Source: Escherichia coli (GTDB taxonomy: Bacteria; Pseudomonadota; Gammaproteobacteria; Enterobacterales; Enterobacteriaceae). Taken from it: a stretch of DNA of 64,000 nt. The first letter of the stretch is position 1, and the number at the start of each line of letters is the position of its first letter. Below, piece after piece: positions 1 through 64,000 of this stretch. Location of the stretch: assembly GCA_902500205.1 (NCBI GenBank), contig GCA_902500205.1_4868.1; one strand, given 5' to 3'. The notes under the pieces were generated by a model, which searched no databases, was not told the DNA's origin, and saw only the letters and a list, made by a program, of their open reading frames with translations. The position numbers and the translations under genes are program-made.

Positions 1-359
1 AGAGTAAGTGGGGCTATCGTTTACGGTTTTATTAATACGGTAATAACGCTCACCTGTGGTGGTGTTAACATTCCCGTCGATTTTGCCAATTGTATCTTTA
101 AACATCATCGGTGACTCTAGTTTGCCACCGTCCCACGTTGCTACCCAGTTTGCACCCACATCCATTACTGTTACTGACCGCGGCATCATCTGTAGATTGT
201 CCAGAACCGGACGGTAGTCTACAAACTTCTCCTGTGTCCCTGTGCATGTATAAATCACCAAGTCGTGATTCTTTACCGGTGTGCTGCTAAATTGTCCGAT
301 GTTGCTTGGTGACTGGACGCAACCGGTCAACAGGCTTATAAACGCGAATACGATAAATA
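1..359 (-). CDS. Putative lipoprotein, N-terminal part only (gene continues beyond window start)
   Basis: Minus-strand ATG near 359 by my reading; N-terminus MKRLFIVFAFISLLTGC is a signal peptide with lipobox LLTGC. Not in the ORF track because it is truncated by the window edge. Confidence 0.45.
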
Positions 360-492
360 GACGTTTCATAAGGTACCTTTCAGTGTTAAAAAAATTTCTC
401 GTTTAACGGCCAACTTTACTGTCATATTAAGCCCGCTATGTGGTTTTTGGAATGTTTAGTATGCACCGTTCGCCTACTACGAGGAAACAACC
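360..492. promoter_or_regulatory. Divergent intergenic region between the lipoprotein gene (-) and the 182-aa gene (+); likely carries promoters
   Basis: 133-bp AT-rich non-coding gap between divergently oriented genes; no confident -35/-10 assignment. Confidence 0.3.
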
Positions 493-1041
493 ATGGCAGT
501 TATCTCTGCAAAAGACCAACTCGTCGCGCTGTTTAATGCTGCAAACAGCGGGCTGTCCAGTCCGTTAACTTCTGCTGACGTTACATTCGGCGCTGTTGCT
601 GACTATTCACCAGCTGATTCTGGAGACACTCGCAACTCCAAACTTACCATCACCGCCACTGCGGAATCCGCTAACTTTACTGGCGAGAAAGAGCTGCATT
701 ATACCCGTCTCAATTCATTGAACATCATCGGTGCGAAAGCAGTGACCGCTGACCAGGCAGAATGGGATACCGATGATGAAGTGCTTGCTTTTGTCAACGC
801 AGATCTAATTGCCGCCGGTAAAACGGAAGATGCGTTTGCATTGTCTGAACTCACCATTACACGCGAGGACGGCAGCAGTGGTGAGAAAATCATCACTGTT
901 AAGGTGAAAGAAGGCCACATTAAATACCAACCTGCCAGCCTTGCTGTTTATACAGTAACGCAGCCAATCGTTAAAACCGACCTGAGCACCACCAATGGTG
1001 AACTGGACGGATTCGACGGCAAAGGTCACGCTGTCATGTAA
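493..1041 (+). CDS. Hypothetical protein (182 aa), possibly virion-associated
   Basis: ATG preceded by GAGGAAACA RBS-like sequence; Thr/Ser/Ala-rich product; followed by a strong terminator. Confidence 0.6.
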   Translation: MAVISAKDQLVALFNAANSGLSSPLTSADVTFGAVADYSPADSGDTRNSKLTITATAESANFTGEKELHYTRLNSLNIIGAKAVTADQAEWDTDDEVLAFVNADLIAAGKTEDAFALSELTITREDGSSGEKIITVKVKEGHIKYQPASLAVYTVTQPIVKTDLSTTNGELDGFDGKGHAVM

Positions 1042-1080
1042 CAGAGCAATTAGTAGTTTCTAAGAAATAAATAAAAGGTA

Positions 1081-1118
1081 CCTACCTCCCTTCGGGGAGG
1101 TAGGGCCTTTATTTTCTT
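1081..1118. terminator. Bidirectional rho-independent terminator between convergent genes
   Basis: Hairpin cctacctccc-ttcg-gggaggtagg with T-rich tracts on both sides; ends the minus-strand structural operon and the plus-strand 182-aa gene. Confidence 0.75.
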
Positions 1119-1121
1119 TGC

Positions 1122-1793
1122 TTACATGCCGAGTGATTCGGACAATGTTTTTAAACCGGTGTAATCGCGCTTTTCAGCTAACTCACGGATTTGGCGTTTG
1201 TTATCTGCCATTGCTGAGTGCAACACCTGGTCGCGTGCAACAATAGCGCCCAACAACGCTTTACATTGGTCTACTGTAAACGGACTGTGCTTAGTATTCA
1301 GCGTATCGAGCCAGTATTCTGGTGCGGTATCTGCCTGAATGTATTGACCGAGGATGGTACGCGACGATTCATCGGCTTGAAAGTGACTACCTTCAAACTC
1401 GATATAACCATGACGCACATCTTCGTAGCGATGGTCAAGTTCCAACAGCATCTTCTGCACGTCTTCGTAAATGTAACGTGCGGTAGATTTCAGATTCCCG
1501 CGAATTTCGTCGAGGTCAATCTCCAGCACATTAGCAATAAACTCTTTCGTGCGTTTCAATGTGAAGTTAGCTTCAATCTCCGACATCTCATACAGCTTCA
1601 TGCGTGCCAGGGCTTCTTTATCAGACATCCCTTCGATGAGATGGTAATGGAGTAATGCACAAAATCCGGTACGACCCTGATCCTGCGCACCGATTCGTTC
1701 CATGAAATTGCCGTGACGATCAATCGGCAAATCACGCTGGAAATAACGGGCGCGGATCTCTTCGTTCGTTAAGCTTTTGTCAGTAACAGACAT
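1122..1793 (-). CDS. Hypothetical protein (223 aa), last gene of the radical SAM cluster operon
   Basis: ORF track; co-oriented with and overlapping the upstream gene; no motif recognised. Confidence 0.55.
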   Translation of the reverse strand: MSVTDKSLTNEEIRARYFQRDLPIDRHGNFMERIGAQDQGRTGFCALLHYHLIEGMSDKEALARMKLYEMSEIEANFTLKRTKEFIANVLEIDLDEIRGNLKSTARYIYEDVQKMLLELDHRYEDVRHGYIEFEGSHFQADESSRTILGQYIQADTAPEYWLDTLNTKHSPFTVDQCKALLGAIVARDQVLHSAMADNKRQIRELAEKRDYTGLKTLSESLGM

Positions 1794-2335
1794 TCGTCCT
1801 CCTCAATCAGGCCAAGTTCTAACAACAAACCGAAGTCCAGCATCTGGAAGTCCTGATCGAGGTTACCGGCCCACAACAGAGAAATGTTGTGTTGCTCTTC
1901 TTCTTCCAACTGCGGGAGCAGGTGTTCTTCGAAGATTTGACGTTCTGTGTAATAAGCGTCAACCGGGTTATTGGAGCGTAAGTTACGAATACGCATCCGC
2001 GGGAATGACAAGCCCAATGCCACTAAACTTTCAGGACTGGCTTCATCAATAGAGTGACGTAGCAGTTCGATTTTGTGGCGTGGGTATGCAAGCAGTCGCT
2101 TCTCAAAGCCAGGGTTGCGCTTTTCGATTTCCGCGACAGACTCGTGTCCTTTCTCAACGCAGTAGACCGGGATCATCACATTCAGCCCGTATTTAATCAA
2201 CAGGCTTTGGATTTCATCAGTGAAGTCTTCCCCTGCCACAATTGCGTGCACATTGTACAGCTTGCTTTTGCGCAGGAAGCGATCGACCAAGTGCAGTTTA
2301 CGCTTCGTAAAATTGTGAATCAGTATTGACTTCAT
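1769..2335 (-). CDS. Hypothetical protein (about 189 aa), cluster-associated
   Basis: ORF track 1769..2413; start moved to internal Met (MKSILIHNF) which has a GGAG RBS about 7 nt upstream by my reading; no motif recognised. Confidence 0.5.
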   Translation of the reverse strand: MKSILIHNFTKRKLHLVDRFLRKSKLYNVHAIVAGEDFTDEIQSLLIKYGLNVMIPVYCVEKGHESVAEIEKRNPGFEKRLLAYPRHKIELLRHSIDEASPESLVALGLSFPRMRIRNLRSNNPVDAYYTERQIFEEHLLPQLEEEEQHNISLLWAGNLDQDFQMLDFGLLLELGLIEEDECLLLTKA

Positions 2336-3626
2336 TCTGGGCTCCGTTTTGTAATTTTTCTGCTTCAGCACGTTGGCGTACACAACGTGAACAATAGCAC
2401 ATGGATTTATCATGCAAATCTGATGCGCGGGTCGTACCAGTTTTCTGATACCAATATTCCGCCGCCATCAGCTTCGCAGTAGTCCAACCACACTGACGAC
2501 GTTCGGCGTGATACGCTTTACGGTCTTCCAGTGTACCTTCACCGTTTTCGTACGATGCTGCTGCGCAGCTACCGCAACTGTGTTTCATCGGACACCCTAA
2601 ACAGGTTTCTGGGTAGTTGGTGTACTGCGTTTGAATCTCTTCTAACAGCTTACCACCGTCCAGGCTCACAAACTCACGACCGACCAGTTCTGCTACAGCA
2701 GAACGGGAAGTTACCGTGGACATGAAACGGTTACAACCGTAAATCTTGCGATCAAAGCCGAGACAGGTCATGTGCGTCAACGTACCGCAGTACGGTTTCA
2801 GGCGTTCTGGGTCGAGACGAACAGAGTCGTCATGTAAGAGTTTGTCACGCCAATCCGGGTCCCAAGTTGCCATAAAGTTCAGGCCATCCGGGATGATGTG
2901 TGTAATCGTGTTACGCGGGTTGGTGTGCAGACCCTTCTCAATCCAGTAGTCCATCACGTCCATCATCTGGTTCGCGATATCCAACGCCATATGGCGCGGC
3001 AGGATATCTTCGTACGTTACGTTACCAGAGATGGTACCACCGCCGGACATGTCAATTAACGATTTCATGCTGGCGGCATAGTGCGGCAATGTATCGATCG
3101 TAAACGTCGCCTTTACGCCCAGCTCAGCGATGCCAACGCTCTTCAGGTAATTGTAACCGCGTACCGCAGCTTCGTACGACCCTTCACGCGTCGTGGTAAA
3201 GATACGATATTTGTCATGGACTTCAGGTAAACCATCGATGGAGACCCCAATAGACAGTTTGTCTTTCCAGCGCTCGATAATTTCTTTGTTCAGCGGTCGG
3301 TCCAGAAGTGTACCGTTCGTGGAGATACTGAACATATACGGGCGATTGTGTTCTGCGCATAACTTCTCTGCGGTTTCAAAGGCCGCCAAAAGAAGTTTAG
3401 GCTGCATGAACGGCTCACCACCGATGATATCGATGATGACTTCAACGTTCGGGATATCTTTATCGCGCTCGAAACAAGCGTGGATAAAATCAATCACGTC
3501 TGCTACTTTGTTGTTACGCGGATATTTACGCTCGTAGCAGTATTCGCAGTCCAGGTTACATGACAAGTTAGTCACAACCTGATACGTGCGTGGTGTGTAC
3601 TGGATTTGCTGTTCGCTATTACTCAT
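2298..3626 (-). CDS. Radical SAM enzyme with SPASM-type C-terminal domain (442 aa)
   Basis: N-terminal CNLDCEYC (CxxxCxxC radical SAM cluster motif); C-terminal Cys-rich segment CLGCPMKHSCGSCAA and CYCSRC typical of SPASM auxiliary cluster domains; its start overlaps the stop of the upstream radical SAM gene. Confidence 0.85.
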   Translation of the reverse strand: MSNSEQQIQYTPRTYQVVTNLSCNLDCEYCYERKYPRNNKVADVIDFIHACFERDKDIPNVEVIIDIIGGEPFMQPKLLLAAFETAEKLCAEHNRPYMFSISTNGTLLDRPLNKEIIERWKDKLSIGVSIDGLPEVHDKYRIFTTTREGSYEAAVRGYNYLKSVGIAELGVKATFTIDTLPHYAASMKSLIDMSGGGTISGNVTYEDILPRHMALDIANQMMDVMDYWIEKGLHTNPRNTITHIIPDGLNFMATWDPDWRDKLLHDDSVRLDPERLKPYCGTLTHMTCLGFDRKIYGCNRFMSTVTSRSAVAELVGREFVSLDGGKLLEEIQTQYTNYPETCLGCPMKHSCGSCAAASYENGEGTLEDRKAYHAERRQCGWTTAKLMAAEYWYQKTGTTRASDLHDKSMCYCSRCVRQRAEAEKLQNGAQNEVNTDSQFYEA

Positions 3627-4533
3627 TGTTCGCCGCCCGTTTACGCTTAGCAGAAATTACACGGTTGATGTAGTTATACGCATCAACGCCGATAGAACGC
3701 GCCAGGCGATTACAGCCGACTTCCAATATCTCTGGCGCGTTCTGAATTTGCTCCTGCGTACCGTCGGCGTTAAGCCACAGCACTTCACTGCACGTGTTGC
3801 ACTCGGTATCGAACATTTTACTGATCGCAAGCCCACATTCAGAATCGTTCTGCATGTTAAGGCGTTCGATATTGTCGAGTATTTTCCAATACCCGTACAT
3901 GAAGTTCATGACGTGGTCTGGCGATAACGGTTTCGGCATCATCGCATCAAACAGCAACGACATACCACCTGGACGGTAATGATAGATTGCTCGGTGCAGC
4001 TCGATGAAATCTTCGTACCAGCGTTTATCGCCTAACTGGTCACGCGTCATCACACCCCAGGTGTAATAGTTGTCCAGCTCGTACAGCACTTCCAGCGCTT
4101 CGTGATTACCACCGTTTACAAAGTTCATAAACGGACGTTCCGACTTCTTGTAGCCGTCAATGGACACAAAGATAAGGTCGAACTGTTTCAGCAACGGCAG
4201 ATGTGATTTACGCATCTTTAAACCGTTGGTGTACATGTGATGACGGAGGTTCGGATGAGACTCCTTCAACTCATTCACGAAGTCTTCAATCTTGCGCTGC
4301 GCTAACAGCGGCTCACCGCCCGTCCAATGAATCTCACCGATATCCGGATTCTTCTCTAAAATCGAGAGAATCTCTTCACGTTGAAACTCACGAGAAGTAT
4401 CTTCTCTATCCATGTAATAAGCCCCTCCACAGAAGCTACAGTCTAAGTTACACTTAGAAGTTGCGACAACCGACAGAATTGACGGTTTGTCGTACAGTTC
4501 AGACGAGATCCTGGATTCTACTTGATCTGTCAT
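3619..4533 (-). CDS. Radical SAM enzyme (about 304 aa), second maturase-like protein
   Basis: CNLDCSFCGG radical SAM motif; C-terminal Cys motifs (ECG...ECNTC...GC) suggest a partial or twitch-like auxiliary domain. Track start 4569 is probably a non-ATG codon; internal ATG (MTDQVES) with GGAG RBS preferred. Confidence 0.8.
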   Translation of the reverse strand: MTDQVESRISSELYDKPSILSVVATSKCNLDCSFCGGAYYMDREDTSREFQREEILSILEKNPDIGEIHWTGGEPLLAQRKIEDFVNELKESHPNLRHHMYTNGLKMRKSHLPLLKQFDLIFVSIDGYKKSERPFMNFVNGGNHEALEVLYELDNYYTWGVMTRDQLGDKRWYEDFIELHRAIYHYRPGGMSLLFDAMMPKPLSPDHVMNFMYGYWKILDNIERLNMQNDSECGLAISKMFDTECNTCSEVLWLNADGTQEQIQNAPEILEVGCNRLARSIGVDAYNYINRVISAKRKRAANNE

Positions 4534-4555
4534 TGCAGGTTGCTCCAGTATATTT

Positions 4556-5443
4556 TTAAATATAATCAATGGCGAATAAAGGATCTTCGTCTACATTAGC
4601 GCCAGGCACCAGTAACATCGGGTCGTGATAGGCAGCTAAAATTTTGTTCAGGTCGGCATGTCTTTCGTTCAAGCGTTTCAAATCGGCCAACGTAACCGAA
4701 CGACTACGAATCTCAGAAACAGCTTCTGCTTCTTCTTTCGTTAAATCCACCTTCGTTAAGAGGAAGCTTACCAGCTTACTCAAATCCGCTTCTGTCGCCG
4801 GGTAATCCCCATATCGGGTTTGAACCAGGTGTTGCATCCACGGCTTACGAATACGTTTGGTGATTTCGAAATCGTCAGTCAGCGCATACCAGACAGAACG
4901 CTTTTTATCCCACACGAACTTATAGCTATACGCCATCATGTCCGCTAAACGGGTGATGCCGAGTTCTTTATATCCCTCGATATCGATGTACGGTTCGGTG
5001 TCGAAATACGTTTCCGTATCGGCAGGTACCAGTACAAAGTAGTAAGGGAATGAGCCCAGATAGTCCGGACTCCACCAACGGCGCGCCATCGGTTTTGCTT
5101 CGAGTTCGTCAAACGGTGTAAACATCAGTTCTAAATCGACACTGTTGTTCAAAATCCCTTCACTGAAGAAATACTTACCGTCGACTAACACGCCACGAGA
5201 GTTACCATCGCCGTTAAAGATAACGATGGCCTCTGCAACCATATCACGGATCTTAAACGTATTTTCTACGGTGTAGTTCTTCTTGTCGGTCAAGAAGCGA
5301 CCACGAACCTTTGGCCACTCACCAGGAATCTGTGCAATCAGTCTGACTTTGTCAGCGAGGTGTGCACGCACCGAATCTGGGGAAGATAGATGCAGCGGGT
5401 GGTTGAATGTGGTTTTATACGCAAGATGCAAATCGTTTTTCAT
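4556..5443 (-). CDS. Hypothetical protein (295 aa) between the precursor genes and the radical SAM genes
   Basis: ORF track; GGAG RBS upstream; no recognisable motif; position suggests an accessory or recognition role. Confidence 0.55.
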   Translation of the reverse strand: MKNDLHLAYKTTFNHPLHLSSPDSVRAHLADKVRLIAQIPGEWPKVRGRFLTDKKNYTVENTFKIRDMVAEAIVIFNGDGNSRGVLVDGKYFFSEGILNNSVDLELMFTPFDELEAKPMARRWWSPDYLGSFPYYFVLVPADTETYFDTEPYIDIEGYKELGITRLADMMAYSYKFVWDKKRSVWYALTDDFEITKRIRKPWMQHLVQTRYGDYPATEADLSKLVSFLLTKVDLTKEEAEAVSEIRSRSVTLADLKRLNERHADLNKILAAYHDPMLLVPGANVDEDPLFAIDYI

Positions 5444-5465
5444 TTAATACTCCGAACGTTTTCTG

Positions 5466-5672
5466 TTATCGATTCCCCGCTCCACGGCTACAGCTTCCGC
5501 TGCAGGACCAGCTACACCCACCATTACAGTTATAGTGAGAAAGCGGTAAGCCAGCCAGGTTATTTGTGGTCGACACGGTGCCCTGGTTAGCGATATAGTT
5601 GTTTGCCTGTGCGGTTGTAATGTAACCTTCTGCCGTAACGAGACGGTTTCGAATAGTCTTGAGACTGATCAC
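5466..5672 (-). CDS. Cys-rich precursor-like peptide A (68 aa)
   Basis: GTG start with GGAGG RBS by my reading; N-terminus MISLKTIRNRL resembles paralogs B and C; short C-terminal core SHYNCNGGCSWSCSGSCS. Confidence 0.6.
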   Translation of the reverse strand: MISLKTIRNRLVTAEGYITTAQANNYIANQGTVSTTNNLAGLPLSHYNCNGGCSWSCSGSCSRGAGNR

Positions 5673-5687
5673 ATAAGCCTCCGTCGG

Positions 5688-6092
5688 TTAGGAGTTAGGA
5701 CCTGAACAACCACCAGAGCACGCACCTGAGCAGTTTGCGGAGCAGGATTTACCACAACCCCCAGAACAGCTGCCTGTGCACGTGCCGCTACAACCACCAG
5801 AGCACGAAGAGCTACAGCCCGTGCAGCTGCTGCTACAGCCTGATACACAGTTTGCCGAACAAGTCGACCCACAACCGCCCGTAGCAGACCCAGTACATCC
5901 GCCAGAACAACTCGAGCAACTAAAAGAGCATGTGCCACCACAGTCATAGTGCGAACGGCCTTGACCTGCGAACAAGTCGGCGTTATTCGTAGCTTTATTG
6001 CGAATGTAGTTTTGCACATTCGTGGTGTTCTTTAAAGCGTTTGCATCGATCGCGTTTAATCGGTTATTCAGTTCTTTTAATCCAATTGCCAT
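5688..6092 (-). CDS. Cys-rich precursor-like peptide B (134 aa)
   Basis: Leader-like N-terminus MAIGLKELNNRL; junction motif SHYDCGGTCSFSC followed by about 20 Cys in C-x3-C repeats with S/G/T/A/N spacers. Confidence 0.7.
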   Translation of the reverse strand: MAIGLKELNNRLNAIDANALKNTTNVQNYIRNKATNNADLFAGQGRSHYDCGGTCSFSCSSCSGGCTGSATGGCGSTCSANCVSGCSSSCTGCSSSCSGGCSGTCTGSCSGGCGKSCSANCSGACSGGCSGPNS

Positions 6093-6360
6093 TTAATCCC
6101 CCTTAGCGACCTGAACAGCCACCGGAGCAGGCTCCGGAACAACTGGAAGAACATGAGCCACCGCAACCACCTGTGCAGTTACCGGTACAGCTACTACTGC
6201 AACCACCAGAACAACCAGAGCAACCAGAACAGTTACCGCCACACGTCGAAGAACAGCTACCGATACAAGAAGCAGAACAGCTTCCTGAACAGCTCGAACA
6301 GCCATGCGAGCAACCGTTAGAGCACGTCCAAGAACATGTCCCGCCGCAATCTAGCTGTGT
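5700..6360. repeat. Low-complexity codon repeat tracts (Cys/Ser/Gly codons) inside precursor genes B and C
   Basis: Reiterated short codon units create long spurious ORFs on the opposite strand and in other frames (track ORFs 5669..6019, 6093..6305, 6173..6508). Confidence 0.6.
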
Positions 6361-6495
6361 TTTCGTCCAACCCCCAAATCGGTCTGCCGCGTTATGGGCT
6401 TTAGAGGCCACTTGCGCGTCGATACGGGGGCCTGTCGCCATGTTAGCTTCGACTATCTGGACGCGGTTTCTGACGTCTTTAATAGATATCGCCAT
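6103..6495 (-). CDS. Cys-rich precursor-like peptide C (130 aa)
   Basis: Leader-like N-terminus MAISIKDVRNRV; junction motif DCGGTCSWTC followed by about 21 Cys in C-x3-C repeats. Confidence 0.7.
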   Translation of the reverse strand: MAISIKDVRNRVQIVEANMATGPRIDAQVASKAHNAADRFGGWTKTQLDCGGTCSWTCSNGCSHGCSSCSGSCSASCIGSCSSTCGGNCSGCSGCSGGCSSSCTGNCTGGCGGSCSSSCSGACSGGCSGR

Positions 6496-6516
6496 TACGC
6501 TTCCTTAAAAAGTAGA

Positions 6517-6553
6517 ACGAGCGGACTATGTCCATAAACATAGTCCGGCTCGT
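6517..6553 (-). terminator. Strong hairpin (terminator or attenuator or RNA processing site) between the fibre operon and the precursor genes
   Basis: About 14-bp stem with one bulge (acgagcggactatg / catagtccggctcgt), followed on the transcript by a U-rich stretch and then the RBS of precursor C. Confidence 0.45.
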
Positions 6554-6560
6554 AAACAAG

Positions 6561-7763
6561 TTACTTAGTACCCGCTTCAGCTTGAACATCGTCGCGCGAG
6601 GTGAGGTTGTTGTTAACGTGAACAGCAGCCTGCACAACACCGCCATACTGTTTATGGAGGTAATTCGGGTGTGGGTTATCCGCAGCCGCATGGTTCGCCA
6701 GATTCTGGTTTGCCTGCGAAATTGCGTTGGTGTTGTTTACAACCTGAGTTTTAAGACTGTTGATTTGTCCTTGCAGGTTATCAATTTGCTGTTGGAAGTC
6801 TTTGCCCTGATTCTCAAGATCCGTGACACGCTGATTTGTTTCATTCAGCGCAGACTGAAGATCGTTAACCTTCTTCTGTAATTGCAACACCAGAGAATTA
6901 AGGTTAGCTAATGCTAACGACATTTTCTGGTAATTTTGAGCAACCACGTTAAGCTGGTCGTTCCACGCGGCTAACGAAGCCACAATTGCATCGATGCGTT
7001 GCCCCAACGCTGTGTCTGCTGCTCTTAAGTCGCCGATATCTTTGATAGTGGCGTCAATGGCAGTCTGTACACTTTGAATCAGAGCACGAATCTCCGTCTC
7101 CGTCAGGCCATTAACCTGATGAATGTCGAGATTGTGTACGTTACCTTCGGCGTTGATGTGGGTATTTAAGGCGTCGAGGAAGTCGTTTTTCAGACCACCC
7201 AGAATACCTTTAATTTCTTCCAGCTGTACTGCAGAGCCGGAGTTAATCGCATCTTTAATCCCCGCGAGTACGGTAATGATATACTCAAAACCGTAGATAT
7301 CGCCAAGGTCTTTATACGTCGGTGCGGACGGGAACGTATCGGGTACGTTCCGAAGATCCTTGAAGTCCACCACGCGGTCTTCAATTTTCAACGACGCAAT
7401 CGCTTGTCGGATGCCTTCGACGTTCGCGGACTGAAAACCACCGACAACTTGCGCAGAGACTTCGATATCAGTAGGAATGGCCGTGTTAGTTACCACCACA
7501 CCCATGACCACTTCGCGGTTCTTGGTCATTTTCTGATATGCAGTATGTGCAAAAATCAGCTCGTAGTCTGTACCGCGTTTGTACGGGTAGACACCTGGTT
7601 TATTCGCAGCCGCCAAGCGGAAGGTATCCGCGTAGAAAGCTCCGTCAGGAAATGCAAAAGCCCGGTTAACTTTACCAGAACCTAACGTAATACGCCGCGT
7701 AACGGCGTTCGACGTTAATGTCCCGGTAAGGTCGAGCGGGTACTGATAAATGATTTCGGCCAT
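6561..7763 (-). CDS. Tail-fibre-like protein (about 400 aa) with coiled-coil region
   Basis: Shares the N-terminal module (..RGTDYEL..) with the three large fibre proteins; central heptad-like Q/N/L-rich segment; C-terminal NPHPNYLH motif. Start moved to internal ATG with GGAG RBS. Confidence 0.65.
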   Translation of the reverse strand: MAEIIYQYPLDLTGTLTSNAVTRRITLGSGKVNRAFAFPDGAFYADTFRLAAANKPGVYPYKRGTDYELIFAHTAYQKMTKNREVVMGVVVTNTAIPTDIEVSAQVVGGFQSANVEGIRQAIASLKIEDRVVDFKDLRNVPDTFPSAPTYKDLGDIYGFEYIITVLAGIKDAINSGSAVQLEEIKGILGGLKNDFLDALNTHINAEGNVHNLDIHQVNGLTETEIRALIQSVQTAIDATIKDIGDLRAADTALGQRIDAIVASLAAWNDQLNVVAQNYQKMSLALANLNSLVLQLQKKVNDLQSALNETNQRVTDLENQGKDFQQQIDNLQGQINSLKTQVVNNTNAISQANQNLANHAAADNPHPNYLHKQYGGVVQAAVHVNNNLTSRDDVQAEAGTK

Positions 7764-7810
7764 TGCCAAACTCCTTTGATTGGGGCTTCCTTGCCCCATA
7801 GCGCTAACTG

Positions 7811-10800
7811 TTAGGTACGGAACATAAGATTGACCTGGATAATATCAGGCTGTTGCCATCCTCTCTCGTTCACCCAATCGTGCGCAATCGTTAACGTAAG
7901 ATCATCGCCATCCCACGCCACGATCGGCGGTGGGAATAAACCCTGAGCGCCCGTGGTAACAACCGGAATTGCACCCGCCACATCCACAAACGTGTAGCTA
8001 CGGCTGTTCAAAACAACTGGTGTGCCGTAGGTCTCTCCCCCCAATGGTAAGATTTGAATCTTACTATCCGAAAGATCGGTGGTGATTGGTAGTCCCCCCG
8101 CGTCCGTGAAAAGCCAAGAGCAAATATGCTGGTTGGCCATCTCAAGCGCTGGGGAACTCAACACAGCAGAGAAAGTAAACGTACATGGCACGCCTGCGGG
8201 CAGAGAGTGCTGTTTGTGATACACGGTATGTGGTGTTGGCATTAGCACTTCTGGATTTTCTTCAATGTTAACATCCTTACCTTCCGCCTCGACGTTGTAT
8301 AAAAATCTATCTACCGTATCCCATGGGGCGATGTTGACATTAAAGGTCGTTTCTACTCCCGGTGTACCTGGGACGACGAATTTACTTTGTATCACCACTA
8401 TCATCATTCCTGAGGTCGGAGAGAAAGCAGGCGTAGGGATACCCACCCACTCCATTCCCAACGATGCCGCTTCACCGTTCTCATCGGCCGTTACCGTCGC
8501 AATTGTTGTAGGATGTTTCCAAAACGCCCCCGACTTGTTTGCCTGAGTAAACGCCGGCAAAGTTTTCAAGCCTTCGAAACGTTTGGAGACCATCGGTTTA
8601 CCGCGACGCTGTGCGTCAGATACGGTATAAAGCAACTGACTATCCAGATAGCCTTTCGTAGCATCGATAGACAAAGGACCCATCGCTTCTTTACGCAATG
8701 GTGCCAGTCTGCCCGTTGCCGCATCCCTTCCCACTTCCACATCATGCTTATTCTCAACCGCCGCATGTTCCAACAGTTGTTTCACCGCCCCCAATCGCTT
8801 AGCATGTTCGACGTTAGTCTCGACGACTCGCGACGAGCCCGTTTTAACATACCCGATATAGAGTTCCGTTTCAGTGTCTGGATGTTGAATCACGTCCATT
8901 ACGTACTTCGGTGTACCATTTTCTACCTTGGCGTGCAGGTAGAATGTCCGGTTCTGATGGTTTGTTGGAAATGCTGCGCTGAGGTCAATATACCACGTAG
9001 GCAGCTTATAAGTGCTCGAGCCGAAACGCAGGTCAACTTCCTCAGTCACATATACCAGCCAACCTTCAGCTGTTTCCACACCAGCAATGACAACCGATTC
9101 AGTCGGGCCACTAAAATTAGGAGCCGCGACAAAATCTCTCGACGACGTTGCGATACCACCACAATAGACGTAGTCGAGAGATGAGTTGTGTAGCATCACC
9201 TGATCACGATGAGCCAGATAAGCTGGGCTGACTGGAGTGTGTGACGGTGCCATACGTCCAACGCCGTGTGGAGCAGAAGAACGCGTCCAGGTACCATTAG
9301 ACAGCGTAAGACCAACAGCGTAGTTAAGCGCACCCAAGTCGCCAATCAGGCGCAAGGTTAACGTGTGTGGAAGATACAACCCGAACTGCGTACCATCTAC
9401 CGACACCAGTGTAGGTTGTCCCGGCCGGCGTGTTTTTCCTCCCGTTATCTCACCCAACGTAGCATAGTTCAAGTCATAGTCGAGGTTGTTATAGAAGTCA
9501 AACAAAGCCAATATCGCTGCGGGGAATGTTACCTGCCCGTTGCTGATTGTTGGTTTCAGTGTAAAGTAGTAGATATCCAACACGTTAACGTTGTTCACAG
9601 TACGCGTACATGCTACTTGTGCTAACGTGAGCGGTGTGGCCGTACCAATGCCGATGAACCAAACGGAGAACAATGCCTTTCCTGCGTTATTTGCGGCAAG
9701 GATAAATTCCGAAGCATAACCATTCGCAGCGCCTGCCGGTGCACCGTCGATGATCATCTGCTTCATCTTATTCCATTCGGCTTGTGACAGCGTCAACCGA
9801 TCGGCATGAATCGTGAAAGTGCCAGAAACGTTGTGGTAAGGGAATGTTTCTGGCCCTGTGCAATACCAGCCGTTTAACTCTGTACCAGGCGACGCCGGTG
9901 TAACAATGTGGCACATCTGCGACAGATTCTCGTACGTGGTAGAATCCACTACACGACGATTGTTAGTTGGTCCATACCCCGCTTTACCTGAGTAAGTGGT
10001 GTTCGGATCAAACTCAACTTCAATTGCCAAACGGGAACGTGGCTGTGACAACCAGATAAGTCTGGAATTCGCTCCCAGAGTCAGCGGATACGCCATACCC
10101 AGCTCGTAGATAGAACCACGACCTTGGTTTAACGTTACCGCACTAAACCTTCTGGCAGTGAAGTTGTAGTCGCACGACAGGTACTCGTACCAACTCACAC
10201 CGTCGTCTAACGTGGTAATCGTGACAATTGGCATTAGGTCACGATCGCCGGCATGTCCTTGCGAAACGATATATTTGTCTTGCGATGTTGCAAAGGTTTG
10301 GTTATTAGCTTGACCTTCGCCCCACTTCCGGCTCGGAATCCCAATCTCAGCACCACCGTTATAACGAACCGCGGTAAGATCAGCCACAATAGGGAATCGA
10401 TCAGCCCCTTCCAGCGTTACCGTCATTGAACTGCAATCAACAACAAAGCTTGACACCCATTGTTTAAAGCTAATCGTCTGCCCTGTGCTGGAGGCAAACC
10501 AGACTGTTGGCGTTAAACCAACACGAAATTTCAGCCCATCAACACCAATCGCGTGATTACACTCAGGACCATGTACAAAGTTGATTGCATTGTTCCACTT
10601 CGCTAACGCGTCTGCGTAGATCTGTGTAACTGGTGCTGGGAGCGCATCGGAAGGTGCACGTTTCTGTCCCTGTCGCAGATAAACGTTTTCACCCGACGTT
10701 AATATCCCGCCTGTTAACGCATCCGCCACAAACGTGTTGCTACCACCCGGATTAAGTTCGTTGAGTGCGATGCTACGCATACTCACGAAATAGTTACCGG

Positions 10801-12994
10801 AGGTAAGCACCGTACGCAACAGGTAGACACGTTCATTACAAACAATCAAATCGTCTGTAGAAGCGTTTGGAGCCCACGGTGCTGTCGTTACTGTGCCCGC
10901 ACCATTACCGTTCTTGTAATCACCCAACACCACTTTAACAACACGATGATGTTTTGCATGGTCAATCGTCCCATCGAAGATGACCAAGTAGTACGCACCG
11001 TCACTGCCTAAGCAGATCATTGCATCTGTACCGGTAATCACAATAGCAACCAGATTCACCCCAGGATACGCCGACATTCCAGCGGGTCGATAACGTACGG
11101 ACGTCTGCTGCATATTTTCCAGCGTATTGCTTGGCGACACATCGGCATAGGCGTAATAGATAGTCCAGTCACCTGGTGGATTCCCGTTAGAACCGTTACG
11201 GAGCGAGTAAACCTTACCAGACTCGTAACGCGCCAAACCTTTCTGCCAGGTTTGGTTTTTGGTATACCCTTCGTAGTTCCCCTGGACTGGTATAGGCAAG
11301 AAGTTATTGTTGCCGTACGATGATCCGCCGACAGTCCATGCGGGCAACAGCGTAGCAATCTTGTCATTCAGTGTGTCAATCTTTTGTTCAAGCAAGAAGC
11401 CCTGACGCGAAGTGACCATCTTATCCGAGGTAGTGTCGATTGCATCCCACAGTTTAGCCAAACCTGTAACAGACGTGGATGCGTACGGCACGTTATCGAG
11501 ATCTGCAATGGTGTGGGTGTGCGTTGTAAGCGCTTTGCCTGATAGCACGGTACGCAATGCGTTAGTAACTGGCTTTTCTAACGGTCCGGTATTGTTCATC
11601 TTCTCAATACCGAAATCTGCCGCGGTTAAGGTCAGATGCATCTGCCCGTTTGAATCTAATACAAACCCTTTACCGTTGACTGTATACGTGTCGTCCACAT
11701 ATCCGTCGAGTTTGTTCTTCAAGTCAGTAACAGCTTTTTGGGAAATCGCTGTGGACGCTGCAGCGGACGCCGAAAGGTTAGTAATCGCAAACAAACCCTG
11801 CACAGTTGTGGTTGCTGCAGGCAGCTCCGCATTCATGTAAAGTTTGTTTGTTTCTTTACCAGAGCCGTAAATCTTCAACGTGTCGCTGGACTTGAAGTAG
11901 GCGTTTGCTGGAAGTATCTTCACCGAGGTCAAGTACATCTTAACCATATCCGGTGTAACAAGATACACGCTATTATACACAGGTGCAAGCACACCCGCAT
12001 CATAATCGCCCCACTTGTCACCTGCTTTACCCGAGTGAACCCAAAGCGTGTTCAGACCAGCACTGAACTCCGTAGCGATGCCCGGTTCGTTGTTATCCTG
12101 GTCAGCTTTTAATACCAGCGGTTTTGTCGAGGTGATGATGAACTTCTCACCCTTCATGCTGATAACGTGACCAGACGTTGTTTGGAACGTAATCGCGTCG
12201 TTATTCAGAACACGCATACGGCCCAGTAAATCACCCAGGGTATTATCCAGAAGCATGTCAACGTGTTTCTGTTGGATGCCACTGGTAGACATTAACGTCA
12301 CTAGCTCTGCCAGGGTACGTCCGAATGCCTTAGTCGCATCTACGGCTTTGCCGAGTACCGGGAGAGCGCCAATGTCACCGCAGGTGTAACCATGTGCATT
12401 TTTAATCAGGTGGTGTTGATACATTTCGTCATCAAACACCTGCTTACCGTTCTGATAAATCAAATCGGTAACTTCGGCAAAAGCCTCATCCAGCTCGTGG
12501 GCGCGCTCTAAAATACCCAGACGGATATCTTCCAACGCCTTTACGATTTCATCGCGAAGAATCGCTTCTTCGAGGTCTTTTGGCGGGTCGATTGGCGAGA
12601 TAATCGGCGGATATTTCATCAGCTCAGACCAATCGCAGTTACGCGGGTCTTTCATATCTGTCTTAACCAGATACTTGCCGATTTCAGAAGCAGGGATGCG
12701 ATACTGTCGACCAACCGACAACAACTCGTATTCTACCTCTGTGGCGTTCAGCAGCATTATGCTGCCGTATATTGCATCGTTCTCAGCCTCGGCTAATTCC
12801 TGGAAGTAATGTCCTAGGAAATAATCGAGACCTTCTATTAACTTGCGTTTGGTTCCGGTTGTTTTATCGGTAACGGTTAACGTTAACCCGATGCGATAGA
12901 ACGGTGCTTCGACGGGAATGACCGCCGAATAACGGTTCGGGTAAGTAGCGGTACTGAGCGTACCGTTAAACTGCGCCGCATCTTCTCTCGGCAT
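7811..12994 (-). CDS. Large tail fibre protein (about 1727 aa)
   Basis: Shared N-terminal module; THTHTIADLDNV and SVTGLAKLW motifs resembling T4-type long-tail-fibre HxH and G-x-A-x-x-A-T repeats; start moved from track 13039 to internal ATG with GGAG RBS. Confidence 0.7.
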   Translation of the reverse strand: MPREDAAQFNGTLSTATYPNRYSAVIPVEAPFYRIGLTLTVTDKTTGTKRKLIEGLDYFLGHYFQELAEAENDAIYGSIMLLNATEVEYELLSVGRQYRIPASEIGKYLVKTDMKDPRNCDWSELMKYPPIISPIDPPKDLEEAILRDEIVKALEDIRLGILERAHELDEAFAEVTDLIYQNGKQVFDDEMYQHHLIKNAHGYTCGDIGALPVLGKAVDATKAFGRTLAELVTLMSTSGIQQKHVDMLLDNTLGDLLGRMRVLNNDAITFQTTSGHVISMKGEKFIITSTKPLVLKADQDNNEPGIATEFSAGLNTLWVHSGKAGDKWGDYDAGVLAPVYNSVYLVTPDMVKMYLTSVKILPANAYFKSSDTLKIYGSGKETNKLYMNAELPAATTTVQGLFAITNLSASAAASTAISQKAVTDLKNKLDGYVDDTYTVNGKGFVLDSNGQMHLTLTAADFGIEKMNNTGPLEKPVTNALRTVLSGKALTTHTHTIADLDNVPYASTSVTGLAKLWDAIDTTSDKMVTSRQGFLLEQKIDTLNDKIATLLPAWTVGGSSYGNNNFLPIPVQGNYEGYTKNQTWQKGLARYESGKVYSLRNGSNGNPPGDWTIYYAYADVSPSNTLENMQQTSVRYRPAGMSAYPGVNLVAIVITGTDAMICLGSDGAYYLVIFDGTIDHAKHHRVVKVVLGDYKNGNGAGTVTTAPWAPNASTDDLIVCNERVYLLRTVLTSGNYFVSMRSIALNELNPGGSNTFVADALTGGILTSGENVYLRQGQKRAPSDALPAPVTQIYADALAKWNNAINFVHGPECNHAIGVDGLKFRVGLTPTVWFASSTGQTISFKQWVSSFVVDCSSMTVTLEGADRFPIVADLTAVRYNGGAEIGIPSRKWGEGQANNQTFATSQDKYIVSQGHAGDRDLMPIVTITTLDDGVSWYEYLSCDYNFTARRFSAVTLNQGRGSIYELGMAYPLTLGANSRLIWLSQPRSRLAIEVEFDPNTTYSGKAGYGPTNNRRVVDSTTYENLSQMCHIVTPASPGTELNGWYCTGPETFPYHNVSGTFTIHADRLTLSQAEWNKMKQMIIDGAPAGAANGYASEFILAANNAGKALFSVWFIGIGTATPLTLAQVACTRTVNNVNVLDIYYFTLKPTISNGQVTFPAAILALFDFYNNLDYDLNYATLGEITGGKTRRPGQPTLVSVDGTQFGLYLPHTLTLRLIGDLGALNYAVGLTLSNGTWTRSSAPHGVGRMAPSHTPVSPAYLAHRDQVMLHNSSLDYVYCGGIATSSRDFVAAPNFSGPTESVVIAGVETAEGWLVYVTEEVDLRFGSSTYKLPTWYIDLSAAFPTNHQNRTFYLHAKVENGTPKYVMDVIQHPDTETELYIGYVKTGSSRVVETNVEHAKRLGAVKQLLEHAAVENKHDVEVGRDAATGRLAPLRKEAMGPLSIDATKGYLDSQLLYTVSDAQRRGKPMVSKRFEGLKTLPAFTQANKSGAFWKHPTTIATVTADENGEAASLGMEWVGIPTPAFSPTSGMMIVVIQSKFVVPGTPGVETTFNVNIAPWDTVDRFLYNVEAEGKDVNIEENPEVLMPTPHTVYHKQHSLPAGVPCTFTFSAVLSSPALEMANQHICSWLFTDAGGLPITTDLSDSKIQILPLGGETYGTPVVLNSRSYTFVDVAGAIPVVTTGAQGLFPPPIVAWDGDDLTLTIAHDWVNERGWQQPDIIQVNLMFRT

Positions 12995-13027
12995 TGCAAA
13001 CACTCCTAATCTGTAATAAAACGGAGA

Positions 13028-13088
13028 CCGCCCTCCCAATAACGGAAGGGCGGTTTACCTACGGACTACCCGCCCGTAGGCAGTCCGT
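13028..13088 (-). terminator. Inter-fibre-gene structured region, candidate partial terminator
   Basis: Two adjacent GC-rich inverted repeats (accgccctcc/ggaagggcggt and cctacgg/ccgtagg, with an alternative acggact/agtccgt pairing), then a U-rich stretch on the minus-strand transcript. Confidence 0.4.
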
Positions 13089-13089
13089 C

Positions 13090-16000
13090 CTAAGAGGCCC
13101 ACTCACCCGAGTTGTTGCCTTCGTTTCTACGTTCAGTATCCAACGTTTGTAAAATCCAATCCCATGTCCTGGTGGGGATGTGGAATGGATTACGCTTCTC
13201 AATGAGAATCGTTTCGCCACCAGTGCGAAGTTCCACCGGTGTCGTTTCAGTAATCACGAACATCGGATTACCACTACTACCTACGCCATTAATAGTGAAC
13301 TTCGCTTGCAACGGCGGCACAGAACCTTCCGGAGGCACGAACACGATGTGAATTGGCTGCATCGGTTTCGTGCGGGCAAGAGTCCTGGATATCTGAACAG
13401 CTGTTGTCGATGCACTGAAAGGTATAACATTACCCGGAATTTTCTCACTACCCACGATGATATATCCAGGGTAGTTAGAGAGCATTGTCCCATTTACCGA
13501 CACAAAACGCTCAGTTTGAGTTGGGCGATAAGCCCGCATAAAGCCGTACTTCCATTCACCACCGTTAGACGTATAGTCTGCAGGAGCCGACTCAAGTAGC
13601 GGAGCACCACGTTTCTGCAGCCCTTTATAAAACGGCGCTGGGAGTTTACCGTTCGGTGCAAGTTCCGGATAACCCTCACTTGCAGCAGACATCGTGATGT
13701 ATTCCGTAACCGGGTGATCAACGTTATCTCCAAATGACGCAAAAGGTACCGTTGTTACTGTCATCTCCTCGTGGTCGGAAGACTGTCTATCTGGCGTCCT
13801 TTCAATATACGACTCAAACAGTGAACGTAAATAATGGAAACGATTTATATCCACATCTGAGATGATCGGCTGCATCAAACCGTGGTTAATAGTCACGTTG
13901 TCTCGAGTTTCAATACCGGAAACGTGGATGGCTAGCGCCCCACCTTTAAAGTAATCGATCGCATCAAACGGAATGTCGTATTCCATTTCGTAAACCTGCA
14001 CCAGCGGATTGGCTATCAACTTAGAAACCATTGAGATGCGCAGTACCTGCGTATCAACAATGTATCGATAACGTACAAGCCAACGATCTCCAAGCGGCGC
14101 AAGCTCACTATCGGTATGAACCGAAAGAAAATCTAAACACTCGGTAGATTGGCTCGTCAGGTTTTTAATTACCCTCGGATTTTCAAGCACCTTATTTGTA
14201 ACACTGCCCTGCGTGGTCGAGATGATGCCTCCAGTTGCTTGGTTATAAGGAGACCTGATGAAGCCACAATTCAATTCTGGACGATTGCCACTCCATCTCA
14301 GTACCCTAGTCATGCTTTTATCATCTGCAGACGGGGCCATGAAGTTTAATGTGATATCGCGAACGCGAACTGTTTGTGCTTCCGACAAATCAACATCGAC
14401 CACCACAGAACCTTCAAACGTCGCCATCCCTTTTTCTTTCGGGTTGCTTGGTGTAAACCAGCAGTACGGTGATGCGCTTTCTGTGGAGACAACCGCTCCA
14501 ACAAACACTAGGCTTGAAATGGTACTATCAAATTTATAATCGAATAACCCTCGGTCTAATCGAATATAGTGGTTACCAGAAACTGGACTATTAGGGTACG
14601 CATAAAGCCACTGTTTAGGCAACGGATCGACTTTGTTTAGCGGTAACATTTTTGGGTTATCCGTCAACGACCAGTCGGCATTACTCACTCCGTGCGCCAG
14701 ACGTGTTTCGAAGTGCCGTTTAAGTTCGGACGCCATGCCAAAATCAAACGTCGTTTCAAACTCGTAAGTCGTACCTGCAACCAATCCCGTCTCGGGTACA
14801 TCAATATGTCCGATATAGCCGCGTTCCAAGTTAATACCTTCCGTGTCCACAATAGGTTCGGCGCGCGAATATAACGCATCGGTTATCATGTTCACATAGA
14901 GGTAATGCCTTAAACCATTCGGCGTCTTAACAAACTCCTGCAGGCGGGCAACTTTGGTGTTTTTATCCGAGGCCCCAACCGCAAAGTCACCGTCGTAAAT
15001 TGTGAAACGAATTGCGGCTGCTTTAGCGCTATCGTTACACTCGGCACGGAATGCTAAGCAGTGTTGCTTCCACCCCTCCTTGACAGTCGCCTCCAGATAC
15101 CCCGCTTCTGTAATACCCGCACCGATAATTTCACCGTCCAGATAAACAGAAACAGCACCACCGCCACGAACCCAAATCCGTAGTTTACCAGAGTCGCAAC
15201 GAACCCACGTTTTCGCCAAGAGGTTAACGACTGACAAATCACCCATTCCGGTTGTCGTTAAACCAATCTGCGCACCGTAGTTCGTTTCCGGGACGGCAAC
15301 CTCAAACCCACTAAAATCAATACCGTCACCGATATTAATTACCGCGTTCTGCCACGTTCTTTCCATACGGTTATCTGGAGAGAACCACTGGAACATCGGG
15401 GTGGTTTGCAGGTCTATCGAACCAGATACCGTCCCCTCTTTACGTGCACCATTTAACAGATAGAAATAATTCAAATCCGTTACGGCGAGGGTGGTACGTG
15501 TAGATCCCACAGTCCAAGTCTTACCACGCACAGCGGCAAAATCGGTCACGGAATCCTCTTTCGCGTTTGCTAGCGCAGCTGCAACTACGTCTAAACGTTT
15601 TGACAAATCGTTCAGAACGTTCGGGGTAACGCCGCGATTACCCGACAAGCCGTTTAGGTTGGTAGAATATCGAGCGATACCGGGAACTGTTTGAGAAGCC
15701 GTTGGGATCTGTAAATCGGCGAAGTTGTGATGGTGACCTTTATCACTAAGACCGGTAACTGCTTCTGCCAACGCATCAGAAAGTGGTTTATCGACGTCAG
15801 CTGTGTTATCAGCCAAGTCTAAACCTAAATCCTTTTTCGTCAGCGTTCGACTACCAGTGTTCATCGGCTGGTTATTCAGCAGCGTTGTCTTCCTGACGTA
15901 CGAAGACAGGTCGCCCTCATACGGCAAAAGCGCCGACGGGGTGACTGCTTGTCCCTTGACTACATCGCTCGGCTTATCAGTCAGCGTCACAACGCCTGGT

Positions 16001-17220
16001 TCAGAGGTCGTCGCGGGTTTGGCTGTGACCTTCCCGGTGACGGGATCGGCTTTTGACCCTTTACCCGTGAAAGTGATGCCGTTCACCCCGCTAATGTACA
16101 GTTTGTTGTCATCCGGGTCAACGGTACCACCGCCGGTACCAGGGTCTTGTTGATAGCCCATGAGAGCAGTTGTGGTCAGTAACGTCGTGCCATTAAGCGT
16201 CAGCTTATCCATCCCCAAGGCACTGCCAGTCGACTCAATACGTAATGTATTGATGCCTGCTTTCCACTCCATAAACCGGACGGTTCCAGTAGTGTCGGCA
16301 TACCCACACGCCAACACAACAGAGCCATTAGATTTAAGAGTGAATGCCTCAGCAGAGAACACAATTTCGGATTCACCAGCAGGAGAACGGAACAGGGCAC
16401 GAGTACCAGATATCGTCGCGTTAAACACCCCTTTGGATTCTTTCGATACCCATTTAGAAATGTACTTGTCGATATCCGATTGTTGCAGACCCAGTGCACG
16501 GACCTCGCTGGTTAACTGACGCAACGTCTTTCCATACGCCAGGAAAGTATCTGGCGTTTTCAGGTTGACAGGATGCGCACCGGCCTGCGCCGCGGTAGTC
16601 CCATGAGGGTTAGTCGACGCAATGTGTCCGGGGTAGTTAAATGTGGCGATTTCAGTTCCTAAGCCCAAAACCGCATCTTTCAGCTCAGTAAGCTTTTCAC
16701 GAATCTGCTCGTTGGCCGCCCCGGCATCTAACTCCACATCATGCACTGCAGAGGCAACATACTTTTTATTCAGCATGTCTGACCAAGCTACCGCTGCAGG
16801 GGTGGCTGGGTACAGGGAAGGTCGATTACCTAAAAGCAGCCAATCTGCAGCCGTTGGATTGTTGAGTGCCTTAATTAGCTCATCTAACATCTCAATCAAA
16901 CCACTGTAAAACGTACCCCCGAGCATCTGGCCTTCAAAGACCACCGCACCACGCAGTTTAGGGTTAATAAGATGCACCCCGCAAAACACCGGGGTCGTCA
17001 CCGAGTCGTCCAACGGTGTTAAAGCATACTCCAGCTCATAGTCCGTCCCGCGGGTAAGCGGTATGGACGAGCCGGCGAGCCTTACCACCAATCCTTCGAA
17101 AAACGGGCGATGATCTAGCATCACCACCCGATCGTTAGGATTGTCGGAGTCGATGATACGTTCCTCGATGAAGTGACACTCAGGATTTACACCCCGAGGA
17201 TCGTAAGGATACGTTTTCAT
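13090..17220 (-). CDS. Large tail fibre protein (1376 aa)
   Basis: Shared N-terminal module (RGTDYELEY); GHHHNFADLQIP and VPGIARYST motifs; GGAG RBS upstream. Confidence 0.7.
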   Translation of the reverse strand: MKTYPYDPRGVNPECHFIEERIIDSDNPNDRVVMLDHRPFFEGLVVRLAGSSIPLTRGTDYELEYALTPLDDSVTTPVFCGVHLINPKLRGAVVFEGQMLGGTFYSGLIEMLDELIKALNNPTAADWLLLGNRPSLYPATPAAVAWSDMLNKKYVASAVHDVELDAGAANEQIREKLTELKDAVLGLGTEIATFNYPGHIASTNPHGTTAAQAGAHPVNLKTPDTFLAYGKTLRQLTSEVRALGLQQSDIDKYISKWVSKESKGVFNATISGTRALFRSPAGESEIVFSAEAFTLKSNGSVVLACGYADTTGTVRFMEWKAGINTLRIESTGSALGMDKLTLNGTTLLTTTALMGYQQDPGTGGGTVDPDDNKLYISGVNGITFTGKGSKADPVTGKVTAKPATTSEPGVVTLTDKPSDVVKGQAVTPSALLPYEGDLSSYVRKTTLLNNQPMNTGSRTLTKKDLGLDLADNTADVDKPLSDALAEAVTGLSDKGHHHNFADLQIPTASQTVPGIARYSTNLNGLSGNRGVTPNVLNDLSKRLDVVAAALANAKEDSVTDFAAVRGKTWTVGSTRTTLAVTDLNYFYLLNGARKEGTVSGSIDLQTTPMFQWFSPDNRMERTWQNAVINIGDGIDFSGFEVAVPETNYGAQIGLTTTGMGDLSVVNLLAKTWVRCDSGKLRIWVRGGGAVSVYLDGEIIGAGITEAGYLEATVKEGWKQHCLAFRAECNDSAKAAAIRFTIYDGDFAVGASDKNTKVARLQEFVKTPNGLRHYLYVNMITDALYSRAEPIVDTEGINLERGYIGHIDVPETGLVAGTTYEFETTFDFGMASELKRHFETRLAHGVSNADWSLTDNPKMLPLNKVDPLPKQWLYAYPNSPVSGNHYIRLDRGLFDYKFDSTISSLVFVGAVVSTESASPYCWFTPSNPKEKGMATFEGSVVVDVDLSEAQTVRVRDITLNFMAPSADDKSMTRVLRWSGNRPELNCGFIRSPYNQATGGIISTTQGSVTNKVLENPRVIKNLTSQSTECLDFLSVHTDSELAPLGDRWLVRYRYIVDTQVLRISMVSKLIANPLVQVYEMEYDIPFDAIDYFKGGALAIHVSGIETRDNVTINHGLMQPIISDVDINRFHYLRSLFESYIERTPDRQSSDHEEMTVTTVPFASFGDNVDHPVTEYITMSAASEGYPELAPNGKLPAPFYKGLQKRGAPLLESAPADYTSNGGEWKYGFMRAYRPTQTERFVSVNGTMLSNYPGYIIVGSEKIPGNVIPFSASTTAVQISRTLARTKPMQPIHIVFVPPEGSVPPLQAKFTINGVGSSGNPMFVITETTPVELRTGGETILIEKRNPFHIPTRTWDWILQTLDTERRNEGNNSGEWAS

Positions 17221-17232
17221 TCAAAAATCTCC

Positions 17233-20200
17233 TTAATCACGAATAATAAGTGTTCGACCTGACGTGTTTTTCGGATTGAACGTCATCATCTTGGACGGGT
17301 GTGCCACCAGTGGAATTTTACCTGTATCCACTGGTCGGAACGAACTGTATGAATAGTTGCACATCGCGCTGTTCATCTCATTGATCGTTGAACCTGCATC
17401 CACCACGCCAGTAAAGAATCTTGCGCGGTTTAAGCCGGAATAGTTAATCGCATAGTCAAGGAACGTGGCGTAATAACGATTCTTTGTCGGCATCGTGTTC
17501 AGGTTAGCGTAAGTCAAACGCGCTTCTGTGTCGGAACTAAACAAACCACCCACGCCGTGATAAATCGGCGTACTCGGATCGGTAATCAGTTTCGTCAAGT
17601 CGATATAGTCAGGACGGAGACGGGTAGACAAATCCTCAGTCCACGACTCGCCGGTCGACTGCAAGGTGTATTTCAGCGTCTTTGTTGTCGCGGTTAGCGT
17701 CAGCTCAAAGTTAATCGTTTTGGAATCGATGTTAATCGTTCCCACGAACGAAATACCGTCCGCTGTTCGCGCGTGGCTGAAACGCACCGATGGATTAAGT
17801 GCCGTCCAGTCATGGCCGGCACCAGTAACGCCATTCAGACCAATAACAACCTGTGCAGCACGTCCGTAGTTAACCGCGATTCCCGCATACGTGCTCACGC
17901 CGCCTGGAGTGGTAATACGTCCTGCGGTGCGTGCGACGAGTACAGAAATACGGTGCATGAACGTGGCCGAGTGATGGCAACACCCAATTACCGTTTCTAG
18001 CACACTGTCCGCTGTTGCGGTTAAAGGTGTCCACGTTGCGGTAATGCCGTTATTCTGGAACATCGGGAATGTGTTGTGGACAAAACGATAATCGGTTACA
18101 GATAAACTGGTTGTTTTAAACGTCCATTTATCAGCAGCCGGATCGTAGTCCGCTTTCAACATAGGTGTATAGCTGCTAGCCTGCGCGTAACGCCAATCGG
18201 CATCTATACGTTTTGTACCCGGTGCGCCCGTGGACCACACAGGCCCGCCAGTACCGTAAGTAAATCCGAATTCAGCTTGCGTCATGCCCCGACGAATATG
18301 GGCGTTATCATCCTCGATATGCTCGCCTAATTCACGGAACTCACCTAAACGCGTCACGTTGCGGATTTCTACAAAAACCACACCGGTTTCACTGGTGATG
18401 ATGGAACCTATTTTGGTCATCGTCTCAGTTTCTGCCGTGTTTGGATTTTCGTAGATAATGTACTTGCCGTCATCGCCCGCCGCGTCAACATACACGCCAA
18501 ACTCAGCATCTTCGTGCGTCGCTGGGAATAGCTCCGCCAAGTTAAATGTGGAGAGAGGTACTTTGTACTCGCGACCAACGAAATAATCGTTCGCTTTAAT
18601 AGTAACCATCCAGTCGGTGTAAGTGATGCCGTTTTCAATGATGTCCGTGCCGGGTAAACCGTAACGAATAATGTTGATTGAAGCACCAGAGTCGACTGTC
18701 TTCGCAACCTTCTCTATCTCTGTGATGGCGTCCGCCTGTCGGATGACCTCACCGCCGTCTAATGCCAGCGTGGCATCGTCAACCGCGGTGCCGAACTGTA
18801 CTAAACCGAACTCCGTCGTTGTTGCACGCTTAATCCCGAGCGCAGCAGGAGTGTGTGTGTGACCGACGACTGCGTACTTGTCCAGCTCAGCTCGTTGGAG
18901 CGGGGAAATCGGCAATTGCACATCTGGGATGTTCTGTACGTTCGATAAGCCGAAGTTAGTTTTATCGATGTAAATAGAACTCGTCAGTGGCATGTCGTTG
19001 ATGTACGATTTAACAGCAACCAACTTGCCCGTAAACTGCTGATCCAATTTCTTGATGAGTGCCGGCGTTGCGGCCAAGTCCTCACGATCACCGAATTCAG
19101 TAGCCAACAAACGGACAGCCATCAGGCCAAGGTCGTCGGACTCCGGTGGAACAAAAGTACAAATGAACGGAACAGACTGAATACCGTTGCCGTTAATGGT
19201 TACAGTAGCTGTGGATGTTCCGTAAAACAGTCCATCACCACCTGACTCGTTACCCGGCAGGTACGGCCCGACCGTAGTAGGGTCCAATAGTTTCTTACCG
19301 TTGAACTCCAATCCACGGGAATCCGGATAAAGGATGAGTTGGTTAGCCCCACCTTGCCATGTAATCGGATTGTTCCCGGCGTTAACGGTTTGCGAATCGC
19401 GTCCAATAAAACGGATAACCTTCGGGTCAACCGTGAATTGTGCACCCACTCCTTCAGACTCATCGGTACCCACTGCTGACGTTATCGAAGTCAGGCCAGG
19501 CTTCATACCGAAAGTGCCGTTGATAGACTGTGCAGCCGCCGGTAAACGTAAAAGCTTATTCGCCAGCGTTGACAGTTTCGGCAACAGATTGTTAACGTAA
19601 TCTGTCAGCTGCGGTTGCGTTTTTCCGTATACCAGTGTCGCGTCCGAAGCAATACCGTTATTCTCCAAAGCACGGATTGCGCCCCACGAATCGCGATGTG
19701 GGTTATCCTTGCGCGGCACGTGCGTATGTGCCGGTGCATCACGGTACAGCTTATCGACAATCTGGTGATATTTTACCAGCAGCTGGTACACGTCGTTGTT
19801 AACGTCAGGTGCCGGTGCGCCTGGTAATGAACGAATCTGGACGTAATCGTTCTCACCTGCCCACCAGTTTAGGTTGACGCCCGATTTAAACTTCAACCAT
19901 TTTGCGACATCAGTTTTCTGATACCCTGGTGCAAATTCGCTCGGTGGGTTGTCAACGTTAAAGCTGTAGTTAACGGTTTGCTTGCTTGTTTTAACGGTAA
20001 TGTCGTAAACGCCGTTACCTTCGCGTCTGACCACGCTAAGCTCAATATCACCCGCCAACTCGGTATCGGTCAGGCCAGTCGTCAACGTATAGCTGTAATT
20101 AGACGAACCAGAACCAATCGCCGTCGTTAAGGTAAGATAAATCGCGCGTTGCTTCAACTGAAGACGCAGGATACTTGTCCCACCGTTTGCGTAACAGAGC

Positions 20201-20946
20201 ATCCAATCGATCAACTCGCCTGGGTTTAACGTTGTTTCCGGTGGAATGCTCGGTAAACGGTGTTTTACCGCTAACGAATACGCATTGAACGTCGTGTTCT
20301 GGTAAGATAACGAATAACGACGACGAGACGCGTTATACGTGTAGCCGCCAGTACCGTCGTACGTCGCATACTGCTCGGATGTGATAAGCGTGACACCGGC
20401 GCGATATTGAAGGTCTAACGTGTTACGAGCAATCGGGTCAACGCGACTGATCGCTTCACCGAGCTTAGCGCCAACCGCAACAATGGCTTCCATCAACTCG
20501 GATTCGCCACGCCAGTTTTCCCAGTCGAACTTAATATCGACCGGTGGGAAATATAAATCCCCAATGACGTTATCCCATTGGCAGTCCACGGGATAGCGAT
20601 CTTTATTCGCTTCTCGTTCTGCGGCGATCATTTCTGCAGTGGCTTCACCGATGCCAATTGCGTGGTAATCGAGTGTAAAGCCACTCTGATATTTCGGGTT
20701 GGTAATCCACACACCACCATGACAAACATGGCCAGTGCGTGCCATGCCCGTAACGTACGCATGGGTGATGACGTAATCATCACCTAATGTTAATTTCTTG
20801 CCGCCACTCTTGACCACCAGGGATGTGGTATAAAAGGGGGCGTGTGCGGGGAACAACATCCGGTACTTAGTACCGATCGGCGTTACCGCTTCACCGGTCT
20901 GCATATTCCCCGGTTCTTGATAGTGCGGGTCAGGGACGACAGCCAT
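17233..20946 (-). CDS. Large tail fibre or baseplate-proximal fibre protein (1237 aa)
   Basis: Shared N-terminal module (LGDDYVITH); AHTHVPRKDNPHRDSWGAIRAL and GHTHTPAALGIKRATTTEFGLVQFGT motifs; GGAG RBS upstream; first gene of the minus-strand operon. Confidence 0.7.
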   Translation of the reverse strand: MAVVPDPHYQEPGNMQTGEAVTPIGTKYRMLFPAHAPFYTTSLVVKSGGKKLTLGDDYVITHAYVTGMARTGHVCHGGVWITNPKYQSGFTLDYHAIGIGEATAEMIAAEREANKDRYPVDCQWDNVIGDLYFPPVDIKFDWENWRGESELMEAIVAVGAKLGEAISRVDPIARNTLDLQYRAGVTLITSEQYATYDGTGGYTYNASRRRYSLSYQNTTFNAYSLAVKHRLPSIPPETTLNPGELIDWMLCYANGGTSILRLQLKQRAIYLTLTTAIGSGSSNYSYTLTTGLTDTELAGDIELSVVRREGNGVYDITVKTSKQTVNYSFNVDNPPSEFAPGYQKTDVAKWLKFKSGVNLNWWAGENDYVQIRSLPGAPAPDVNNDVYQLLVKYHQIVDKLYRDAPAHTHVPRKDNPHRDSWGAIRALENNGIASDATLVYGKTQPQLTDYVNNLLPKLSTLANKLLRLPAAAQSINGTFGMKPGLTSITSAVGTDESEGVGAQFTVDPKVIRFIGRDSQTVNAGNNPITWQGGANQLILYPDSRGLEFNGKKLLDPTTVGPYLPGNESGGDGLFYGTSTATVTINGNGIQSVPFICTFVPPESDDLGLMAVRLLATEFGDREDLAATPALIKKLDQQFTGKLVAVKSYINDMPLTSSIYIDKTNFGLSNVQNIPDVQLPISPLQRAELDKYAVVGHTHTPAALGIKRATTTEFGLVQFGTAVDDATLALDGGEVIRQADAITEIEKVAKTVDSGASINIIRYGLPGTDIIENGITYTDWMVTIKANDYFVGREYKVPLSTFNLAELFPATHEDAEFGVYVDAAGDDGKYIIYENPNTAETETMTKIGSIITSETGVVFVEIRNVTRLGEFRELGEHIEDDNAHIRRGMTQAEFGFTYGTGGPVWSTGAPGTKRIDADWRYAQASSYTPMLKADYDPAADKWTFKTTSLSVTDYRFVHNTFPMFQNNGITATWTPLTATADSVLETVIGCCHHSATFMHRISVLVARTAGRITTPGGVSTYAGIAVNYGRAAQVVIGLNGVTGAGHDWTALNPSVRFSHARTADGISFVGTINIDSKTINFELTLTATTKTLKYTLQSTGESWTEDLSTRLRPDYIDLTKLITDPSTPIYHGVGGLFSSDTEARLTYANLNTMPTKNRYYATFLDYAINYSGLNRARFFTGVVDAGSTINEMNSAMCNYSYSSFRPVDTGKIPLVAHPSKMMTFNPKNTSGRTLIIRD

Positions 20947-21013
20947 TTTACACTCCTTTTCTCTGAGGGCGTCGAGTTCATACTATGACCCGAATCCTTA
21001 GAGGAAACAGCCA

Positions 21014-22276
21014 GTGACTACTGCTTATCAAGTGCGGGCCGACAGCGCTTTTGGCTTCTCTCGAGACACCCGAACTTGGGGAACCATCGATGTCACGCAG
21101 CCCTTAAATACCCTTTGTGCTAACTACCACTTTTTCGAAGTAGGACTAGAAGCACTAGGTGCTGAATATACCTTCTATAGCCAGTATCACCTGGCTGATT
21201 TACAAAACCGTACGGACACGTTGCAAGATTGGTTAAACACCAAGTCAGGAATCGCGATTCCAACGCTTGGGAAGGGCCTACCGAAGCTCGAATTCGTTGA
21301 GGCACATTACCAGTCTATTAATGCAGATGTGCCCGTAGAAACGCACCTGTGCCCTCCTGGGTACCATTACACTCAGGACTTCAATCCCGATGATGCACAC
21401 GACGTTGTTGTAGTCTGCGACGATGAGTGGAAAGAGAAATACCGTACTGGGGTGCTGTACAACATCAACGGCCAGTGGGTACCTCACCAATCTGACCCAG
21501 TGGGCGTTCGCTTAACCGGCGCTGGTAATATCGTGCGGCGTGCCAATACACCTGACATCGGCTGTCTGGTGATGGCAAACATCGGTAAAGTAAAGACCTA
21601 CCCCATATCCGGTTTAACGATGAACAAACTCGATACTACGCGAGATTACTATTCTTCGTTAATGTTGACCTTACCCGATTCCATTACAGGGAAAACCGTT
21701 GGGTTCGTCATCGGAGGTATTCTGCATTGGTTGCCGCCGCAGGGCTATTTCAGCGACCGTGCGATTATGCTGAGTCTGCCAAACCTTAGCGTGGCGAAGA
21801 TTGTATTGGAAACCCGTCGCTATTACGATTGGGACGCCATCGGTGTAGGTGATTTAAGTACGCCTACGTCCGTTCAACGTATTCGTAACTCAGAAACGTT
21901 AAAAGCGTTGCTGACGCACGAATCCTCGTTTATCTTTACGATAGACAACCCGTATCTCGAAAAAGAGATTCACGGAATAAGCCACAACGCTATCTGGGGC
22001 CGGTTCTATTTAAAAGACCCAACTGACCCAGATGGGAAGAAAACGCTAGGTCCTATCTTTAACCGTATTGGTAAATGTGTAGGGTACTGGCCGACCTGGG
22101 AAGAAGGGGAGTGGGTCTTTAATACCACATTCTTCGACCGGGAAAACTTTTTGTTGGGGAACGCGCGTTGGTATAACCAGAATTTGGTAAACGACGCGCA
22201 GGCAATCGTCGGGCCTTTCGGGGCTTGGGGTAAGCCATTTGTTGAAATGCATCGCTACAAAGCACGAAAAAAATAA
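21014..22276 (+). CDS. Hypothetical protein (420 aa)
   Basis: GTG start preceded by GAGGAAACAG RBS-like sequence (same context as the gene at 493); followed by a terminator. Confidence 0.6.
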   Translation: MTTAYQVRADSAFGFSRDTRTWGTIDVTQPLNTLCANYHFFEVGLEALGAEYTFYSQYHLADLQNRTDTLQDWLNTKSGIAIPTLGKGLPKLEFVEAHYQSINADVPVETHLCPPGYHYTQDFNPDDAHDVVVVCDDEWKEKYRTGVLYNINGQWVPHQSDPVGVRLTGAGNIVRRANTPDIGCLVMANIGKVKTYPISGLTMNKLDTTRDYYSSLMLTLPDSITGKTVGFVIGGILHWLPPQGYFSDRAIMLSLPNLSVAKIVLETRRYYDWDAIGVGDLSTPTSVQRIRNSETLKALLTHESSFIFTIDNPYLEKEIHGISHNAIWGRFYLKDPTDPDGKKTLGPIFNRIGKCVGYWPTWEEGEWVFNTTFFDRENFLLGNARWYNQNLVNDAQAIVGPFGAWGKPFVEMHRYKARKK

Positions 22277-22283
22277 AAGGTAA

Positions 22284-22325
22284 ACCCTACTCCCAACGGG
22301 AGTAGGGTACCTATATCTTTTTTTG
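22284..22325 (+). terminator. Rho-independent terminator
   Basis: Hairpin ccctactccc-aacg-ggagtaggg followed by a T-run. Confidence 0.7.
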
Positions 22326-22337
22326 CCTGCAGGCCGA

Positions 22338-22547
22338 TTACGCGTTTACGTAATAGATGGCGTTGCCGAACATTTTGTTGTTGCCGCCACAAGCGGTAAC
22401 TTTAAATGCTACGCCGCCTTCAGCTTCGGCTTTCTTAGCCAGCGCTTCGGTAACTTCGGTAACGGTGCTCAGTCCAGAAACCTGAACGGTGCCTGCTTCT
22501 ACCAGACCAGAAACGTCGCTGCCTGCGGTGATTTCACGAATGCTCAT
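22338..22547 (-). CDS. Small hypothetical protein (69 aa)
   Basis: ORF with GGAG RBS upstream by my reading; Ala/Gly/Val-rich; function unknown. Confidence 0.45.
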   Translation of the reverse strand: MSIREITAGSDVSGLVEAGTVQVSGLSTVTEVTEALAKKAEAEGGVAFKVTACGGNNKMFGNAIYYVNA

Positions 22548-22641
22548 TTACTTATCTCCATTAACAAATGATAGCAGAAGAACCCTATGTTCAACTACTT
22601 GTACTTCGAGGCATATTAACTGCCCCGACTCGTAAATTAGT

Positions 22642-22728
22642 TGACAATAAACCGGCTTTTGTGCGAAAAAAGTGGCTAACTGTGCACAAGCGATTCGGGT
22701 TATCGTTACAGTTAGGGGTTTATTGTCA
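22642..22728. repeat. 12-bp perfect inverted repeat pair (TGACAATAAACC ... GGTTTATTGTCA) in an intergenic region
   Basis: Copies at about 22642..22653 and 22717..22728, separated by about 63 bp, in the gap between two minus-strand genes. Confidence 0.4.
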
Positions 22729-22754
22729 CATTATACCCCACACACGTAAATAAC

Positions 22755-23687
22755 TTAGTGCGGTGTACTGGTGTCGTTGCCCGGACCATGGCCAGTATGT
22801 ACGTGAAGAGTAAAGGTGATGCCGCCGATAACCGATTCGGTAACTGTGAATGTGCCCTTACCTTCACCCTTGCCGTTATAGAGGAAATCTTTACCTACTT
22901 CCAGGTTACCGGTAAATAGATTCGTTGGACAATCGGTCTTCCAGTCTTCAGTCGTCCATGCCATGTTTTTCGACGCTGTAGAGTTGCGAGTTTCGCACTT
23001 CTCGTTAATCGTCTTTGTCTCGAGATTAATAGAACGTTTAGCATAAATGAAAGCGTCCTCTTTATTGATATTAATCTTCGACCGGCAGGCGTTTTCAAAC
23101 CCTAAATCATCCTCTGGAGAGTTGAGGTAGAACTTACGCCCTTCGTCATCCACCAACTGGCAAAACCCGTCACGGGTATTCAGCTGGAGCAGATACGCGT
23201 TTTTCTCACCGTTAGTCATACTGGTACGTAAAGTAACGTGACCATCCATCGGGGAGATATTCAGTACGTAGGCGTTAGAGAGGTCATCGGCCATCTGGTT
23301 TACTGGGTCAGCAGACCAGGCGTATACCCCATCTTCCAGTCGCTTAACGTTACTATTGTTTAAATCTTCCCAGAAGTACATATCGGTTTCACCGATACGC
23401 CAGATTCTTACGTAGTCTTCTTTTTTCACATCCGGAGGGTTAACCCGGTTGCTGTTGGACTTCATCCATTTTGCAGTGATGGCATTACCTTGCTTTACAG
23501 TAAGGTTGTCAGTACCACTTAAACTGTTGTGTTGCTTCTCTACAGGTGTCTCTGTTGCATCGACAGCTGTTGGATTAATAAAGTTAACTTCGATAGGGAT
23601 GACTTTAACTCGAGTGGCACCACGAGGTTTATCTTCCGCGACGATACCTATCGAGAAGATGTGCAACCCTGACTTAGATTTATTCAT
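22755..23687 (-). CDS. Hypothetical protein (310 aa)
   Basis: ORF track; ends with HVHTGHGPG; no confident family assignment. Confidence 0.55.
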   Translation of the reverse strand: MNKSKSGLHIFSIGIVAEDKPRGATRVKVIPIEVNFINPTAVDATETPVEKQHNSLSGTDNLTVKQGNAITAKWMKSNSNRVNPPDVKKEDYVRIWRIGETDMYFWEDLNNSNVKRLEDGVYAWSADPVNQMADDLSNAYVLNISPMDGHVTLRTSMTNGEKNAYLLQLNTRDGFCQLVDDEGRKFYLNSPEDDLGFENACRSKININKEDAFIYAKRSINLETKTINEKCETRNSTASKNMAWTTEDWKTDCPTNLFTGNLEVGKDFLYNGKGEGKGTFTVTESVIGGITFTLHVHTGHGPGNDTSTPH

Positions 23688-23867
23688 ACCACCCTCCTCT
23701 CATACTACACTTTTTTACGTTTCGATCTCATCGTTTGACAATCGAGGAAAGTACGGGGGTAAGGGGGTTTATGTATTGGATGCGAACATAAACGGAGGTA
23801 TCCGTAGGATACCGACATCCTTTTTGTAGTTGACCTTGACTTCTAACCTAACGAGGAGTGCAGTACC

Positions 23868-24185
23868 ATGTCTTTATTTCAAACCATTAAAAGTGCATTA
23901 GAGCGTAATGATGCAGACAGTGCCTTTACTGCGTTACAGAAAGCCAGTAACGGGAAGCTAGACAGCGTCTTTGCTAACAATCAAAGAATGCGCTTTTACA
24001 AAGTCGGGGAAGTAGACCAGTTCTACGACGAACTGTTTACGGGAGTAGTGCAAAGCGCGGTATACGCCATACCGACTGAACAATTAAGTCAGTTTGAAAA
24101 AGGGATGCGTTACCAGCGGTTAAGTAACGACTACTCATTACTGAATCTGGCTATCGATGACTGCATCGTACTGGTTGTATACTAA
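23868..24185 (+). CDS. Hypothetical protein (105 aa)
   Basis: ORF track; AGGAG-like RBS upstream. Confidence 0.5.
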   Translation: MSLFQTIKSALERNDADSAFTALQKASNGKLDSVFANNQRMRFYKVGEVDQFYDELFTGVVQSAVYAIPTEQLSQFEKGMRYQRLSNDYSLLNLAIDDCIVLVVY

Positions 24186-24192
24186 GTTTTTA

Positions 24193-24211
24193 CAGATAGA
24201 TGTCATCTTAG
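24193..24211 (+). promoter_or_regulatory. Recurrent motif copy 1 (cAGATAGATGTCATCTtag)
   Basis: Matches the consensus seen at six intergenic sites upstream of plus-strand genes. Confidence 0.35.
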
Positions 24212-24305
24212 TGAGCATTGTGTATAAACCCACAGTCGCTTAAACACCAACTGTTCTTTAGTAACAGTTTTTGGTCACTTTAGTGTACTTTAAAGGAAAT
24301 ACCAA

Positions 24306-25544
24306 ATGTATAACGAATACGAATTAGTTTACCAGACACCGAAAGAAGCATTCTTTAATGCAGTAATTACTAACTCAATTGTACTGTTGGGAATGCAGTT
24401 CAATATTCGGAGTATGGCTTACAGCGACGTAACGTGGCAGGATTGTGCGTGCCTGCCACAAAAGCTCTCAACCGTTGTCGAAAAGCGGCTGCTTGACAAA
24501 GGGGAAGTAAAGTGCCGTTTAGGCCACCACGTCTCTGACTTAGCGCCGTGGGTTGAATTAACCATGACATTCGAAGGGGATACGCGGGTAGCTTACCTAT
24601 CGGGTAATCAAAACATCGGACGCGCCATTGCTGAGGGTAACACAATGTGGGTGCACTACATTCTTACTCTGCTGATCGATAAACCGGTGTTCGAGTTAAC
24701 ACCAGACATGCCTACACTAAGCGATAGCAACTGGTGGACTGGCGGAGAGCTGAATACAGGGTTTAATGAGAAATTACAAAACTTTAATTCAGAGCGGCTT
24801 GATGTTGATGCGGAAGTGTTGGTGCAGCAGTTCCCCGAATTCACTGCGTACCAAATTACTACCGTATGGAATAGAGCGGTAAGCAAGCGCAGATTCTACA
24901 CGAAAAACGCACCGCGTGAAGCAGCCAAACCTGTGGAAATTGACGAAGAGACCAAGGAAGCACTGCGTGATCTAGTCACCATAGCCAATGATAGCAATAT
25001 GATGTTCTGGACATCTGATGAAAACGCTAACCATTATTTCGGTGAGATGTTAGACGCCGATGTTTGGTCAGTAATGCCGATAACAGAGCCAGGAAACCTT
25101 AAAGATTACTATAAGGTCGAAAAGGATGAGGTGGTTAATGAGAAAGTCCTCACTCTTCTTGCTGTTTTCCGCGAAGTTATCCAGTCAGAAATACTGTTAA
25201 GCATCTATAAACGCAAGACCCCGGCCAGTGAAAATGACACGGCGTGGGTATTTGACTGCCGACCGACAAATACAATATCGCCTGCGTTCTGGATACAGGT
25301 GACAGGAAAGCTGCAGCGTGTGAACAGTTATGTTGTTTCTCGCCTGCCAGATTCTGAAATGCGCTCCGTTGCCGAACCTGCTTATTTGATGTCGGCGAAG
25401 GCGGTACGGGATGCGTGGGGTACCAACGAACTGAAACAATGGCATTACGACGCTATCATCAAATGGGGTGTTAACAATGGCTGGAAAGAAGTGACTAAGT
25501 ACGGCCGTCAACTGTTGTTTGTCGCTGATTTGCGTTTACTGTAA
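24306..25544 (+). CDS. Hypothetical protein (412 aa)
   Basis: ORF track; no motif recognised. Confidence 0.6.
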   Translation: MYNEYELVYQTPKEAFFNAVITNSIVLLGMQFNIRSMAYSDVTWQDCACLPQKLSTVVEKRLLDKGEVKCRLGHHVSDLAPWVELTMTFEGDTRVAYLSGNQNIGRAIAEGNTMWVHYILTLLIDKPVFELTPDMPTLSDSNWWTGGELNTGFNEKLQNFNSERLDVDAEVLVQQFPEFTAYQITTVWNRAVSKRRFYTKNAPREAAKPVEIDEETKEALRDLVTIANDSNMMFWTSDENANHYFGEMLDADVWSVMPITEPGNLKDYYKVEKDEVVNEKVLTLLAVFREVIQSEILLSIYKRKTPASENDTAWVFDCRPTNTISPAFWIQVTGKLQRVNSYVVSRLPDSEMRSVAEPAYLMSAKAVRDAWGTNELKQWHYDAIIKWGVNNGWKEVTKYGRQLLFVADLRLL

Positions 25545-25554
25545 TCTCGTCATC

Positions 25555-25586
25555 GGGGGTCTTGTACCCCCTTCTTATTTTTTAAC
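25555..25586 (+). terminator. Probable rho-independent terminator
   Basis: Hairpin gggggt-cttgt-accccc followed by ttcttatttttt. Confidence 0.5.
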
Positions 25587-25604
25587 CGTAAAGAGTATTT
25601 AACC

Positions 25605-26186
25605 ATGCCACAACCAATTATTGAACAACATGAAATGAACTACGAAGAACTGACCCGCCGCTATCGCGTGAAAGCCCCACGGGTAGTAGAAGGTTGCGAG
25701 AAATACAAAGAAGCAGACTTCGTGGTATTCCAACGCGAAGGTGTTCCGATGTTGGTGTTCGTAAAACACGTCACCACCGATAACGACGACCGTCTAGTGA
25801 TGCTGTATAACGTGATGGCTACCGTACTAGATACTGATATTGGGTTGTTACGTCGTTATAAATCATCCTACGAACAAAAAGCGAAGGTGGTTGCTTTTGA
25901 CTTACCACGCACGGTACTAGTAGATGGTTCCCGTCCGGCTATTCTTCGTTTTACGAAAAGCGAAGACGACAGTAACCCAGCGCATACTGTTCAGCCACTA
26001 ACGCTGTCGCAAGATACGTTACAGCAGAACGGCGGGATGGATTGGCTAAACGTCATGTTACCGGGCCTAGCTGAAGGTCAGGAACTGCATCTGGTTTGCT
26101 ACACCCCATCCGTTGAGCACACCTATGCGCGTTACCTTACCGAAGAACACGGTTTCCGTAACCACCGTGGTATTTACATTGCGTAA
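25605..26186 (+). CDS. Hypothetical protein (193 aa)
   Basis: ORF track. Confidence 0.55.
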   Translation: MPQPIIEQHEMNYEELTRRYRVKAPRVVEGCEKYKEADFVVFQREGVPMLVFVKHVTTDNDDRLVMLYNVMATVLDTDIGLLRRYKSSYEQKAKVVAFDLPRTVLVDGSRPAILRFTKSEDDSNPAHTVQPLTLSQDTLQQNGGMDWLNVMLPGLAEGQELHLVCYTPSVEHTYARYLTEEHGFRNHRGIYIA

Positions 26187-26195
26187 GGTGAGTGT

Positions 26196-26759
26196 ATGTC
26201 CCGTTTACTAGAAATTCGAAACGATATCTGGCAAGAGCACATCCGCAACGATCCGGAGTGGGAAGGAGTTGAAAGTGATTTACCGGATAACCCCGACCAG
26301 CTGTTGGTGTTCCTTTATAGCGATAAAGCCAAACAGATCAAGGGGATATTTGAACGCAAAACGACAAGCTTGTCGACCTTACTGAGCTGCATTTGCTGTG
26401 GCGTCAGTGAGCTTGATCCCAATCTATTCACCAACTATCTTGCGCGTAAAGTCCGTACACCGCTACTGGAGGTTACACTCCCGCCAGATATTCGTATCAG
26501 TAAAACCGTACCGACCGTTTTGCGTTTACAGGATGTGTCTGGTAGTAGCGACGACGGGGAAACAACGATTACCCTTTCCTCGTCAGAGGGTGAACTCGCA
26601 ACCGAATCGTTTCTTAGCGAAGTCGAGGCCGGATTAAAGCAGGACGTAATCGTCTATAATCTCGGCGGTGTGCCCATTGAACCCATTTTACACTTCTTTG
26701 AAAGCCAAACCTGCCATCTTGTAGAAAGCTTAACATACCACTTTAAAGGAGCTTTATGA
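26196..26759 (+). CDS. Hypothetical protein (187 aa)
   Basis: ORF track. Confidence 0.55.
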   Translation: MSRLLEIRNDIWQEHIRNDPEWEGVESDLPDNPDQLLVFLYSDKAKQIKGIFERKTTSLSTLLSCICCGVSELDPNLFTNYLARKVRTPLLEVTLPPDIRISKTVPTVLRLQDVSGSSDDGETTITLSSSEGELATESFLSEVEAGLKQDVIVYNLGGVPIEPILHFFESQTCHLVESLTYHFKGAL

Positions 26760-27286
26760 TGAAACTCGAAGGCTACGTTGTTACTGATAAACCTTTTGCT
26801 GAAGCCAACCTGTCGCGTTCACAGGTTGTTTATAAAGACATCGATGTGCCTGCCGAAATCGTTAAAGCGAATCCCAGCTGGCTAATCAACCACGTTTCTT
26901 TGGAAATCACCAATCCGTTTATCAACGATCCAACCGACCCATTTGTCGACATGGGTAATTTCCGCGATATTCTTTCCCCGCATCAATACCAGACAGTGGC
27001 ACAGAAGAAAGGGAACTTGCTCACCGAAACGAATGAGTGGGAGCGTATCCAAGAGCGTCATCCTGAAAAGGGTTTAATGGAAATTTATCACCAACACCCT
27101 AAAGAGTTTGACAAATTACCCCTGTGGGCATCGGTGGCGTATAACTGCAGTGGGATATATGACCATCTGTTGCTGAGCGGATACGATGGCGCAATACACG
27201 CAGCCGAAGGCCCGCACACGCCGGTGACTGCTTATCACACATTTCACCCAGCGCGCATCACTTTCATCGAAACGTTGAGTGTGTAG
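26756..27286 (+). CDS. Hypothetical protein (176 aa)
   Basis: ORF track; start overlaps the upstream stop. Confidence 0.55.
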   Translation: MMKLEGYVVTDKPFAEANLSRSQVVYKDIDVPAEIVKANPSWLINHVSLEITNPFINDPTDPFVDMGNFRDILSPHQYQTVAQKKGNLLTETNEWERIQERHPEKGLMEIYHQHPKEFDKLPLWASVAYNCSGIYDHLLLSGYDGAIHAAEGPHTPVTAYHTFHPARITFIETLSV

Positions 27287-27291
27287 TTTAT

Positions 27292-27332
27292 CTCCAGTAA
27301 CCACGAGGGTTACTGGAGTCCTCTTATTTTTT
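27292..27332 (+). terminator. Rho-independent terminator
   Basis: Hairpin ctccagtaacc-acgagg-gttactggag followed by a T-run. Confidence 0.65.
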
Positions 27333-27365
27333 ACACTTAACTCAAATTAATTTGAGGTGTGGTAT

Positions 27366-27953
27366 ATGACAGAACGTATTTTACGACTGCAAGAGAACAG
27401 GTTAGAAGACCTGCACGTAATGCGTAGTCGTGGCTTGTTTCCGGTGGGGCTTGATGTGAGTGGATTATTAACTGCCGCAGAGCACGGGGACAAGGTCATT
27501 ACAATGCATTCACGTGGGAACGAAGTGGTCTCTGCGATTTTCATCGATAAGGTTATTCCGGACTCGGAAAGTGGTAAGGTGGCGGGACACATCATTTACG
27601 AATACTTTCGCAGCATTCTATACGAGGAAAAGATAAATGTCAAAACTTTTATGGAGTACGCTAAGCGAAATAACTACATCGATGCGCGACTGATGGTCAC
27701 GGAAGGCACCCCAACTATAAACGGTAAAGTCCACCATCGTTTACTTGGAGCACAGTTGCCGAGACTAGGCGAGATACCAACGACGATAGAGCTGCACCAA
27801 AAAACAGATTGGCGACACAAAATCGAAGTGCTTCACAAGCTTTACGATTTATCGATCGTTCAAATCAAACTGGTGGACTTTACGCCTGCAAATATGCAAA
27901 TCGCTAAGCGCGCGTTGGGTTTTCGTATTCTTAACACAACCTTCACATTGTAA
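27366..27953 (+). CDS. Hypothetical protein (about 195 aa)
   Basis: ORF track 27357..27953; the first codon lies inside the GAGGTG RBS, so ATG at 27366 (MTERIL) is preferred. Confidence 0.55.
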   Translation: MTERILRLQENRLEDLHVMRSRGLFPVGLDVSGLLTAAEHGDKVITMHSRGNEVVSAIFIDKVIPDSESGKVAGHIIYEYFRSILYEEKINVKTFMEYAKRNNYIDARLMVTEGTPTINGKVHHRLLGAQLPRLGEIPTTIELHQKTDWRHKIEVLHKLYDLSIVQIKLVDFTPANMQIAKRALGFRILNTTFTL

Positions 27954-27958
27954 AATAT

Positions 27959-27979
27959 CTCAGATATATATTACCTAGG
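27959..27979 (+). promoter_or_regulatory. Recurrent motif copy 2 (ctCAGATATATATTACCTAGG)
   Basis: Degenerate match to the recurrent motif; contains the palindrome ATATCTCAGATAT. Confidence 0.3.
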
Positions 27980-28003
27980 TGAGAGTTAAGAGATTAACTC
28001 AAT

Positions 28004-28032
28004 GGCTACCTTCGGGTAGCCTATTCTTTTTT
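28004..28032 (+). terminator. Rho-independent terminator
   Basis: Hairpin ggctacc-ttcg-ggtagcc followed by a T-run. Confidence 0.65.
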
Positions 28033-28057
28033 AAACCAATCGACTATAGAGTAAAAC

Positions 28058-28459
28058 ATGACTATCAAGAAGTTCTTACAAACAGTAGTAGTTCTGGCCG
28101 CATGTGGCATCGCAGCAACTTATGCTTTCGATAAGCCAGACGTGACTGAATACGTATCTGCGGATTCCGATTACGGTATTGCACCGAATGAAAAACCGGA
28201 ACTGATGCGTGAGGTCGAACAGTTACAAATCTACAAACTGACGGATGGTAAGAACTGCACAGGGCTGGTTATCGCTGATAAGAAACTGAAAATGTATCAG
28301 CGATTAACCGACATATCGTGCGATCAACCAAAAGTCACTTCGGTCAGCGTATCGCCGTTGGAATTACCAGATCTGGTTGCTGTGAGTTTTTATCACAACG
28401 ATGTGCTCGTTGGTCGCATCACCCTCATTCGTGGAGATATCAAAAATGAAATGCAATAA
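28058..28459 (+). CDS. Small secreted protein or lipoprotein (133 aa)
   Basis: N-terminal signal peptide with possible lipobox (VLAAC); two further Cys. Confidence 0.55.
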   Translation: MTIKKFLQTVVVLAACGIAATYAFDKPDVTEYVSADSDYGIAPNEKPELMREVEQLQIYKLTDGKNCTGLVIADKKLKMYQRLTDISCDQPKVTSVSVSPLELPDLVAVSFYHNDVLVGRITLIRGDIKNEMQ

Positions 28460-28937
28460 CGTTAATCACCACTTGGCCAAAGTGGTGCTTTTTACTGTGC
28501 TGTTGATGGCACTTGTTGTTGGGCTACGGATTTCTAAGGCGCACGCTGACGAATTCAGCGGGTTCCAGGGCAGTATTAACGGCAGCATTCCAGCATATAC
28601 CCGCACCATCAATCTTAATGATAAGCCGTTCTGGTGCAATGCGCGTAAGCTGCTTAAGAAACAGTGTCGTGTAGTTGACATATCCTTCAACGGACGTGTC
28701 GCTATCGTACACCGTCCGGGCGATAAAGATTGCCCAGGTGGTTGGTGGGGTGCAGTCGACCGTCACAACGGTGACGCGTTATGGCTTATCCCTAATCGTG
28801 ATGAACTATCAGTGGAGAAAATTTGCAGCAAAGATTTCAGGGCCGGTTTTGTACAGCGACCTGATACCAAAACTCTGGCCTCCATCGCTATGTACTACGG
28901 TATGGAAACCATCAAAACAATCGACTATTCAGAATAA
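28446..28937 (+). CDS. Small secreted Cys-containing protein, paralog 1 (about 163 aa)
   Basis: Start moved to MKCNNVN; signal peptide; motif FWCNARKLLKKQC...DCPGGWWG resembles the next two genes. Confidence 0.5.
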   Translation: MKCNNVNHHLAKVVLFTVLLMALVVGLRISKAHADEFSGFQGSINGSIPAYTRTINLNDKPFWCNARKLLKKQCRVVDISFNGRVAIVHRPGDKDCPGGWWGAVDRHNGDALWLIPNRDELSVEKICSKDFRAGFVQRPDTKTLASIAMYYGMETIKTIDYSE

Positions 28938-28959
28938 CTCAAAAAATTGAGGTGCTATT

Positions 28960-29370
28960 ATGAAACATTTTTTATTACCAGTTTTACTTGCTACTCTGGC
29001 CATTAGCTTCTTCGCTCGTGCTGGAAGTATCGAGTTACCAAAAGTTGTTAACGATCACGAATACGGCGGAGAGTTCTGGTGCCAGAACTCTGACGTACAA
29101 GGCGGTAGCTGCCAGATCGTTGCGATGTCCGATAACAACCGTTACCTGTTAGTGAAAACGATGGGCGGTGTCGCATGTGGCGACCCTGAATACGGGGTTA
29201 TTAACATGGCAACCGGGCAAGCCGAATCCATGAACTATAATGATAACCAAGCCTGCAGTGGTGAAGCCGTTGCTGAGTTTACACGCGACCCAGGCGACAA
29301 TGCCCTGACGGTTATCATGTACGACCCTACGATTAAGAAAAACGTAGGCATCAATAAACTCGACTTTTAA
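28960..29370 (+). CDS. Small secreted Cys-containing protein, paralog 2 (136 aa)
   Basis: Signal peptide MKHFLLPVLLATLAISFFARA; motif FWCQNSDVQGGSC...ACGDPEYG. Confidence 0.55.
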   Translation: MKHFLLPVLLATLAISFFARAGSIELPKVVNDHEYGGEFWCQNSDVQGGSCQIVAMSDNNRYLLVKTMGGVACGDPEYGVINMATGQAESMNYNDNQACSGEAVAEFTRDPGDNALTVIMYDPTIKKNVGINKLDF

Positions 29371-29383
29371 GTAAGGAAACAAC

Positions 29384-29767
29384 ATGCGTGGATTTATGGG
29401 TATTATCGCGGCGGTGTTCTTGACCGCTTCCGCTTCAGCTACAACCAGCGTAGAAGATTTACTGCCGGGCACACCGTATCAGTACAACCCGCCTTCATTC
29501 GAAGTCTGTACTGGCGACGATGGCAGATGTGAAGAAGTCAGCCGTCACGACGAGTATATCCTGGTCCACGCAAAGGGCGAGGAAACTTGTCCGGCTGGTT
29601 ACTACTTCTTGTTGAACTCAAAGGCACAAGAGATTGTGCCGGTAGAGACAATAACGTGCGACCCGACGCTTCGCGCGTCGCTCGCTTACAATACGAAAAC
29701 CAAACAGCGCCTCCTGGTTATTGAACAACAAGGCGAAGTGCGTGGTTCAATAGCGCTCGACCAGTAA
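29384..29767 (+). CDS. Small secreted Cys-containing protein, paralog 3 (127 aa)
   Basis: Signal peptide; motif EVCTGDDGRCEEV...TCPAGYYF. Confidence 0.55.
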   Translation: MRGFMGIIAAVFLTASASATTSVEDLLPGTPYQYNPPSFEVCTGDDGRCEEVSRHDEYILVHAKGEETCPAGYYFLLNSKAQEIVPVETITCDPTLRASLAYNTKTKQRLLVIEQQGEVRGSIALDQ

Positions 29768-29779
29768 CCGAAAAGTTTT

Positions 29780-29801
29780 CAGACAGATGTTATAACGTGA
29801 G
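29780..29801 (+). promoter_or_regulatory. Recurrent motif copy 3 (CAGACAGATGTTATAACgtgag), overlapping a downstream hairpin
   Basis: Motif match; immediately followed by an 8-bp-stem hairpin gtgagatg-acgaccc-catctcac. Confidence 0.35.
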
Positions 29802-29896
29802 ATGACGACCCATCTCACTTTGGCCCTGCGGTGATTTCCCCAACACTTAGCCGCAGGGTCCTTTTTAATCGACTATTACCCGTAAGGATTAAGCAA

Positions 29897-30397
29897 ATGA
29901 ACATGAACATTCTCGACGATACCCGTTCTTCTTTCTTTACTCAGATGAACGTTAACCCTGAACGTACCCGTGCTATTCTTTCTACTGGTTGGAAGTTGAA
30001 GTTGTTAGGCGAGTTAACCCTCAATCGCACCGACTGGCCAGCAGAAGCAACCGTACTGATTAACAGCATTCACAGCGAGTGGCTAGATGCTGCGTTGAAT
30101 GCCCCACAACTACGTCCGTACTATCGGATGCTTCACGCGGGATATGAAGTATACCGCAAAGGTTGGTACGATGCAGCCACATATTGCAACATCCCTGGAG
30201 GTCGTGAAGACAACACCGTCGACCACGTATTAGTGAATAACTTCTGGGGCGACCAAATTGAGGTCTTACAACTCTCTACCGGTGACCGTATTCCGGCCTG
30301 TGAGTTATTCGAAACTAACGCACAAATGTACGAACCGTATGCAATGATTCGTGGCCATAAGGTCCCAATCATTTCCCTTATGCATATGGGGCTGTAA
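29897..30397 (+). CDS. Hypothetical protein (about 166 aa)
   Basis: ORF track 29831..30397; start moved to ATG with AAGGA RBS (MNMNILDD). Confidence 0.55.
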   Translation: MNMNILDDTRSSFFTQMNVNPERTRAILSTGWKLKLLGELTLNRTDWPAEATVLINSIHSEWLDAALNAPQLRPYYRMLHAGYEVYRKGWYDAATYCNIPGGREDNTVDHVLVNNFWGDQIEVLQLSTGDRIPACELFETNAQMYEPYAMIRGHKVPIISLMHMGL

Positions 30398-30405
30398 ATA
30401 CGAGA

Positions 30406-30434
30406 GGTAGCCTACGGGCTACCTTCTTTTTTTG
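30406..30434 (+). terminator. Rho-independent terminator
   Basis: Hairpin ggtagcc-tacg-ggctacc followed by a T-run. Confidence 0.65.
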
Positions 30435-30451
30435 TTGAAGAAGGATTAAAC

Positions 30452-31078
30452 ATGAACGAGATTACCCTGATTCGTTTCATCGACGACATGGTGACGTGTC
30501 AGAAAGCGAATCGTCGGGATACCAAACTGCGTATCAATCTGATGGAAGAAGAGGTAGAAGGGTTTCTGGAATACCCGCGATTGGTGAAGTGGTTTAAAGA
30601 AGCACTGCCGCGTAGCTGGGAACAGCTAGAAGCGTGGTTTGCTCTACCTATTGCAGAACGTAACCCTAACAATACGATCTTTACCGGAACCACTGCATTA
30701 GATTTGGCTGGTTCGGTGGAGCAACCTAAACGTTTGGTTTTCTTCTACGTCAATGGCGATTCAATAATGGCTGATACAGTTAACTGGATTTCTGATGAGT
30801 TGACTGTAAACACCACTTTGGTCGGTAGCGCTGCTGATGCCTGGGTTGTTGGTCAGCACCAATCGCAACCGTACGAAGAAATCAAAACCGGTTATTTAAT
30901 CCCGATATATCTCGACGGCGTGGCACCCGGTCGTAGTGCCGAACTGTTCAAATTCCTGCTTACTGAAACGTTAAAGGTTGTCGATTCTGATGCCGGGCGG
31001 GCGTGGTATGAATTAACCAAAGAGCGCACCGATAGTTTTTGGGAATCACTCGGACACCGTAAGTTTATTCCGCAATAA
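30452..31078 (+). CDS. Hypothetical protein (208 aa)
   Basis: ORF track; no metallophosphoesterase (Mre11/SbcD) motifs seen. Confidence 0.55.
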   Translation: MNEITLIRFIDDMVTCQKANRRDTKLRINLMEEEVEGFLEYPRLVKWFKEALPRSWEQLEAWFALPIAERNPNNTIFTGTTALDLAGSVEQPKRLVFFYVNGDSIMADTVNWISDELTVNTTLVGSAADAWVVGQHQSQPYEEIKTGYLIPIYLDGVAPGRSAELFKFLLTETLKVVDSDAGRAWYELTKERTDSFWESLGHRKFIPQ

Positions 31079-31089
31079 CTCTCCTCTCT

Positions 31090-31121
31090 GGAACCCTTCG
31101 GGGTTCCATTTCTTCTTTTTT
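31090..31121 (+). terminator. Rho-independent terminator
   Basis: Hairpin ggaaccc-ttcg-gggttcc followed by a T-run. Confidence 0.7.
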
Positions 31122-31174
31122 ACGCATGACCTTTTGGATATGAACGACTAATACTTTCTCATTAGAAGGCAAAC

Positions 31175-33685
31175 ATGCTCAAGGTCGAACGTATCATTTT
31201 GAAAGGATTTACCGGCATGGGGTTACATGAAATCGAAACGTTTGATTTCACCCTTAAGTCAACCGTTACCATCATCCTCGGTGGCAACGGCTGCGGTAAA
31301 ACAAGCCTCCTATCTGTTTTTCTCCCCTTAGCTCCAGCAAAATCAGAATTCCGTGAAGGTGGTTCCTACACTAACTACGCGTTAGTTGGGGACGACCGTC
31401 TTAAGTTTGAAGTCCTGCGTCGTGGCTCTTCTCTGTCTTGTAGTATCTTCAACATCACTAAAGGTGTCTCCGTCGTAGACTCGGTAAACGCCAAAGTTTA
31501 CAACTCCATGGTGGAACAGTTAACCGGGATCACCAAAGAAATCAAAGAGTTAATTAACGGTGAAACCTTATTAACAGACGCCACCACTGAAGTTCGTCGT
31601 AAATGGTTTACGTTAATGTCAGAATCTGATCTGACGTACGTTGTTGGTTGTTATCGTCGTCTGCGTAAACTCGCTTCCAGTTTAAGTGGGGCCATTGAGC
31701 ACACCGGCCGTAAAATCGGTGAGGCAAAAATGCGCGTGGTGGACGATGAAGAAGATCGTGCACGTTTGGAAGTTCGTTTGAAAGAACTGGACGTTGAGCT
31801 TCAGGAACTAAACCGCACCATTGAAGCGAGACCCGGTTTAGATAACGCCGTTTCGGTTGATAGTATCCGGAAACGCATTGCTTCGTTGCAACCGGCCGTA
31901 AAACTCATTATAGAGCGTTATGGTGTTCTGCCTTCTGACGAACTGATTAACGAGTTTCAAAGTCGTGTAGTTGCCTGGCGTGAGCAAGCTGCCTCTGCTG
32001 AAACTGAATGCAACATGTACAATAAAGAGTTGTCACAGCTACTGGATGAGGAGTCGCGTCAAGCGTATCTGATGCGCAACCATACCGGTCTAAAACAAAC
32101 AATCGACAGCTTAAAACAGGAACTGGCAACGTTCCAACAGAACTGGATGTTCCCGGCTCTGTTTGAAGGCACCCGCATCGATGTGGATAGCATTCAGAAC
32201 GCGTTAAACGATGCCTGTAACTGGAATTTACCGTTGTCCATGCATCTGGACCAGTTAAAGACAACAGAGCGCCTGGGAGCGTTAGAGAAGCGTTTACAGG
32301 GTATGGATTTAACCTCTGCGGGTCTATCTGAAAAGCTGCAACGTTGTGAGAATGTGCTACACGGTTTATACCACGACCGTCAACACTTCTTAGAAACTGC
32401 AGAAGTTGATTGTCCACAGTGTAACCACCGTTTCCGTCCTGGGATTCGTAAGTCGTTACCTGAAATTGAAAAGGCCATCAACGATAATGAAGGTTGGAAG
32501 AAGCAGCTGAAAGACGAAATGGATAGTCTTTTGCGTGACCGCAAAGAGATTGAAGAGGACGTCCGTAGCTTACGTACGATTCGCGAAATCGTCATGTCGT
32601 ATTCCAATCATCCCGTTGTCGGTTTGTTTTTCCGTAAACTGCAGGAGCTGGATATCTTCACCACGGCGCGGGATCGTTACGGTGCCATTGCACGTGCCTT
32701 TACTGAAGAGTTAGATTCGGCCATGATGTATCTGCGTCAATCGGCGAAGCTTGCAACAGCGGAACGGGAATGGCAAGAGGCTGTTGCCGCAGTAGGTAAC
32801 GTTGATGGTGCGCTGAGCCAGAAAATTGAACATATCCGTTCACAACTGGATGGGGCTAACCGTCGACTGATAGAATACCGCAGACAAGCCAATGTGCTGG
32901 AACGCGAAACCACCCAACTGCAACAAACCAAAGAAGCAATCGAACGTTTCCAAAAGGGCTACGAACATCTGGTATCGGAAATGAACATCTCCGTTAACAA
33001 CGTCGTGGTTCGCGAGTTGTTAAACCGACGCGAAGCGAAGCTCGATGCGTACACTTCCGCTCGTGAACGGTTTCGTCAAATGGAAGGGGCTATTGCACGT
33101 TTAGCGGAACTGGAAAAAGAGCAAGCTGAGTTGCTCAAAGAACACCATCATGCCAGATTGATTATCAATGCCGTCTCCCCCGAAAAAGGATTATTGCGTC
33201 GTTACTTTTATGCTGCGATTACACGCATCATGGATTTAATGAATCGGTATATCGAAATGGTGTGGGCATATCCGATGCAGGTTATTCCGTGCGATTTAAC
33301 CGACGGGGATTTGGATTACACATTCCCGGTACGATTAAAAGACCATGAAGAACTGGTACCTGACGTGAAGAAAGGTTCGAAGGCACAGCGTATCATTTTC
33401 AACATGATGTTTCGTTTAACGGCGTATAAAGCACTTGGTTTACAAAATTATCCTTTGTTATTGGATGAACCCTCTGAAGGCATGGATGAGGAACACAAAA
33501 ATCGACTGGTCAACTTCATTAAATCGTTGGCGTTGTCGGGAGAGTTTTCTCAATTGCTGGTCGTTTCGCATGAAGCGGAAGTTCATTCTAAACTTAACGA
33601 AGCCACCTACTGTGTCGTGGAGCCAGAAGGTGTAACGCTTCCACCGGTTTATAACGAAGGGGTAATAATCAAATATGCATCATAA
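31175..33685 (+). CDS. SbcC/Rad50-like SMC-type ATPase (836 aa)
   Basis: N-terminal Walker A GGNGCGKTS; long central coiled-coil with a CPQC zinc-hook-like motif; C-terminal signature-like SKAQR, Walker B LLLDEP and H-loop VVSHEA. Confidence 0.8.
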   Translation: MLKVERIILKGFTGMGLHEIETFDFTLKSTVTIILGGNGCGKTSLLSVFLPLAPAKSEFREGGSYTNYALVGDDRLKFEVLRRGSSLSCSIFNITKGVSVVDSVNAKVYNSMVEQLTGITKEIKELINGETLLTDATTEVRRKWFTLMSESDLTYVVGCYRRLRKLASSLSGAIEHTGRKIGEAKMRVVDDEEDRARLEVRLKELDVELQELNRTIEARPGLDNAVSVDSIRKRIASLQPAVKLIIERYGVLPSDELINEFQSRVVAWREQAASAETECNMYNKELSQLLDEESRQAYLMRNHTGLKQTIDSLKQELATFQQNWMFPALFEGTRIDVDSIQNALNDACNWNLPLSMHLDQLKTTERLGALEKRLQGMDLTSAGLSEKLQRCENVLHGLYHDRQHFLETAEVDCPQCNHRFRPGIRKSLPEIEKAINDNEGWKKQLKDEMDSLLRDRKEIEEDVRSLRTIREIVMSYSNHPVVGLFFRKLQELDIFTTARDRYGAIARAFTEELDSAMMYLRQSAKLATAEREWQEAVAAVGNVDGALSQKIEHIRSQLDGANRRLIEYRRQANVLERETTQLQQTKEAIERFQKGYEHLVSEMNISVNNVVVRELLNRREAKLDAYTSARERFRQMEGAIARLAELEKEQAELLKEHHHARLIINAVSPEKGLLRRYFYAAITRIMDLMNRYIEMVWAYPMQVIPCDLTDGDLDYTFPVRLKDHEELVPDVKKGSKAQRIIFNMMFRLTAYKALGLQNYPLLLDEPSEGMDEEHKNRLVNFIKSLALSGEFSQLLVVSHEAEVHSKLNEATYCVVEPEGVTLPPVYNEGVIIKYAS

Positions 33686-33866
33686 AGGTTGGCGCTTATG
33701 GGCTTGGTGGGGTTTTCAGTTCCTTCAGTTTGTTGTGATGGTACTGTACCTCTCCTTTTGTGCAACCGTAGTGGTTATCGCTGCGGTCGTTTATTTAGCT
33801 GCTGCTCTTAAAGAACGTCTGTTCGACACGCGTTGTGAGTGGCGAGATATAGGAGAACGGACATGA
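33675..33866 (+). CDS. Small membrane protein (63 aa)
   Basis: Hydrophobic helix FQFLQFVVMVLYLSFCATVVVIAAVVYLAAAL; overlaps the end of the ATPase gene. Confidence 0.4.
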   Translation: MHHKGWRLWAWWGFQFLQFVVMVLYLSFCATVVVIAAVVYLAAALKERLFDTRCEWRDIGERT

Positions 33867-33953
33867 TTGAAGGTATCGTATTAACCGGTATTGCACTGTG
33901 GTTGATTCGTGGTGCCTGGGGTTGGATTATCCGCACGAAAGGATGGGCATTCC

Positions 33954-34157
33954 ATGGCAAGACGTAAACCTGGTCGTTTAAAGTTTTGGGCAGTTGTGGT
34001 AATGCACACTGTGGTGCTACTCGGTATTTTCATGTCTCGCGCTACGCCTGCCTTTTGGGGCTTAGTTGTTTTGGTGTTCTTAGAAGGGGTTTACTTCGGT
34101 AATCTGTGGAGCAAGCCCCCGCGTTTAAGGGACCCGGCTTATGACAGTCGTGAATAG
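33954..34157 (+). CDS. Small membrane protein (about 67 aa)
   Basis: ORF track 33909..34157; internal start MARRKPG preferred; two hydrophobic segments. Confidence 0.4.
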   Translation: MARRKPGRLKFWAVVVMHTVVLLGIFMSRATPAFWGLVVLVFLEGVYFGNLWSKPPRLRDPAYDSRE

Positions 34158-34272
34158 TGTCAACGCAGCCATGATTGCAACAGGTGCGTATGATGGTGCC
34201 ACCTGGACAGACCTTGGCATTACGATTATCATCTGTGCAATCGGAGCATTTCTGGCATCATGGTTATTTTAG
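34141..34272 (+). CDS. Possible very small hydrophobic protein (43 aa)
   Basis: My own reading of an ORF below the track length cutoff (MTVVNSVNAAMIATGAYDGATWTDLGITIIICAIGAFLASWLF). Confidence 0.25.
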   Translation: MTVVNSVNAAMIATGAYDGATWTDLGITIIICAIGAFLASWLF

Positions 34273-34810
34273 TGAAGTGGGTTGGGTGTATCATCTGTAG
34301 TCTGGTACTAGGAGCAGGCGCATACGCCCTAGGCGCAATCCTTGCATTGACGCAAGGTTGGTTTTAACAGGAGGGTAGTTACGAAGTGGGAGAAGTATCA
34401 TGTAACAGTGAAACAGTCTCTGATCCCGTGGTCGTGGGTTCAGGGGCGGCCGTGCCAACCCGGCGTATCGTTCTTTCGAGCGCGGGGATGGCTATAGGGT
34501 CTTCAAAGAACCTTCTAGCAGACATCGCGGAAGTCTGCGGGCCGGATGATTTTGCAGTTTCACGTACAGTCGGGGAAGACTGGCGTGGTAATCAGAAGCG
34601 CCATGAGCGAATGTGGCGACGGAAGGTTACCTCAGCATCGCAGCGTTTTCAACGACGTTGTTGATCAAAGACACGGTTCCGATAGAGAACTGGTCTTTAC
34701 CTGCAGCGGTATACACCGCTTAAGTTTACCGGTAAACTTAAGAAAACACAAACGCAATTCTTCGTTACTCGCTTTCATCGCAGGTGAAAGCTCACTTAGG
34801 AATTCAGCTC

Positions 34811-35299
34811 ATGGCCGAAATTGTCATTCTTTCCTCATCTTCAGATTTAACGGAAGCACAAAATAAACAGCTGTTGGGGCTGCATTATAAATTTCTGAAC
34901 CACCAACGTACCATACTCCATATCGAAAAAGGTGAGATTCCGAACCTCACTCTGGAGAAACTGTTGGCGGGGAACCGTGCTTGTGTTGCTCTGGAAGGGG
35001 GTACCCCTGTTGGTTACTGTTTGTATCGCGTAATCGCTGGGGTTCTGAAGATTCGTACGATGTTCGTGTCTGAAATGGCACGCCGTCGCAAAACGATGAC
35101 GCAGATTTTTGATGCGCTTGATGTGAATGAACGGTTCACCAGTGCGCATGGGGGAATATACGCTTGCCAGGAAGCTGGTATTGCGTTCTTTACCGCTCGC
35201 GGTTTTGACAAGACCGTCTCTACCGACGGACAATGGCTTGAATTTACGAAGCAGGTTCTTGCGGAAGCAGATGAACCTTTAAGGACTGCGGTAGCATAG
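34811..35299 (+). CDS. Hypothetical protein (about 162 aa)
   Basis: ORF track 34784..35299; internal start MAEIVIL preferred; no confident motif. Confidence 0.5.
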   Translation: MAEIVILSSSSDLTEAQNKQLLGLHYKFLNHQRTILHIEKGEIPNLTLEKLLAGNRACVALEGGTPVGYCLYRVIAGVLKIRTMFVSEMARRRKTMTQIFDALDVNERFTSAHGGIYACQEAGIAFFTARGFDKTVSTDGQWLEFTKQVLAEADEPLRTAVA

Positions 35300-35324
35300 T
35301 CCTGTTTTAGCACTCCTTACGATT

Positions 35325-35579
35325 ATGCCTCACTATGAGTGGGGTATTTTTACGCGAGGAGTGCTATTTATGTTTCACCGTCCTGGGTTTTCAGCTTTAA
35401 ACACCGATGTCTGTTGGGCTGAGTACGAACGGGTGAAGGAGTTCTTACCCGTAAATCCTAAACACATCAACGTGGGTACTATCGGGCGTGTTGTGTTTGA
35501 TGATACTCCGCTGAGTACGTGTATTAAAGCTGCGCTTGGTACGCTGCCGGCGTCTATAGTTATTGAGGAATTAAAATGA
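35325..35579 (+). CDS. Hypothetical protein (84 aa or shorter)
   Basis: ORF track; start uncertain. Confidence 0.45.
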   Translation: MPHYEWGIFTRGVLFMFHRPGFSALNTDVCWAEYERVKEFLPVNPKHINVGTIGRVVFDDTPLSTCIKAALGTLPASIVIEELK

Positions 35580-36094
35580 CGGACATTCGTGTTGACATAT
35601 ATGGGGAAATTCATACCACGGCCGATCGTAATCGTGTTGAATGGGCGATCATCGATAATCATCGGAAAAAACCATACGATTTTTTACTGTGTGAAGAACT
35701 GGGGCCGTATGAACATCACACTGCAAAAGCGCAAGATAAGGCATTAAAGGAGAAGATGTACTCTATTGGGCCCATGGGGCTGGAGTTGGCTAAGAAACTC
35801 GGCATCCCTGCTATTGGGATCGATGACTGGAGCGACGCAACCTACGCTAAAGATATCAAGGATAAAAAGGGAATGGCTGTAAACTTTAGCCGTTCTTTTT
35901 ATATTCGTGAAACTAAAATGGTTGCAAAAATTAAAAAGTATATGGCAAAAGGGCGTTGTGCTGTTATGCTTGGCGACTCACACTTGCGCACCACGAAAAC
36001 TAAAGAGCTTGGTGATGCGTCCCTTATCTGGGAAACGTTTAAGGATAATCCTGAAGTGAAGTTTCACAGGAGCCCTAAACGCGAGATTGATTAA
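35576..36094 (+). CDS. Hypothetical protein (172 aa)
   Basis: ORF track; start overlaps the upstream stop. Confidence 0.55.
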   Translation: MTDIRVDIYGEIHTTADRNRVEWAIIDNHRKKPYDFLLCEELGPYEHHTAKAQDKALKEKMYSIGPMGLELAKKLGIPAIGIDDWSDATYAKDIKDKKGMAVNFSRSFYIRETKMVAKIKKYMAKGRCAVMLGDSHLRTTKTKELGDASLIWETFKDNPEVKFHRSPKREID

Positions 36095-36112
36095 ATCTAA
36101 AGGAGCATTAAA

Positions 36113-36535
36113 ATGGTTACCGCTATTCGCGAAACAAAATCACTATACGATCATTTATCAGAAGAAGAAACAGCCTTATTCTACGACCTGTTACCTGAAA
36201 CCAAAGCAAATGTTCAGTGGTGGTTACGTTTAGCGCTACGTGATAAAGTTGGGGAAACGCCGGTTAGTATTCTCGCCCACACGTTGGACATGACACCCAT
36301 GATTGAAATCGCGATTACCCGCCCTAAATTCTGGCGGCCTGGTATGGTGCGTGAGGCGTATCTACTCCAACGTTTAGGCGTTGACCCGGAGAAGTGTTGG
36401 CGTAAGATGGATGACCATCGCTACCGTGAAGAAATTACGAATAGCCTCAACACTATGTTGGCAATGAAACGGCTCGGTATCGAACACGAAGGTTTCGAGT
36501 CAGCGGTACATGCCTGGGCGAAAAGGAATAGCTAA
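36113..36535 (+). CDS. Hypothetical protein (140 aa)
   Basis: ORF track; AAGGAGCA RBS. Confidence 0.55.
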   Translation: MVTAIRETKSLYDHLSEEETALFYDLLPETKANVQWWLRLALRDKVGETPVSILAHTLDMTPMIEIAITRPKFWRPGMVREAYLLQRLGVDPEKCWRKMDDHRYREEITNSLNTMLAMKRLGIEHEGFESAVHAWAKRNS

Positions 36536-36784
36536 ATGCAAAAAACAATCATCGGAATAATGGTTGGTTCTTTCTGTGGCTTCCCTACCCCACAAACAGA
36601 ACCCCAATATTTGGGCGCAGGCAAACCTGATCCGGAAGTCCGTAAGTTGCGCGAAGAAGCAAAAGCCAGAGTTCTTACTGAGCTGGAATCGCTGCTTCAG
36701 TCTCCGGTTATTTCACAATGGGGTATGGCAATAGATGTCACTAGAACTGATCGACGAGGCTATTATCTCCCACGACCTGTTTAA
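36536..36784 (+). CDS. Hypothetical protein (82 aa)
   Basis: ORF track. Confidence 0.5.
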   Translation: MQKTIIGIMVGSFCGFPTPQTEPQYLGAGKPDPEVRKLREEAKARVLTELESLLQSPVISQWGMAIDVTRTDRRGYYLPRPV

Positions 36785-37235
36785 CGCGCCTGAGCGCTTC
36801 AAGGTCGTTACAGTTAACTGTGTTGGTGCGATGGGAAGGGGCATTGCCTTGGCGTGCCGAGAACGCTTCCCATCGCTTTATAACGACTATCGCCAGAAAT
36901 GTCGTAAAGAGCAAATCGTTATCGGTGAGGTCTATTGTTATCCTGAGGAAGGGGTAATACTCCTTCCTACTAAAACCCATTTTCGCTATAAATCGCAGAT
37001 TTACTATGTCACGTCCGGCATTGATGCGCTGGCGCGACTAGGGGAAGACTTAGAAGGAGGGATTGCGATACCGCCCCTAGGGATGGCTAACGGTTGGTTA
37101 CGTTACCATGAGCGATTGGAAATCTTTATACACTTACAGAAACGACTACAGCACACGGAGCAGACTTATCGATTCTATTTACCAGACACCCTGCTGAGGG
37201 AAGCAGAGAAAATCATCCCAAAAAGTTTCAAATAG
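36735..37235 (+). CDS. Macro-domain-like (ADP-ribose-binding or -processing) protein, tentative
   Basis: VVTVNCVGAMGRGIALA resembles the macro-domain N-terminal motif (V-N-A-A-N ... G-G-G-V ... A-I), and IAIPPLGMANG resembles the macro F-P-A-I-S-T-G motif; by-eye comparison only. Confidence 0.45.
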   Translation: MSLELIDEAIISHDLFNAPERFKVVTVNCVGAMGRGIALACRERFPSLYNDYRQKCRKEQIVIGEVYCYPEEGVILLPTKTHFRYKSQIYYVTSGIDALARLGEDLEGGIAIPPLGMANGWLRYHERLEIFIHLQKRLQHTEQTYRFYLPDTLLREAEKIIPKSFK

Positions 37236-37250
37236 ATATTATTATCAGGG
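37229..37250 (+). promoter_or_regulatory. Recurrent motif copy 4 (caAATAGATATTATTATCAGGG)
   Basis: Motif match upstream of the lytic transglycosylase gene. Confidence 0.4.
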
Positions 37251-37333
37251 CACATTACAAAGGAGCACAATGCCGTCCGCGCCGTCTTCCCGGATTGGGA
37301 ACGGAAAAGTATAAATCCGTTTGGAGAACATCC

Positions 37334-38056
37334 ATGTTTCGCACCATTTTATTTCTTCTGGTAGCAGTGACCACATTCAACAGCAACGCTTCTTACCAGT
37401 CCACCAGTAACAAACATCAAAAAGAATTTGTCCTTATCCAGGACCAGTTCAATGAGATTAAACCTCTCATCGTCTCTGCATCTCAAAAGCAAGGTGTACA
37501 TGCCGGGATGCTTGCGACCACCATTTACCGTGAATCCCGTTTTAATAAAAACGTGGGTAAGAATAAATCGAGCAGTGCTAGTAGTGTTGTCCAAATGACG
37601 ACAGGCACTAAACGCTCCATGATACGTCTGTATGGGAAACAACTTAACATCCCAAAGAACGCAGACCTTAATAAACCGAAATATGCTGTACAGCTTGCTG
37701 CTGTTTACATGAAACACATCGAGGATCATCTGACAAAACAACTCAAACGCAAGCCGAGCACAGCCGAAATCGCATTAGGCTACCGCTTCGGTGAGAGCGC
37801 TGCTGTTGCGATGATTAAAAAGAAATCATCGGTCGGGAAACGCTGGATGGACAGCTACCGAAAAGACGCAGCATTCTACGGTGCGAAAATGACGCCACCG
37901 AAAGCTGAAACACGTCAGCTTGCTTTTGCGAAGGAAGACCGCGACCAACACGTCGCTGAGCTTCAGAAAATCTGGGATACGCTGTACAGCAAAGTATCAC
38001 CTGCGGCCGGTACATTACTGGCAAATAACACTATCATGAAAGGAGCATTGCTTTGA
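37334..38056 (+). CDS. SLT-domain lytic transglycosylase with N-terminal signal peptide (about 240 aa)
   Basis: Signal-like N-terminus MFRTILFLLVAVTTFNSNA; catalytic-region motif TTIYRESRFN...SSVVQMTTGT matches the family-1 lytic transglycosylase E-S ... Q pattern; start moved from track 37295. Confidence 0.6.
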   Translation: MFRTILFLLVAVTTFNSNASYQSTSNKHQKEFVLIQDQFNEIKPLIVSASQKQGVHAGMLATTIYRESRFNKNVGKNKSSSASSVVQMTTGTKRSMIRLYGKQLNIPKNADLNKPKYAVQLAAVYMKHIEDHLTKQLKRKPSTAEIALGYRFGESAAVAMIKKKSSVGKRWMDSYRKDAAFYGAKMTPPKAETRQLAFAKEDRDQHVAELQKIWDTLYSKVSPAAGTLLANNTIMKGALL

Positions 38057-38646
38057 CTCTCGTAACACGCCCCTGGTATCCAGGTCTTAAAACAGCCGCA
38101 CAAATCACCGCCAAAGATGTCTACGAATTAATTCGCGCGGGTGCGGAGCACGTTCAAACCAACCCGAACTATGTAGAGCGTCCTATCGGTGAAGTCGATG
38201 GGGAAGCTGTCGAAGCACCGGTCTACGTTGAGTACGGCGAATGGTTCGCAGAGAACCACGGTTTCTACGATGCGTTAAACGCGGCGTTTGGTGATGACGA
38301 AGACGAAGGTATCGAATTCGACTGGAACGTTAATCTGGCGCTGATGTGGATTTGTGGTTTACGTCCAGCAATTAACGAAACCGAAGCAGGTTTCGTGCTG
38401 ACCTGGCGACAGTCGGCAGGTTACGATAAAGGGCTCGACTTCAAACAGGCGTATATGGATGTGTCAATTGCACTGCAGAAACTGTTCTTCGGCGATCGTG
38501 CGTTTTGCCAACTCAGCTGGCTGACCATCCTGGAAAAACTGGCAACGTGTCACAAACTGTGGCGAGCAGAAGATGCCCCAGAACATCTGTTCGTGCTCGA
38601 ATATGCAGTGGTACCGAACCAGCCGTTCTTTGAGGCCGAAGCGTAA
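38053..38646 (+). CDS. Hypothetical acidic protein (197 aa)
   Basis: ORF track; start overlaps the upstream stop. Confidence 0.55.
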   Translation: MTLVTRPWYPGLKTAAQITAKDVYELIRAGAEHVQTNPNYVERPIGEVDGEAVEAPVYVEYGEWFAENHGFYDALNAAFGDDEDEGIEFDWNVNLALMWICGLRPAINETEAGFVLTWRQSAGYDKGLDFKQAYMDVSIALQKLFFGDRAFCQLSWLTILEKLATCHKLWRAEDAPEHLFVLEYAVVPNQPFFEAEA

Positions 38647-38651
38647 TTAAC

Positions 38652-38685
38652 GGTCAGACCTTCGGGTCTGACCACCTTTTATTTA
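38652..38685 (+). terminator. Rho-independent terminator
   Basis: Hairpin ggtcagacc-ttcg-ggtctgacc followed by a T-run. Confidence 0.7.
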
Positions 38686-38697
38686 ATTCTTGGATGT

Positions 38698-38964
38698 GTG
38701 TTCGTGAAACGTTTAATAAATTTTCTCTACTGGATGGAGAAACGCTATAGCCACAACATTCCGATGATGTACGGTTTGCTATTCTCCACGGTAATGTTGG
38801 TAATCGGTGCGATTGTCGCACATCTGATGGAACTCACGTCCCCATGGGCGCAACTCTTTCTTACCATCTGGATGTTGTTCTCAGGCTACCACGTGCGTGG
38901 TTTCATGACCCGATTCTTTCGCTGGCGTAGTACCTGGCACGTCTTTAATTCCGACCGTAACTAG
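38698..38964 (+). CDS. Small membrane protein (88 aa)
   Basis: Two hydrophobic helices (LLFSTVMLVIGAIVAHL, LFLTIWMLFSGY). Confidence 0.5.
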   Translation: MFVKRLINFLYWMEKRYSHNIPMMYGLLFSTVMLVIGAIVAHLMELTSPWAQLFLTIWMLFSGYHVRGFMTRFFRWRSTWHVFNSDRN

Positions 38965-39024
38965 TTTTTTACAGCAGTAACTAATCATCTGAAAATACCG
39001 TTTACTTTTATAAGGACTATTAAC

Positions 39025-40158
39025 ATGCAATTTCCAATTTCCGTAATCGAAGATATGGCTCGTGTAGTACGTAACCGTGCCTATGTGCTTAGCTACGAAG
39101 GTGTTCGTGCTTATTCAGAAGCTCTGATTGCACAACACGTCACTGGCACCGGTGTTATCAACCCGGATCTTTACAATGCGCTGGTCGATAACAATGTGGA
39201 GGCTTACCTGCCGCTGCCGCACCTGCGTAATAAGTTGTGCCTTTCTTCTCAAACTCTTCAGTTTGATAACCTGCCGCCACTGAAATATTCGCCGGATGAC
39301 CGTTGGGGAAGTATGCTGGGCGTAGCTTTCCAAAATTGCCACGCGCCTTATAACTGGTCTATTCTCGTTGAAGGTGTTGATGGTGTCTGGTATGCCATTG
39401 CACATTCTGACGAATTCTTCTTCGAGCCAGGTGAACTGATTAAACCCGTAAGTGCTCCACATGGTCGTGTTAAGGTTGGGCATTGTTACATTGAATTGAC
39501 TCATGTTCAGTGGACTATCGAAGACTGGCGTGCTGCCTCCGTTATCTTCGGTGACGGTAAACCACACTCAGTCACTTTCGAGCGTTGCGAAGCAGTGCAT
39601 GTTGAAGAGCCTGACAATGACGAAGTGGGAGATCGTTACGCGCCGCTGGAAGAGTGTCGTAACATCGCGAACATCGACTGGGTGAAAGTCTTTACGGCCA
39701 ACCCTGGTTTCCGTGGTCAGACTATCAACCCCGGCGAAGTAACCTGGGAAGGTTTCGTACAACTCGCAGATAAACTCGGTTATGACGTGTGGGATTACAC
39801 CTACAAACGTCCATACCCGAATGCGTCAGAAGATGAAGACCACGATGAAATCATTCTGGAAAACTTGGCTGATATCGAAAATGTGTTTATTGACGACGAA
39901 ATCTTTGTTACCCTCGGTATCGAACGTCCAAAATCAACAGCTTATCCGGTGTCGGTTGCCAGTGTGATTCAGGAACTGGGCAAAATGCAGGAGCAGACTG
40001 TCGAAGTGAAAATCGACGAAGAGCAAATGCAGATTGTTGCGCAGGTACAGAAAACGCTGAACCTGGATAAACTGTACGCAGAAATCCGCAAGCTGCCGAA
40101 AAAGAAACGTACTGTTGCCACAATCAAAGCAATGGTCCGTGATATCATCGGTAAATAA
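39025..40158 (+). CDS. Hypothetical protein (377 aa)
   Basis: ORF track. Confidence 0.6.
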   Translation: MQFPISVIEDMARVVRNRAYVLSYEGVRAYSEALIAQHVTGTGVINPDLYNALVDNNVEAYLPLPHLRNKLCLSSQTLQFDNLPPLKYSPDDRWGSMLGVAFQNCHAPYNWSILVEGVDGVWYAIAHSDEFFFEPGELIKPVSAPHGRVKVGHCYIELTHVQWTIEDWRAASVIFGDGKPHSVTFERCEAVHVEEPDNDEVGDRYAPLEECRNIANIDWVKVFTANPGFRGQTINPGEVTWEGFVQLADKLGYDVWDYTYKRPYPNASEDEDHDEIILENLADIENVFIDDEIFVTLGIERPKSTAYPVSVASVIQELGKMQEQTVEVKIDEEQMQIVAQVQKTLNLDKLYAEIRKLPKKKRTVATIKAMVRDIIGK

Positions 40159-40175
40159 TGCGATAAAAATAAAAG

Positions 40176-40214
40176 CCTACCTACTCCCAAGGGAGTAGGT
40201 AGTTCTTTTTTTTC
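40176..40214. terminator. Bidirectional rho-independent terminator
   Basis: Hairpin cctacctactccc-aa-gggagtaggtagg with T-runs on both sides; placed between convergent genes. Confidence 0.7.
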
Positions 40215-40215
40215 T

Positions 40216-40839
40216 TTAATTTGTTAACCCGTTATCTTTCAGGATTTTCAACATCGCATCATTCAACGCCTGCAGTTCTTGATTCTGCTTAGTGAGTGTT
40301 GCAACTTGTTCTGTCAGAGGAACCTGCTCACGGATTTTGGCTTTACGCACCGCTTCCATTTGCAAGTGTTCTTCTTCCGTCACCGTCCCTTCGTAATCCA
40401 TCGATGTGATGTCCACACGTGCATCGATTCCTAAACCGCGTTCTAAGATGCTTTTCAGGTCGTTCGTTAGCAGTGTGACATCGACGTATTCGGGTATTAA
40501 TGCCAGGTCAATAACCACCACATTGCGTCTATAATTTAACCCGTTCAGTCCAGGATACGTCTCAATGTACGTATCAGGCAACTCGTAGACTTGACCGTCC
40601 CTCGACTTTAATGTTACAATCGAGGCTTCGACATTAGCGTCGCTGATATAGTCGTCACGAGTTAGGCCGACAGGTTTATAATACTTGTTATAAACGTCAA
40701 TATTATTACGTTGGAGTTTCGGAAAGTTCTGTACCGCGTCAACACGGTAAATCACTTTATCTGGCAACGTATAAGGTGCCTTAACCTTGAACAACCCCTC
40801 AAGGTTAACCTGAGGCGTGTTAGGCAACAGTTGTGCCAT
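40216..40839 (-). CDS. Hypothetical protein (207 aa)
   Basis: ORF track; C-terminal coiled-coil-like segment. Confidence 0.6.
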   Translation of the reverse strand: MAQLLPNTPQVNLEGLFKVKAPYTLPDKVIYRVDAVQNFPKLQRNNIDVYNKYYKPVGLTRDDYISDANVEASIVTLKSRDGQVYELPDTYIETYPGLNGLNYRRNVVVIDLALIPEYVDVTLLTNDLKSILERGLGIDARVDITSMDYEGTVTEEEHLQMEAVRKAKIREQVPLTEQVATLTKQNQELQALNDAMLKILKDNGLTN

Positions 40840-40849
40840 TTAACCCTCC

Positions 40850-42229
40850 TTAGGATTTTGGCTCTACCGCAGGAACATCCCAAATGGCCTTACGGGCCAA
40901 GACACGATATTCCACGTTATCGAATTCGAAGACGTAGAAGTAAACGTTAGGATCAACGTCGTCTACGAGCTTCACGATATCCAACGGGGTGGAGTGCGGA
41001 TGGTACTCTTCGGCTGCAATTAACGCCTGGAAGAACAGATCCAACCACTCGGTGGTTTTCTTCGACATTCTCGCAATATCCGCATTATTAGTGCCGATTA
41101 ATGCGTAGTCAGGAATTGTGTCATGCAGGGTCGTTTTGCGTGAATCGTTTTCAGGGCCAGCGATAACCACGGCGTTCAACGATTTATAGATGGACGGTAA
41201 ATCCGTTACATCGGTAGTTGGAATCGAGATCGCTCCACTATTTTTTTCCGTAATGGTTTGAACAGTCCACTCCCCAAATCGGGAGATTGCTTTGACCCAG
41301 AAATCATATGGGAGAATCGGCGAGTATAATGCCGCAACATCTTCCTCATTTGGAATCCCACGAATTGACCAACCGGGAACAATTGTGAACTTGGTGGTCG
41401 TAAAGATTTCTGGGAACACTTTGACACCCAACGCCACAGTAAAACTGGAGTTTGCCAAAATGTAATCACGTAACGCTTGTTTAATCCTGCTCGGGTTACG
41501 ACCCGCGCGTCCGTAGATGATAGCCGACATCGGTATCGGTAAGGTGGAGTCAAAGTCTTCCTGGTCGTGCCAAGTATAGATGTTAGTAATCAGGCTAGTG
41601 TACGGATAACCGTCAGCTAATTCGTTAATCTTATTATGGTGATCCGGAAGGTTGAACCCTTCCATTGCCTTTTCGACTACAGATTTCACAGCCAAGAAAG
41701 TATCAACCGGTAATATCGGCATTTGGACTTCAATTTCAAATCCAGTATAGTCCTGATTGAAATCTTCATCAGCAAACCAGAGAATAATCTGGTTATTTAC
41801 ATCAGACGGGTCTTCGACTTTATCTGCTGTGGTTTCAAGTTTCCAACTGACCCAACGTGGGAACCAGTTACTGTTAGTCTGAATCATCGCGCCAGACTGA
41901 ACACCGCTGATGACACTATTAAATTGCCCCAACAGCAAACGCTGGAATTCAACTTCGTCGTTTCTTAAGTTGCCCAGGATAGACTGTTGGTAGATCCATT
42001 GGGAAACAGTAAGAACGTGGTCGCTAAAGACGGCCGGGGTCTTAATAGGCAACTCGTCACGTTTAGAAGTAAAAGCAACCAGTTCCACCTGCAGATTTTC
42101 TTTAGTAAAATACTGCTTGCTTTTAGCGAACGAATATGACAGCTCAGACAACTCACCTACCGGAGCGGTGTTGCCAGGGCCATTATCAATCAGAGCCGCT
42201 ATTTGAATAAAGCCTTGTAAATCATACAT
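40850..42229 (-). CDS. Hypothetical protein (459 aa)
   Basis: ORF track; upstream of and co-oriented with the 207-aa gene. Confidence 0.6.
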   Translation of the reverse strand: MYDLQGFIQIAALIDNGPGNTAPVGELSELSYSFAKSKQYFTKENLQVELVAFTSKRDELPIKTPAVFSDHVLTVSQWIYQQSILGNLRNDEVEFQRLLLGQFNSVISGVQSGAMIQTNSNWFPRWVSWKLETTADKVEDPSDVNNQIILWFADEDFNQDYTGFEIEVQMPILPVDTFLAVKSVVEKAMEGFNLPDHHNKINELADGYPYTSLITNIYTWHDQEDFDSTLPIPMSAIIYGRAGRNPSRIKQALRDYILANSSFTVALGVKVFPEIFTTTKFTIVPGWSIRGIPNEEDVAALYSPILPYDFWVKAISRFGEWTVQTITEKNSGAISIPTTDVTDLPSIYKSLNAVVIAGPENDSRKTTLHDTIPDYALIGTNNADIARMSKKTTEWLDLFFQALIAAEEYHPHSTPLDIVKLVDDVDPNVYFYVFEFDNVEYRVLARKAIWDVPAVEPKS

Positions 42230-42253
42230 AATTAAAAACTCTCCGAGGTGAGC

Positions 42254-42763
42254 ATGATAGCATCAGTTTTCAAACTGCTTCCATTCTTACAGATGCTGTG
42301 GGAAGCATTTAAACCGGGCGAGGGGGAGAAAGTAACACGAGCCGGGAAGATAGTGACACTAGTGATAGTGGCACTGGTCGCGTTCTCTGCATTTGTCTCA
42401 TATGCCTATATTGTTCAATACCACACACTGGTTAGCGTCCAATCGCGTACTCAGTATCTGGAGATATCCTATAAGGAGCTAAAAGAGAAGTCCGATCATG
42501 GCGAAGTGGAGAACAATAAGCTGTACGATCGTCTCTTCACATGCCTGGGTTCTCGATCGCCATATGATGGTACCAAATCTCCAACAGGGACAGGCACTGG
42601 GGCCGCGGTTCCGCCTGAAGAACTCAAGCCGGTAACACCACAGGCACCGTTAAATCCGTCTAGCCCGCCTGCCAAGAAACACCAGGCAGCTTCTCGCCCA
42701 GTGGGGTCGCAGGCGGCAAACGATTTCCGACAGGAGATTATCAAGACGCTTAATAATCCATGA
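42254..42763 (+). CDS. Membrane-anchored protein, i-spanin-like (about 169 aa), tentative
   Basis: Single N-terminal transmembrane helix (IVTLVIVALVAFSAFVSYAYIV), then a charged helical segment and a Pro-rich tail; immediately upstream of a lipoprotein gene. Confidence 0.4.
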   Translation: MIASVFKLLPFLQMLWEAFKPGEGEKVTRAGKIVTLVIVALVAFSAFVSYAYIVQYHTLVSVQSRTQYLEISYKELKEKSDHGEVENNKLYDRLFTCLGSRSPYDGTKSPTGTGTGAAVPPEELKPVTPQAPLNPSSPPAKKHQAASRPVGSQAANDFRQEIIKTLNNP

Positions 42764-42772
42764 GGAGCATAC

Positions 42773-43252
42773 ATGAAGTTATTTTTGGTGGCGATACTGG
42801 TGCTATTGTTGACAGGATGCCCTGGGGTCATCCGTCACGTAGACCCAGATTACTCCTCAACCGGAGATTGGCCTTTTCGTCCTTTAGAACACCCACCAGT
42901 ATATAACGGTGGGAACAGTCCTGAGGCGAAAAAGCTGGCAGGGAAAATGTTTGTTGCGGATGTGAACGCTTATGCTTATTACGTTTATCTGTACGCTAAG
43001 TCAGTAAACAACTATGCAGAAGCTAAAGGGTGGCACACCCCGATGACCGCACCGCTTTGTGAAGAGTTTATTCGCCCCACTCTTCATGGTATACCCTCCG
43101 GGATATATCTCGACCCTGGTTCTCGTAGCCCTCAAGACATTAGTCGTGATTTGTCACGACAGATTAAGTCTCTCATTCGCAGCTATCGCGAAGACAGAGA
43201 GTCTTTTAATCGTGCCTACGAACGGCACAAAAGTAGTTGCCTTGTGCAATGA
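42773..43252 (+). CDS. Lipoprotein (159 aa), possible o-spanin-like partner
   Basis: Signal peptide with lipobox LLTGC; Pro-containing mature part with several Cys; larger than typical o-spanins. Confidence 0.5.
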   Translation: MKLFLVAILVLLLTGCPGVIRHVDPDYSSTGDWPFRPLEHPPVYNGGNSPEAKKLAGKMFVADVNAYAYYVYLYAKSVNNYAEAKGWHTPMTAPLCEEFIRPTLHGIPSGIYLDPGSRSPQDISRDLSRQIKSLIRSYREDRESFNRAYERHKSSCLVQ

Positions 43253-43257
43253 AAACT

Positions 43258-43296
43258 CCCTCTTACCTTCGGGTAAGAGGGGATTTCCTTTTTTAC
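43258..43296 (+). terminator. Rho-independent terminator
   Basis: Hairpin ccctcttacc-ttcg-ggtaagaggg followed by a T-run. Confidence 0.7.
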
Positions 43297-43340
43297 GTTA
43301 GTAGTTAATAGTGTGATATATAATCTCGTGGAGAGTTGAA

Positions 43341-44060
43341 ATGACCTATCCTAAAATTCTGCCTGTTTTAACACCAACCGTGGTTGTTGGGACGGACTTA
43401 GAGACCCTGGCTTTACGTCCAGATGCCTACATCTTAACGTTGGCAAACGTGGCATTCGATGTTCCGACAATGAAAATGATCGGTTCATGTTACCACAAAA
43501 TCGACCCCAATGATGCAAAAGCAAAAGAAATCTTCTACATCGATCCACAAACGGTCGGTTATTGGGAAGGTAAAGGCGACCCCGAATATGCACCGAGCGA
43601 GAAAGCACGTATTGAAGCGTTTTCTGGGACCACTCCACTGCCAGAAGCACTGTGGGCGGCCAAAAAATGGTTGGATGATCTGGGCAACGTGAAAATGGTT
43701 ATCACCATGCGCGGTCCCGATTTCGATGCTCCAATTCTGATGAACGCATTTGCACAGTGCGATATCCCGCCGGGCAAGTACCGCAAGTTTTCTATACTGG
43801 ACTCTGACCGGACTGCAGAACGTATTGCATATGCGTTTGGCCTGGAACCGAACTGGCACGCAGAAGCGCACCATTGGACCCGTGGCAAAGAAGCGTACGA
43901 GCATAACGCTAACTTTGATGCTGCGAAGGAAGCGTATTCTACGGCACGCATCTATCATTTGGCCCTGGTCGCGCGTACGTACGGCTTCGAACGCATGTTA
44001 GAAGCCCACCGCGAAATGTGCACAGGTGAATACATTCCACCGCAGTTGCGAGGAGAATAA
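43341..44060 (+). CDS. DEDDh-type 3'-5' exonuclease-like protein (239 aa), tentative
   Basis: N-terminal VVVGTDLETLAL (D-x-E Exo I-like) and C-terminal HNANFDA (H-x-A-x-x-D Exo III-like) motifs. Confidence 0.5.
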   Translation: MTYPKILPVLTPTVVVGTDLETLALRPDAYILTLANVAFDVPTMKMIGSCYHKIDPNDAKAKEIFYIDPQTVGYWEGKGDPEYAPSEKARIEAFSGTTPLPEALWAAKKWLDDLGNVKMVITMRGPDFDAPILMNAFAQCDIPPGKYRKFSILDSDRTAERIAYAFGLEPNWHAEAHHWTRGKEAYEHNANFDAAKEAYSTARIYHLALVARTYGFERMLEAHREMCTGEYIPPQLRGE

Positions 44061-45574
44061 TGAAAGACGTCGACGTAGCGGTTATTTATACCGATGGTAG
44101 TCATACTGAGTCCCCGAAAGGTTCGGGGGCTGGTATTCATGGTTATTTATTCAACAACGGAGATTTGGAAGACAGTCAGGCTTATAGCCATCCGGGTGTT
44201 TCAGAACGGATTACCACTGTTGGATACAAAAAAGTGCCGCAGGATGTGAAGTGTCCGGAGTTGCCGGACACCGTTCAATTTGTCGACGCCGTTATTCCCG
44301 TTCCGAAAGAGTTCTACTCAGATGTGGGCGAGTTAATCGCCTTCATCACGTTGTTTGAGAACGCGCCCTTCCGCGCGAAGAACTACATCATCTACGTGGA
44401 TGCCAGTTACGTTGTAAACACTTTTAACGAGTGGATAGACGGCTGGCATAAACGTGGTTGGGTTCGTGCTGACGGTACTCCGCTGGCGAACAAAGAACTT
44501 ATTGTTCGTATCTGGGAAATCAAACAGCAGATGAAAAAAGAAGGACGGGGTGTTAAGGTTATCAAAATCAAAGGACACTCCGGCCACTACGGTAACGACC
44601 GGGCGGACGAATTGGCTAGAAAAGGTTCAGCTATCACAGCGACCAACGACGGCGTTCCATATCAGCCGTACTGGTCGAAAGATGAGTTGCCTGCATCCGC
44701 GGAACCCGAGCCCATCGCCGCTGGGATGAACCTTGCGGCATATCCGCCGATTTGTACGGTTAAATATTGCTATCCATTGGTGAACGAGGACCATCCTACT
44801 GTAAAAGTGAAAGATGAAACTTTCTATTACATGTTTGGTGGTAACCATGCAAAGAACAAGGACGACTTGGTGTTTATTGGGAAAATGATTCCTGATGCAC
44901 ACTTTTCCGTAATGTTCACTAAACAACCGTGGGATAACATCTACACGATTGTAAACACCCACGCCGCCCTGGCATGGAAAGATACACCGAAGATGCGGCA
45001 GTATGATCCAATCGGTGTTGTTAACAATGAGTTCGTTAAACGTAAGAAGTTCGTTGATGTGGCAGGTGATGGATTACCGGCAGACAAGATGCATTTCAGT
45101 GGGGAGGATTCTAATGTCTGGTTCTTTGAAGACCTGGCCATCTCCAGAATGCTTCGCCCGCCCTTATTGTCGTACCGTGCGCTGGATATTCGTGACGAAC
45201 TCGCTACAACGTTGCGAGATGTTCTGCATCAGGAAAAGGGTTATGTCTTAAACGATATTACCGACTTGCTATTCGACGACAAAGGTAAACCTGTCAAGGA
45301 ATACTACCGTAGCGTCGATAAGTCAATAACGTTAAAGATTGACTTTCCGATGGGTAAACGACCTGTCTCGGTTATTTTGACTCGCGGTATCGATATTCCA
45401 TCGCGTACGGAAATCAACCGTATTAAAGAACCGGAAGGCCGTTATTACATCGCGGTGTGTCGTCCTGAAAAATACTACATCCGTTACTTCTTAATCTATA
45501 TCGGTAAAGAGTATCATGGGTTGTGGTGTGCGTATTACGCAAACCGTCGCATACTGCGAGAAGAAGAGGTGTAA
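44060..45574 (+). CDS. RNase HI-domain protein with about 350-aa C-terminal extension (504 aa)
   Basis: N-terminal VAVIYTDGS and downstream KIKGHSGHYGNDRADELARKG match RNase H catalytic motifs; stop/start overlap (TAATG) with the upstream exonuclease gene. Confidence 0.8.
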   Translation: MKDVDVAVIYTDGSHTESPKGSGAGIHGYLFNNGDLEDSQAYSHPGVSERITTVGYKKVPQDVKCPELPDTVQFVDAVIPVPKEFYSDVGELIAFITLFENAPFRAKNYIIYVDASYVVNTFNEWIDGWHKRGWVRADGTPLANKELIVRIWEIKQQMKKEGRGVKVIKIKGHSGHYGNDRADELARKGSAITATNDGVPYQPYWSKDELPASAEPEPIAAGMNLAAYPPICTVKYCYPLVNEDHPTVKVKDETFYYMFGGNHAKNKDDLVFIGKMIPDAHFSVMFTKQPWDNIYTIVNTHAALAWKDTPKMRQYDPIGVVNNEFVKRKKFVDVAGDGLPADKMHFSGEDSNVWFFEDLAISRMLRPPLLSYRALDIRDELATTLRDVLHQEKGYVLNDITDLLFDDKGKPVKEYYRSVDKSITLKIDFPMGKRPVSVILTRGIDIPSRTEINRIKEPEGRYYIAVCRPEKYYIRYFLIYIGKEYHGLWCAYYANRRILREEEV

Positions 45575-45575
45575 C

Positions 45576-46316
45576 ATGTTGCGAGTCGTGAGTGAATCGC
45601 TCACGCTCCACACACAAAGTCTGATTAACTGTGTGGAGCAATACGGATGGATGTCGTGGATGGCAACGAACCGTGAGTTTGGTGCTGCGCCCATGGAAGA
45701 TTACGACCTGTTGTACAAGTGGGGATTTGAGGCGGCTTGTGATGTTGTGGCGGAACTGGTTACTGAAACAATTGCGCGTTACAATGCAAGATGTGACGAA
45801 CCGATGCCCAAACAAGTCCCACCGCAAATACCTCCGCTACCGACAATCGATCGTGAGCATTGTCGTATCTGGACAATGGAAGAGTTGTACGACGAACACG
45901 TTAGAATGCTGAAACCGAACGAGCTAATAACCGGTGCGTTGAACTGGTTCTTACATCGTTTCTGGACAGAGTTGGTCGATGTGGCGGGTGACGAAGATAA
46001 CTGTTCTCAGGTTATTTGGTACGATCGAGCGATGTTTCATCGCAGTCTTAAAGATCGTAGTCTGTGCAACTTGTATATTGTTAACCCGTGTGAAGACATT
46101 GTAAGGGTAGCAGAAGGTAACTCTTATTCCGACTTGGTGATACCTGTGGTAGAGAAACCGATGGGTATTTTCCTGCAGGGAGACGCTTGGGTTTTAACGG
46201 ATGATATCTCGGGCTACCTGCTGGACCCGGATGACATTCACTCGGACGAACCTGATACCATCGAGTATTTTCACTTTACAGAACAGGCAGCACGCTTCTT
46301 GCATCTCTTAAAGTAA
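45576..46316 (+). CDS. Hypothetical protein (about 246 aa)
   Basis: ORF track 45516..46316; start moved to first ATG after the upstream stop (MLRVVSES). Confidence 0.55.
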   Translation: MLRVVSESLTLHTQSLINCVEQYGWMSWMATNREFGAAPMEDYDLLYKWGFEAACDVVAELVTETIARYNARCDEPMPKQVPPQIPPLPTIDREHCRIWTMEELYDEHVRMLKPNELITGALNWFLHRFWTELVDVAGDEDNCSQVIWYDRAMFHRSLKDRSLCNLYIVNPCEDIVRVAEGNSYSDLVIPVVEKPMGIFLQGDAWVLTDDISGYLLDPDDIHSDEPDTIEYFHFTEQAARFLHLLK

Positions 46317-46317
46317 T

Positions 46318-46340
46318 CTGAGATAGATATTATCTACAGG
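46318..46340 (+). promoter_or_regulatory. Recurrent motif copy 5 (ctGAGATAGATATTATCTACAGG)
   Basis: Best-conserved copy; about 30 bp upstream of the ATG at 46370. Confidence 0.45.
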
Positions 46341-46369
46341 GACGTAACCTTAAGGAGAATTTATTCACG

Positions 46370-47104
46370 ATGCTTAAAGTCGAAGTGCCAGTGCTTTTAA
46401 ACCTCACGCCCCAGTTCTTTGAAGCGTTGTTCGAAAAGCATTGGCCCGCGTTCGCGAAGAACGAACTAAAGGATAACCCACAGTGGTATCCACTGCGCGA
46501 TGAATTCAAGTACACAGCCATCAACGTCTGTATAGAAGTCTTCACTGCGTGGTTACAAGAGATGTACGACTGCATCAACACCGAACGGTTGTTCACGCTA
46601 GAACATGTAGAGATTAATGTTGTTGACGTCTACGAAGGTTACACCTACGAAGAGGGCATTACTGCCACGGGGTTAAGCCAACAAGACGTTGAAGAACAAA
46701 TCTTTGCGTGGATCGAGTGGTTTACGGAAAAGTTGATGCTGGCTGATTTTGTCACGCAGGTGGAAGATGTATTCATCCCAATGTACGAGCGGTTAGCTGA
46801 GATACGTCGTAACCATCGACTGCTCGGTTACTGGTATGACACTTATACCACCTCCTCAACACTGTGGTCTTCCGCTACTGCCGCATTTGGCATAACTGAT
46901 GGCGATTACGATGTCGTTCATTCCGGCCCTTGGCAGTATGGTTTCGGCACCCTGTGGCACGAGCTGACCGATGCCATGTGTCTGGACTTTTATCTGTGTG
47001 AAGGTAAGTTTTACACGGATAACTGCGTGAGCCAAATTCCGAATGGTGCGATGGTGGTGATGTGTCGCATCCGTAAAGAAGTCTCTGAGAAACTAAACTA
47101 CTGA
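46370..47104 (+). CDS. Hypothetical protein (244 aa)
   Basis: ORF track; AAGGAG RBS. Confidence 0.6.
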   Translation: MLKVEVPVLLNLTPQFFEALFEKHWPAFAKNELKDNPQWYPLRDEFKYTAINVCIEVFTAWLQEMYDCINTERLFTLEHVEINVVDVYEGYTYEEGITATGLSQQDVEEQIFAWIEWFTEKLMLADFVTQVEDVFIPMYERLAEIRRNHRLLGYWYDTYTTSSTLWSSATAAFGITDGDYDVVHSGPWQYGFGTLWHELTDAMCLDFYLCEGKFYTDNCVSQIPNGAMVVMCRIRKEVSEKLNY

Positions 47105-47117
47105 AGGAGTATTTAAA

Positions 47118-47489
47118 ATGACGCAAGACGAATTTGAAACGATGGTAAAACAATACTTTAAAGAAGGGACTATTCTGTACATAGTCGCACCCGAGAGCGA
47201 AAACTGGTTGACGTTATCGTCGCGGGTAACCACCCTACGCGGCCCAGTTACTCAAGAAATAAGACAGATGGCTCGTATAGTTCGAGATACCGCCATCCAG
47301 GGCGGTAAAGTCGTCAGCTTCTCCCACCTCTCTCCGATCGGCCACTCTAACTTAGAAACCGAAGTTGATGTGGTTGCAACCGTCGGTTTCGATTTAGACG
47401 GCTCCCCAGGCACTAGCCTTGTTGCCATTAAGAAATGGCGTGGATACGATGCGATTCCATCGCCGGGGGTTTGGCCAGCTACCAGCTAA
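47118..47489 (+). CDS. Hypothetical protein (123 aa)
   Basis: ORF track. Confidence 0.55.
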   Translation: MTQDEFETMVKQYFKEGTILYIVAPESENWLTLSSRVTTLRGPVTQEIRQMARIVRDTAIQGGKVVSFSHLSPIGHSNLETEVDVVATVGFDLDGSPGTSLVAIKKWRGYDAIPSPGVWPATS

Positions 47490-47499
47490 TGGGGGCGGT

Positions 47500-47907
47500 A
47501 TGTTAAAGGTGTATAGCGAGTCATTGATGGACTTGCAAGAGTATCTAAAGCATGTGGAAATTAACGGCAACCGTGGAATGATATACTCCATGGTTGTCGA
47601 GATTTTAATTAAAATCGTGCTTGTTTCATTCCACGTGGCAGAAAATGGCACTGCTGTACCAGGCGATGTTTATAAAGGTGTTATTAAACATCTTAGCGAC
47701 CGCTACAGTTGTTTACGTGAACCGGATATCTTTAATGAGGTGCAGCGTGTTGTGTTGCTTATCCTCGACAACCGTGAAGATTTGGCGTACAAGCTTGCGC
47801 ATGAATTGGCAGACACGTCACAGCACGGTGGACAACTGAAATATAACGTTGTGGATCTCGTAGCGTGCAGATACTGGTATACGCAGCCCGAGTTAAGTAA
47901 CTTTTAA
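47500..47907 (+). CDS. Hypothetical protein (about 135 aa)
   Basis: ORF track 47419..47907; start moved past the upstream stop (MLKVYSES). Confidence 0.5.
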   Translation: MLKVYSESLMDLQEYLKHVEINGNRGMIYSMVVEILIKIVLVSFHVAENGTAVPGDVYKGVIKHLSDRYSCLREPDIFNEVQRVVLLILDNREDLAYKLAHELADTSQHGGQLKYNVVDLVACRYWYTQPELSNF

Positions 47908-47917
47908 GGAGCATTAG

Positions 47918-48457
47918 ATGCAAATCGTAATTGACTTCGCTCTGTCGGAGTCGAGACGTCAGCTAGATGAAATTCTGTTAGGATTAAAACGTGACGTGGA
48001 ATTTGAACTTCACGACGCGCTGGCCGTCCACGAAAATCGTTTGTCTGACGAAATAGGTTCGGGCGTAGATGTGGCTATCTGTGACACTGGGGATATGGTA
48101 AATCAGCTTATTGAACGTATGTTCACGCGGCTGCGTAACATTCTGAACTATCCCCATCGTTTTGAACTGGTAGAAGGGACGGACCAAATCACTGACTTAT
48201 TGAGTGAAGCCTTTGATAAGGTTGGTGAATCTCTGGCGGGGTTACATCAAGAGAACCTGGGCGAGACATACGTTGCTGTGGTCATTAACGGGCAATCATC
48301 GAACGTCACGGACACGGTAACATGGTCTGATATCGTTGACCAGCCAATCATTGACAAAATCACCAAGTTGTATCGTGATGCGGAAATGAAGGTGCTGGCT
48401 ATCTGTCGTCGTGAACTACTGTATCTCGGCGAGAAATATGGGAAACCTGCTGAATGA
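47918..48457 (+). CDS. Hypothetical protein (179 aa)
   Basis: ORF track; AAGGAGCA RBS. Confidence 0.55.
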   Translation: MQIVIDFALSESRRQLDEILLGLKRDVEFELHDALAVHENRLSDEIGSGVDVAICDTGDMVNQLIERMFTRLRNILNYPHRFELVEGTDQITDLLSEAFDKVGESLAGLHQENLGETYVAVVINGQSSNVTDTVTWSDIVDQPIIDKITKLYRDAEMKVLAICRRELLYLGEKYGKPAE

Positions 48458-48996
48458 AAATATTCATTGATTTACTCGATGACGAATTTCGCGAAATATT
48501 TCCAGCGGCGTTGTTCGAGTTTAAACGCAAGTGTGAAGACTATCTAATACCGAAGAATATCGATCGTCAGCACCTCGCTGGGCTTATCTCTGCAGCGTAT
48601 GTCAATATCGCGGTAAATGAAGTTCATCAACTCGCGCAACGTATTGCGTGTTTCGAATACAACGACGAAGACATTGAAGACGGCTTCCTGCAGTCTAAGA
48701 TGGGTCGCTTCTCACTCGAACTCAAGACCGATGAGGTTATTGATAAGGTCGGTAAAGCGTTTGATGAAATGAAAGACATCGAAATGATGATTAAAATGTC
48801 TGGACCGGAAGCTGGGCCGTTGAAAGAAGCGTGGGAAAATCTCAACCGCGAAGAGTATAAAAAGATGTATATGGAGGAGTTCACCACTATGCTACGTCAT
48901 CTCGAAGCGCAGGTCTGGGAGCATATCGTTTCACGTCTGAAAGAAATACTGATTGTGGTCGAACCAATGCAGCCCATCACTATTGGCAATTTCTAG
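48454..48996 (+). CDS. Hypothetical protein (180 aa)
   Basis: ORF track; start overlaps the upstream stop. Confidence 0.55.
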   Translation: MKIFIDLLDDEFREIFPAALFEFKRKCEDYLIPKNIDRQHLAGLISAAYVNIAVNEVHQLAQRIACFEYNDEDIEDGFLQSKMGRFSLELKTDEVIDKVGKAFDEMKDIEMMIKMSGPEAGPLKEAWENLNREEYKKMYMEEFTTMLRHLEAQVWEHIVSRLKEILIVVEPMQPITIGNF

Positions 48997-49001
48997 TTAA
49001 A

Positions 49002-49035
49002 CGGACACTCTTCGGGGTGTCCGTAGTTTTATTTT
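49002..49035 (+). terminator. Rho-independent terminator
   Basis: Hairpin cggacac-tcttcgg-ggtgtccg followed by a T-run. Confidence 0.65.
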
Positions 49036-49064
49036 AATCGACCATTAATCTAAAGGAGTATTAA

Positions 49065-49988
49065 ATGGACAGCTTTCTTTTTGATTTGGCAGAATCGGTA
49101 AATGTAGATGTAATCGGTATGCGCGAATCCCCGAGTAATTTCTTAAACGGTCTTACTAAAATCGACGAACGTGTGAAATCCAGAAGTGGAGATCCCGCCA
49201 TCATCGAGCAATACGCAATAGCCCATTGTGGCGAGATAGGCCAGCACTTTATACCGATTGAGGCGTTCCTAAAGAACTGCTTCGCCGAAGAATGCACCGC
49301 AGACTTCCTGTCTCTTGCCTACGGCTGGCGATACGGGGGTATCCAAATGGAATTTGATCTTAATATTTTTGAACAAGTTCTACTTGGCGACGTTCTCACT
49401 GAGATACCACGCAGCTGGATAGACAAGATTCCCGGTTGGGCCGTCTCCTTTTCAGTGTGCTATCGCGCTAAAGATATCGGTATCCAAGAAAAGACTTACG
49501 TTTTCGGTCGGCGAATGTTTAAAGGGAAAGATTGTTTAACAATGATGATTTTTGGAAAACGTATCGAGGGGGAAACCTTTGAAATCGTGGACGTGGGTGA
49601 CGGCTTTGTATCCTTGCGTGTGGCGGAAACTGGTACGCCGGCCAATGAGAAAACGTTACGCATTGTCGGCGCTACCATGTTTACATTCTCACTGATCCCG
49701 CACAACCCTACACCCGTCAAACTGAGACAATTAACTGGAAAGAAACGTATCGCCAATTACCACATTGAACCAAAATCTAAACCGACTGTCCTCTCCACCG
49801 TAAAAGCACAAAGCGAGTATCTTGAAGAATTTGATACTGATACGGAGAAAAGAACACAAGGTAGCAGATGTGCGCATATGCGTCGTGCACACTGGTGTAC
49901 TTACTGGCTCGGTCCACGTGACGGGAATCGGACAAAGATTTTGAAATGGATACCGCCGACATTTGTCAACGGTTCTAAATGCAAATAA
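49065..49988 (+). CDS. Hypothetical protein (307 aa)
   Basis: ORF track; AAGGAG RBS. Confidence 0.6.
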   Translation: MDSFLFDLAESVNVDVIGMRESPSNFLNGLTKIDERVKSRSGDPAIIEQYAIAHCGEIGQHFIPIEAFLKNCFAEECTADFLSLAYGWRYGGIQMEFDLNIFEQVLLGDVLTEIPRSWIDKIPGWAVSFSVCYRAKDIGIQEKTYVFGRRMFKGKDCLTMMIFGKRIEGETFEIVDVGDGFVSLRVAETGTPANEKTLRIVGATMFTFSLIPHNPTPVKLRQLTGKKRIANYHIEPKSKPTVLSTVKAQSEYLEEFDTDTEKRTQGSRCAHMRRAHWCTYWLGPRDGNRTKILKWIPPTFVNGSKCK

Positions 49989-49997
49989 AATAAAGCC

Positions 49998-50038
49998 TAC
50001 CCACTCCCCTTACGGGAGTGGGTAATGCTTATTTTTTT
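49998..50038. terminator. Bidirectional rho-independent terminator
   Basis: Hairpin tacccactccc-cttacg-ggagtgggta with a long T-run; lies between convergent genes. Confidence 0.7.
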
Positions 50039-50794
50039 TTATTTTTTGTTTGCTTTCAGGGTCTTGAGGCGATCACCGGTTACGTTCAGGCATTCTGTCA
50101 GTTCATTAATCTGTTTCATAAACAGTCCGAACAGCTCAACCCAGTCAGCACCCATGTCAGCCATTTTCACTAACTCTGCCGCCACATTAGGATGGACTTG
50201 TGAATTAGAGATAATGTCTACAGAGACATTGATGCTTTCAACTGTACGGTCAATACCTTTCTGGAGTTTCTTAGTCACTTCCAGGTTCAACGCTTTGGCA
50301 CGATTAAATGCAACATCGATCTCGCCCGCGCTGTGGTAGGTCTTTTCAATCGGACGCTGGTCAATGACGTTGTTGGTATACGACTTCGCCAGTTTCTCAA
50401 CCAGATCTTTTGGATTGATATTTTTCAGCGGGTAGTTCAGGTCTTTGAACTTAAACCCAATCGGCAGAGTTAACATGCCCAGGTCATGGGTCATCGCGCC
50501 GAAACGTTTATCGATGGGTGTTAAAACCCCTTCCTGAATCTTCTGGAGCACAGCCCATACAGATTCCAACCGTTCTATGTGGTCCATCACATACGTGTTG
50601 AAGCCCGGAGGTACGGGTACAAGCATTCCGGTAAAGTTTAAAAACTTCTCTTGCTGCATCCACTTGGACACATCAGACATGTCGTCATAGGTGGTCAGCG
50701 TGAGTTCCTGTTGAGAGCCGCTAAAGGCTTTAGGCAGAATCGTGGATGCTTTGGCAACAAAGCCCGACAACGCTGCAAGTGGATTAACATTCAT
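50039..50794 (-). CDS. Hypothetical protein (251 aa)
   Basis: ORF track; single minus-strand gene between two plus-strand blocks. Confidence 0.6.
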   Translation of the reverse strand: MNVNPLAALSGFVAKASTILPKAFSGSQQELTLTTYDDMSDVSKWMQQEKFLNFTGMLVPVPPGFNTYVMDHIERLESVWAVLQKIQEGVLTPIDKRFGAMTHDLGMLTLPIGFKFKDLNYPLKNINPKDLVEKLAKSYTNNVIDQRPIEKTYHSAGEIDVAFNRAKALNLEVTKKLQKGIDRTVESINVSVDIISNSQVHPNVAAELVKMADMGADWVELFGLFMKQINELTECLNVTGDRLKTLKANKK

Positions 50795-50892
50795 TCTATC
50801 AACCTCGAATATATAAGGGATTGGGCTACATAGTAAGTCTTTTACGTATCACCCAAACCTTATGTACGAGAACTGCAAAAAGGTAACACCTG

Positions 50893-51192
50893 ATGAGAAT
50901 CAAATTACTGACTCGCGCTTTAACCTCTCGTATCGAACCTGAGATTTACACCACCCCGACGAAGAAGAATACCGATGGTAGTCCGATCGTGGTTGGTAAA
51001 ATCCTGAACGTGACCACTCGTGCTGATGGTCAGCGCGTTCTGGAAATCGAAATCGACGAACGTAACCGTAACCGCTTCAGGGGCATTTCTAATATCAACC
51101 CTAAAGATGACAGTCAAGTCACCGAGTGGGCAGAAATGCATTTCGAAGTTTGGCATAAACGTCGTCTGTTACTCCCACTGAAAAAACGCTAA
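50893..51192 (+). CDS. Hypothetical protein (99 aa)
   Basis: ORF track. Confidence 0.5.
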   Translation: MRIKLLTRALTSRIEPEIYTTPTKKNTDGSPIVVGKILNVTTRADGQRVLEIEIDERNRNRFRGISNINPKDDSQVTEWAEMHFEVWHKRRLLLPLKKR

Positions 51193-51207
51193 TTGACGGA
51201 GCGCTAA

Positions 51208-52701
51208 ATGGCAGGTCCAGCTAAACAAGTCATGGGTGAAGTGATTCGCCCTCGTTTTAACGTATATACCATCATGGACCACGCTCTCGGTAACTACGAG
51301 CGCGGGGAAGATGGTTTGTACTACCTCAACGGTGGTTTTGCCCACATCATGGGCTTCGCAGGTCGTGGGAACACTTTTAAGTCTACCTTATTAGACTTCT
51401 GCATTTTCATGATTCTGCAACGTTATAATGCGGCCTGGGGATCGAAATACGATACCGAAGTTACGGCAGCATTAAGTCGTCTGGAAACAGGGTACATTTC
51501 CGCAGCGAAAGCAAACGGATTAGAAGTATCACCAACAGGCGGCGTGCTGGACCTGATCCACGAAGGTCGTTACAACATGGTTGGCTCGGATATCATGGCA
51601 GGTGAAGAATATTACTCTGCCTATATTCGTGATGAAGTCGAAAAACGTTTCAAAGAGTATATGGCTGGTAAGGCACGCGAAACACCATTCCCTGACCCAA
51701 TCCGTCGCTCTGCGAAAAAGATTCTCGACCCGTGGTTGTACTCGATTGACTCCCTGTCCGAATGGCACACCTCTTCTCTGGAAGAGAAACATGCCAAATC
51801 AGAAGTCGGTGATTCTGAACAGAACATCCTGAACGCCCATGATGCCCTGCAGAAATCGAATATGATGAGCCGTTGGCCGTCTGCGTTTGCGCGTGGTGGT
51901 TTCTATATGGGCTTCGTTGCTCAGTTGGCCGACGATGCGGGTAAAGCAATGGCGGCAGGTGGCCGTGGTGGACCGAAGGCGAACGGTAAACTGTTGGACG
52001 ATGCAGGCGATGATCTGAAGTTTGCTGGTATCCCGCGTCGTCAGTTGTCGTTCTTAACTAACTCCCTGCTGGTTGCAACCAAGTCTGGTGAGTTGAAGCA
52101 GGATCAGACTTACAACGCGAAGACCGGTGTAAACGAAGAGAAATACCCGACTGCGCGTTCGAAAGCAATGAATGCTTCGGTGAACGACCTGAAAGAAATC
52201 GTGTTCACACAGTACCGTGCGAAGGGTGGTCACACAGGCGTTAAGTTCAAAATGGTCTTCTCACAGGAGATGGGTCTGCTTTATCACCTCTCTCTGTGGC
52301 ATTACCTGAGCGACACACTGAAAGATGAATGGGGCTACAAACGTAGTGGTGCTAACTATACCCTCGATTTGCTACCTGGTACATCTTTCATGCGTACCAC
52401 GATTCGCGACATGTGTGACAGCAACCCGCGTTTGCGCCGTGCGTTGGAAATCACCGCCGCATTAGCGTACATGCAGAATAACTACCACCGACTGGAAATG
52501 AAATACCATCTCTCACCGGCGGAGCTTTATAAAGTTATCGACGAAAAGTGGGACTGGAATGAAATTCTGGACAATACAGTGGAATACTGGATGTTCAAGG
52601 ATCAGGAAGTCAAAGGTGGTAAGCGTTGCTTAACAGCAATGTCATTACTGGCGATGGCCGTGGATGGTCTGGAACCTAAGTTCTTGACTAAGAAGAAATA
52701 A
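51208..52701 (+). CDS. Hypothetical protein (497 aa)
   Basis: ORF track; contains GFAGRGNTFKST, which may be a degenerate P-loop; not assigned. Confidence 0.6.
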   Translation: MAGPAKQVMGEVIRPRFNVYTIMDHALGNYERGEDGLYYLNGGFAHIMGFAGRGNTFKSTLLDFCIFMILQRYNAAWGSKYDTEVTAALSRLETGYISAAKANGLEVSPTGGVLDLIHEGRYNMVGSDIMAGEEYYSAYIRDEVEKRFKEYMAGKARETPFPDPIRRSAKKILDPWLYSIDSLSEWHTSSLEEKHAKSEVGDSEQNILNAHDALQKSNMMSRWPSAFARGGFYMGFVAQLADDAGKAMAAGGRGGPKANGKLLDDAGDDLKFAGIPRRQLSFLTNSLLVATKSGELKQDQTYNAKTGVNEEKYPTARSKAMNASVNDLKEIVFTQYRAKGGHTGVKFKMVFSQEMGLLYHLSLWHYLSDTLKDEWGYKRSGANYTLDLLPGTSFMRTTIRDMCDSNPRLRRALEITAALAYMQNNYHRLEMKYHLSPAELYKVIDEKWDWNEILDNTVEYWMFKDQEVKGGKRCLTAMSLLAMAVDGLEPKFLTKKK

Positions 52702-52746
52702 GCATTGGCGGGGCAACCCGCCTGTTTTTCCCCCTGAGGATTAGCG

Positions 52747-53022
52747 ATGCGTTATCAGAAAGATATTGTAGAGCGTCTGTGTCTGGGTCTCGCTGGTATT
52801 AGCCAGGAACTTAGCACCGCGTTCCATAACGAGTTCTCAGCACCGCGACATGCACTGTCTGAATTTAGTCATCAGGTAAATGCCCATTACGGCAACCTGA
52901 TTAATGATAAACCGAAGGTTGATGCGGTCGGTGTGCCTGAACACAATGAAGATATCCCGTACTGGATTGAAGACCTGGAACGTGTGGTTCTTCCAGTGCT
53001 CCGTGAGAGGATGAAAAAATGA
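52747..53022 (+). CDS. Hypothetical protein (91 aa)
   Basis: ORF track. Confidence 0.5.
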   Translation: MRYQKDIVERLCLGLAGISQELSTAFHNEFSAPRHALSEFSHQVNAHYGNLINDKPKVDAVGVPEHNEDIPYWIEDLERVVLPVLRERMKK

Positions 53023-53687
53023 GATTAGACCCGGCACGGCGAAAAAAAGCAGAAGCTTATGCTTTACAGTTACTGAACTTAGTTGACCCGACCGGGATTA
53101 ACGCGGAAGCTGCCAAGCGCGCTTTCTCACGAATGTCTGACGAGGAGTTCAATCGTCTGCGCGAAGGGTTGCCTGTTTACAACCCAACTGGCGGCAAGGT
53201 CAAAATTGACCACATGCGCAATATTAAAATTTGCGAAGCGATGGGACTGAACTTGTGTCAGCGCCTGTGGCTCACGGAACCGAAAACCGGTATCCTACAA
53301 CGTACCCGTTACCCCCATTTAGTCTTCCGCCTGCCTGCACGTCGCCAGACGCAGATGCAAGAGAAGAAAATGGCGGTGGCGAAGAACGATAAAGTCCGCG
53401 ATAAACTCTCAGGTCAGGTAGTAGGACCTTCCAAAGCTTCGGGTGTTTCGTTTCCAGAAGCCTACATCATGTACTCGGATGGACACGACTCAACGCTCCA
53501 GGAGTTCCTGTGGGCGCGTGGTGGTAACGATACGTTACAACGTGCGTTCTATCAATCGCTACGGCAAACCGGTAAAGGTCGCATCAACCTGGAAGGGGCT
53601 GAGCGTACCAGTTCAAAAGCGCCGCGTACATGGTCTTCGTACTTTAAAGCAATGCACATCGGTAACAACTTAGGACGCCCGGAATGA
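53019..53687 (+). CDS. Hypothetical protein (222 aa)
   Basis: ORF track; overlapping stop/start. Confidence 0.55.
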   Translation: MRLDPARRKKAEAYALQLLNLVDPTGINAEAAKRAFSRMSDEEFNRLREGLPVYNPTGGKVKIDHMRNIKICEAMGLNLCQRLWLTEPKTGILQRTRYPHLVFRLPARRQTQMQEKKMAVAKNDKVRDKLSGQVVGPSKASGVSFPEAYIMYSDGHDSTLQEFLWARGGNDTLQRAFYQSLRQTGKGRINLEGAERTSSKAPRTWSSYFKAMHIGNNLGRPE

Positions 53688-54412
53688 GATTAGGACGCCG
53701 TTTCTTAGTCGATATCGACACAATCTTCGATACACGAATTGGTTGGGCGAAAGTGCTGCAGCCTGATGTATTAGAGAAGCTTGATTTAGAAGTGTATCGG
53801 ATGCGGTTCACAGATGCGTGGGCCGAAGTGGTAGGAATTCAGGACTGGAATAAAAAGTTCGCGGAGCGTGATAAACGCGCGTTGCAGAACGCGCAGCCAA
53901 CAGAAATGTTGCTTACGCTAAAGAACGAAGTACAGGCAATGTTAATGACGATACAGATGCACGCTCCTATCGAGCGGCCAGTCTTAACGTTTAACCTGTG
54001 GCCATACGCTGATCTCGATGATGAAGAACGTCATGCGTTTTTGGAAGAGCTGCGTTACTACTATAACGAAGTGCAAGTAGACGTCGTTGTTATTCCTCAC
54101 AGCGATCTTACACCAGGACGACTTGCTTCGGCGTGGGACGGTTGGATAATGTACGACTGGTACCCGTGGATAGAACAACACGCGGGCCATTTCCAGAAAC
54201 CGATTCCGGATTTTACGATTACCCGACCGAGTATGCTGACCAGCGAATTAACGGAAGAAGCAATCGCGCAAATAAAAAGAGATAAGGTGAACCCCTTTAA
54301 GGAGTCCACCCGTTTTCTTGCCCAATACGTCGGTACTGACGTAAAGGACACTGCGCTGTTTAGTCTTCGTCGTCATCAGCAGGACGACGACTCGCAAACG
54401 CAGACGCCATGA
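53684..54412 (+). CDS. Hypothetical protein (242 aa)
   Basis: ORF track; overlapping stop/start. Confidence 0.55.
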   Translation: MRLGRRFLVDIDTIFDTRIGWAKVLQPDVLEKLDLEVYRMRFTDAWAEVVGIQDWNKKFAERDKRALQNAQPTEMLLTLKNEVQAMLMTIQMHAPIERPVLTFNLWPYADLDDEERHAFLEELRYYYNEVQVDVVVIPHSDLTPGRLASAWDGWIMYDWYPWIEQHAGHFQKPIPDFTITRPSMLTSELTEEAIAQIKRDKVNPFKESTRFLAQYVGTDVKDTALFSLRRHQQDDDSQTQTP

Positions 54413-54830
54413 TCTGGTCAACGTCAATCTTTTCGCCTACTGGTGCCAACTCACCTTCTTTCGGAGGCCGTACTGCGGCAATCTGTGGGACGGTGGGTTG
54501 GTATCCGTTATTTAAATCTTCTTCATCATCGTGACGTTTGATACCAACGCCAGCACGGGTCATTAAGAAGCCGTTTAAACTGTTGGCCAAATCTTGAGTC
54601 GCCTCAGCGCCTTTCTCAGCAGCTTTAATTTTCCGCTTCGTCATGACCTGTTTGTCGATGCCGTTGATTAGGCGCTCGATTCGGTCGACGGCTTTTAAGT
54701 CTTTGTGTACTTCACCGTCGTTAACCATATCTGTGACGAGCTTAACGCGTAGCTGTTGTGTTTGGCGGAGAAGCGAATCTTCGTTGTCCACATCTCCGTC
54801 GAACGCTTGGTATTTCACTTCTTCGCTCAT
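54360..54830 (-). CDS. Hypothetical acidic protein (156 aa), convergent with the upstream plus-strand gene
   Basis: ORF with GAGG-type RBS by my reading; highly acidic termini; its 3' end overlaps the 3' end of the gene at 53684..54412. Confidence 0.4.
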   Translation of the reverse strand: MSEEVKYQAFDGDVDNEDSLLRQTQQLRVKLVTDMVNDGEVHKDLKAVDRIERLINGIDKQVMTKRKIKAAEKGAEATQDLANSLNGFLMTRAGVGIKRHDDEEDLNNGYQPTVPQIAAVRPPKEGELAPVGEKIDVDQIMASAFASRRPADDDED

Positions 54831-54854
54831 GGGATAACCTCATCTCAAAAAGAA

Positions 54855-54879
54855 CTCAGACAGATATTATCTATCCGAG
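54855..54879 (+). promoter_or_regulatory. Recurrent motif copy 6 (ctCAGACAGATATTATCTATCCGAG)
   Basis: Motif match about 28 bp upstream of the ATG at 54907; sits in a divergent intergenic region. Confidence 0.45.
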
Positions 54880-54906
54880 ACAACATCTCATAATAGGATA
54901 ACACCT

Positions 54907-55437
54907 ATGCTTTTTAAATGGCTTTCAACACTCCTGCGTCGTAAGGCTGTAGAAGCTCGCAGACGCTCTTTGGAGGCTGAGTTTCATAAGAATACCCATA
55001 ACACCCTGCACAGAGTGATGGTGGGCTTAGAACTCATTACAGAGCCTCTGGAATATAATGGGAAAGAATACCTTCCTTTTTCATTGCGTGGACAACTCGA
55101 ATTACGTATTCGAGATTTTGACACGTTGGTGGAGCGATTGGAATTCTTCATTTCTGAGTATAACCGTGTATCCAGTAGCAACATTCCCAATCAACGTTGG
55201 TTAGAGTTGCCTGAGGCAATCGATAGAAAAGGAGAGAGTTCAGAACCACGATGGCTTGATCATTATTTCGGTGCATCCGATCCTGAAGTCGCGCGTGATA
55301 AACTGCGCACAGTCTTCGCTATGTTAGAACTGTATCAGCGTGCATTTGATAAACAAACACCCGAACAGGATACGCTGTTTAATCAAACCGCACATATCTT
55401 CCGCGAGTTAGAAGTGATAGTGGAACACTATCTCTAA
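54907..55437 (+). CDS. Hypothetical protein (176 aa)
   Basis: ORF track. Confidence 0.55.
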   Translation: MLFKWLSTLLRRKAVEARRRSLEAEFHKNTHNTLHRVMVGLELITEPLEYNGKEYLPFSLRGQLELRIRDFDTLVERLEFFISEYNRVSSSNIPNQRWLELPEAIDRKGESSEPRWLDHYFGASDPEVARDKLRTVFAMLELYQRAFDKQTPEQDTLFNQTAHIFRELEVIVEHYL

Positions 55438-55470
55438 CTTTTAATCTATTCCCTTGTAACAAGGTGATGT

Positions 55471-56349
55471 ATGGATGATGAGAAAAAGCCGCCGCTGAAT
55501 AGCACACGCGAGCAAATTTGGCACGGTACGCCACCAGCGTCGGATACCAGCTACCCGTTAAGGAATGCTTATTGGAATCTGGTTAAGTTGATGGGTATTA
55601 GCGACGGGATATGGAAAGACCTTATCCGTCAACATGTCAACGACCCGGAGTATCTGAAACAGTTTCGTGACAGCAAACTGACCACGATGACCGACCGCGT
55701 TAACCGGCTGAACACCTCACTTACGGGTGGTTCGGTACGTAACCTGACAGTCGATTTTACGTGGAAACGTTTCATCGAGGGATTAGTTATCCTGGAGATG
55801 CAAACGCTAACAGTCACCATGCTGACTAAGCGGGGAAGCTTTGACACGAAGTGTTTTGTATTCGACAGTACGTTTGTGCGTGAGGACTTCATTAAGAACT
55901 TACGTAATGAGAACAGGAAGAAACGTAAAGAGCGTTTCGAGCATCCTGCATCTCACGACGTTAACGAGTATATCGCGAACATCGATCACACCATCGAACA
56001 TGTGATGAAGCATATTCTCCTGCGTTTAATCTACAAAATTATTCGTGGGTATAAAATCGATGGTGATAAACTGGAACGGTGGACGACGAACTACGTCAAC
56101 AACCCTAAGTTGTGCCCAGGCACATCATCCAAACGTGGGGACAGACGAAACAACATGAAACAGGCGATGCGTCACACCGAGGCAATCACCTGGCGTTGGT
56201 TTCTAATAATCTTACAAGCGCTGGACGTACGTGAGTTCGAAATCACTTTCAAAGTTCGCCATCGCAGTGGTAGAGAATATGAGGTCAGCGACAACGTTCC
56301 GTTAGCGACGTATAGATTCTGGAGTTCCAATGAAACTGAACAACCTTGA
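55471..56349 (+). CDS. Hypothetical protein (292 aa)
   Basis: ORF track. Confidence 0.55.
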   Translation: MDDEKKPPLNSTREQIWHGTPPASDTSYPLRNAYWNLVKLMGISDGIWKDLIRQHVNDPEYLKQFRDSKLTTMTDRVNRLNTSLTGGSVRNLTVDFTWKRFIEGLVILEMQTLTVTMLTKRGSFDTKCFVFDSTFVREDFIKNLRNENRKKRKERFEHPASHDVNEYIANIDHTIEHVMKHILLRLIYKIIRGYKIDGDKLERWTTNYVNNPKLCPGTSSKRGDRRNNMKQAMRHTEAITWRWFLIILQALDVREFEITFKVRHRSGREYEVSDNVPLATYRFWSSNETEQP

Positions 56350-57604
56350 TGGGATTACCAACCAGATAAGCAGCACAACGGGCGCAATAGAGAACAAAGT
56401 TAACGATGTTCAAAACCGTGTCCAGTCAACGATTGGTAATGCCGAGCGCGGTATTGAAAGTGCTCAAAATTTGTACAATAACGCAACTGCTAAAGCCGGA
56501 GAGACGTTCGACAAGATCTCCAACATTGGCAACACGATAAGTGAGAAATTTGGTAACGTGTTCGGGGGTGGCGACCAAGTCACGGTAGGCGGTAAAAAGG
56601 CAGCAGGTTCAGCGGCTTCCGGAGTATCGCCGCCACAACGTGTGCCTACTTTTGCTTCCAACACGAAAGAAGCGCTGCCAGTTATCGATCCACAGAAGCG
56701 TGATGTGTCCGAACCCTTTCAGAAGGTAAACCAGGAAGGGAAAACTGCACTGAGCTATCTCTCACCGGGCGGCGCAGGTAGTCTGTTAAGTAAGGGATGG
56801 GATACACTGACTGATCTTCGCGATAGCGCTTTAAGCGCGGTCGGGACAGATTATGCGTCAGTGAAAGCTCGCCTGGAATCCACGATGAACATCGCGGGAC
56901 AGCTTGCCAAACTGCCTGGTGAGGTACAGCGTGAAATCGGTAACTACGTCGATATGGCCAATAGCGCCAAGTGGCAAGTCACCGCACTGATTGACGATGT
57001 TACGCACACGTTTGATAGCTTTAAGGACCTGGACGACTTCTTGTCTATCGACGGGATCATTGATAGCTTTACGGGCGGGAGTGGAAATTTCTCCTCGCTG
57101 GATATCAACACCTCGTCTGCGTTGATATACGGTATGTCCACGAAGCTCAATCAATACGGTCTGCCGAATCGCATCGATCCGATGATTCAGGCTATCACCG
57201 ATCCTGTTGCACAACAAGCGTTGTACGGCGAACTGATGATACAGGCTGCGGCTGCGGGTAATCTCAATTCTGTTGAGTATTACTTGCCTAAACTACAGCC
57301 AGGTCAAGGTGCTGAGATTGCAGATACTGTTATTCAGAATCTTCTGATGAACCTTAACGTTGAGCCGGGTGTGGGTTACGGCACCTACGGCCAACGACTG
57401 TTGACGTTGTTTAAAACGCTTAATCCAAACTGGGATATCTCTAAAACGAATCCTGGAATGGTTGAGCTTAAGCTTTACACGTACGCCAACAGTAATGCGA
57501 TTCAAGCACTCCTGACCACCGAGAAACGTCCGTACGTTATCGCCGGTGGTAGTGTCCAATATCAGTCTGCCAGTACGCTGGTGCAGAGCTATTTCGCCTT
57601 GTAA
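56330..57604 (+). CDS. Hypothetical protein (424 aa)
   Basis: ORF track; Gly/Ser/Ala-rich N-terminal half. Confidence 0.55.
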   Translation: MKLNNLDGITNQISSTTGAIENKVNDVQNRVQSTIGNAERGIESAQNLYNNATAKAGETFDKISNIGNTISEKFGNVFGGGDQVTVGGKKAAGSAASGVSPPQRVPTFASNTKEALPVIDPQKRDVSEPFQKVNQEGKTALSYLSPGGAGSLLSKGWDTLTDLRDSALSAVGTDYASVKARLESTMNIAGQLAKLPGEVQREIGNYVDMANSAKWQVTALIDDVTHTFDSFKDLDDFLSIDGIIDSFTGGSGNFSSLDINTSSALIYGMSTKLNQYGLPNRIDPMIQAITDPVAQQALYGELMIQAAAAGNLNSVEYYLPKLQPGQGAEIADTVIQNLLMNLNVEPGVGYGTYGQRLLTLFKTLNPNWDISKTNPGMVELKLYTYANSNAIQALLTTEKRPYVIAGGSVQYQSASTLVQSYFAL

Positions 57605-57613
57605 GGTACCTCT

Positions 57614-58465
57614 ATGTCGAAAGATGAAGGTAAGTTTTTGCGTAGTGCGTTGGAACGTCTACGTGTCGATGGTGCATCGGTGGATGCTTTGGCAGCTGCT
57701 TTTGGGTTTACGTTGCCCGCCTCGGTAGAAGCCACATATCCTGTTTTACGTCCCATCCTCCCACCAGAAGAAAAGGAAGCCTTTGTACGCTATTTACTGC
57801 GTATGGGTTACCAGAGTACCTTGGTGGACATCACGCCGTCTACAGACGGTCTGAATCACTTCAACATCTATTCGCAGGGGCGAACTGAGATAGGTCGGAT
57901 GGCGAGTAACTTCTATGCTCGCCCTGGTGAGTATTTTGTTACCCCCCACGGACCTTTCCGGACGCTCGAAGGTTATTATCATTACCTGCGTATTCTGGAT
58001 TACTTAATGCGTGAAATTGATAACCGCACTTTGGTGATGGAATTTGATATCATGCGACAGGCAGTGAACACCTGGCCTGATATTGAGAAGTTGCGTGCAC
58101 TAGATGGCACCGACTGTATCCGGCTAGGTCGTAATCTGAAAGCGGAAATCTACGGAGGAACCAGTTATAAGCCCGGTTCATTTACCCCGGTTACAGAAAG
58201 CCGCTTTATCCATGCGCTGGTAAATAAACTCTTTATACTGTCGGTCGACGGGACATCGTTAGGTAATGTATTTGCAGAGATTCTGCGAGCACGTATCCCG
58301 CTTAAGCATTATTACATGATGCAAGGGCGTAAGATATTCCCAGCACACTGGGACTGGCTACCAAATCTGATTGTGATGATAGCTGAACATATCGATCCTG
58401 AGGACAGTACGTTTGATCGAACCGAACTTTTGAAGAAACTAGGAATCGATGATGGGACTATTTGA
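57614..58465 (+). CDS. Hypothetical protein (283 aa)
   Basis: ORF track. Confidence 0.55.
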   Translation: MSKDEGKFLRSALERLRVDGASVDALAAAFGFTLPASVEATYPVLRPILPPEEKEAFVRYLLRMGYQSTLVDITPSTDGLNHFNIYSQGRTEIGRMASNFYARPGEYFVTPHGPFRTLEGYYHYLRILDYLMREIDNRTLVMEFDIMRQAVNTWPDIEKLRALDGTDCIRLGRNLKAEIYGGTSYKPGSFTPVTESRFIHALVNKLFILSVDGTSLGNVFAEILRARIPLKHYYMMQGRKIFPAHWDWLPNLIVMIAEHIDPEDSTFDRTELLKKLGIDDGTI

Positions 58466-59111
58466 TATTCTCAAAAACTTAGACGAGCAGCAGGAAAAAG
58501 AAGTCATTACTGTTGCGCGTGAGTCCATCTCTACGGAGAAGGAACGTGAGTATTGCATGTGGGTTAAACCCACTGAAGAAGGTTGGCAATGGCTGTTTGG
58601 TCAGACAGGTGAAACGTTCCTGGATGTCATCATGCCGGTCGTTAACGGCAAACGTCGTGTGCGGTTGTCCACCGATAAAACCGCAGTCTTAACGTTAAAA
58701 CGACAAGCATCTGATGGTCGTATCGAAGAGAACTCGGATATCGGGTTTGCCTCGGGTCTGACCTTCTACGAAGATGGCAATCTTGCACATCTCGTGCGTC
58801 GTATCAAACTCGAACCAGGTGAACTGGCAGAGCAAGGTGCGAAGCATTGGGATATCGACTTGTTCTTTAAACTGGCAGGTCACCCAGTTATCGAATCGCA
58901 GGCAGGTTTCGAAGACCTTGTCAACGAACTGCGTGACTCCACGACATTCGGTGAATGGGTAAAAGTCGAACTGGAAGTTGAGCGATTTGAGCTGACGTCT
59001 ATCAAGGACGTATTGCCGTTTGCAGTAGAAGACGCTATTCCAGGCAACCCGTCGGATGCGGAGTCCCAGTTAGTTATTTCGAACTACTGGGATAATGAAA
59101 CCCGCATCTGA
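58449..59111 (+). CDS. Hypothetical protein (220 aa)
   Basis: ORF track; overlaps the upstream gene end. Confidence 0.55.
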   Translation: MMGLFDILKNLDEQQEKEVITVARESISTEKEREYCMWVKPTEEGWQWLFGQTGETFLDVIMPVVNGKRRVRLSTDKTAVLTLKRQASDGRIEENSDIGFASGLTFYEDGNLAHLVRRIKLEPGELAEQGAKHWDIDLFFKLAGHPVIESQAGFEDLVNELRDSTTFGEWVKVELEVERFELTSIKDVLPFAVEDAIPGNPSDAESQLVISNYWDNETRI

Positions 59112-59115
59112 GTTG

Positions 59116-59153
59116 TACCCTCTCCTTCGGGGGAGGGTATCTTCATTTTTTAT
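59116..59153 (+). terminator. Rho-independent terminator
   Basis: Hairpin taccctctcc-ttcg-ggggagggta followed by a T-run. Confidence 0.7.
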
Positions 59154-59169
59154 CTTAAGGAGTATGTAA

Positions 59170-59532
59170 ATGCAAATCGGTTTTTTCTTTAATCGTCACG
59201 GAATCGTGTTTGTTTGTGGGGTTGCGGATAGCGACGGGAGACGTGTACGCACGTTAGAACTCGACGAAACATCTATGGTCGAGTGGAAAGAGAAACTTGC
59301 TCCCTTCGCAGAAGGTAAGTTTCAACTATTGCAACTCTACACGCAAGCTGCGTCGCCACGCGTGGCTTTCTCCCGACTTGGAGACGGCGAAGACACCACA
59401 CATCTGGTTATCTTCAGTGGGCAGCCTGGTCGTGTATTGTGCGAATTATTGATGGGATTCAACCCGCCTAGCAAGCCCAGGATGAATACGTACAATGTGC
59501 ACGACAGTAGTCAAATTCTTATTCTTCGATAA
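59170..59532 (+). CDS. Hypothetical protein (120 aa)
   Basis: ORF track; AAGGAG RBS. Confidence 0.5.
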   Translation: MQIGFFFNRHGIVFVCGVADSDGRRVRTLELDETSMVEWKEKLAPFAEGKFQLLQLYTQAASPRVAFSRLGDGEDTTHLVIFSGQPGRVLCELLMGFNPPSKPRMNTYNVHDSSQILILR

Positions 59533-59580
59533 TTTACGGCCACGGCTGTACGTATGTAAAAGACCTCAAGGAGAACTATA

Positions 59581-60000
59581 ATGAACAATATCGCGTTTGA
59601 AAAAGGCGTTGGCTTACTTCTGAACAACACCATCGTCGCTGGCACTAATAACGCTAACTGGGAAGCGTTAGCACAGCGTCTCAAAGACAAGCCTGTGAAG
59701 ATTGTGGTGACGAGCGAGTTACCGTTAAACGGCACAATGGCAAACTGTGGTCCAATGTTTGCGGCGTTTAACATCGACTATGATTGCGGCTCCGCTTTCT
59801 TACAAAACGCCGCGTTACGTAGCCGTCTGTACAGCTGGCGTTTGCTGGGTCCGGTAAGTAAAGCCGCAGGTCAAATGGTTAACCAGGGCACACCGATGTC
59901 GGGTGTAGAAGACCAGACTATCGCCGTTGTCGTTTCTCGCGCAACCGGCCAGCTTAACTTTGCAATCTGCTACGCGTATCAGGAGGAAGAGTATGCTTAG
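59581..60000 (+). CDS. Hypothetical protein (139 aa)
   Basis: ORF track; AAGGAG RBS. Confidence 0.55.
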   Translation: MNNIAFEKGVGLLLNNTIVAGTNNANWEALAQRLKDKPVKIVVTSELPLNGTMANCGPMFAAFNIDYDCGSAFLQNAALRSRLYSWRLLGPVSKAAGQMVNQGTPMSGVEDQTIAVVVSRATGQLNFAICYAYQEEEYA

Positions 60001-60853
60001 TATTATTCAGCAGACTCAGGCGGTTGATGATTGGTACCGGCAAGCGAAGATTTACCAATACGGGACACGCGAGCAGCAGCTAGCCAAGTTCTATCGCACA
60101 TTAGGCGACGTCGCTGAAGGTGTGCAGAAGATGGACAACTTGAAAGTGGCGGCGGCCATGGGTCGCTCTCTTTGGGCGTTCGTTGGTCTGTTGCACTTCG
60201 GCAAGCACACGAACGTGGGAGATTTCGTTATTCCACTGGATGCAGCTATAAAAGACCGCACCACGGGAAACACCAAAGAGTTCCGTCTTCATAACCTTTT
60301 TGTTGTTGCCACCGAAGTGGTTGGACTCATATTGCAAGATGAGCACGAGCCCCACAGCTACGTTACCGAGCTGCATAGTTTGGCGCGACAATACCGAATG
60401 TTGGCGCGTATCTGCGGCCTGGAATTCGGCCGTGTAATATACAACGGACATCGTGTGCTAATCAACACGAAAGGTGAAATGAACGGCATCGGGTTGTTTG
60501 TTCCCGCGTCTGATGATTTTACTGGCGATAAATTGCCTGGTTCTAGACAGATGTCTGGCCCAGCCATCTGTCTGATGTTCCAGACTGTCCTGGACAGTTG
60601 TGTCGCTACGCACCTTGCGCCCTATTGCCACCGGCCGTTTAAACGCGACGAGTTGCCGACAATCAATGCTGCACTCGCAACTACGTTAAACGAACTGCTG
60701 GACAAATATGTTCGTGACTCAGTGCGCTGGAATCGTATCCTGTTCGAACGTGTACCTGAAATAACCGCAGCCTACACAGATGGCGGTGTGAATGTGGTGA
60801 TGAATGATGATCTACTTTACTTATTTGAAAGCTTAAAGAGGGATAGTATCTAA
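59993..60853 (+). CDS. Hypothetical protein (about 286 aa)
   Basis: ORF track 59927..60853; start moved to ATG with AGGAGG RBS (MLSIIQQ). Confidence 0.55.
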
Positions 60854-61890
60854 TGAAGCAATACCTTGAAACGATGCAGAATATTCTGGATGAAGGGCAT
60901 GTTAAAGGCGACCGTACTGGAACAGGGACGCTCTCCGTCTTTGGTCGCCAAATGCGTTTTGATTTGCGCAAAGGTTTCCCGCTAGTCACGACTAAGAAAC
61001 TCCACCTGCGTTCTATTATCCATGAACTGCTGTGGTTCCTTAGTGGGGATACCAACACCAAATATCTGGAAGATAACGGCGTTACCATTTGGCGGGAGTG
61101 GCAAGATGAAAATGGGAACCTTGGCCCCCTGTATGGGGAACAGTGGAGACGTTGGAAAGATGTGAAACTGGTGCCTAAGAAAAATGCAGCTTTACTCGAG
61201 AAACTGCAAGATGCTGGATACGTGGATTATGGCGACGCGGACGACGGTTCACAAATGTTCGATGCGCGTGTACTTCTGAAACTACACGACCAAATCTCTA
61301 AGGTGATTGACCAACTGCGTAACGATCCTGACAGTCGCCGTATTATTGTTAGCGCATGGAACGTGGGTGAGTTGGATCAAATGGCGTTAGCTCCGTGTCA
61401 TGCGTTCTTTCAGTTCTACACTCGTGAGCTGTCTATCGACGAGCGTCTTGATTGGTTTGAAAAGAACCTTCCAGATCAATTTAACGATTCCCGCTTTAGT
61501 AATGAAGCTGTTGCTGACGACGCAGTGTTCCACGTTGAGATGGACGCACTTGAAATACCTCGCCGCATTCTTTCATGTCAGCTGTATGCACGTTCCCAAG
61601 ACTTCTTCCTGGGAACACCGTTCAACATCGCGTCTTACGCATTACTCGTACACATGGTAGCTCAGCAAGTTAACATGGTTCCAGGCGATTTCGTTTGGAG
61701 TGGTGGTGACGTACATCTGTACTCCAACCATCTGGAACAGGCTAAATTGCAGCTGACGCGCGAACCTTTACCTTTACCGAAACTGGTCATCAAGCGTAAA
61801 CCGGATTCTATCTTCGATTATAAGTTCGAAGATTTCGAAATCGTCGGGTATCAGTCCCATGAAAAAATATCTGCGCCTGTCGCTATCTAA
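60853..61890 (+). CDS. thyA: Thymidylate synthase (ThyA-type), 345 aa, with two insertions
   Basis: Classic ThyA motifs: [18 protein letters not shown] (catalytic Cys), [25 protein letters not shown], and a C-terminus nearly identical to enterobacterial ThyA ([24 protein letters not shown]...APVAI); stop/start overlap with the upstream gene. Confidence 0.95.
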
Positions 61891-61902
61891 TTAGGAGCGT
61901 TT

Positions 61903-62439
61903 ATGGTTGACAACGTCGTTCCATTCAAACCTAAAGTGGTGGTTGCTACGGACGAACCGCCGTTTATTCCTATCAATGGACAGAAGATCATCGAGTTTCC
62001 AGACGAGCATCGTGGGCAATTGCACGTTCCACAACCGGACGGGACGATGAAAGCTATCGGTTTCCCGATAGCTGAACAAGAATGGTGGACGCTTCTGGCT
62101 ATCCAGATGATGTCGCGTGGTCTGGGTGTGTCTACGGAACCTGTCGTTCGCATTAATACCGACCCGTATATCCACGAACAAGGCAGTTGGATGGAACGAC
62201 GTCGGACAATGGAGATGCAGATTAGCAAAGAAACGCTTTTGCAAATCGCAGAATCCACACCTTTCATCCTGACCTCATCTTTTAACGGGGATATGGATGA
62301 AGACCTCTACATGCACCTTTCAGGCTTAGCAGCTGAACACCGCATTGCAGAAGAAGAGCCTATCTATACCGAAGCGATGATTATCCATCCGACTGGCTTA
62401 GAAGGTGATACCTTTAAACTGATTTGGGTGGAGCTATGA
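61903..62439 (+). CDS. Hypothetical protein (178 aa)
   Basis: ORF track. Confidence 0.55.
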   Translation: MVDNVVPFKPKVVVATDEPPFIPINGQKIIEFPDEHRGQLHVPQPDGTMKAIGFPIAEQEWWTLLAIQMMSRGLGVSTEPVVRINTDPYIHEQGSWMERRRTMEMQISKETLLQIAESTPFILTSSFNGDMDEDLYMHLSGLAAEHRIAEEEPIYTEAMIIHPTGLEGDTFKLIWVEL

Positions 62440-62687
62440 CTGACCGACTCAGTAAAACAATTCGACTACCACAACAGCGTAATGTTCGCAAAGGCGATGT
62501 TTTCACGGCGGAAGAATGGGTTGCATTAAAGGCCCTGTTCCCGGACGAAACCGATTCACATGTCGTCCAAATGGCATTGAAAGAGTTTGCAAAGAACGCT
62601 CCTGAAATGCTGCTGCGTAAGAAAGAAGAAGAACTGAATATGCTCCGTAACAGCGTAGACGTTCTCTTTAAAACAATGGAGAAATAA
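62436..62687 (+). CDS. Hypothetical protein (about 83 aa)
   Basis: ORF track 62424..62687; start moved to ATG overlapping the upstream stop (MTDRLSK). Confidence 0.5.
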   Translation: MTDRLSKTIRLPQQRNVRKGDVFTAEEWVALKALFPDETDSHVVQMALKEFAKNAPEMLLRKKEEELNMLRNSVDVLFKTMEK

Positions 62688-62688
62688 G

Positions 62689-63456
62689 ATGATGAAACTC
62701 TTTGCGTTCTCCGATGAATTCTACACAGTGGAATTTGACGACTACGAATACGGGTTATTAGGGGCCGTCGACATGGAGGACGCTAAACGGCAGCTTCCCA
62801 CTAGCGAAATAGAAATCATTGAGATTGGGGAAACTAATCTTAGTGGTATTTTGATGCTGGGGCGGCGACCACGACCTGCGGAACCTGAGCAGGAAAGAGA
62901 GCAAGCGCAAGCGATTTGTCTGGTTTATGAGCCGATAGACCCTGCAGCGATAGCGAAGGTGGTCGATACACTACGGCCGCAGATTGGCGTCGCGATTGAA
63001 AATTATCGCTGGGCTCGTTTCTCAGGCGACACGCCGATATTTTCGAATAAGCACTGGTTGTTATGTATCAACGACGACACGATAATGGTACCGTTAACAG
63101 GGGAGAAGAATTTTGAAGATAACTTCGTCCCTGGCGAAGAGTCTGTTATCTTCGAGTATAGCCATGTCATCGGAAAGCCGAGCTTCTACCAAGTTCTGAT
63201 TGATGTCTTGACTCACGTCGGTCGAACCATCGAATACCACTACTGGGCACGCCAGGCGCGTTCTAAATGGTTCTCGTTGACGTACGTCGAAGGTTGGGAA
63301 CGTGTTGTTGAAAAGATTGACGGGCGCTATGAGCAGATTTGGTTCCTGAATCCGGCATTCCGTGAAGAATTACCCGCATGGGTAAAAGAAGAGGCGAGCA
63401 AGCTGACGGTTGGCTTTACTAAGCAGGGCGCGCCGTATATGGTTAACTACAAATAA
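62689..63456 (+). CDS. Hypothetical protein (255 aa)
   Basis: ORF track. Confidence 0.55.
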   Translation: MMKLFAFSDEFYTVEFDDYEYGLLGAVDMEDAKRQLPTSEIEIIEIGETNLSGILMLGRRPRPAEPEQEREQAQAICLVYEPIDPAAIAKVVDTLRPQIGVAIENYRWARFSGDTPIFSNKHWLLCINDDTIMVPLTGEKNFEDNFVPGEESVIFEYSHVIGKPSFYQVLIDVLTHVGRTIEYHYWARQARSKWFSLTYVEGWERVVEKIDGRYEQIWFLNPAFREELPAWVKEEASKLTVGFTKQGAPYMVNYK

Positions 63457-63467
63457 GGTGAAAACAG

Positions 63468-63947
63468 ATGTCTATAACTCGGATCGATTATCGTGCCGTG
63501 GTAAAAGAACTGTCCAAAGGTCTTATCGAACTGGACTCCGATGAAGCCCGCAGCTGTGGCTTCCTGCCACACATTGCACTGAGTGAGTTCCGTACCATCC
63601 GTTACGGTGCCGGTCGTCAGAAGGGCGTTACAACACACGCCGTTGATATGTCAGCAAAGTTCCACGGCAGCGTTCTGTATCTGGTCCACAACGAAGCGTT
63701 ACGAAACGAAGTAGTGGAGAAGTTCCATGAAAAGGCTGCCGGGATCGGATGGCTGACCGTGCACTGTAACTACTTGCCCGAGGGTTGGAAACGCGCGACG
63801 GGTGCTGGTATATCCGGCTACGAGAAATTCGGCTTGGTTATTGTCGATGAAGCGGGTTTCTTCTTCAACAAGTTCAGTTACGATAAAATCTATCGCAGTC
63901 TGGTCGACGTAGTAACGCCAGACGTTGTGATACACCTGATTAATTAA
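63468..63947 (+). CDS. Small P-loop NTPase-like protein (159 aa), tentative
   Basis: Walker-B-like GLVIVDEAGFF and a possible degenerate Walker A (YGAGRQKGVTT). Confidence 0.45.
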   Translation: MSITRIDYRAVVKELSKGLIELDSDEARSCGFLPHIALSEFRTIRYGAGRQKGVTTHAVDMSAKFHGSVLYLVHNEALRNEVVEKFHEKAAGIGWLTVHCNYLPEGWKRATGAGISGYEKFGLVIVDEAGFFFNKFSYDKIYRSLVDVVTPDVVIHLIN

Positions 63948-63959
63948 GTAGAGGAAAAT

Positions 63960-64000
63960 ATGGCTGGAGAACTCGGTCGTGGGCAAGCCACAACGTTCAT
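63960..64000 (+). CDS. Start of a further plus-strand gene, truncated by the window end
   Basis: ATG with GAGGAAAAT RBS; reading frame open to the window end (MAGELGRGQATTF). Confidence 0.35.
   Translation, partial: MAGELGRGQATTF

What the first reader, a model, noticed from the sequence alone, without database searches (positions are those of the whole stretch)
6561..20946. Four tail-fibre-like proteins share one N-terminal module but have unrelated distal regions, one about 1.7 kaa
All four proteins (about 400, 1727, 1376 and 1237 aa) carry a similar N-terminal segment (pattern A-P-F-Y ... G-x-D-Y-x-L) but diverge downstream. Each has HxH-containing motifs and G-x-A-x-x-A-T-like repeats reminiscent of T4-type fibre shaft repeats. 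This looks like a set of alternative or branched fibres attached through a common adaptor domain, which would imply multiple receptor specificities.
Basis: partly seen in the sequence, partly recalled or inferred. Interest (0 to 1): 0.5.

Follow-up and report, generated by a model that had tools for sequence, protein, structure and literature searches.

The report
Jumbo-phage baseplate fibre gene set
These four genes are the already-described baseplate fibre proteins of an SPN3US-type giant Salmonella/E. coli phage, which share a phiKZ gp131-like docking domain and carry different sugar-binding-like tips, so the finding is real but not new.

Summary
The window is an SPN3US-like jumbo phage (97.8% nt identity to phage EC001, 95.2% to SPN3US over the whole region). 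The four minus-strand genes are orthologues of SPN3US gp167-gp170.

The shared N-terminal module is real. It is about 170 aa, and an HMM built only from phiKZ gp131/133/134/135 recognises all four (E 8e-11 to 8e-22).

"Unrelated distal regions" is only partly right:
- gp168/169/170 share about 550 aa, not 120.
- gp168 and gp170 share a further distal domain.
- The T4-type repeat idea fails: there is one conserved HxH site in three of the four proteins and no repeat array.

Published work already names gp168-170 "paralog family C", tail proteins related to phiKZ gp131. The divergent neighbour gp171 is the published phiKZ gp130 homologue. In phiKZ, gp130 roofs docking sites that each hold six gp131-like N-domains.

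New here:
- gp167 is a fourth member, of the short gp133-135 class.
- gp168 is predicted to carry a beta-propeller, and gp169 lectin-like beta-sandwiches.
- A 900-nt cassette in gp169 exists as two alleles about 70% identical to each other.

Most likely these proteins form a co-assembled baseplate fibre complex rather than four independent fibres, but this is inferred.

Side observation: unannotated CxxxC-repeat peptide genes lie next to radical SAM maturase genes just downstream.

The parts
6561..7763 (-). pA = SPN3US gp167 orthologue, 400 aa (99% aa identity). It is the short-class member. In 412-aa ORF numbering it has an N-domain at aa 17-188, an NVH motif at aa 220, a coiled coil at ~230-375 and an NPH motif at 375.
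   Evidence: Its best phiKZ match is gp135 (E 5e-13). Coiled-coil Pfam noise covers aa 230-375.
7236..7751 (-). gp131-like N-terminal docking domain of pA.
   Evidence: Leave-one-out HMM E 2.7e-24 and phiKZ-only HMM E 7.5e-22; alignment.
7811..12994 (-). pB = SPN3US gp168 orthologue, 1727 aa (96.4% aa identity).
   Evidence: The ATG at 12994 has a TAGGAG ribosome-binding site. In SPN3US it is a tail protein rated 'expected essential'.
12497..12988 (-). gp131-like N-terminal docking domain of pB (aa 3-166).
11315..12400 (-). Shared proximal shaft region of pB (aa ~199-560). It runs from the NAH motif to the THTHT / ASTSVTG motif and is homologous to the same region in pC and pD.
   Evidence: Weak PTR and actinophage minor-tail matches at aa 454-531.
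10133..11239 (-). Predicted beta-propeller of pB (aa ~586-954). The model has 28 strands, consistent with seven four-stranded blades.
8744..9106 (-). Distal domain shared by pB (aa 1297-1417) and pD (aa 765-883).
   Evidence: BLASTP E 3e-9. Also conserved in the B and D orthologues of phiEaH2, CR5 and pVa-21.
7814..8530 (-). C-terminal beta-rich tip of pB (aa ~1489-1727). It is the more variable part of the protein among close relatives.
   Evidence: AF2 block-mean pLDDT mostly 50-86. 78-93% aa and 86-91% nt identity to SPN3US, against 96-100% elsewhere. Replaced in CR5.
13027..13054 (-). Strong terminator-like hairpin (12 bp stem, 8 G-C pairs, T-rich tail) in the only sizeable intergenic gap, between pC and pB.
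13090..17220 (-). pC = SPN3US gp169 orthologue, 1376 aa (90.4% aa identity, the most diverged of the four).
16717..17220 (-). gp131-like N-terminal docking domain of pC (aa 1-168).
15496..16611 (-). Shared proximal shaft region of pC (aa ~204-575; NPH motif to GHHHN / ASQTVPG motif).
13195..15267 (-). Distal string of predicted lectin / jelly-roll-like beta-sandwich domains of pC (aa ~652-1342).
13761..14660 (-). Dimorphic cassette inside pC (aa ~853-1153). It is 62-73% nt identical to SPN3US while the flanks are 93-98% identical.
   Evidence: The window allele is 99-99.7% identical in SaP7, EC001, JN03 and Lh1B. The other allele (70.5-71.4% identical) is in SPN3US, SEGD1, and the SPFM and SPLA records matched at full length (11 and 3 records), phage 1252, MET_P1_082_240 and Proteus phage 7.
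17233..20946 (-). pD = SPN3US gp170 orthologue, 1237 aa (97.9% aa identity).
20446..20946 (-). gp131-like N-terminal docking domain of pD (aa 1-167).
19762..20364 (-). pD-specific insertion (aa ~195-395) between the N-domain and the shaft. It evolves fast (14-34% identity to phiEaH2, flanks 64-92%).
   Evidence: It is not a second copy of the N-domain.
18772..19728 (-). Shared proximal shaft region of pD (aa ~407-725; AHTH / NPH motif to GHTHT / ATTTEFG motif).
17236..18654 (-). Distal part of pD (aa 765-1237). The first ~120 aa are homologous to pB 1297-1417. The rest is unique and is replaced in CR5 after aa ~896.
   Evidence: No Pfam or PDB sequence match.
21014..22276 (+). pE = SPN3US gp171 orthologue, 420 aa. 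It is the homologue of phiKZ gp130, the baseplate protein under which the fibres dock in phiKZ, and it is transcribed divergently from the fibre genes as in phiKZ.
   Evidence: BLASTP E 3e-15 over the full length. Same gene arrangement. Essential tail protein in SPN3US. gp130 role from PMC13250141.

Best explanation
The four genes encode the baseplate fibre set of an SPN3US-type chimallivirus. They are the counterpart of phiKZ gp131/gp133/gp134/gp135. Each protein starts with a ~170-aa gp131-like domain followed by a helix. These domains anchor the proteins to the outer baseplate beneath the gp130 homologue, which is encoded divergently at 21014-22276.

There are two classes. The 400-aa protein belongs to the short gp133-135 class. 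The three long proteins belong to the gp131 class. The long proteins continue with a homologous ~290-aa shaft segment bounded by an N-P/A-H motif and a single HxH plus A-S/T-x-x-x-x-G motif. Each then ends in its own globular domains:
- a beta-propeller plus beta-sandwich tip in the 1727-aa protein;
- lectin-like beta-sandwiches in the 1376-aa protein;
- an extra insertion and a unique tip in the 1237-aa protein.

The tips are the host-facing, fast-evolving parts.

The N-domains most likely co-assemble into one mixed complex per docking site, as proposed for phiKZ. One possible composition is three copies of the short protein plus one of each long protein. They are less likely to form four independent fibres.

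Shown: homology, domain layout, synteny, and where the variation lies. Taken from the literature on 90-99% identical orthologues: virion tail location. Inferred: co-assembly, stoichiometry and receptor binding.
For: Identity of the phage and genes:
- 95-98% nt identity over all 14,386 bases to SPN3US-like phages.
- Orthologues are SPN3US gp167-171.

N-domain homology to phiKZ gp131/133/134/135:
- BLASTP E 5e-13 to 9e-7.
- phiKZ-only HMM E 8e-11 to 8e-22.
- The short protein clusters with gp133-135 and the long ones with gp131.

The gp130 homologue is adjacent and divergent (E 3e-15).

Literature:
- gp167-171 are virion proteins depleted more than 70-fold in tailless particles.
- gp168-170 were named paralog family C, related to phiKZ gp131.
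- gp171 is essential and was reported as the ORF130 homologue.
- phiKZ has 12 fibres, each docked under gp130 through six gp131-like N-domains and a six-helix bundle. These were fitted as gp131x3 + gp133 + gp134 + gp135.

Conserved gene set:
- The ordered set D-C-B-A with one-to-one orthologues is kept in phiEaH2, CR5 and pVa-21.

Abundance:
- PSM per kDa is 8.5, 11.5 and 8.0 for the long proteins, 20.2 for gp167 and 11.7 for the 12-copy portal (computed).

Distal folds:

Where variation lies:
- Variation is concentrated distally.
- The C-terminal tips are replaced in CR5.
Against: - No structure or interaction data exist for this phage group.
- The phiKZ hetero-hexamer itself rests on 4.4-4.6 A maps fitted with AlphaFold3 models.
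- The number of N-domain paralogues next to the gp130 homologue is not fixed. It is 4 here and in phiKZ, 3 in Deimos-Minion and an EL-like phage, and 2 in Goslar and RP31. A 3+1+1+1 rule is therefore not general.
- PSM per kDa is a crude measure. Sheath and tube, with equal copy numbers, differ two-fold.
- Shaft lengths are the same in all paralogues and all phages (277-293 aa). This gives no test of in-register co-assembly.
- The structure models are of moderate confidence (mean pLDDT 62 and 55).
- The phiKZ gp131 propeller was not among the listed fold matches.
- The only reported SPN3US receptor is the flagellum. None of the four proteins has been tied to it.
Confidence: 0.55

Rival explanations
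1. It proposes four independent homo-oligomeric fibres or spikes. Each attaches through the same adaptor domain to equivalent baseplate sites, giving the phage several alternative receptor specificities, as in multi-tailspike phages.
For: - A common N-domain is followed by different distal domains.
- The same N-domain heads proteins of 159-1899 aa in the 150 best hits listed, out of 3112 representatives matched.
- phiKZ offers 12 docking sites.
- The distal domains have lectin or propeller folds typical of receptor-binding proteins.
- The aligned HxH site would also suit homotrimers.
- Paralogue number varies from 2 to 4 between lineages.
Against: - The set and its order are invariant, with one-to-one orthologues, across four genera with hosts from Salmonella to Vibrio. 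Alternative receptor-binding proteins are usually gained and lost.
- The 400-aa member has no distal binding domain, only a coiled coil.
- phiKZ density shows six N-domains per site, fitted with different paralogues.
- The long proteins are about as abundant per kDa as the 12-copy portal, not several-fold higher (a crude measure).
Confidence: 0.3
2. The proteins are peripheral baseplate scaffold components with no direct role in receptor recognition. Host binding would be done by other proteins.
For: - PHROG labels them only 'virion structural protein'.
- phiKZ gp131 was first located at the baseplate periphery.
- No receptor has been assigned to any of them, and SPN3US is reported to use flagella.
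Against: - The distal halves evolve far faster than the proximal halves (20-40% vs 70-90% identity to phiEaH2).
- The pC cassette exists as two alleles about 70% identical to each other within otherwise 95-100% identical genes.
- The tips are replaced in CR5.
- The folds are carbohydrate-binding-like.
- A scaffold would be expected to be evenly conserved.
Confidence: 0.08
3. This is a T4-type segmented long tail fibre, in which different proteins are joined end to end (as gp34-gp37 are) and have HxH-rich shaft repeats.
For: - Large fibre-sized proteins are encoded in a row.
- Each long protein has one HxH motif followed by an A-S/T-x-x-x-x-G motif.
Against: - No Pfam, PHROG or PDB sequence match to T4 fibre families.
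- There is a single HxH site, not an array, and G-x-A-x-x-A-T occurs at most once.
- All four proteins carry the same N-terminal docking domain. This argues for parallel attachment, not end-to-end joining.
Confidence: 0.02

Closest known systems
SPN3US 'paralog family C' (gp168, gp169, gp170), with gp167 and gp171 (Thomas et al. 2016, PMC5105663; Ali et al. 2017, PMC5694885; PMC10052503)
   Same: These are the same genes, at 90-99% aa identity and in the same order. The published work already describes them as low-abundance tail proteins and baseplate/fibre candidates related to phiKZ gp131. It also names gp171 as the essential ORF130 homologue.
   Different: - The papers list three family members. 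Here gp167 is shown to carry the same N-domain, making it a fourth, short-class member.
- The extent of shared sequence (~550 aa), the pB/pD shared distal domain, the predicted folds and the dimorphic pC cassette are not in the passages read.
phiKZ fibre module gp131/gp132/gp133/gp134/gp135 docked under gp130 (Sycheva et al. 2012; structural atlas PMC13250141)
   Same: - The N-terminal domain is homologous.
- The NPH-type motif follows the N-domain.
- There are four N-domain paralogues next to a divergently transcribed gp130 homologue.
- One member is predicted to carry a propeller. phiKZ gp131 has a seven-bladed propeller.
   Different: - The class sizes are inverted. phiKZ has one long protein (771 aa) and three short ones (~460 aa). 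Here there are three long ones (1237-1727 aa) and one short one (400 aa).
- The long proteins here have an extra ~290-aa shaft and much larger distal parts.
- There is no gp132-like mini-protein.
- No sequence similarity beyond the N-domain.
- The gp131 propeller was not recovered in the fold searches.
Branched multi-tailspike systems with shared N-terminal adaptor domains (CBA120, rV5 and G7C types); recalled from memory
   Same: The idea is the same: several receptor-binding proteins with different distal domains are held on one baseplate through related N-terminal attachment modules.
   Different: - No sequence match to solved structures of those proteins or to their Pfam families.
- The attachment domain here belongs to the gp131 family.
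- The distal parts are not predicted to be beta-helix depolymerases.
Propeller-type receptor-binding proteins of staphylococcal phages phi11 and P68
   Same: Weak fold matches of the pB model to these receptor-binding proteins (Foldseek E 1e-3 to 5e-3). The pB domain is a beta-propeller placed distally in a fibre-like protein.
   Different: The matches are weak (TM 0.07-0.15 normalised to either chain). The phages are unrelated, and the stems and attachment domains differ.
T4 long and short tail fibres (gp34-37, gp12)
   Same: Both have an HxH motif in a fibre shaft. In phiKZ the authors compare the baseplate fibres functionally with T4 short fibres.
   Different: There is no homology, no repeat array, and the attachment logic is different.

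Membership tests
phiKZ gp131-family baseplate fibre proteins | N-terminal ~170-aa gp131-like domain at the extreme N terminus | tested here: met
   All four proteins match. BLASTP to gp131/gp135 gives E 5e-13 to 9e-7. An HMM built from the phiKZ proteins alone gives E 7.6e-11 to 7.5e-22, always at aa 1-~185.
phiKZ gp131-family baseplate fibre proteins | Encoded next to, and divergently from, a gp130 homologue (the docking platform protein) | tested here: met
   Window 21014-22276 (+) matches phiKZ gp130 at E 3e-15 over the full length. The arrangement is the same in phiKZ, phiEaH2, CR5 and pVa-21.
phiKZ gp131-family baseplate fibre proteins | Physical location in the tail or baseplate of the virion | not testable with these tools
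   Literature on the SPN3US orthologues (90-99% identical) shows them present in wild-type virions. They are depleted more than 70-fold in tailless particles (PMC10052503 supplement).
phiKZ gp131-family baseplate fibre proteins | C-terminal seven-bladed beta-propeller (gp131 itself) | tested here: inconclusive
phiKZ gp131-family baseplate fibre proteins | Co-assembly of six N-domains of different paralogues plus a six-helix bundle at each docking site | not testable with these tools
   Only single-chain prediction was available. The supporting evidence is indirect: a conserved four-gene set, a helix-rich segment after each N-domain and rough mass-spectrometry abundances.
SPN3US paralog family C | Mutual homology of gp168, gp169 and gp170 orthologues | tested here: met
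   B-C E 4e-25, B-D 1e-6 and 3e-9, C-D 2e-6. PHROG cross-hits.
T4-type tail fibres (gp34/36/37, gp12) | Sequence homology to T4 fibre families, or arrays of HxH-containing shaft repeats | tested here: not met
   No Pfam or PDB sequence hits. There is one conserved HxH site per long protein and none in pA. G-x-A-x-x-A-T occurs at most once.
Branched tailspike sets (CBA120 / rV5 / G7C type) | gp10-like or other known N-terminal adaptor domains, and beta-helix depolymerase bodies | tested here: not met
   No match to any solved-structure sequence at E <= 1 or to Pfam. The predicted distal folds are propeller and beta-sandwich, not beta-helix.

The most novel reading that the evidence does not exclude
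The fibre base is a conserved '3 long-class + 3 short-class' hexamer of gp131-like N-domains that different lineages fill in mirror-image ways. phiKZ would use a gp131 homotrimer plus one each of gp133, gp134 and gp135. SPN3US-type phages would use a gp167 homotrimer plus one each of gp168, gp169 and gp170.

The three long chains would then form a single heterotrimeric shaft whose HxH site is built from three different chains. The shaft would splay into three different receptor-binding arms: propeller, lectin-like and unique. One fibre would thus carry three specificities.
Probability: 0.25. Interest if true: 0.55.

Novelty: already known. Interest (0 to 1): 0.25.

Why it matters
Host recognition by nucleus-forming jumbo phages is poorly understood, and SPN3US is their genetic model in enterobacteria. 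Knowing which parts of gp167-170 anchor, which form the shaft and which face the host gives concrete targets for host-range engineering. The main targets are the dimorphic pC cassette and the pB tip. It also gives targets for interpreting a future baseplate map. The core observation is already published, so the added value is a refinement and not a discovery.

Tried and rejected
- **Second N-domain in pD.** A MAFFT alignment suggested that the pD insertion (aa ~195-395) was a degenerate second copy of the N-domain. The N-domain HMM hits pD only once, at aa 1-167, so this was rejected.
- **Shaft-length co-variation.** I looked for co-variation between paralogues as a test of in-register heterotrimer formation. 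The distance from the NxH to the HxH motif is 277-293 aa in every paralogue and phage, so the test has no power.
- **'Always four paralogues'.** This was tried as an argument for fixed stoichiometry. It holds for the SPN3US-like group, phiKZ and pVa-21. It fails for Goslar and RP31 (2) and for Deimos-Minion and an EL-like phage (3).
- **PDB sequence and profile searches.** Searches for all four proteins and three family alignments found nothing except coiled-coil noise.
- **Pfam.** Scans of the distal segments and of five distant orthologues (CR5 and pVa-21) found nothing.
- **Profile comparison with gp131.** Comparing the pB and pC families with full-length phiKZ gp131 recovers only the N-domain.
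- **Fold search for the gp131 propeller.** It was not among the listed matches.
- **Not done.** The third large homologue search was not spent.
Full report
**What the window is.** The 14.4-kb region matches SPN3US-like jumbo phages (genus Seoulvirus) end to end. Identity is 97.8% to Escherichia phage vB_EcoM_EC001, 97.6% to Salmonella phage JN03 and 95.2% to SPN3US. In 23 records one match covers at least 80% of the query. The four minus-strand ORFs are the orthologues of SPN3US gp167 (400 aa), gp168 (1727 aa), gp169 (1376 aa) and gp170 (1237 aa). Their amino-acid identities are 99.3, 96.4, 90.4 and 97.9%. I call them pA, pB, pC and pD. The first ORF is 412 aa from its first ATG. The ATG at 7763 has an AAAGGAG ribosome-binding site and matches the annotated 400-aa start and the alignment with relatives.

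**Checking the observation: the N-terminal module.** The shared module is real and well above chance.
G-x-D-Y-x-[L/I]) is present in all four proteins. It is also present in phiKZ gp131, gp133, gp134 and gp135.
- Pairwise BLASTP is significant for pA-pC (3e-8), pB-pC (4e-25), pB-pD (1e-6) and pC-pD (2e-6). It is not significant for pA-pB or pA-pD.
- I therefore ran a non-circular test. An HMM of the N-domain built without a protein's own orthologues finds that protein with E 1.5e-17 to 2.7e-24. An HMM built from the four phiKZ proteins alone finds all four with E 7.6e-11 to 7.5e-22, always at residues 1 to about 185.

**Checking the observation: the distal regions.** The statement that these regions are unrelated needs correcting.
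- pB, pC and pD are homologous over about 550 residues (pB 31-558 against pC 39-574).
- pD carries an insertion of about 210 residues after the N-domain (pB 166-520 against pD 387-723).
- pB 1297-1417 matches pD 765-883 at E 3e-9. This domain is also conserved in the B and D orthologues of other phages.

**Checking the observation: the motifs.**
- HxH occurs once in pB (aa 492), once in pC (aa 496), twice in pD (aa 407 and 696) and not at all in pA.
- The counts are no more than shuffling gives.
- The site near aa 490 is at a homologous position. It is followed by an A-S/T-x-x-x-x-G motif and is kept in orthologues from Erwinia, Cronobacter and Vibrio phages.
- G-x-A-x-x-A-T occurs once in pB, once in pD and nowhere else, so there is no T4-like repeat array.
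- Pfam has no family for any of the long proteins beyond a weak 'phage tail repeat' match at pB 480-502. The Protein Data Bank holds no sequence relative.

**What is already published.**
- SPN3US gp168, gp169 and gp170 were named 'paralog family C'. They were described as low-abundance virion proteins absent from a tailless mutant and as baseplate or fibre candidates similar to phiKZ gp131 (PMC5694885; PMC10052503).
- In the 2023 proteome, gp167, gp168, gp169, gp170 and gp171 are all assigned to the tail. Their normalised counts in tailless particles are 0.4-1.3% of wild type.
- gp171 is essential and was reported as the phiKZ ORF130 homologue. gp168 is 'expected essential' (PMC5105663).
- The 2026 phiKZ structural atlas (PMC13250141) describes twelve fibres, each docked beneath gp130. 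[quoted passage not shown] The fit used 4.4-4.6 A maps and AlphaFold3 models.
- SPN3US is reported to use flagella as its receptor (PMC11428620).
- The core of the finding is therefore known.

**Relation to phiKZ, tested here.**
- pA matches phiKZ gp135 best (E 5e-13). pB, pC and pD match gp131 best (1e-8, 9e-7, 4e-9).
- The ORF at 21014-22276 on the plus strand matches gp130 over its full length (E 3e-15).
- It is transcribed divergently from the fibre genes, exactly as gp130 is from gp131-135.
- A neighbour-joining tree of N-domains puts the short proteins with gp133-135 (support 90). It resolves the A, B, C and D orthologue groups (support 72-100). The support values come from a simple rooted-clade count and are rough.
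- There are thus two old classes, short and long. phiKZ has one long and three short members. This phage has three long and one short.

**Conservation of the set.**
- The order gp130-like, D, C, B, A, with one-to-one orthologues, is kept in Erwinia phage phiEaH2, Cronobacter phage CR5 and Vibrio phage pVa-21.
- An HMM scan of six-frame ORFs finds exactly four N-domains in each of these and in phiKZ. It finds three in Deimos-Minion and an EL-like phage, and two in Goslar and RP31 (within 20 kb of the hit). Several paralogues per genome is the rule. Four is not universal.
- Across a library of 1.84 billion representatives the N-domain profile finds 3112 proteins at E <= 1e-3. In all 150 best hits the domain lies at the extreme N terminus (39-201 in one case), and the hits span 159 to 1899 residues.
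- In the phage collection it occurs in 242 records. The 60 records sampled across the ranking are almost all genomes of about 200-320 kb.

**Domain layout and predicted folds.**
- Each protein has the N-domain, then a helix-rich stretch, then an N-P/A-H motif of the kind repeated in phiKZ gp131-135.
- pA continues as a long coiled coil and ends.
- The long proteins continue with about 290 residues up to the HxH site and then diverge.
- For pB residues 560-1727, only ten sequences were available and mean pLDDT was 55.
- Within that model, residues 27-395 (pB 586-954) have block-mean pLDDT mostly 60-90 with a few short dips. They contain 28 strands, as expected for seven four-stranded blades.
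- Foldseek matches were weak (E about 1e-4). They included the propeller receptor-binding proteins of phages phi11 and P68.
- The crystal structure of the phiKZ gp131 propeller was not in either list. Profile comparison with gp131 recovers only the N-domain. A propeller is therefore predicted, but homology with the gp131 propeller is not shown.
- The pB tip (model residues 930-1160) is a further beta-rich domain.

**Where the variation lies.**
- Against phiEaH2 the first 550-600 residues of each long protein are 60-90% identical and the distal parts 15-45%. The pD insertion is 14-34% identical between flanks of 64-92%.
- In CR5 the similarity stops at pB 1411, pC 942 and pD 896. The C-terminal tips are different there.
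- Against SPN3US, nucleotide identity is 93-100% everywhere except two stretches. One is 13761-14660 (62-73%), inside the predicted lectin-like domains of pC. The other is 7761-8360 (86-91%), mostly at the pB tip but running into the pB/pA junction.
- The first stretch is a sharply bounded cassette with two alleles. The window type is 99-99.7% identical in SaP7, EC001, JN03 and Lh1B. The other, 70.5-71.4% identical, is in SPN3US, SEGD1, the SPFM and SPLA records matched at full length, phage 1252, MET_P1_082_240 and Proteus phage 7.
- Both E. coli isolates carry the window type, but so do two Salmonella isolates. No host association can be claimed.
- This pattern is what one expects of host-facing domains.

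**How it most likely works.**
- The N-domains anchor the proteins under the gp130 homologue.
- The shared shaft projects the distal domains, and the distal domains contact the host surface.
- I think a mixed complex per docking site is more likely than four separate fibres, for three reasons. The set is conserved as a unit across genera. pA has no binding domain of its own. The phiKZ map shows six N-domains per site.
- One specific possibility is three pA plus one each of pB, pC and pD, the mirror image of the phiKZ proposal.
- Published spectral counts point the same way but weakly. PSM per kDa is 20.2 for gp167 against 8.5, 11.5 and 8.0 for gp168-170, and 11.7 for the 12-copy portal. Sheath and tube, with equal copy numbers, differ two-fold on the same scale.
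- All of this paragraph is inference. Nothing here tests assembly directly.

**Verdict.**
- The feature is already known as SPN3US paralog family C and the phiKZ gp131 family.
- The additions here are a fourth member, the true extent of shared sequence, predicted distal folds and a dimorphic cassette.
- Interest is low to moderate.

**Seen in passing, and possibly more novel than the finding.**
- Immediately downstream of pA, on the same strand, lie three tandem ORFs: 6103-6495 (130 aa), 5688-6092 (134 aa) and 5466-5672 (68 aa).
- Each has an ordinary N-terminal part of about 45 residues followed by a Cys/Ser/Gly-rich tail with CxxxC spacing. The two long ones have 20-21 cysteines and are 45% identical to each other.
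- They are followed by a 295-aa ORF and two radical SAM genes.
- The 442-aa radical SAM protein matches the NCBIfam model 'radical SAM peptide maturase, CXXX-repeat target family' best (E 3e-36, below the curated cut-off), then PapB-type ranthipeptide maturases.
- The two long Cys-rich ORFs weakly match the partner model 'Cys-rich repeat-containing protein' (19.6 and 17.1 bits; cut-off 20).
- The same two ORFs are conserved in SPN3US, phiEaH2 and CR5. The listed annotations there cover at most a shorter ORF (SPN3US), differently placed small ORFs (phiEaH2) or an opposite-strand ORF (CR5) in that interval.
- Near full-length matches to this radical SAM protein (at least 80% of its length) are confined to 64 records. 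Those listed are all SPN3US-like phages of Salmonella, Proteus and Erwinia.
- I found no paper in the library that describes this.

Noticed in passing
window 5466-6495 (-), with 4556-5443 (-), 3619-4569 (-) and 2298-3626 (-): Three tandem ORFs (130, 134 and 68 aa) have a normal ~45-aa N-terminal part and a Cys/Ser/Gly-rich CxxxC-repeat tail (20-21 Cys in the long ones; these two are 45% identical to each other). They lie just upstream of a 295-aa ORF and two radical SAM genes. The 442-aa radical SAM protein best matches the NCBIfam 'CXXX-repeat target family' peptide maturase (E 3e-36, below cut-off) and then PapB ranthipeptide maturases. The two long ORFs weakly match the partner 'Cys-rich repeat' model. 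This looks like a RiPP-type precursor-plus-maturase cluster in a jumbo phage. The ORFs are conserved in SPN3US, phiEaH2 and CR5, where the listed annotations do not show them at full length. Near full-length matches to the maturase are limited to 64 phage records, and those listed are SPN3US-like. No paper was found.
   Followed up: partly
window 13761-14660 (inside pC): A sharply bounded 900-nt cassette exists as two alleles about 70% identical to each other, within genes that are otherwise 93-100% identical among Seoulvirus isolates. The window allele is shared by SaP7, EC001, JN03 and Lh1B. The other allele is in SPN3US, SEGD1, the SPFM and SPLA records matched at full length, phage 1252, MET_P1_082_240 and Proteus phage 7. 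It is probably a recombinational swap of a lectin-like domain. No clear link to host genus.
   Followed up: partly
window 13027-13054 (-): A strong terminator-like hairpin (12-bp stem, 8 G-C pairs, T-rich tail) lies in the 95-nt gap between pC and pB. This is the only sizeable gap within the four-gene block. It could be an attenuator or an RNA-stabilising element.
   Followed up: no
proteins P0008-P0120: Homologues of the pC distal region (~35% identity, ~1393 aa) sit on contigs of up to ~220-227 kb (many on shorter ones) from assemblies labelled Salmonella enterica, E. coli and Shigella flexneri. A second, common jumbo-phage lineage seems to travel with enterobacterial isolates.
   Followed up: no
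window 7763-7799: The first ATG of the pA ORF (7799) is probably not the start. The ATG at 7763 has an AAAGGAG ribosome-binding site and matches the SPN3US annotation and the alignment with relatives.
   Followed up: yes
L008 (Vibrio phage pVa-21) 17069-17464 and 18916-19344: In the Vibrio relative, two tail-fibre-assembly (chaperone) genes flank the short paralogue. The enterobacterial phages have no such genes there and instead carry the Cys-rich ORFs downstream.
   Followed up: partly
several SPFM phage records: Some deposited SPFM genomes match the fibre genes only in many short pieces, or with odd protein lengths (for example 1712, 1458 or 689 aa for the gp168 orthologue). This suggests frameshift or assembly errors in those records and not real differences.
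   Followed up: no

Follow-up and report, generated by a model that had tools for sequence, protein, structure and literature searches.

Early transcription in phiKZ-like giant phages is driven from a well-described class of promoters. In phiKZ, 28-32 such sites, recognised by the virion RNA polymerase (vRNAP), have been mapped by primer extension, dRNA-seq and ONT-cappable-seq, and an early primary start site has been mapped at gp54. Transcription starts 6 nt downstream of the promoter element in both phiKZ and phiR1-37. For the Bacillus jumbo phage AR9, 41 mapped start sites define the early promoter AAATATATATTAT-(6N)-G+1. Additionally, early consensus sequences have been predicted for Klebsiella phage N1M2 (TBYAWWWWWTTTCARRYAKATATTATYWAAGTGWA) and Pseudomonas phage OBP (BSHAWWWWWTTTYARRYAKATATTATYWWADTG) (Lewis et al. 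2020, PMC7058600), and N1M2 promoters were reported upstream of a lytic murein transglycosylase (PMC7058600).

Here we analysed a repeated motif in a 64,000-nt stretch of DNA, hereafter the window, which shares 98.7% identity with Escherichia phage EC001 and ~98% with Salmonella phage SPN3US (Seoulvirus). Judged by this identity, its source is an SPN3US-like jumbo phage of the phiKZ-like genus Seoulvirus. The motif is the already described early-promoter signal of phiKZ-like giant phages, which is expected in an SPN3US-like phage, and is thus a known kind of element rather than a new one.

Results

Six copies of an extended motif

A matrix scan of the window found exactly six copies, all on the plus strand (Table 1). 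A sequence-only reading had listed six plus-strand sites, and each was recovered within 2 nt: the 17-mer core starts exactly at the proposed 24193, 29780 and 37229, while the proposed 27959, 46318 and 54855 precede the actual start by 2 nt in each case. The literal consensus of that reading, CAGAYAGATATTATCTA, describes four of the six copies at ≤3 mismatches (copy 6 exactly, copy 5 with one mismatch), but the copies at 29780 and 37229 need four each. At ≤3 mismatches this string gave 6 matches in the window versus 0.20 expected; the two non-members were the palindromic 54857 copy matching itself on the reverse strand and an accidental match at 7836. When leave-one-out weight matrices were built from five sites, the left-out site always ranked 6-7 among the 127,938 window positions, and a matrix of 24 SPN3US sites, described below, scored the six at 20.8-45.4 with the next independent match at ≤4.4. 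The conserved block is also longer than the roughly 20 bp first proposed; it spans ~36 bp, TC-N-A(A/T)5-TTT-CAGATAGATATTATCT-NN-GTGA, adding the TC-N-A-rich/TTT part upstream and GTGA downstream.

Five of the copies lie in non-coding gaps, as had been proposed for all six, whereas the 37229 copy overlaps the end of the upstream ORF (36735..37235) and covers its last 7 nt, TAG stop included. Relative to mechanical ORFs of ≥100 aa, 5/6 sites fall outside, compared with 0.10 of the sequence being non-coding (p = 6e-5). Copy 6 occupies a divergent gap beside the minus-strand ORF 54360..54830. The distance of about 30 nt to the start codon noted for the best copies holds at 46320 and 54857, where the predicted 5'UTR is 30 nt (to ATG 46370 and ATG 54907, respectively); at each of the remaining four, 77-98 nt separate the predicted +1 from the ATG downstream. 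In five of six cases, the gene that comes first after a copy matches only phage families of unknown function, as is typical of jumbo-phage early genes. The sixth, downstream of copy 4, encodes a transglycosylase, which has no obvious early function and in this respect counts against an early promoter there.

Table 1 Motif copies, leaders and neighbouring genes in the window
Feature	Position	Strand	Core	Predicted start	Matrix score	Remarks
Motif copy 1	24181..24216	+	24193-24209	G 24213	36.8	leave-one-out rank 6 of 127,938
First gene after copy 1	24306..25544	+				hypothetical protein, 412 aa; first in the operon
Motif copy 2	27949..27984	+	27961-27977	G 27981	45.4	best score in window
Copy 2 leader	27983..28033	+				5'-proximal hairpin 27983-28000; terminator-like hairpin 28004-28021, then T-run to ~28032
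First gene after copy 2	28058..28459					
Motif copy 3	29768..29803	+	29780-29796	29799-29801	20.8	weakest score; leave-one-out rank 7
Copy 3 leader	29799..29867	+				5' hairpin 29799-29816; long terminator-like hairpin 29822-29860, then U-run
First gene after copy 3	29897..30397					
Motif copy 4	37217..37252	+	37229-37245	G 37249	30.7	
Gene after copy 4	37334..38056					SLT transglycosylase (SLT domain and transglycosylase family matches)
Motif copy 5	46308..46343	+	46320-46336	G 46340	36.7	
First gene after copy 5	46370..47104					
vRNAP beta C-terminal subunit gene	53019..53687					SPN3US gp218; inside the window
Motif copy 6	54845..54880	+	54857-54873	G 54877	39.7	
First gene after copy 6	54907..55437					

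Distribution in the complete SPN3US genome

Applied to the complete SPN3US genome, the six-site matrix returned 24 sites scoring >21, all on the plus strand, with the next independent match at ≤13. Sites outside ORFs number 21/24 (p = 2e-19), and roughly 22 of the copies fall in intergenic DNA. Intergenic enrichment is seen in the window and in SPN3US alike. A conserved G follows columns 6-13, (G/T)ATATTA(T/C), by 6 nt at 23/24 sites.

We then compared the sites with the polymerase genes, using the phiKZ structure 7OGP as reference to identify homologues of the non-virion subunits. A motif site stands directly upstream of every SPN3US operon with a non-virion RNA polymerase subunit gene, namely the homologues of gp55 (E = 5e-39), gp68 (E = 2e-6), gp71-73 (E = 2e-29), gp74 (E = 9e-39) and gp123 (E = 3e-20). 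Directly upstream of the SPN3US vRNAP genes (gp42, gp218, gp240, gp241 and gp244), no copy was found.

Comparison with early promoters of related phages

The same core and spacing recur in phiKZ as TATATTAC-6N-G, where A and T tracts lie further upstream, near -20 and -30. In phiKZ DNA this arrangement, preceded by the A and T tracts, is present upstream of gp6, gp10, gp31, gp36 and gp54. As in SPN3US, the phiKZ promoters are co-oriented with leading-strand genes and precede the non-virion polymerase genes. The two differ in that the SPN3US-type block reaches further upstream, to CAGATAGAT, and has TTAT more often than TTAC. A tandem pair of SPN3US sites heads a gene in the position of phiKZ gp54, with no sequence homology detectable between that gene and gp54. 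AR9 matches at 11/13 core positions with the same 6 nt to the initiating G, although it is a distant relative with uracil-containing DNA and other upstream tracts.

The predicted consensus sequences of OBP and N1M2 are nearly identical to the window motif and in register with it. The window copies show 3-8 mismatches to these degenerate strings; copy 2 has 4 to N1M2 and 3 to OBP, in register, and copy 4 has 3 to OBP. The five best matches of the OBP string in the window are five of the sites of the sequence-only reading, and at ≤7 mismatches the string occurs at exactly 24 places in SPN3US, a count only, whose coordinates were not compared with the matrix sites. Copy numbers are alike (31 in N1M2, 24 in SPN3US), and in both phages the promoters precede genes of unknown function, RNA polymerase beta subunit genes and a lytic transglycosylase (PMC7058600). 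OBP and N1M2 differ from SPN3US in host and genus, and the promoters of all three are predictions from sequence.

Conservation across genera

Members of three genera, Seoulvirus, Erskinevirus and Machinavirus, carry the sites at orthologous positions. Copy 1 has an identical site in SPN3US at 161918. SPAsTU, whose DNA is ~70% identical, and Erwinia phage Asesino both keep orthologous intergenic sites. In SPAsTU (L007) copies 2 to 6 lie at 2541, 4612 (score 30.2), 11994, 20923 and 28479, and in Asesino (L008) copies 2, 4, 5 and 6 lie at 908, 12077, 20904 and 30610. Copy 4 precedes the transglycosylase orthologue in both phages, copy 5 is conserved despite diverged flanks, and copy 6 is identical over 36 nt in SPAsTU and has the same score in Asesino. 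A 49-nt stretch at copy 2 is the sole DNA-level match of a 3.1-kb query to the Machina-group Erwinia phages. In Erwinia phage Machina, 7/7 orthologous sites were recovered, among them the tandem pair and the single intragenic site. This pattern suggests that the motif sites are under purifying selection.

Copy 3 stands apart and counts against the early-promoter reading: it is weak, it is the only SPN3US-family site with the conserved G shifted by one nucleotide from the canonical position, and the motif is missing from the orthologous spot in Asesino.

Leader hairpins at copies 2 and 3

Hairpins had been noticed after two copies and are indeed present after 27961 and 29780. The copy 2 leader folds with -20 kcal/mol (z = -4.6), and a terminator scan flags its 28004-28021 hairpin; a AATCGACTAT box (28038-28047) and the ATG (28058) follow. 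The copy 3 leader folds with -28.9 kcal/mol (z = -5.7) and is followed by a AATCGACTAT box at 29867-29876 and the ATG at 29897. Both first stems show compensatory changes, from GAGTTAA/TTAACTC in the window to GCATTGA/TCAATGC in Asesino at copy 2, and from GAGATG/CATCTC to GAGACG/CGTCTC in SPAsTU at copy 3. Since Asesino retains both copy 3 hairpins despite having no promoter motif at that spot, the second one probably serves as a terminator of the upstream operon as well.

A terminator-like hairpin between promoter and gene does count against a role in mRNA synthesis at these two sites, which would be poor mRNA promoters if termination were efficient. The earlier argument that the hairpins speak against promoters at the two sites nevertheless falls, as both phiKZ and 201phi2-1 are documented to have 5'UTR terminators shortly after start sites, which give rise to short RNAs and read-through transcripts; in phiKZ, such a short RNA of ~71 nt was confirmed by northern. 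The hairpins after copies 2 and 3 fit this type of terminator, and transcripts from these copies probably either end there, yielding short RNAs of ~50 and ~68 nt, or continue into the gene.

Discussion

The motif could instead serve the host, with RNA polymerase starting early transcription in a T4-like manner from TATTAT as the -10 box and the A/T tracts as UP element. Motif positions 8-13 form a hexamer that agrees with TATAAT at 4-5/6 positions, A/T-rich tracts do lie upstream of the core, and, as with a sigma-70 -10 element, the hexamer lies 6 nt upstream of the predicted start. The earlier statement that the motif is unlike the sigma-70 pair therefore stands for the -35 box but not for the core, which carries a -10-like TATTAT or TATTAC at the canonical 6 nt from the conserved G. 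Given this geometry, the TATTAT copies might conceivably be used by the host enzyme. However, the best TTGACA match at 16-18 nt spacing averages 2.42/6 versus 2.44 at random positions, and there is no TG extension. A sigma-70 scan of 23500-38500 picked up 0/4 motif sites, and sigma-70-like sites were not enriched there (18 found versus 22.4 expected). In 7/24 SPN3US copies the hexamer reads TATTAC, in which C replaces the critical final T and which is the exact phiKZ early core. Conservation in the much longer block extends beyond the reach of sigma-70 (GATAGA upstream of the hexamer, an invariant A at -29, GTGA at the start), and phiKZ-type phages transcribe independently of the host polymerase. 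An operator, at which a dimeric phage regulator would bind the dyad TAGATA-T-TATCTA, alone or overlaid on a promoter as in early shut-off, draws on the partly palindromic core noted earlier. The best copies do carry a 13-bp near-perfect palindrome, and one of the motif-headed SPN3US genes (94310..94675) has the annotation HTH DNA-binding protein. Yet the dyad is lost in variant copies and the losses are uncompensated, with 106 complementary pairs versus 104.8 expected if columns were independent (permutation p = 0.34), and the common variant ATATATATTACCT is asymmetric. All 24 SPN3US copies share one orientation with strongly asymmetric flanks, the fixed spacing to the conserved G and the copy before every non-virion polymerase operon are promoter properties, and the homologous TATATTAC of phiKZ and AAATATATATTAT of AR9 are mapped, non-palindromic promoters. 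Because the -35 box is missing and the dyad is not kept in variants, we regard a sigma-70 promoter as unlikely and an operator as very unlikely.

It is highly improbable that the motif is a middle-class promoter for the non-virion RNA polymerase instead of the injected virion enzyme. The polymerase assignment is by analogy only, and in 201phi2-1 the promoter closest to some non-virion subunit genes is a middle or late one; but with all five subunit genes behind the motif, the non-virion enzyme cannot be its first user. Since no enzyme transcribes its own genes first, a pre-existing polymerase must read the motif. In addition, the middle and late motifs of phiKZ differ (a weak AT-rich or TACT element at ~-22, TATG at the start), whereas the motif agrees with the early promoters of phiKZ, AR9, OBP and N1M2. 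We give almost no weight to a non-functional dispersed repeat left by duplicated intergenic modules or a mobile element. At 9/24 SPN3US sites a downstream hairpin and a AATCGACTAT box are also present, possibly as copied modules. Against this, flanks and downstream genes are unrelated among sites, terminal repeats and transposase genes are absent, each copy keeps the same strict position upstream of a gene, and orthologous positions are held across three genera while the flanks diverge.

Taken together, the six sites are very probably early promoters of a phiKZ-like (SPN3US-type) jumbo phage, serving the injected virion RNA polymerase. Of the two roles proposed earlier, the phage-specific promoter is strongly supported and the operator is not. 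A literature search for this phage lineage turned up neither transcript 5' ends nor timing data nor in vitro transcription, so the polymerase assignment and the start nucleotide rest on analogy; it is from the related phages that we infer vRNAP recognition, the exact start and early timing. A multisubunit vRNAP packaged in the capsid would be injected with the DNA and would recognise the AT-rich GATAGATATTATCT (about -16 to -5), with a T-tract (~-23 to -21) and an A-rich tract (~-29 to -24) assisting recognition. It would start at the conserved G six nucleotides after ...ATTAT/C (Table 1; ~29800 at copy 3). The promoters would thereby drive plus-strand operons of early genes of mostly unknown function and, elsewhere in the genome, all subunits of the second, non-virion RNA polymerase, the enzyme that would in turn be responsible for middle and late transcription.

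Identification of a 36-bp motif in an SPN3US-like jumbo phage

Over a 20-kb piece, the window shares 98.7% identity with Escherichia phage vB_EcoM_EC001 and 97-98% with Salmonella phage SPN3US and the phages related to it (genus Seoulvirus, 240-kb jumbo phages), and the SPN3US equivalent of the window spans about 137.7-201.7 kb. Virion genes fill window positions 1-22 kb on the minus strand, and the genes at 24-64 kb lie mostly on the plus strand. Seoulvirus belongs to the phiKZ-like group, encoding two multisubunit RNA polymerases, of which one is carried in the virion (vRNAP) and the other produced after infection (nvRNAP). The SPN3US vRNAP subunits are gp42, gp218, gp240, gp241 and gp244, and the gp218 orthologue lies in the window at 53019..53687. 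The split virion and non-virion multisubunit polymerases that accompany phiKZ-like early promoters are therefore encoded by this phage lineage.

All six copies of the motif reported by the sequence-only reading were recovered on the plus strand, with the 17-mer core starting at 24193, 27961, 29780, 37229, 46320 and 54857 (copies 1 to 6), and the conserved block proved to be about 36 bp long rather than about 20 bp. The copies had all been called intergenic, which is correct for the five lying outside ORFs of at least 100 aa, whereas the one at 37229 overlaps the stop codon of the upstream ORF. Searching the window for the literal 17-mer with up to three mismatches gave six hits against 0.2 expected, four of them members of the set and two not. 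When any five sites were used to train a weight matrix, the omitted sixth ranked at 6-7 among about 128,000 window positions.

Six fetched stretches were then joined into the SPN3US genome, and a matrix scan of it at a threshold score of >21 yielded 24 sites, all on the plus strand, with the next independent hit scoring 13 or less. The matrix derived from these 24 sites scores the six window sites at 20.8-45.4 and every other independent window hit at 4.4 or less. The motif is not equally frequent in coding regions, the pattern that the sequence-only reading had set against its own proposal: 21 of the 24 SPN3US sites fall outside mechanical ORFs in a genome with a non-coding fraction of 9% (p = 2e-19), and only one, at 25225, is truly intragenic by the annotation of the SPN3US record. 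Many sites directly follow a terminator hairpin and T-run and stand 26-135 nt 5' of a start codon. Tens of intergenic copies co-oriented with operons are what is seen for phiKZ-like early promoters, which number 28-32 in phiKZ, 41 in AR9 and 31 in N1M2.

The motif opens with TC, one free base and an invariant A that precedes five A/T-rich positions, and continues with TTT, CAGATAGATATTATCT, a pair of free bases and GTGA. Along its length columns 7, 8, 10 and 12 are invariant, and column 11 is kept in 23 of the 24 SPN3US sites. The core (G/T)ATATTA(T/C) is followed by a G exactly 6 nt on, again in 23 of 24, which is the arrangement of phiKZ-like early promoters: a highly conserved AT-rich TATATTAY-type element of about 10-13 nt near -10 with the initiating purine 6 nt downstream.

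The motif matches early promoters of phiKZ-like phages

The AR9 early promoter, defined by 41 mapped start sites, is AAATATATATTAT-(6N)-G+1, and the SPN3US motif agrees with it at 11 of 13 core positions with identical spacing. Early transcripts of phiKZ and phiR1-37 likewise start 6 nt past an AT-rich element. In the first 50 kb of phiKZ, TATATTAC-6N-G stands behind A and T tracts in the regions upstream of gp6, gp10, gp31, gp36 and gp54, the last of which has a mapped early primary start site. The phiKZ promoters were reportedly described by Ceyssens in 2014, and early motifs are said to have been predicted across all phiKZ-related phages by Lavysh in 2016.

The closest resemblance is to the predicted early-promoter strings printed by Lewis et al. 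2020 (PMC7058600), namely TBYAWWWWWTTTCARRYAKATATTATYWAAGTGWA for Klebsiella phage N1M2 (31 sites) and BSHAWWWWWTTTYARRYAKATATTATYWWADTG for OBP, beside which the 201phi2-1 and phiKZ cores are listed. Both strings align in register with the window motif, and the consensus is nearly identical. For each string, the top five window matches all belong to the set of six, and the sixth, 29780, ranks seventh with the OBP string. With up to seven mismatches the OBP string occurs at exactly 24 places in SPN3US, a count equal to that of the matrix sites. The N1M2 consensus gave zero hits in the window at up to three mismatches, each window copy differing from this 35-nt string at 4-8 positions. In addition, the N1M2 promoters precede RNA polymerase beta genes and a lytic transglycosylase (PMC7058600), as the motif does here. 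A full-text literature search with the literal strings GATATTATCT, ATATATTAC and TAGATATTAT returned no phage paper, and the link came through the degenerate IUPAC strings (PMC7058600). According to a review, such a motif can be detected bioinformatically in every RNA-polymerase-encoding jumbo phage and is the early promoter wherever transcripts have been mapped.

The motif belongs to an established class, the early promoters of phiKZ-like jumbo phages, its consensus being close to identical with the OBP and N1M2 strings, and the phage-specific promoter offered earlier as one of two readings is upheld. Since neither a transcriptome nor a map of start sites of SPN3US-like phages turned up in the searchable literature, we infer vRNAP recognition, the start nucleotide and early timing at these sites.

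We further scanned orthologous intergenic positions in three other phages with the SPN3US-trained matrix. Orthologous motif sites were found at five positions in Salmonella phage SPAsTU (about 70% DNA identity), at four in Erwinia phage Asesino (genus Erskinevirus) and at seven of seven in the first 50 kb of Erwinia phage Machina (genus Machinavirus), including a tandem pair and the single intragenic site. When a 3.1-kb query was compared with the Machina group, the sole DNA-level match was a 49-nt stretch over copy 2.

The motif heads the operons of the non-virion polymerase

In the window, the first genes after five of the six copies match only phage families of unknown function, and the remaining one is the SLT transglycosylase. 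We identified nvRNAP subunits by searching SPN3US proteins against solved structures, the phiKZ nvRNAP being PDB 7OGP. Every SPN3US operon carrying one of the five nvRNAP subunit homologues is headed by the motif, and none of the five vRNAP genes (SPN3US 39365, 189763, 212357, 213989 and 220023) has the motif directly upstream, as for phiKZ-like early promoters. Since nvRNAP could not transcribe its own genes first, the reader of the motif must be a polymerase present at infection, either injected or from the host.

Two motif copies about 90 nt apart, at SPN3US 15613 and 15706, precede a 617-aa gene just upstream of the gp55 homologue, and the pair is kept in Machina (positions 18602 and 18693 of the Machina stretch L010). 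The nuclear-shell gene gp54 of phiKZ occupies the matching position. Searches with the 617-aa protein gave no hit in PDB or Pfam, and BLASTP showed no similarity between it and phiKZ gp54; that it is the nuclear-shell protein is suggested only by the neighbouring gp55 homologue. The copy at SPN3US 25225 lies in the gp68-homologue gene, in its 3' part, and about 260 nt separate it from the gene that follows. Because an intragenic copy stands at the same place in Machina (L010 28167), it is probably a working internal promoter. At about SPN3US 72541 (about 22541 of the SPN3US stretch L003), 3' of the motif at 72485, a Shine-Dalgarno site and ATG begin an ORF that is missing from the annotation and lies between the major head protein gene and the annotated gene that follows it.

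Other promoter types and an operator are unlikely to explain the motif

The core contains TATTAT/TATTAC, which as the -10 of a sigma-70 promoter would agree at 4-5 of 6 positions, so the earlier statement that the motif lacks sigma-70 likeness holds for the -35 box and fails for the -10. The -35 match is 2.42 of 6 against 2.44 at random, with no TTGACA-like box 16-18 bp upstream of a TATAAT-like -10, and we reject the sigma-70 reading because this box is absent. Moreover, the hexamer ends in C in 7 of 24 copies, and a sigma-70 scan missed all four sites in the region tested. The T4 late box TATAAATA, expected at -10, does not occur in the motif columns, just as the sequence-only reading had said. 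An N4-type hairpin promoter has a 5-7 bp stem and a 3-nt loop; the core allows at most a 4-bp AT-rich stem, AGAT/ATCT, with a 3-nt loop, which variants break without compensation, and the polymerases encoded here are multisubunit, not single-subunit. A promoter for nvRNAP itself is excluded for first use, given that the nvRNAP genes lie behind the motif, and the middle and late motifs of phiKZ differ from it.

The dyad TAGATA-T-TATCTA had also been read as an operator, which would bind a dimeric regulator. Such a dyad should be maintained across copies and be independent of orientation, whereas here only the consensus possesses it: variant copies disrupt it uncompensated, all copies share one orientation, and the flanks are asymmetric. 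As the half-sites show no covariation (p = 0.34), the operator is rejected.

Leader hairpins and additional conserved elements

The leaders of copies 2 and 3 each carry two hairpins, with fold z-scores of -4.6 and -5.7, respectively. The first stems show compensatory changes between orthologues, and the second hairpins are terminator-like and followed by a U-run. Hairpins at these two sites had been held to argue against a simple promoter. In phiKZ, however, 5'UTR terminators commonly yield both short RNAs and read-through transcripts, one of about 71 nt confirmed by northern blot, and 201phi2-1 shows the same pattern; the hairpins are thus no argument against promoter function. Asesino retains both hairpins in the absence of the copy 3 promoter, which implies that the second hairpin of copy 3 probably ends the upstream operon as well.

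About half of the predicted early transcripts open with a 6-11 bp stem-loop 1-5 nt from the predicted start, varying in sequence among sites and showing compensatory changes between orthologues. Twelve of the 24 SPN3US leaders fold at -5 kcal/mol or below, significantly more than in composition-matched shuffles (p = 0.001) though not significantly more than in random genomic windows (p = 0.15), so that a 5'-terminal hairpin general to early transcripts is only partly supported. Rfam returned no family at gathering score over the whole window.

A AATCGACTAT(TA) box occurs 10-31 nt upstream of start codons, directly 5' of the Shine-Dalgarno site. In SPN3US it is confined to operons headed by the early motif, 9 of 11 copies lying between the early promoter and the first ATG, and eight exact copies are present against about 0.5 expected. 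SPAsTU and Asesino carry the box at the orthologous site, and the first 50 kb of Machina lacks it. It may act as a control element of the 5'UTR or as a second promoter. At 27961 and 29780 the order is promoter, 5' hairpin, terminator-like hairpin, AATCGACTAT box, Shine-Dalgarno site and ATG. A tentative and rather doubtful reading is that these modules form a regulatory device instead of a plain promoter, with the AATCGACTAT box an undescribed cis-element. Such a device may give abundant early RNAs of ~50 nt (27981 to about 28032) and ~68 nt (29800 to about 29867) or hold a conditional terminator that gates the downstream gene, and the box may control translation or processing of early mRNAs in this phage lineage.

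TAGTATG stands 14-39 nt 5' of the start codon in structural or late-type genes, among them those for a 1237-aa virion protein, the baseplate protein and the tail sheath. Seven of its nine occurrences in the SPN3US genome are intergenic, the count alone being not above chance. The sequence is similar to T-3 A T G+1, the late promoter of phiKZ, and could be where nvRNAP starts.

Between copy 4 and the transglycosylase ATG lies a 14-codon ORF with a strong Shine-Dalgarno site, which is not conserved in SPAsTU or Asesino. The same segment contains two conserved blocks, GTCCGCGCCG and GGAAAAGTATAAATCC; the latter includes a TATAAAT-like element that three genera share, and it may be a second, later transglycosylase promoter. 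Elsewhere, a 307-aa ORF with a AATCGACCAT box upstream lies in a stretch found in EC001 and outside the SPN3US alignment, and Asesino gp235 has the same size and corresponding position.

Coordinates of nvRNAP homologues and of additional sequence elements
Feature	Genome	Position	E value	Motif sites
phiKZ gp55 homologue	SPN3US	17704-19299	5e-39	15613, 15706
phiKZ gp68 (sigma-like) homologue	SPN3US	23886-25493	2e-6	23809
phiKZ gp71-73 homologue	SPN3US	29014-31251	2e-29	28968
phiKZ gp74 homologue	SPN3US	31251-33356	9e-39	28968
phiKZ gp123 homologue	SPN3US	73754-75532	3e-20	72485, 72683
Opening stem-loops	Window	24213-24241, 27983-28000, 29799-29816		
Opening stem-loops	SPN3US	starting at 4446, 56313, 65432, 92559, 94258, 114005, 161938, 165706, 167525, 223296		
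AATCGACTAT(TA) box	Window	28038-28047, 28919-28928, 29867-29876, 49036-49045 (1 mismatch)		
AATCGACTAT(TA) box	SPN3US	4477, 23831, 56335, 65455, 94280, 114030, 165763, 166644, 167592, 223318, 224197		
TAGTATG	Window	457-463 (+), 20979-20985 (-), 23701-23707 (-)		
TAGTATG	SPN3US	64412, 138209, 158704, 161426, 229224		
Segment with 14-codon ORF, GTCCGCGCCG and GGAAAAGTATAAATCC	Window	37270-37333		
307-aa ORF	Window	49065-49988 (+)		

Discussion

The finding is an ordinary one, a re-discovery from raw sequence of the signal for the first step of the phiKZ-like, host-independent transcription cascade. Its practical value is modest but real: the SPN3US/EC001 lineage gains a list of early promoters, 24 in SPN3US and six in the window. 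A start nucleotide is predicted for each, at 24213, 27981, 29799-29801, 37249, 46340 and 54877 for copies 1 to 6. Giant-phage genetics uses this lineage as a model, and we found no start-site map for it. The list divides the likely early genes from the rest, with all five nvRNAP subunit genes wired to the motif, and the motif sites provide defined templates for vRNAP biochemistry.

What the first reader, a model, noticed from the sequence alone, without database searches (positions are those of the whole stretch)
28058..29767. Tandem array of four small secreted or lipoproteins, three of them paralogous
Four consecutive genes of 127 to about 163 aa each begin with a signal peptide (one with a lipobox). 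The last three share a Cys pattern (F-W-C ... C, then a hydrophobic beta-like stretch, then C-P/G). Tandem, diversifying periplasmic proteins in a phage early region are candidates for superinfection exclusion, receptor masking or anti-defence functions.
Basis: partly seen in the sequence, partly recalled or inferred. Interest (0 to 1): 0.55.

Follow-up and report, generated by a model that had tools for sequence, protein, structure and literature searches.

The report
Secreted-protein cassette shared with host islands
Four neighbouring genes of an SPN3US-type giant Salmonella/E. coli phage encode small exported, disulfide-bonded proteins of one old family that the phage shares and swaps with CP4-57-type genomic islands of its hosts (relatives of the E. 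coli lipoproteins YfjS/YafY); what they do is untested.

Summary
The window is an SPN3US-like jumbo phage (Seoulvirus), and the genes are SPN3US gp180 to gp183, all annotated hypothetical. All four carry Sec-type signal peptides. gp181, gp182 and gp183 are true paralogues with four invariant cysteines.

- gp180 is probably a fourth, very divergent paralogue. It has the same predicted fold and keeps the second cysteine pair.
- Its lipobox is canonical only in the SPN3US clade.
- The genes are not fast-diversifying. Each orthologue is better conserved across four phage genera than its neighbours.

The main new result is that the family is not phage-specific. Members sit in CP4-57/CP4-6-type chromosomal islands of Enterobacterales and in Aeromonas chromosomes. 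A Salmonella island carries YfjS/YafY lipoprotein, then a gp181-like gene (64% identity), then a gp182-like gene (71%). Order, start/stop overlap and the 22-nt spacer match the phage. Profile comparison links the four-cysteine family to Pfam PF20494 (YfjS_YafY).

The predicted fold is two propeller-like β-blades with no close solved analogue. Function is unknown. An envelope-acting role such as superinfection exclusion or envelope signalling is the best guess and is unproven. Interest is moderate.

The parts
28004..28031 (+). Terminator-like hairpin (GGCTACC-TTCG-GGTAGCC) plus T-run, between gp179 and gp180. It marks the upstream end of the four-gene unit.
   Evidence: Consensus scan; sequence read.
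28058..28459 (+). gp180 (133 aa). Exported protein with a lipobox LAAC(16)G and an alternative SPase I site TYA|F. The mature part has 2 Cys (C67, C88). Probably a divergent fourth paralogue, and the positional counterpart of the YfjS/YafY lipoprotein in bacterial islands.
   Evidence: AF2 model pLDDT 68 with 4+3 β-strands. Foldseek hits to the gp182/183-like family with prob 1.0. hhalign E 0.0026 against a reversed control of 0.021.
28446..28937 (+). gp181 (163 aa). Signal peptide with an unusually long n-region, cleavage at AHA|DEF, and 4 Cys (64, 74, 96, 127). It overlaps gp180 by 14 nt. It is 64% identical to a Salmonella island protein.
28960..29370 (+). gp182 (136 aa). Signal peptide cleaved at ARA|GS, and 4 Cys (41, 51, 73, 99). 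A confident all-β model shows two four-stranded propeller-like blades. It is 71% identical to a Salmonella island protein.
29384..29767 (+). gp183 (127 aa). Signal peptide cleaved at ASA|TT, and 4 Cys (42, 49, 69, 92). This subfamily was seen only in jumbo phages and jumbo-phage-sized contigs.
29797..29866 (+). Two stable hairpins, the second followed by a U-run. They mark the downstream end of the unit.
   Evidence: RNA fold -34.5 kcal/mol, z = -5.0, 0 of 200 shuffles fold as well; sequence read.

Best explanation
Shown:
- gp180 to gp183 form one compact transcription unit.
- The unit encodes four Sec-exported small proteins. gp181, gp182 and gp183, and probably gp180, share one all-β fold of two propeller-like blades.
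- The family is a remote branch of the YfjS/YafY lipoprotein family of E. coli.
- The cassette (first gene, gp181-like, gp182-like) occurs in the same order and spacing in CP4-57/CP4-6-type genomic islands of Salmonella and E. coli. It has been exchanged between phage and islands.

Inferred from the cysteine pattern:
- The fold is stabilised by two disulfides, C1-C2 and C3-C4. gp180 would keep only C3-C4.

Inferred, about function:
- The proteins act in the periplasm or at a membrane of the infected cell, not in the virion or the cytoplasm.
- They bind an envelope component and thereby change the cell surface or envelope signalling during the long jumbo-phage infection.
- The most likely outcome is exclusion of further phage entry or loss of the receptor. 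SPN3US adsorbs to flagella. The one tested relative, YafY, switches on the Cpx envelope stress response when overproduced.
For: Export and disulfides:
- Signal peptides occur in 56 of 57 distinct family proteins, although the signal-peptide sequences themselves diverge.
- There are exactly 4 mature Cys in every complete 4-Cys member and exactly 2 in all seven gp180 orthologues examined.
- The joint absence of C1 and C2 in gp180 and YfjS fits C1-C2 / C3-C4 pairing.

Fold:
- gp182 model pLDDT 83.9, pTM 0.75, with 4+3(+1) strands.
- gp180 model has the same strand order.
- Foldseek hits between the two groups are reciprocal.

Family:
- Mature YfjS/YafY against the mature 4-Cys family by hhalign: Prob 85%, E 6e-6, against 0.17 for the reversed control. 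The YfjS Cys pair aligns to C3/C4.
- With signal peptides included: Prob 95.5%, E 1.6e-8.

Cassette in islands:
- Salmonella L054 carries PF20494 lipoprotein, then gp181-like (64%, 4-nt overlap), then gp182-like (71%, 22-nt gap).
- E. coli ATCC 8739 carries YfjS/YafY followed by a gp181-like gene. That variant is in 49 of 5426 complete E. coli genomes.
- Of 38 gp181-like loci analysed, 33 keep the YfjR-like regulator and RadC next to the gene and about 30 the GTPase, DUF932, antirestriction, YeeU and CbtA genes. 23 of the 38 are followed by a gp182-like gene.

Exchange: the window's gp181 is closer to the Salmonella copy (64%) than to other phage orthologues (41-43%).

Retention: the array is syntenic in Seoulvirus, Erskinevirus, Machinavirus and Wellingtonvirus. 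It is better conserved than its neighbours.

Literature:
- YafY is an inner-membrane lipoprotein and one of two Cpx activators among 90 lipoproteins tested (PMC6538781).
- SPN3US uses flagella as receptor (PMC11428620).
Against: - No experiment bears on these phage genes, and I found no paper that mentions them.
- No PADLOC, Pfam or NCBIfam model matches them.
- gp180 shows no significant sequence link to YfjS/YafY: BLASTP finds nothing, and hhalign gives E 0.12 against a control of 0.03.
- The same island slot also holds surface or secreted proteins of other kinds, such as an IrmA-family protein. The shared theme may therefore be 'surface cargo' rather than phage exclusion.
- The Cpx link rests on overproduction of one distant relative.
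- Signal-peptide calls rest on a home-made rule set, not SignalP or LipoP.
Confidence: 0.4

Rival explanations
1. Periplasmic immunity or inhibitor proteins. The proteins would bind and neutralise cell-wall-degrading enzymes that reach the periplasm, such as lysozymes, T6SS or colicin-type effectors, or the tail lysins of other phages. This would protect the infected or island-bearing cell. A membrane-anchored version paired with soluble versions recalls MliC/PliC.
For: - The proteins are small, disulfide-bonded, periplasmic β-proteins.
- A lipoprotein sits next to soluble paralogues.
- They are carried on mobile islands next to defence cargo (Gabija-like, Mrr-like, RnlAB/AbpAB in K-12).
- The protein downstream of the E. 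coli homologue P0013 has a weak, sub-threshold Ivy match (E 0.007).
Against: - There are no Pfam hits to Ivy, PliC/MliC or any immunity family.
- No cognate toxin or effector gene lies beside the cassette in phage or islands.
Confidence: 0.15
2. The paralogues are subunits of one hetero-oligomeric periplasmic complex. Each supplies two β-blades, and three or four chains close into a 6- or 8-bladed pseudo-propeller, with the first gene product as the membrane anchor. The complex would act as a binding platform for a sugar or a protein.
For: - The model is two four-stranded blades, and the best structural matches are blades of WD40, TolB, Kelch and designed propellers.
- Distinct orthologous paralogues are co-retained in a fixed order in all related phages: three in Machinavirus, four in Seoulvirus.
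- Each is under purifying rather than diversifying pressure.
- From my own knowledge: two-blade proteins that trimerise into propellers are known, for example the RSL and BambL lectins.
Against: - Single copies exist in some islands, such as E. coli P0013.
- No multimer prediction or interaction data could be obtained.
- gp181 has been swapped for a xenologue, which would be awkward for an obligate complex.
Confidence: 0.12
3. Lysis accessory proteins: a spanin pair, or antiholin-like or lysis-timing regulators acting in the periplasm.
For: - A lipoprotein gene overlaps a gene whose product has a long hydrophobic N-terminus (gp180/gp181).
- The proteins are exported and contain Cys.
Against: - The gene order is the reverse of i-spanin then o-spanin.
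- Both models are all-β with no coiled coil.
- The lipobox is not conserved.
- A better spanin-like pair (TM protein at 42248-42763 plus lipoprotein at 42773-43252) and a secreted SLT enzyme (37295-38056) lie elsewhere in the window.
- The same cassette sits in islands where no lysis genes were annotated or detected in the regions examined.
Confidence: 0.05
4. Passenger genes with no role in the phage life cycle. They would have been picked up from host islands and kept by chance.
For: - There are clear signs of horizontal exchange with host islands.
- The genes were not among the 13 essential SPN3US genes found with amber mutants (PMC5105663).
Against: - The array is present and syntenic in all 64 related jumbo-phage records across at least four genera.
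- Cys and signal peptides are intact.
- Conservation is higher than for neighbouring genes.
Confidence: 0.08

Closest known systems
YfjS/YafY lipoproteins of E. coli cryptic prophages CP4-57 and CP4-6 (Pfam PF20494, YfjS_YafY)
   Same: - Exported proteins of about 130-150 aa.
- Collinear profile alignment to the 4-Cys family, including the 'C-[PE]-x-G-x-Y-[YG]' motif and the second Cys pair (Prob 85%, E 6e-6).
- First gene of the same cassette, directly followed by gp181-like and gp182-like genes in Salmonella and E. coli islands.
- Two Cys and a lipobox, as in gp180.
   Different: - None of the four phage proteins hits PF20494, even at E<=1.
- gp181, gp182 and gp183 are not lipoproteins and carry an extra N-terminal Cys pair.
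- gp180 has no significant sequence similarity to YfjS.
- gp180 has Gly rather than Asp after its lipobox Cys (YfjS/YafY have Asp).
- YfjS/YafY function is itself unknown apart from Cpx/DegP induction on overproduction (PMC6538781).
Phage superinfection-exclusion proteins that act in the envelope: T5 Llp and phi80/N15 Cor (outer-membrane lipoproteins that block FhuA), T4 Sp (periplasmic inhibitor of the tail lysozyme), T4 Imm. Recalled from my own knowledge.
   Same: Small phage-encoded proteins exported by Sec, some of them lipoproteins, made by a lytic phage and acting in the periplasm or at the membranes.
   Different: - There is no sequence or fold similarity: no Pfam hit, and the PHROGs are all 'unknown function'.
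- Here there is a conserved array of four paralogues rather than a single gene.
- No exclusion phenotype has been tested.
Two-blade β-propeller fragments and lectins (RSL/BambL type) and designed 'Pizza' propellers
   Same: The predicted domain is two four-stranded antiparallel blades. A Pizza3 chain (3ww8), TolB, WD40 and PfCyRPA blades are the best structural matches.
   Different: - No sugar-binding motif was identified.
- The oligomeric state is unknown.
IrmA (interleukin-receptor mimic protein A) family of E. coli
   Same: A secreted protein of about 150 aa in the same island slot. In E. coli ATCC 8739 its signal peptide is almost the same as that of the gp181-like protein.
   Different: - There is no similarity beyond the signal peptide (HMM E 0.08).
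- No NCBIfam IrmA hit for the phage proteins or the bacterial homologues.

Membership tests
Four-cysteine secreted family (PHROGs 17072, 8968 and 5248; no Pfam model) | Significant sequence or profile similarity among members | tested here: met
   - BLASTP E 4e-8 (gp181 vs gp182) and 8e-6 (gp181 vs gp183).
- PHROG profiles cross-hit.
- A family profile finds 43 representatives at E<=1e-3.
- A family HMM built from the 35-sequence alignment recovers every gp181-, gp182- and gp183-like gene in seven phages at E<=7e-24.
Four-cysteine secreted family (PHROGs 17072, 8968 and 5248; no Pfam model) | N-terminal Sec signal peptide and four conserved Cys in the mature part | tested here: met
   - Met for gp181, gp182 and gp183.
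- gp180 has the signal peptide but only the second Cys pair.
Four-cysteine secreted family (PHROGs 17072, 8968 and 5248; no Pfam model) | gp180 shares the fold and ancestry | tested here: inconclusive
   - Foldseek is reciprocal, with prob 0.96-1.0, E 3e-3 to 6e-2 and TM about 0.5.
- The models have the same 4+3 strand order.
- hhalign gives only E 0.0026 against a reversed control of 0.021.
- The gp180 model has modest confidence (pLDDT 68).
YfjS_YafY lipoprotein family (Pfam PF20494) | Match to the PF20494 profile above its gathering score | tested here: not met
   - No Pfam hit for any of the four proteins at E<=1.
- K-12 YfjS itself scores 228 bits.
YfjS_YafY lipoprotein family (Pfam PF20494) | Remote homology by profile-profile comparison | tested here: met
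   - 4-Cys family against YfjS/YafY, mature parts only: Prob 85%, E 6e-6, 71 columns, against a reversed control of E 0.17.
- gp180 against YfjS is not significant (E 0.12).
YfjS_YafY lipoprotein family (Pfam PF20494) | Lipobox with the acylated Cys conserved in the family | tested here: not met
   - gp181, gp182 and gp183 have SPase I-type sites.
- gp180 has LAAC only in the SPN3US clade.
- Orthologues have LATC, IAVC, AVVC or no Cys.
YfjS_YafY lipoprotein family (Pfam PF20494) | Genomic place: first gene of the cassette, directly upstream of a gp181-like gene | tested here: met
   - gp180 occupies the position held by the PF20494 gene in Salmonella L054 and E. coli L053.
- The start/stop overlap is present in both phage and islands.
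Envelope superinfection-exclusion proteins (Llp, Cor, Sp, Imm) | Homology to a characterised exclusion protein | tested here: not met
   - No Pfam, NCBIfam or PADLOC hit.
- The PHROG categories are all 'unknown function'.
Envelope superinfection-exclusion proteins (Llp, Cor, Sp, Imm) | Expression blocks infection by the same or other phages | not testable with these tools
   This needs plating and adsorption assays with the cloned genes.
Spanins (Rz/Rz1 type) | An i-spanin with an N-terminal TM and a coiled-coil periplasmic domain, followed by or embedding a small o-spanin lipoprotein, within a lysis cassette | tested here: not met
   - The lipobox gene comes first.
- Both models are all-β.
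- The lipobox is not conserved.
- A better candidate pair lies at 42248-43252.
Periplasmic lysozyme inhibitors (Ivy, PliC/MliC, PliG, PliI) | Sequence or fold match to one of these families | tested here: not met
   - No Pfam hit.
β-propeller-fragment oligomers (RSL/BambL-like) | Two-blade unit that oligomerises into a closed propeller | tested here: inconclusive
   - Oligomerisation could not be modelled here.

The most novel reading that the evidence does not exclude
The cassette is a mobile periplasmic device that lytic jumbo phages and CP4-57-type islands trade with each other. Its two-blade paralogues assemble, around the anchored first subunit, into a hetero-oligomeric pseudo-propeller. 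This complex binds an envelope component or triggers Cpx signalling, so that the cell loses or masks phage receptors such as flagella. That would be a new class of envelope-level superinfection exclusion shared by a virus and its host's defence islands.
Probability: 0.1. Interest if true: 0.7.

Novelty: new variant of a known kind. Interest (0 to 1): 0.42.

Why it matters
It gives four 'hypothetical' genes, conserved in all SPN3US-like jumbo phages, a cellular address (the periplasm or membranes), a fold and a family. It connects them to the y-ome proteins YfjS/YafY of E. coli K-12 cryptic prophages. The only known phenotype of that family is activation of the Cpx envelope stress response on overproduction of YafY.

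It also documents recent gene flow between a strictly lytic, nucleus-forming-type giant phage lineage and host genomic islands that carry defence and antirestriction cargo. If the cassette proves to block phage entry or reprogramme the envelope, one experiment set would explain both the phage genes and a widespread island module in Enterobacterales. That module includes more than 1000 sequences in one Klebsiella/Enterobacter/Citrobacter cluster. The genes also matter for phage-cocktail design with SPN3US-type phages.

Tried and rejected
- Pfam, NCBIfam and PADLOC scans of the four proteins and of bacterial homologues found nothing. The UniRef label 'DUF3019' on Aeromonas members was not reproduced with current Pfam.
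- Foldseek against BFVD gave only family members, then weak Kelch hits. The afdb50 library was unavailable.
- Large repetitive surface proteins in the exhaustive search (P0066 to P0069, P0079) are Bacteroidetes-type multi-repeat proteins. I treated them as spurious.
- The search for related loci with the broad alignment failed because it had no conserved stretch. A narrower alignment worked.
- Direct BLASTP of gp180 against gp183 and against island YfjS found nothing.
- K-12 YfjT and YpjK are not family members. IrmA shares only the signal peptide.
- The spanin reading was rejected (see the rival explanations).
- Literature searches for SPN3US gp180-183 returned only other phages' gene numbers. 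The SPN3US essential-gene and virion paper does not mention them.
- The 10-mer AATCGACTAT, exact three times around the array, looked like a promoter element. Only the copy upstream of gp184 is kept in relatives, so I left it as a side note.
Full report
**What the window is.** Bases 27300-30500 are 96-98% identical to Escherichia phage vB_EcoM_EC001, Salmonella phage SPN3US and some 40 other records of 233-243 kb jumbo phages. In SPN3US (JN641803) the four genes are SPN3US_0180 to 0183, all 'hypothetical protein'. They lie between gp179 and gp184/gp185, upstream of the essential SbcC-like gp186 (PMC5105663).

**The observation.**
- The ORFs are 28058-28459 (133 aa), 28446-28937 (163 aa), 28960-29370 (136 aa) and 29384-29767 (127 aa).
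- The spacing is a 14-nt overlap, then 22-nt and 13-nt gaps.
- A hairpin plus T-run precedes the unit (28004-28021).
- Two strong hairpins plus a U-run follow it (29797-29866; -34.5 kcal/mol, z = -5.0). This looks like one transcription unit.
- Each product has a basic n-region, a 14-16-residue hydrophobic core and an AxA-type site.
- A crude rule-based detector was applied to all 97 window ORFs of at least 100 aa. It is permissive, flagging 25 of 97, but the four genes rank 1, 2, 3 and 5 by score. I had no SignalP or LipoP.
- The stronger argument is comparative. 56 of 57 distinct relatives keep these features although the signal-peptide sequences themselves drift, and the one exception is a truncated entry.

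**Paralogy.**
- gp181 vs gp182 gives BLASTP E 4e-8, gp181 vs gp183 gives 8e-6, and gp182 vs gp183 gives 0.09. PHROG profiles cross-hit.
- Four Cys columns are essentially invariant across a 35-sequence alignment of 16-76% identity: three invariant, the fourth in at least 90%. Every complete member has exactly four Cys in its mature part.
- gp180 has no BLAST similarity to the others, and profile comparison is marginal (E 0.39 with few sequences; E 0.0026 with nine, against 0.021 for a reversed control).
- Even so, every alignment puts its two Cys on C3 and C4 of the family.
- Its AlphaFold model (pLDDT 68) has the same 4+3 strand order as gp182 (pLDDT 83.9).
- In BFVD the two models find each other's orthologues as nearest neighbours, above all unrelated proteins (prob 0.96-1.0, TM about 0.5).
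- I conclude that gp180 is probably a fourth, very old paralogue that lost the first disulfide.

**The lipobox.** L-A-A-C-G in gp180 is canonical. The Cys is absent in pEa_SNUABM_29, Wellington and P0035. It is preceded by Thr or Val in the other orthologues, while an AxA-type site after the hydrophobic core is kept in every orthologue (the exact TYA|F motif only within the Seoulvirus-like clade). Lipidation is therefore at most a trait of the SPN3US clade.

**Not diversifying.**
- The array is syntenic in Seoulvirus, Erskinevirus (Asesino), Machinavirus (Huxley, Caitlin, pEa_SNUABM_4) and Wellingtonvirus.
- The order is always gp180-like, [gp181-like], gp182-like, gp183-like. Wellington has one extra divergent copy.
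- Exactly the same 64 phage records hold gp182 and gp183.
- Between the window and Asesino, gp180, gp182 and gp183 are 53-59% identical. gp179 is 25%, gp184 is 39%, gp185 is 45% and gp186 is 62%.
- Only gp181 is out of line, at 41-43%.

**The family outside phages.**
- An exhaustive profile search found 43 representatives.
- Cluster look-ups show many are chromosomal: E. coli (three clusters), a 1037-member cluster in Klebsiella/Enterobacter/Citrobacter, Aeromonas, Edwardsiella (several copies per genome) and Shewanella.
- The gp183-like branch has only phage or jumbo-sized contigs.
- 38 gp181-like loci were analysed. The same neighbours recur in most of them, 33 of 38 for the YfjR-like regulator and RadC and 27-30 for the rest: GTPase (YfjP-like), DUF932, often a GYF-domain membrane protein, then the gene. 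After it come DUF905, antirestriction, RadC, DUF987, YeeU and CbtA. A gp182-like gene follows in 23 of the 38. The three Aeromonas loci keep little of this context.
- That is the architecture of E. coli K-12 CP4-57, where the slot holds ypjK-yfjS-yfjT.
- The gp182-like homologue P0013 sits in such an island beside a Gabija-like pair. It is in 78 of 5426 complete E. coli genomes.

**The cassette match.**
- In a Salmonella Infantis island (L054) a PF20494 YfjS_YafY lipoprotein gene is followed, with a 4-nt overlap, by a protein 64% identical to gp181. After a 22-nt gap comes one 71% identical to gp182.
- E. coli ATCC 8739 has YfjS/YafY followed by a gp181-like gene. That variant is in 49 of 5426 genomes.
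- The phage has the same order, an overlap and the same 22-nt gap.
- In a distance tree, phage and bacterial sequences interleave in the gp181 and gp182 branches. The window's gp181 is nearer to the Salmonella copy than to other phage orthologues. Exchange has therefore been repeated and recent; I could not orient it.

**Link to YfjS/YafY.** With signal peptides removed, a three-sequence YfjS/YafY alignment matches the 4-Cys family with Prob 85% and E 6e-6 over 71 columns, against a reversed control of 0.17. Its Cys pair aligns on C3/C4 and its 'C-E-G-G-S-Y-Y-Y' on 'C-P-x-G-x-Y-G/Y'. The phage proteins do not reach the Pfam model. They are remote relatives rather than members.

**Function.** Nothing is tested for the phage genes.
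- YafY is an inner-membrane lipoprotein of unknown function and one of two Cpx activators among 90 overproduced lipoproteins (PMC6538781).
- A FliA promoter lies inside yafY (PMC4183435).
- SPN3US uses flagella as receptor (PMC11428620).
- The islands carry defence and antirestriction genes.

I therefore favour an envelope-acting role, either entry exclusion or receptor/envelope reprogramming. My confidence is about 0.3 for the function and about 0.85 for export and family placement. The rivals are immunity or inhibitor proteins, a hetero-oligomeric propeller, lysis accessories and neutral passengers. The lysis reading is unlikely because better spanin and muralytic candidates lie at 42248-43252 and 37295-38056.

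**Verdict.** This is a real, well-delimited feature. The added value is the family and island connection. Interest is moderate.

Noticed in passing
window 37295-38056 (+): A 253-aa protein with a signal-peptide-like N-terminus (MFRT-ILFLLVAVTTF-NSNA|S from the internal start) and an SLT lytic transglycosylase domain (Pfam E 1.5e-6). It is a candidate exported endolysin or muralytic enzyme.
   Followed up: partly
window 42248-42763 (+) and 42773-43252 (+): A 171-aa protein with one N-terminal TM segment and a Pro-rich tail is followed 10 nt later by a 159-aa protein with the canonical lipobox LLTGC. This is a spanin-like pair and a better spanin candidate than gp180/gp181.
   Followed up: partly
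window 28038-28047, 28919-28928, 29867-29876 (+): The exact 10-mer AATCGACTAT occurs three times in the 64-kb window, all on the + strand and all within this 1.9-kb stretch, 20-41 nt upstream of the gp180, gp182 and gp184 starts. I estimate about 0.1 exact copies by chance. The copy about 30 nt upstream of gp184 is kept in SPN3US and pEa_SNUABM_29. It may be a phage promoter element.
   Followed up: partly
L053:6337-6789 (E. coli ATCC 8739 island): An IrmA-family secreted protein occupies the same island slot. Its signal peptide (…SVISAATLSLCLLTPAHA) is almost the same as that of the gp181-like proteins (…GVISAAVLSLYLLTPAHA). This suggests cargo swapping by recombination within the signal-peptide region.
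   Followed up: partly
P0003 cluster (gp183 orthologues), contigs of 240-244 kb: Hundreds of SPN3US-like contigs of full genome length are deposited under Salmonella enterica or E. coli isolate assemblies. The giant phage is often co-sequenced with isolates, through a carrier state or contamination.
   Followed up: no
E. coli K-12 yafY (CP4-6), literature: The published intragenic FliA (sigma-28) promoter inside yafY (GATGAATGCGCTGTGTATTGCCGATAAC) overlaps the codons for MNALCIADN. That is the conserved second Cys motif of YfjS/YafY. The promoter drives the downstream ykfB.
   Followed up: no
L004:8476-9414 (E. coli island, downstream of P0013): A 312-aa protein has a weak, sub-threshold match to Ivy, the inhibitor of vertebrate lysozyme (E 0.007, 16.9 bits against a cut-off of 21).
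   Followed up: no
window 28446-28937 versus L012:3068-3565 and L007:3067-3552: gp181 of the SPN3US clade is only 41-43% identical to gp181 of the congeneric pEa_SNUABM_29 and of Asesino, but 64% identical to a Salmonella island protein. This is an in-place xenologous replacement. Machinavirus phages lack gp181 altogether.
   Followed up: yes
L009:4388-4795 (Erwinia phage Wellington): There is an extra, very divergent four-Cys paralogue (family HMM E 7.5e-7) after the gp183-like gene, so copy number varies between genera (3 to 4 or more).
   Followed up: partly
P0045 (116 aa, E. coli): This is a gp182-like island gene whose 5' half has been replaced by sequence with a helix-turn-helix-like, possibly insertion-sequence-derived, N-terminus. 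It appears to be a disrupted copy.
   Followed up: no
Salmonella phage SPFM records (LR5359xx) at the homologous region: Several SPFM genomes match the region only as about 40 short pieces, and their annotated proteins are frameshifted fragments of gp180-183. This is most likely due to assembly errors rather than biology.
   Followed up: no
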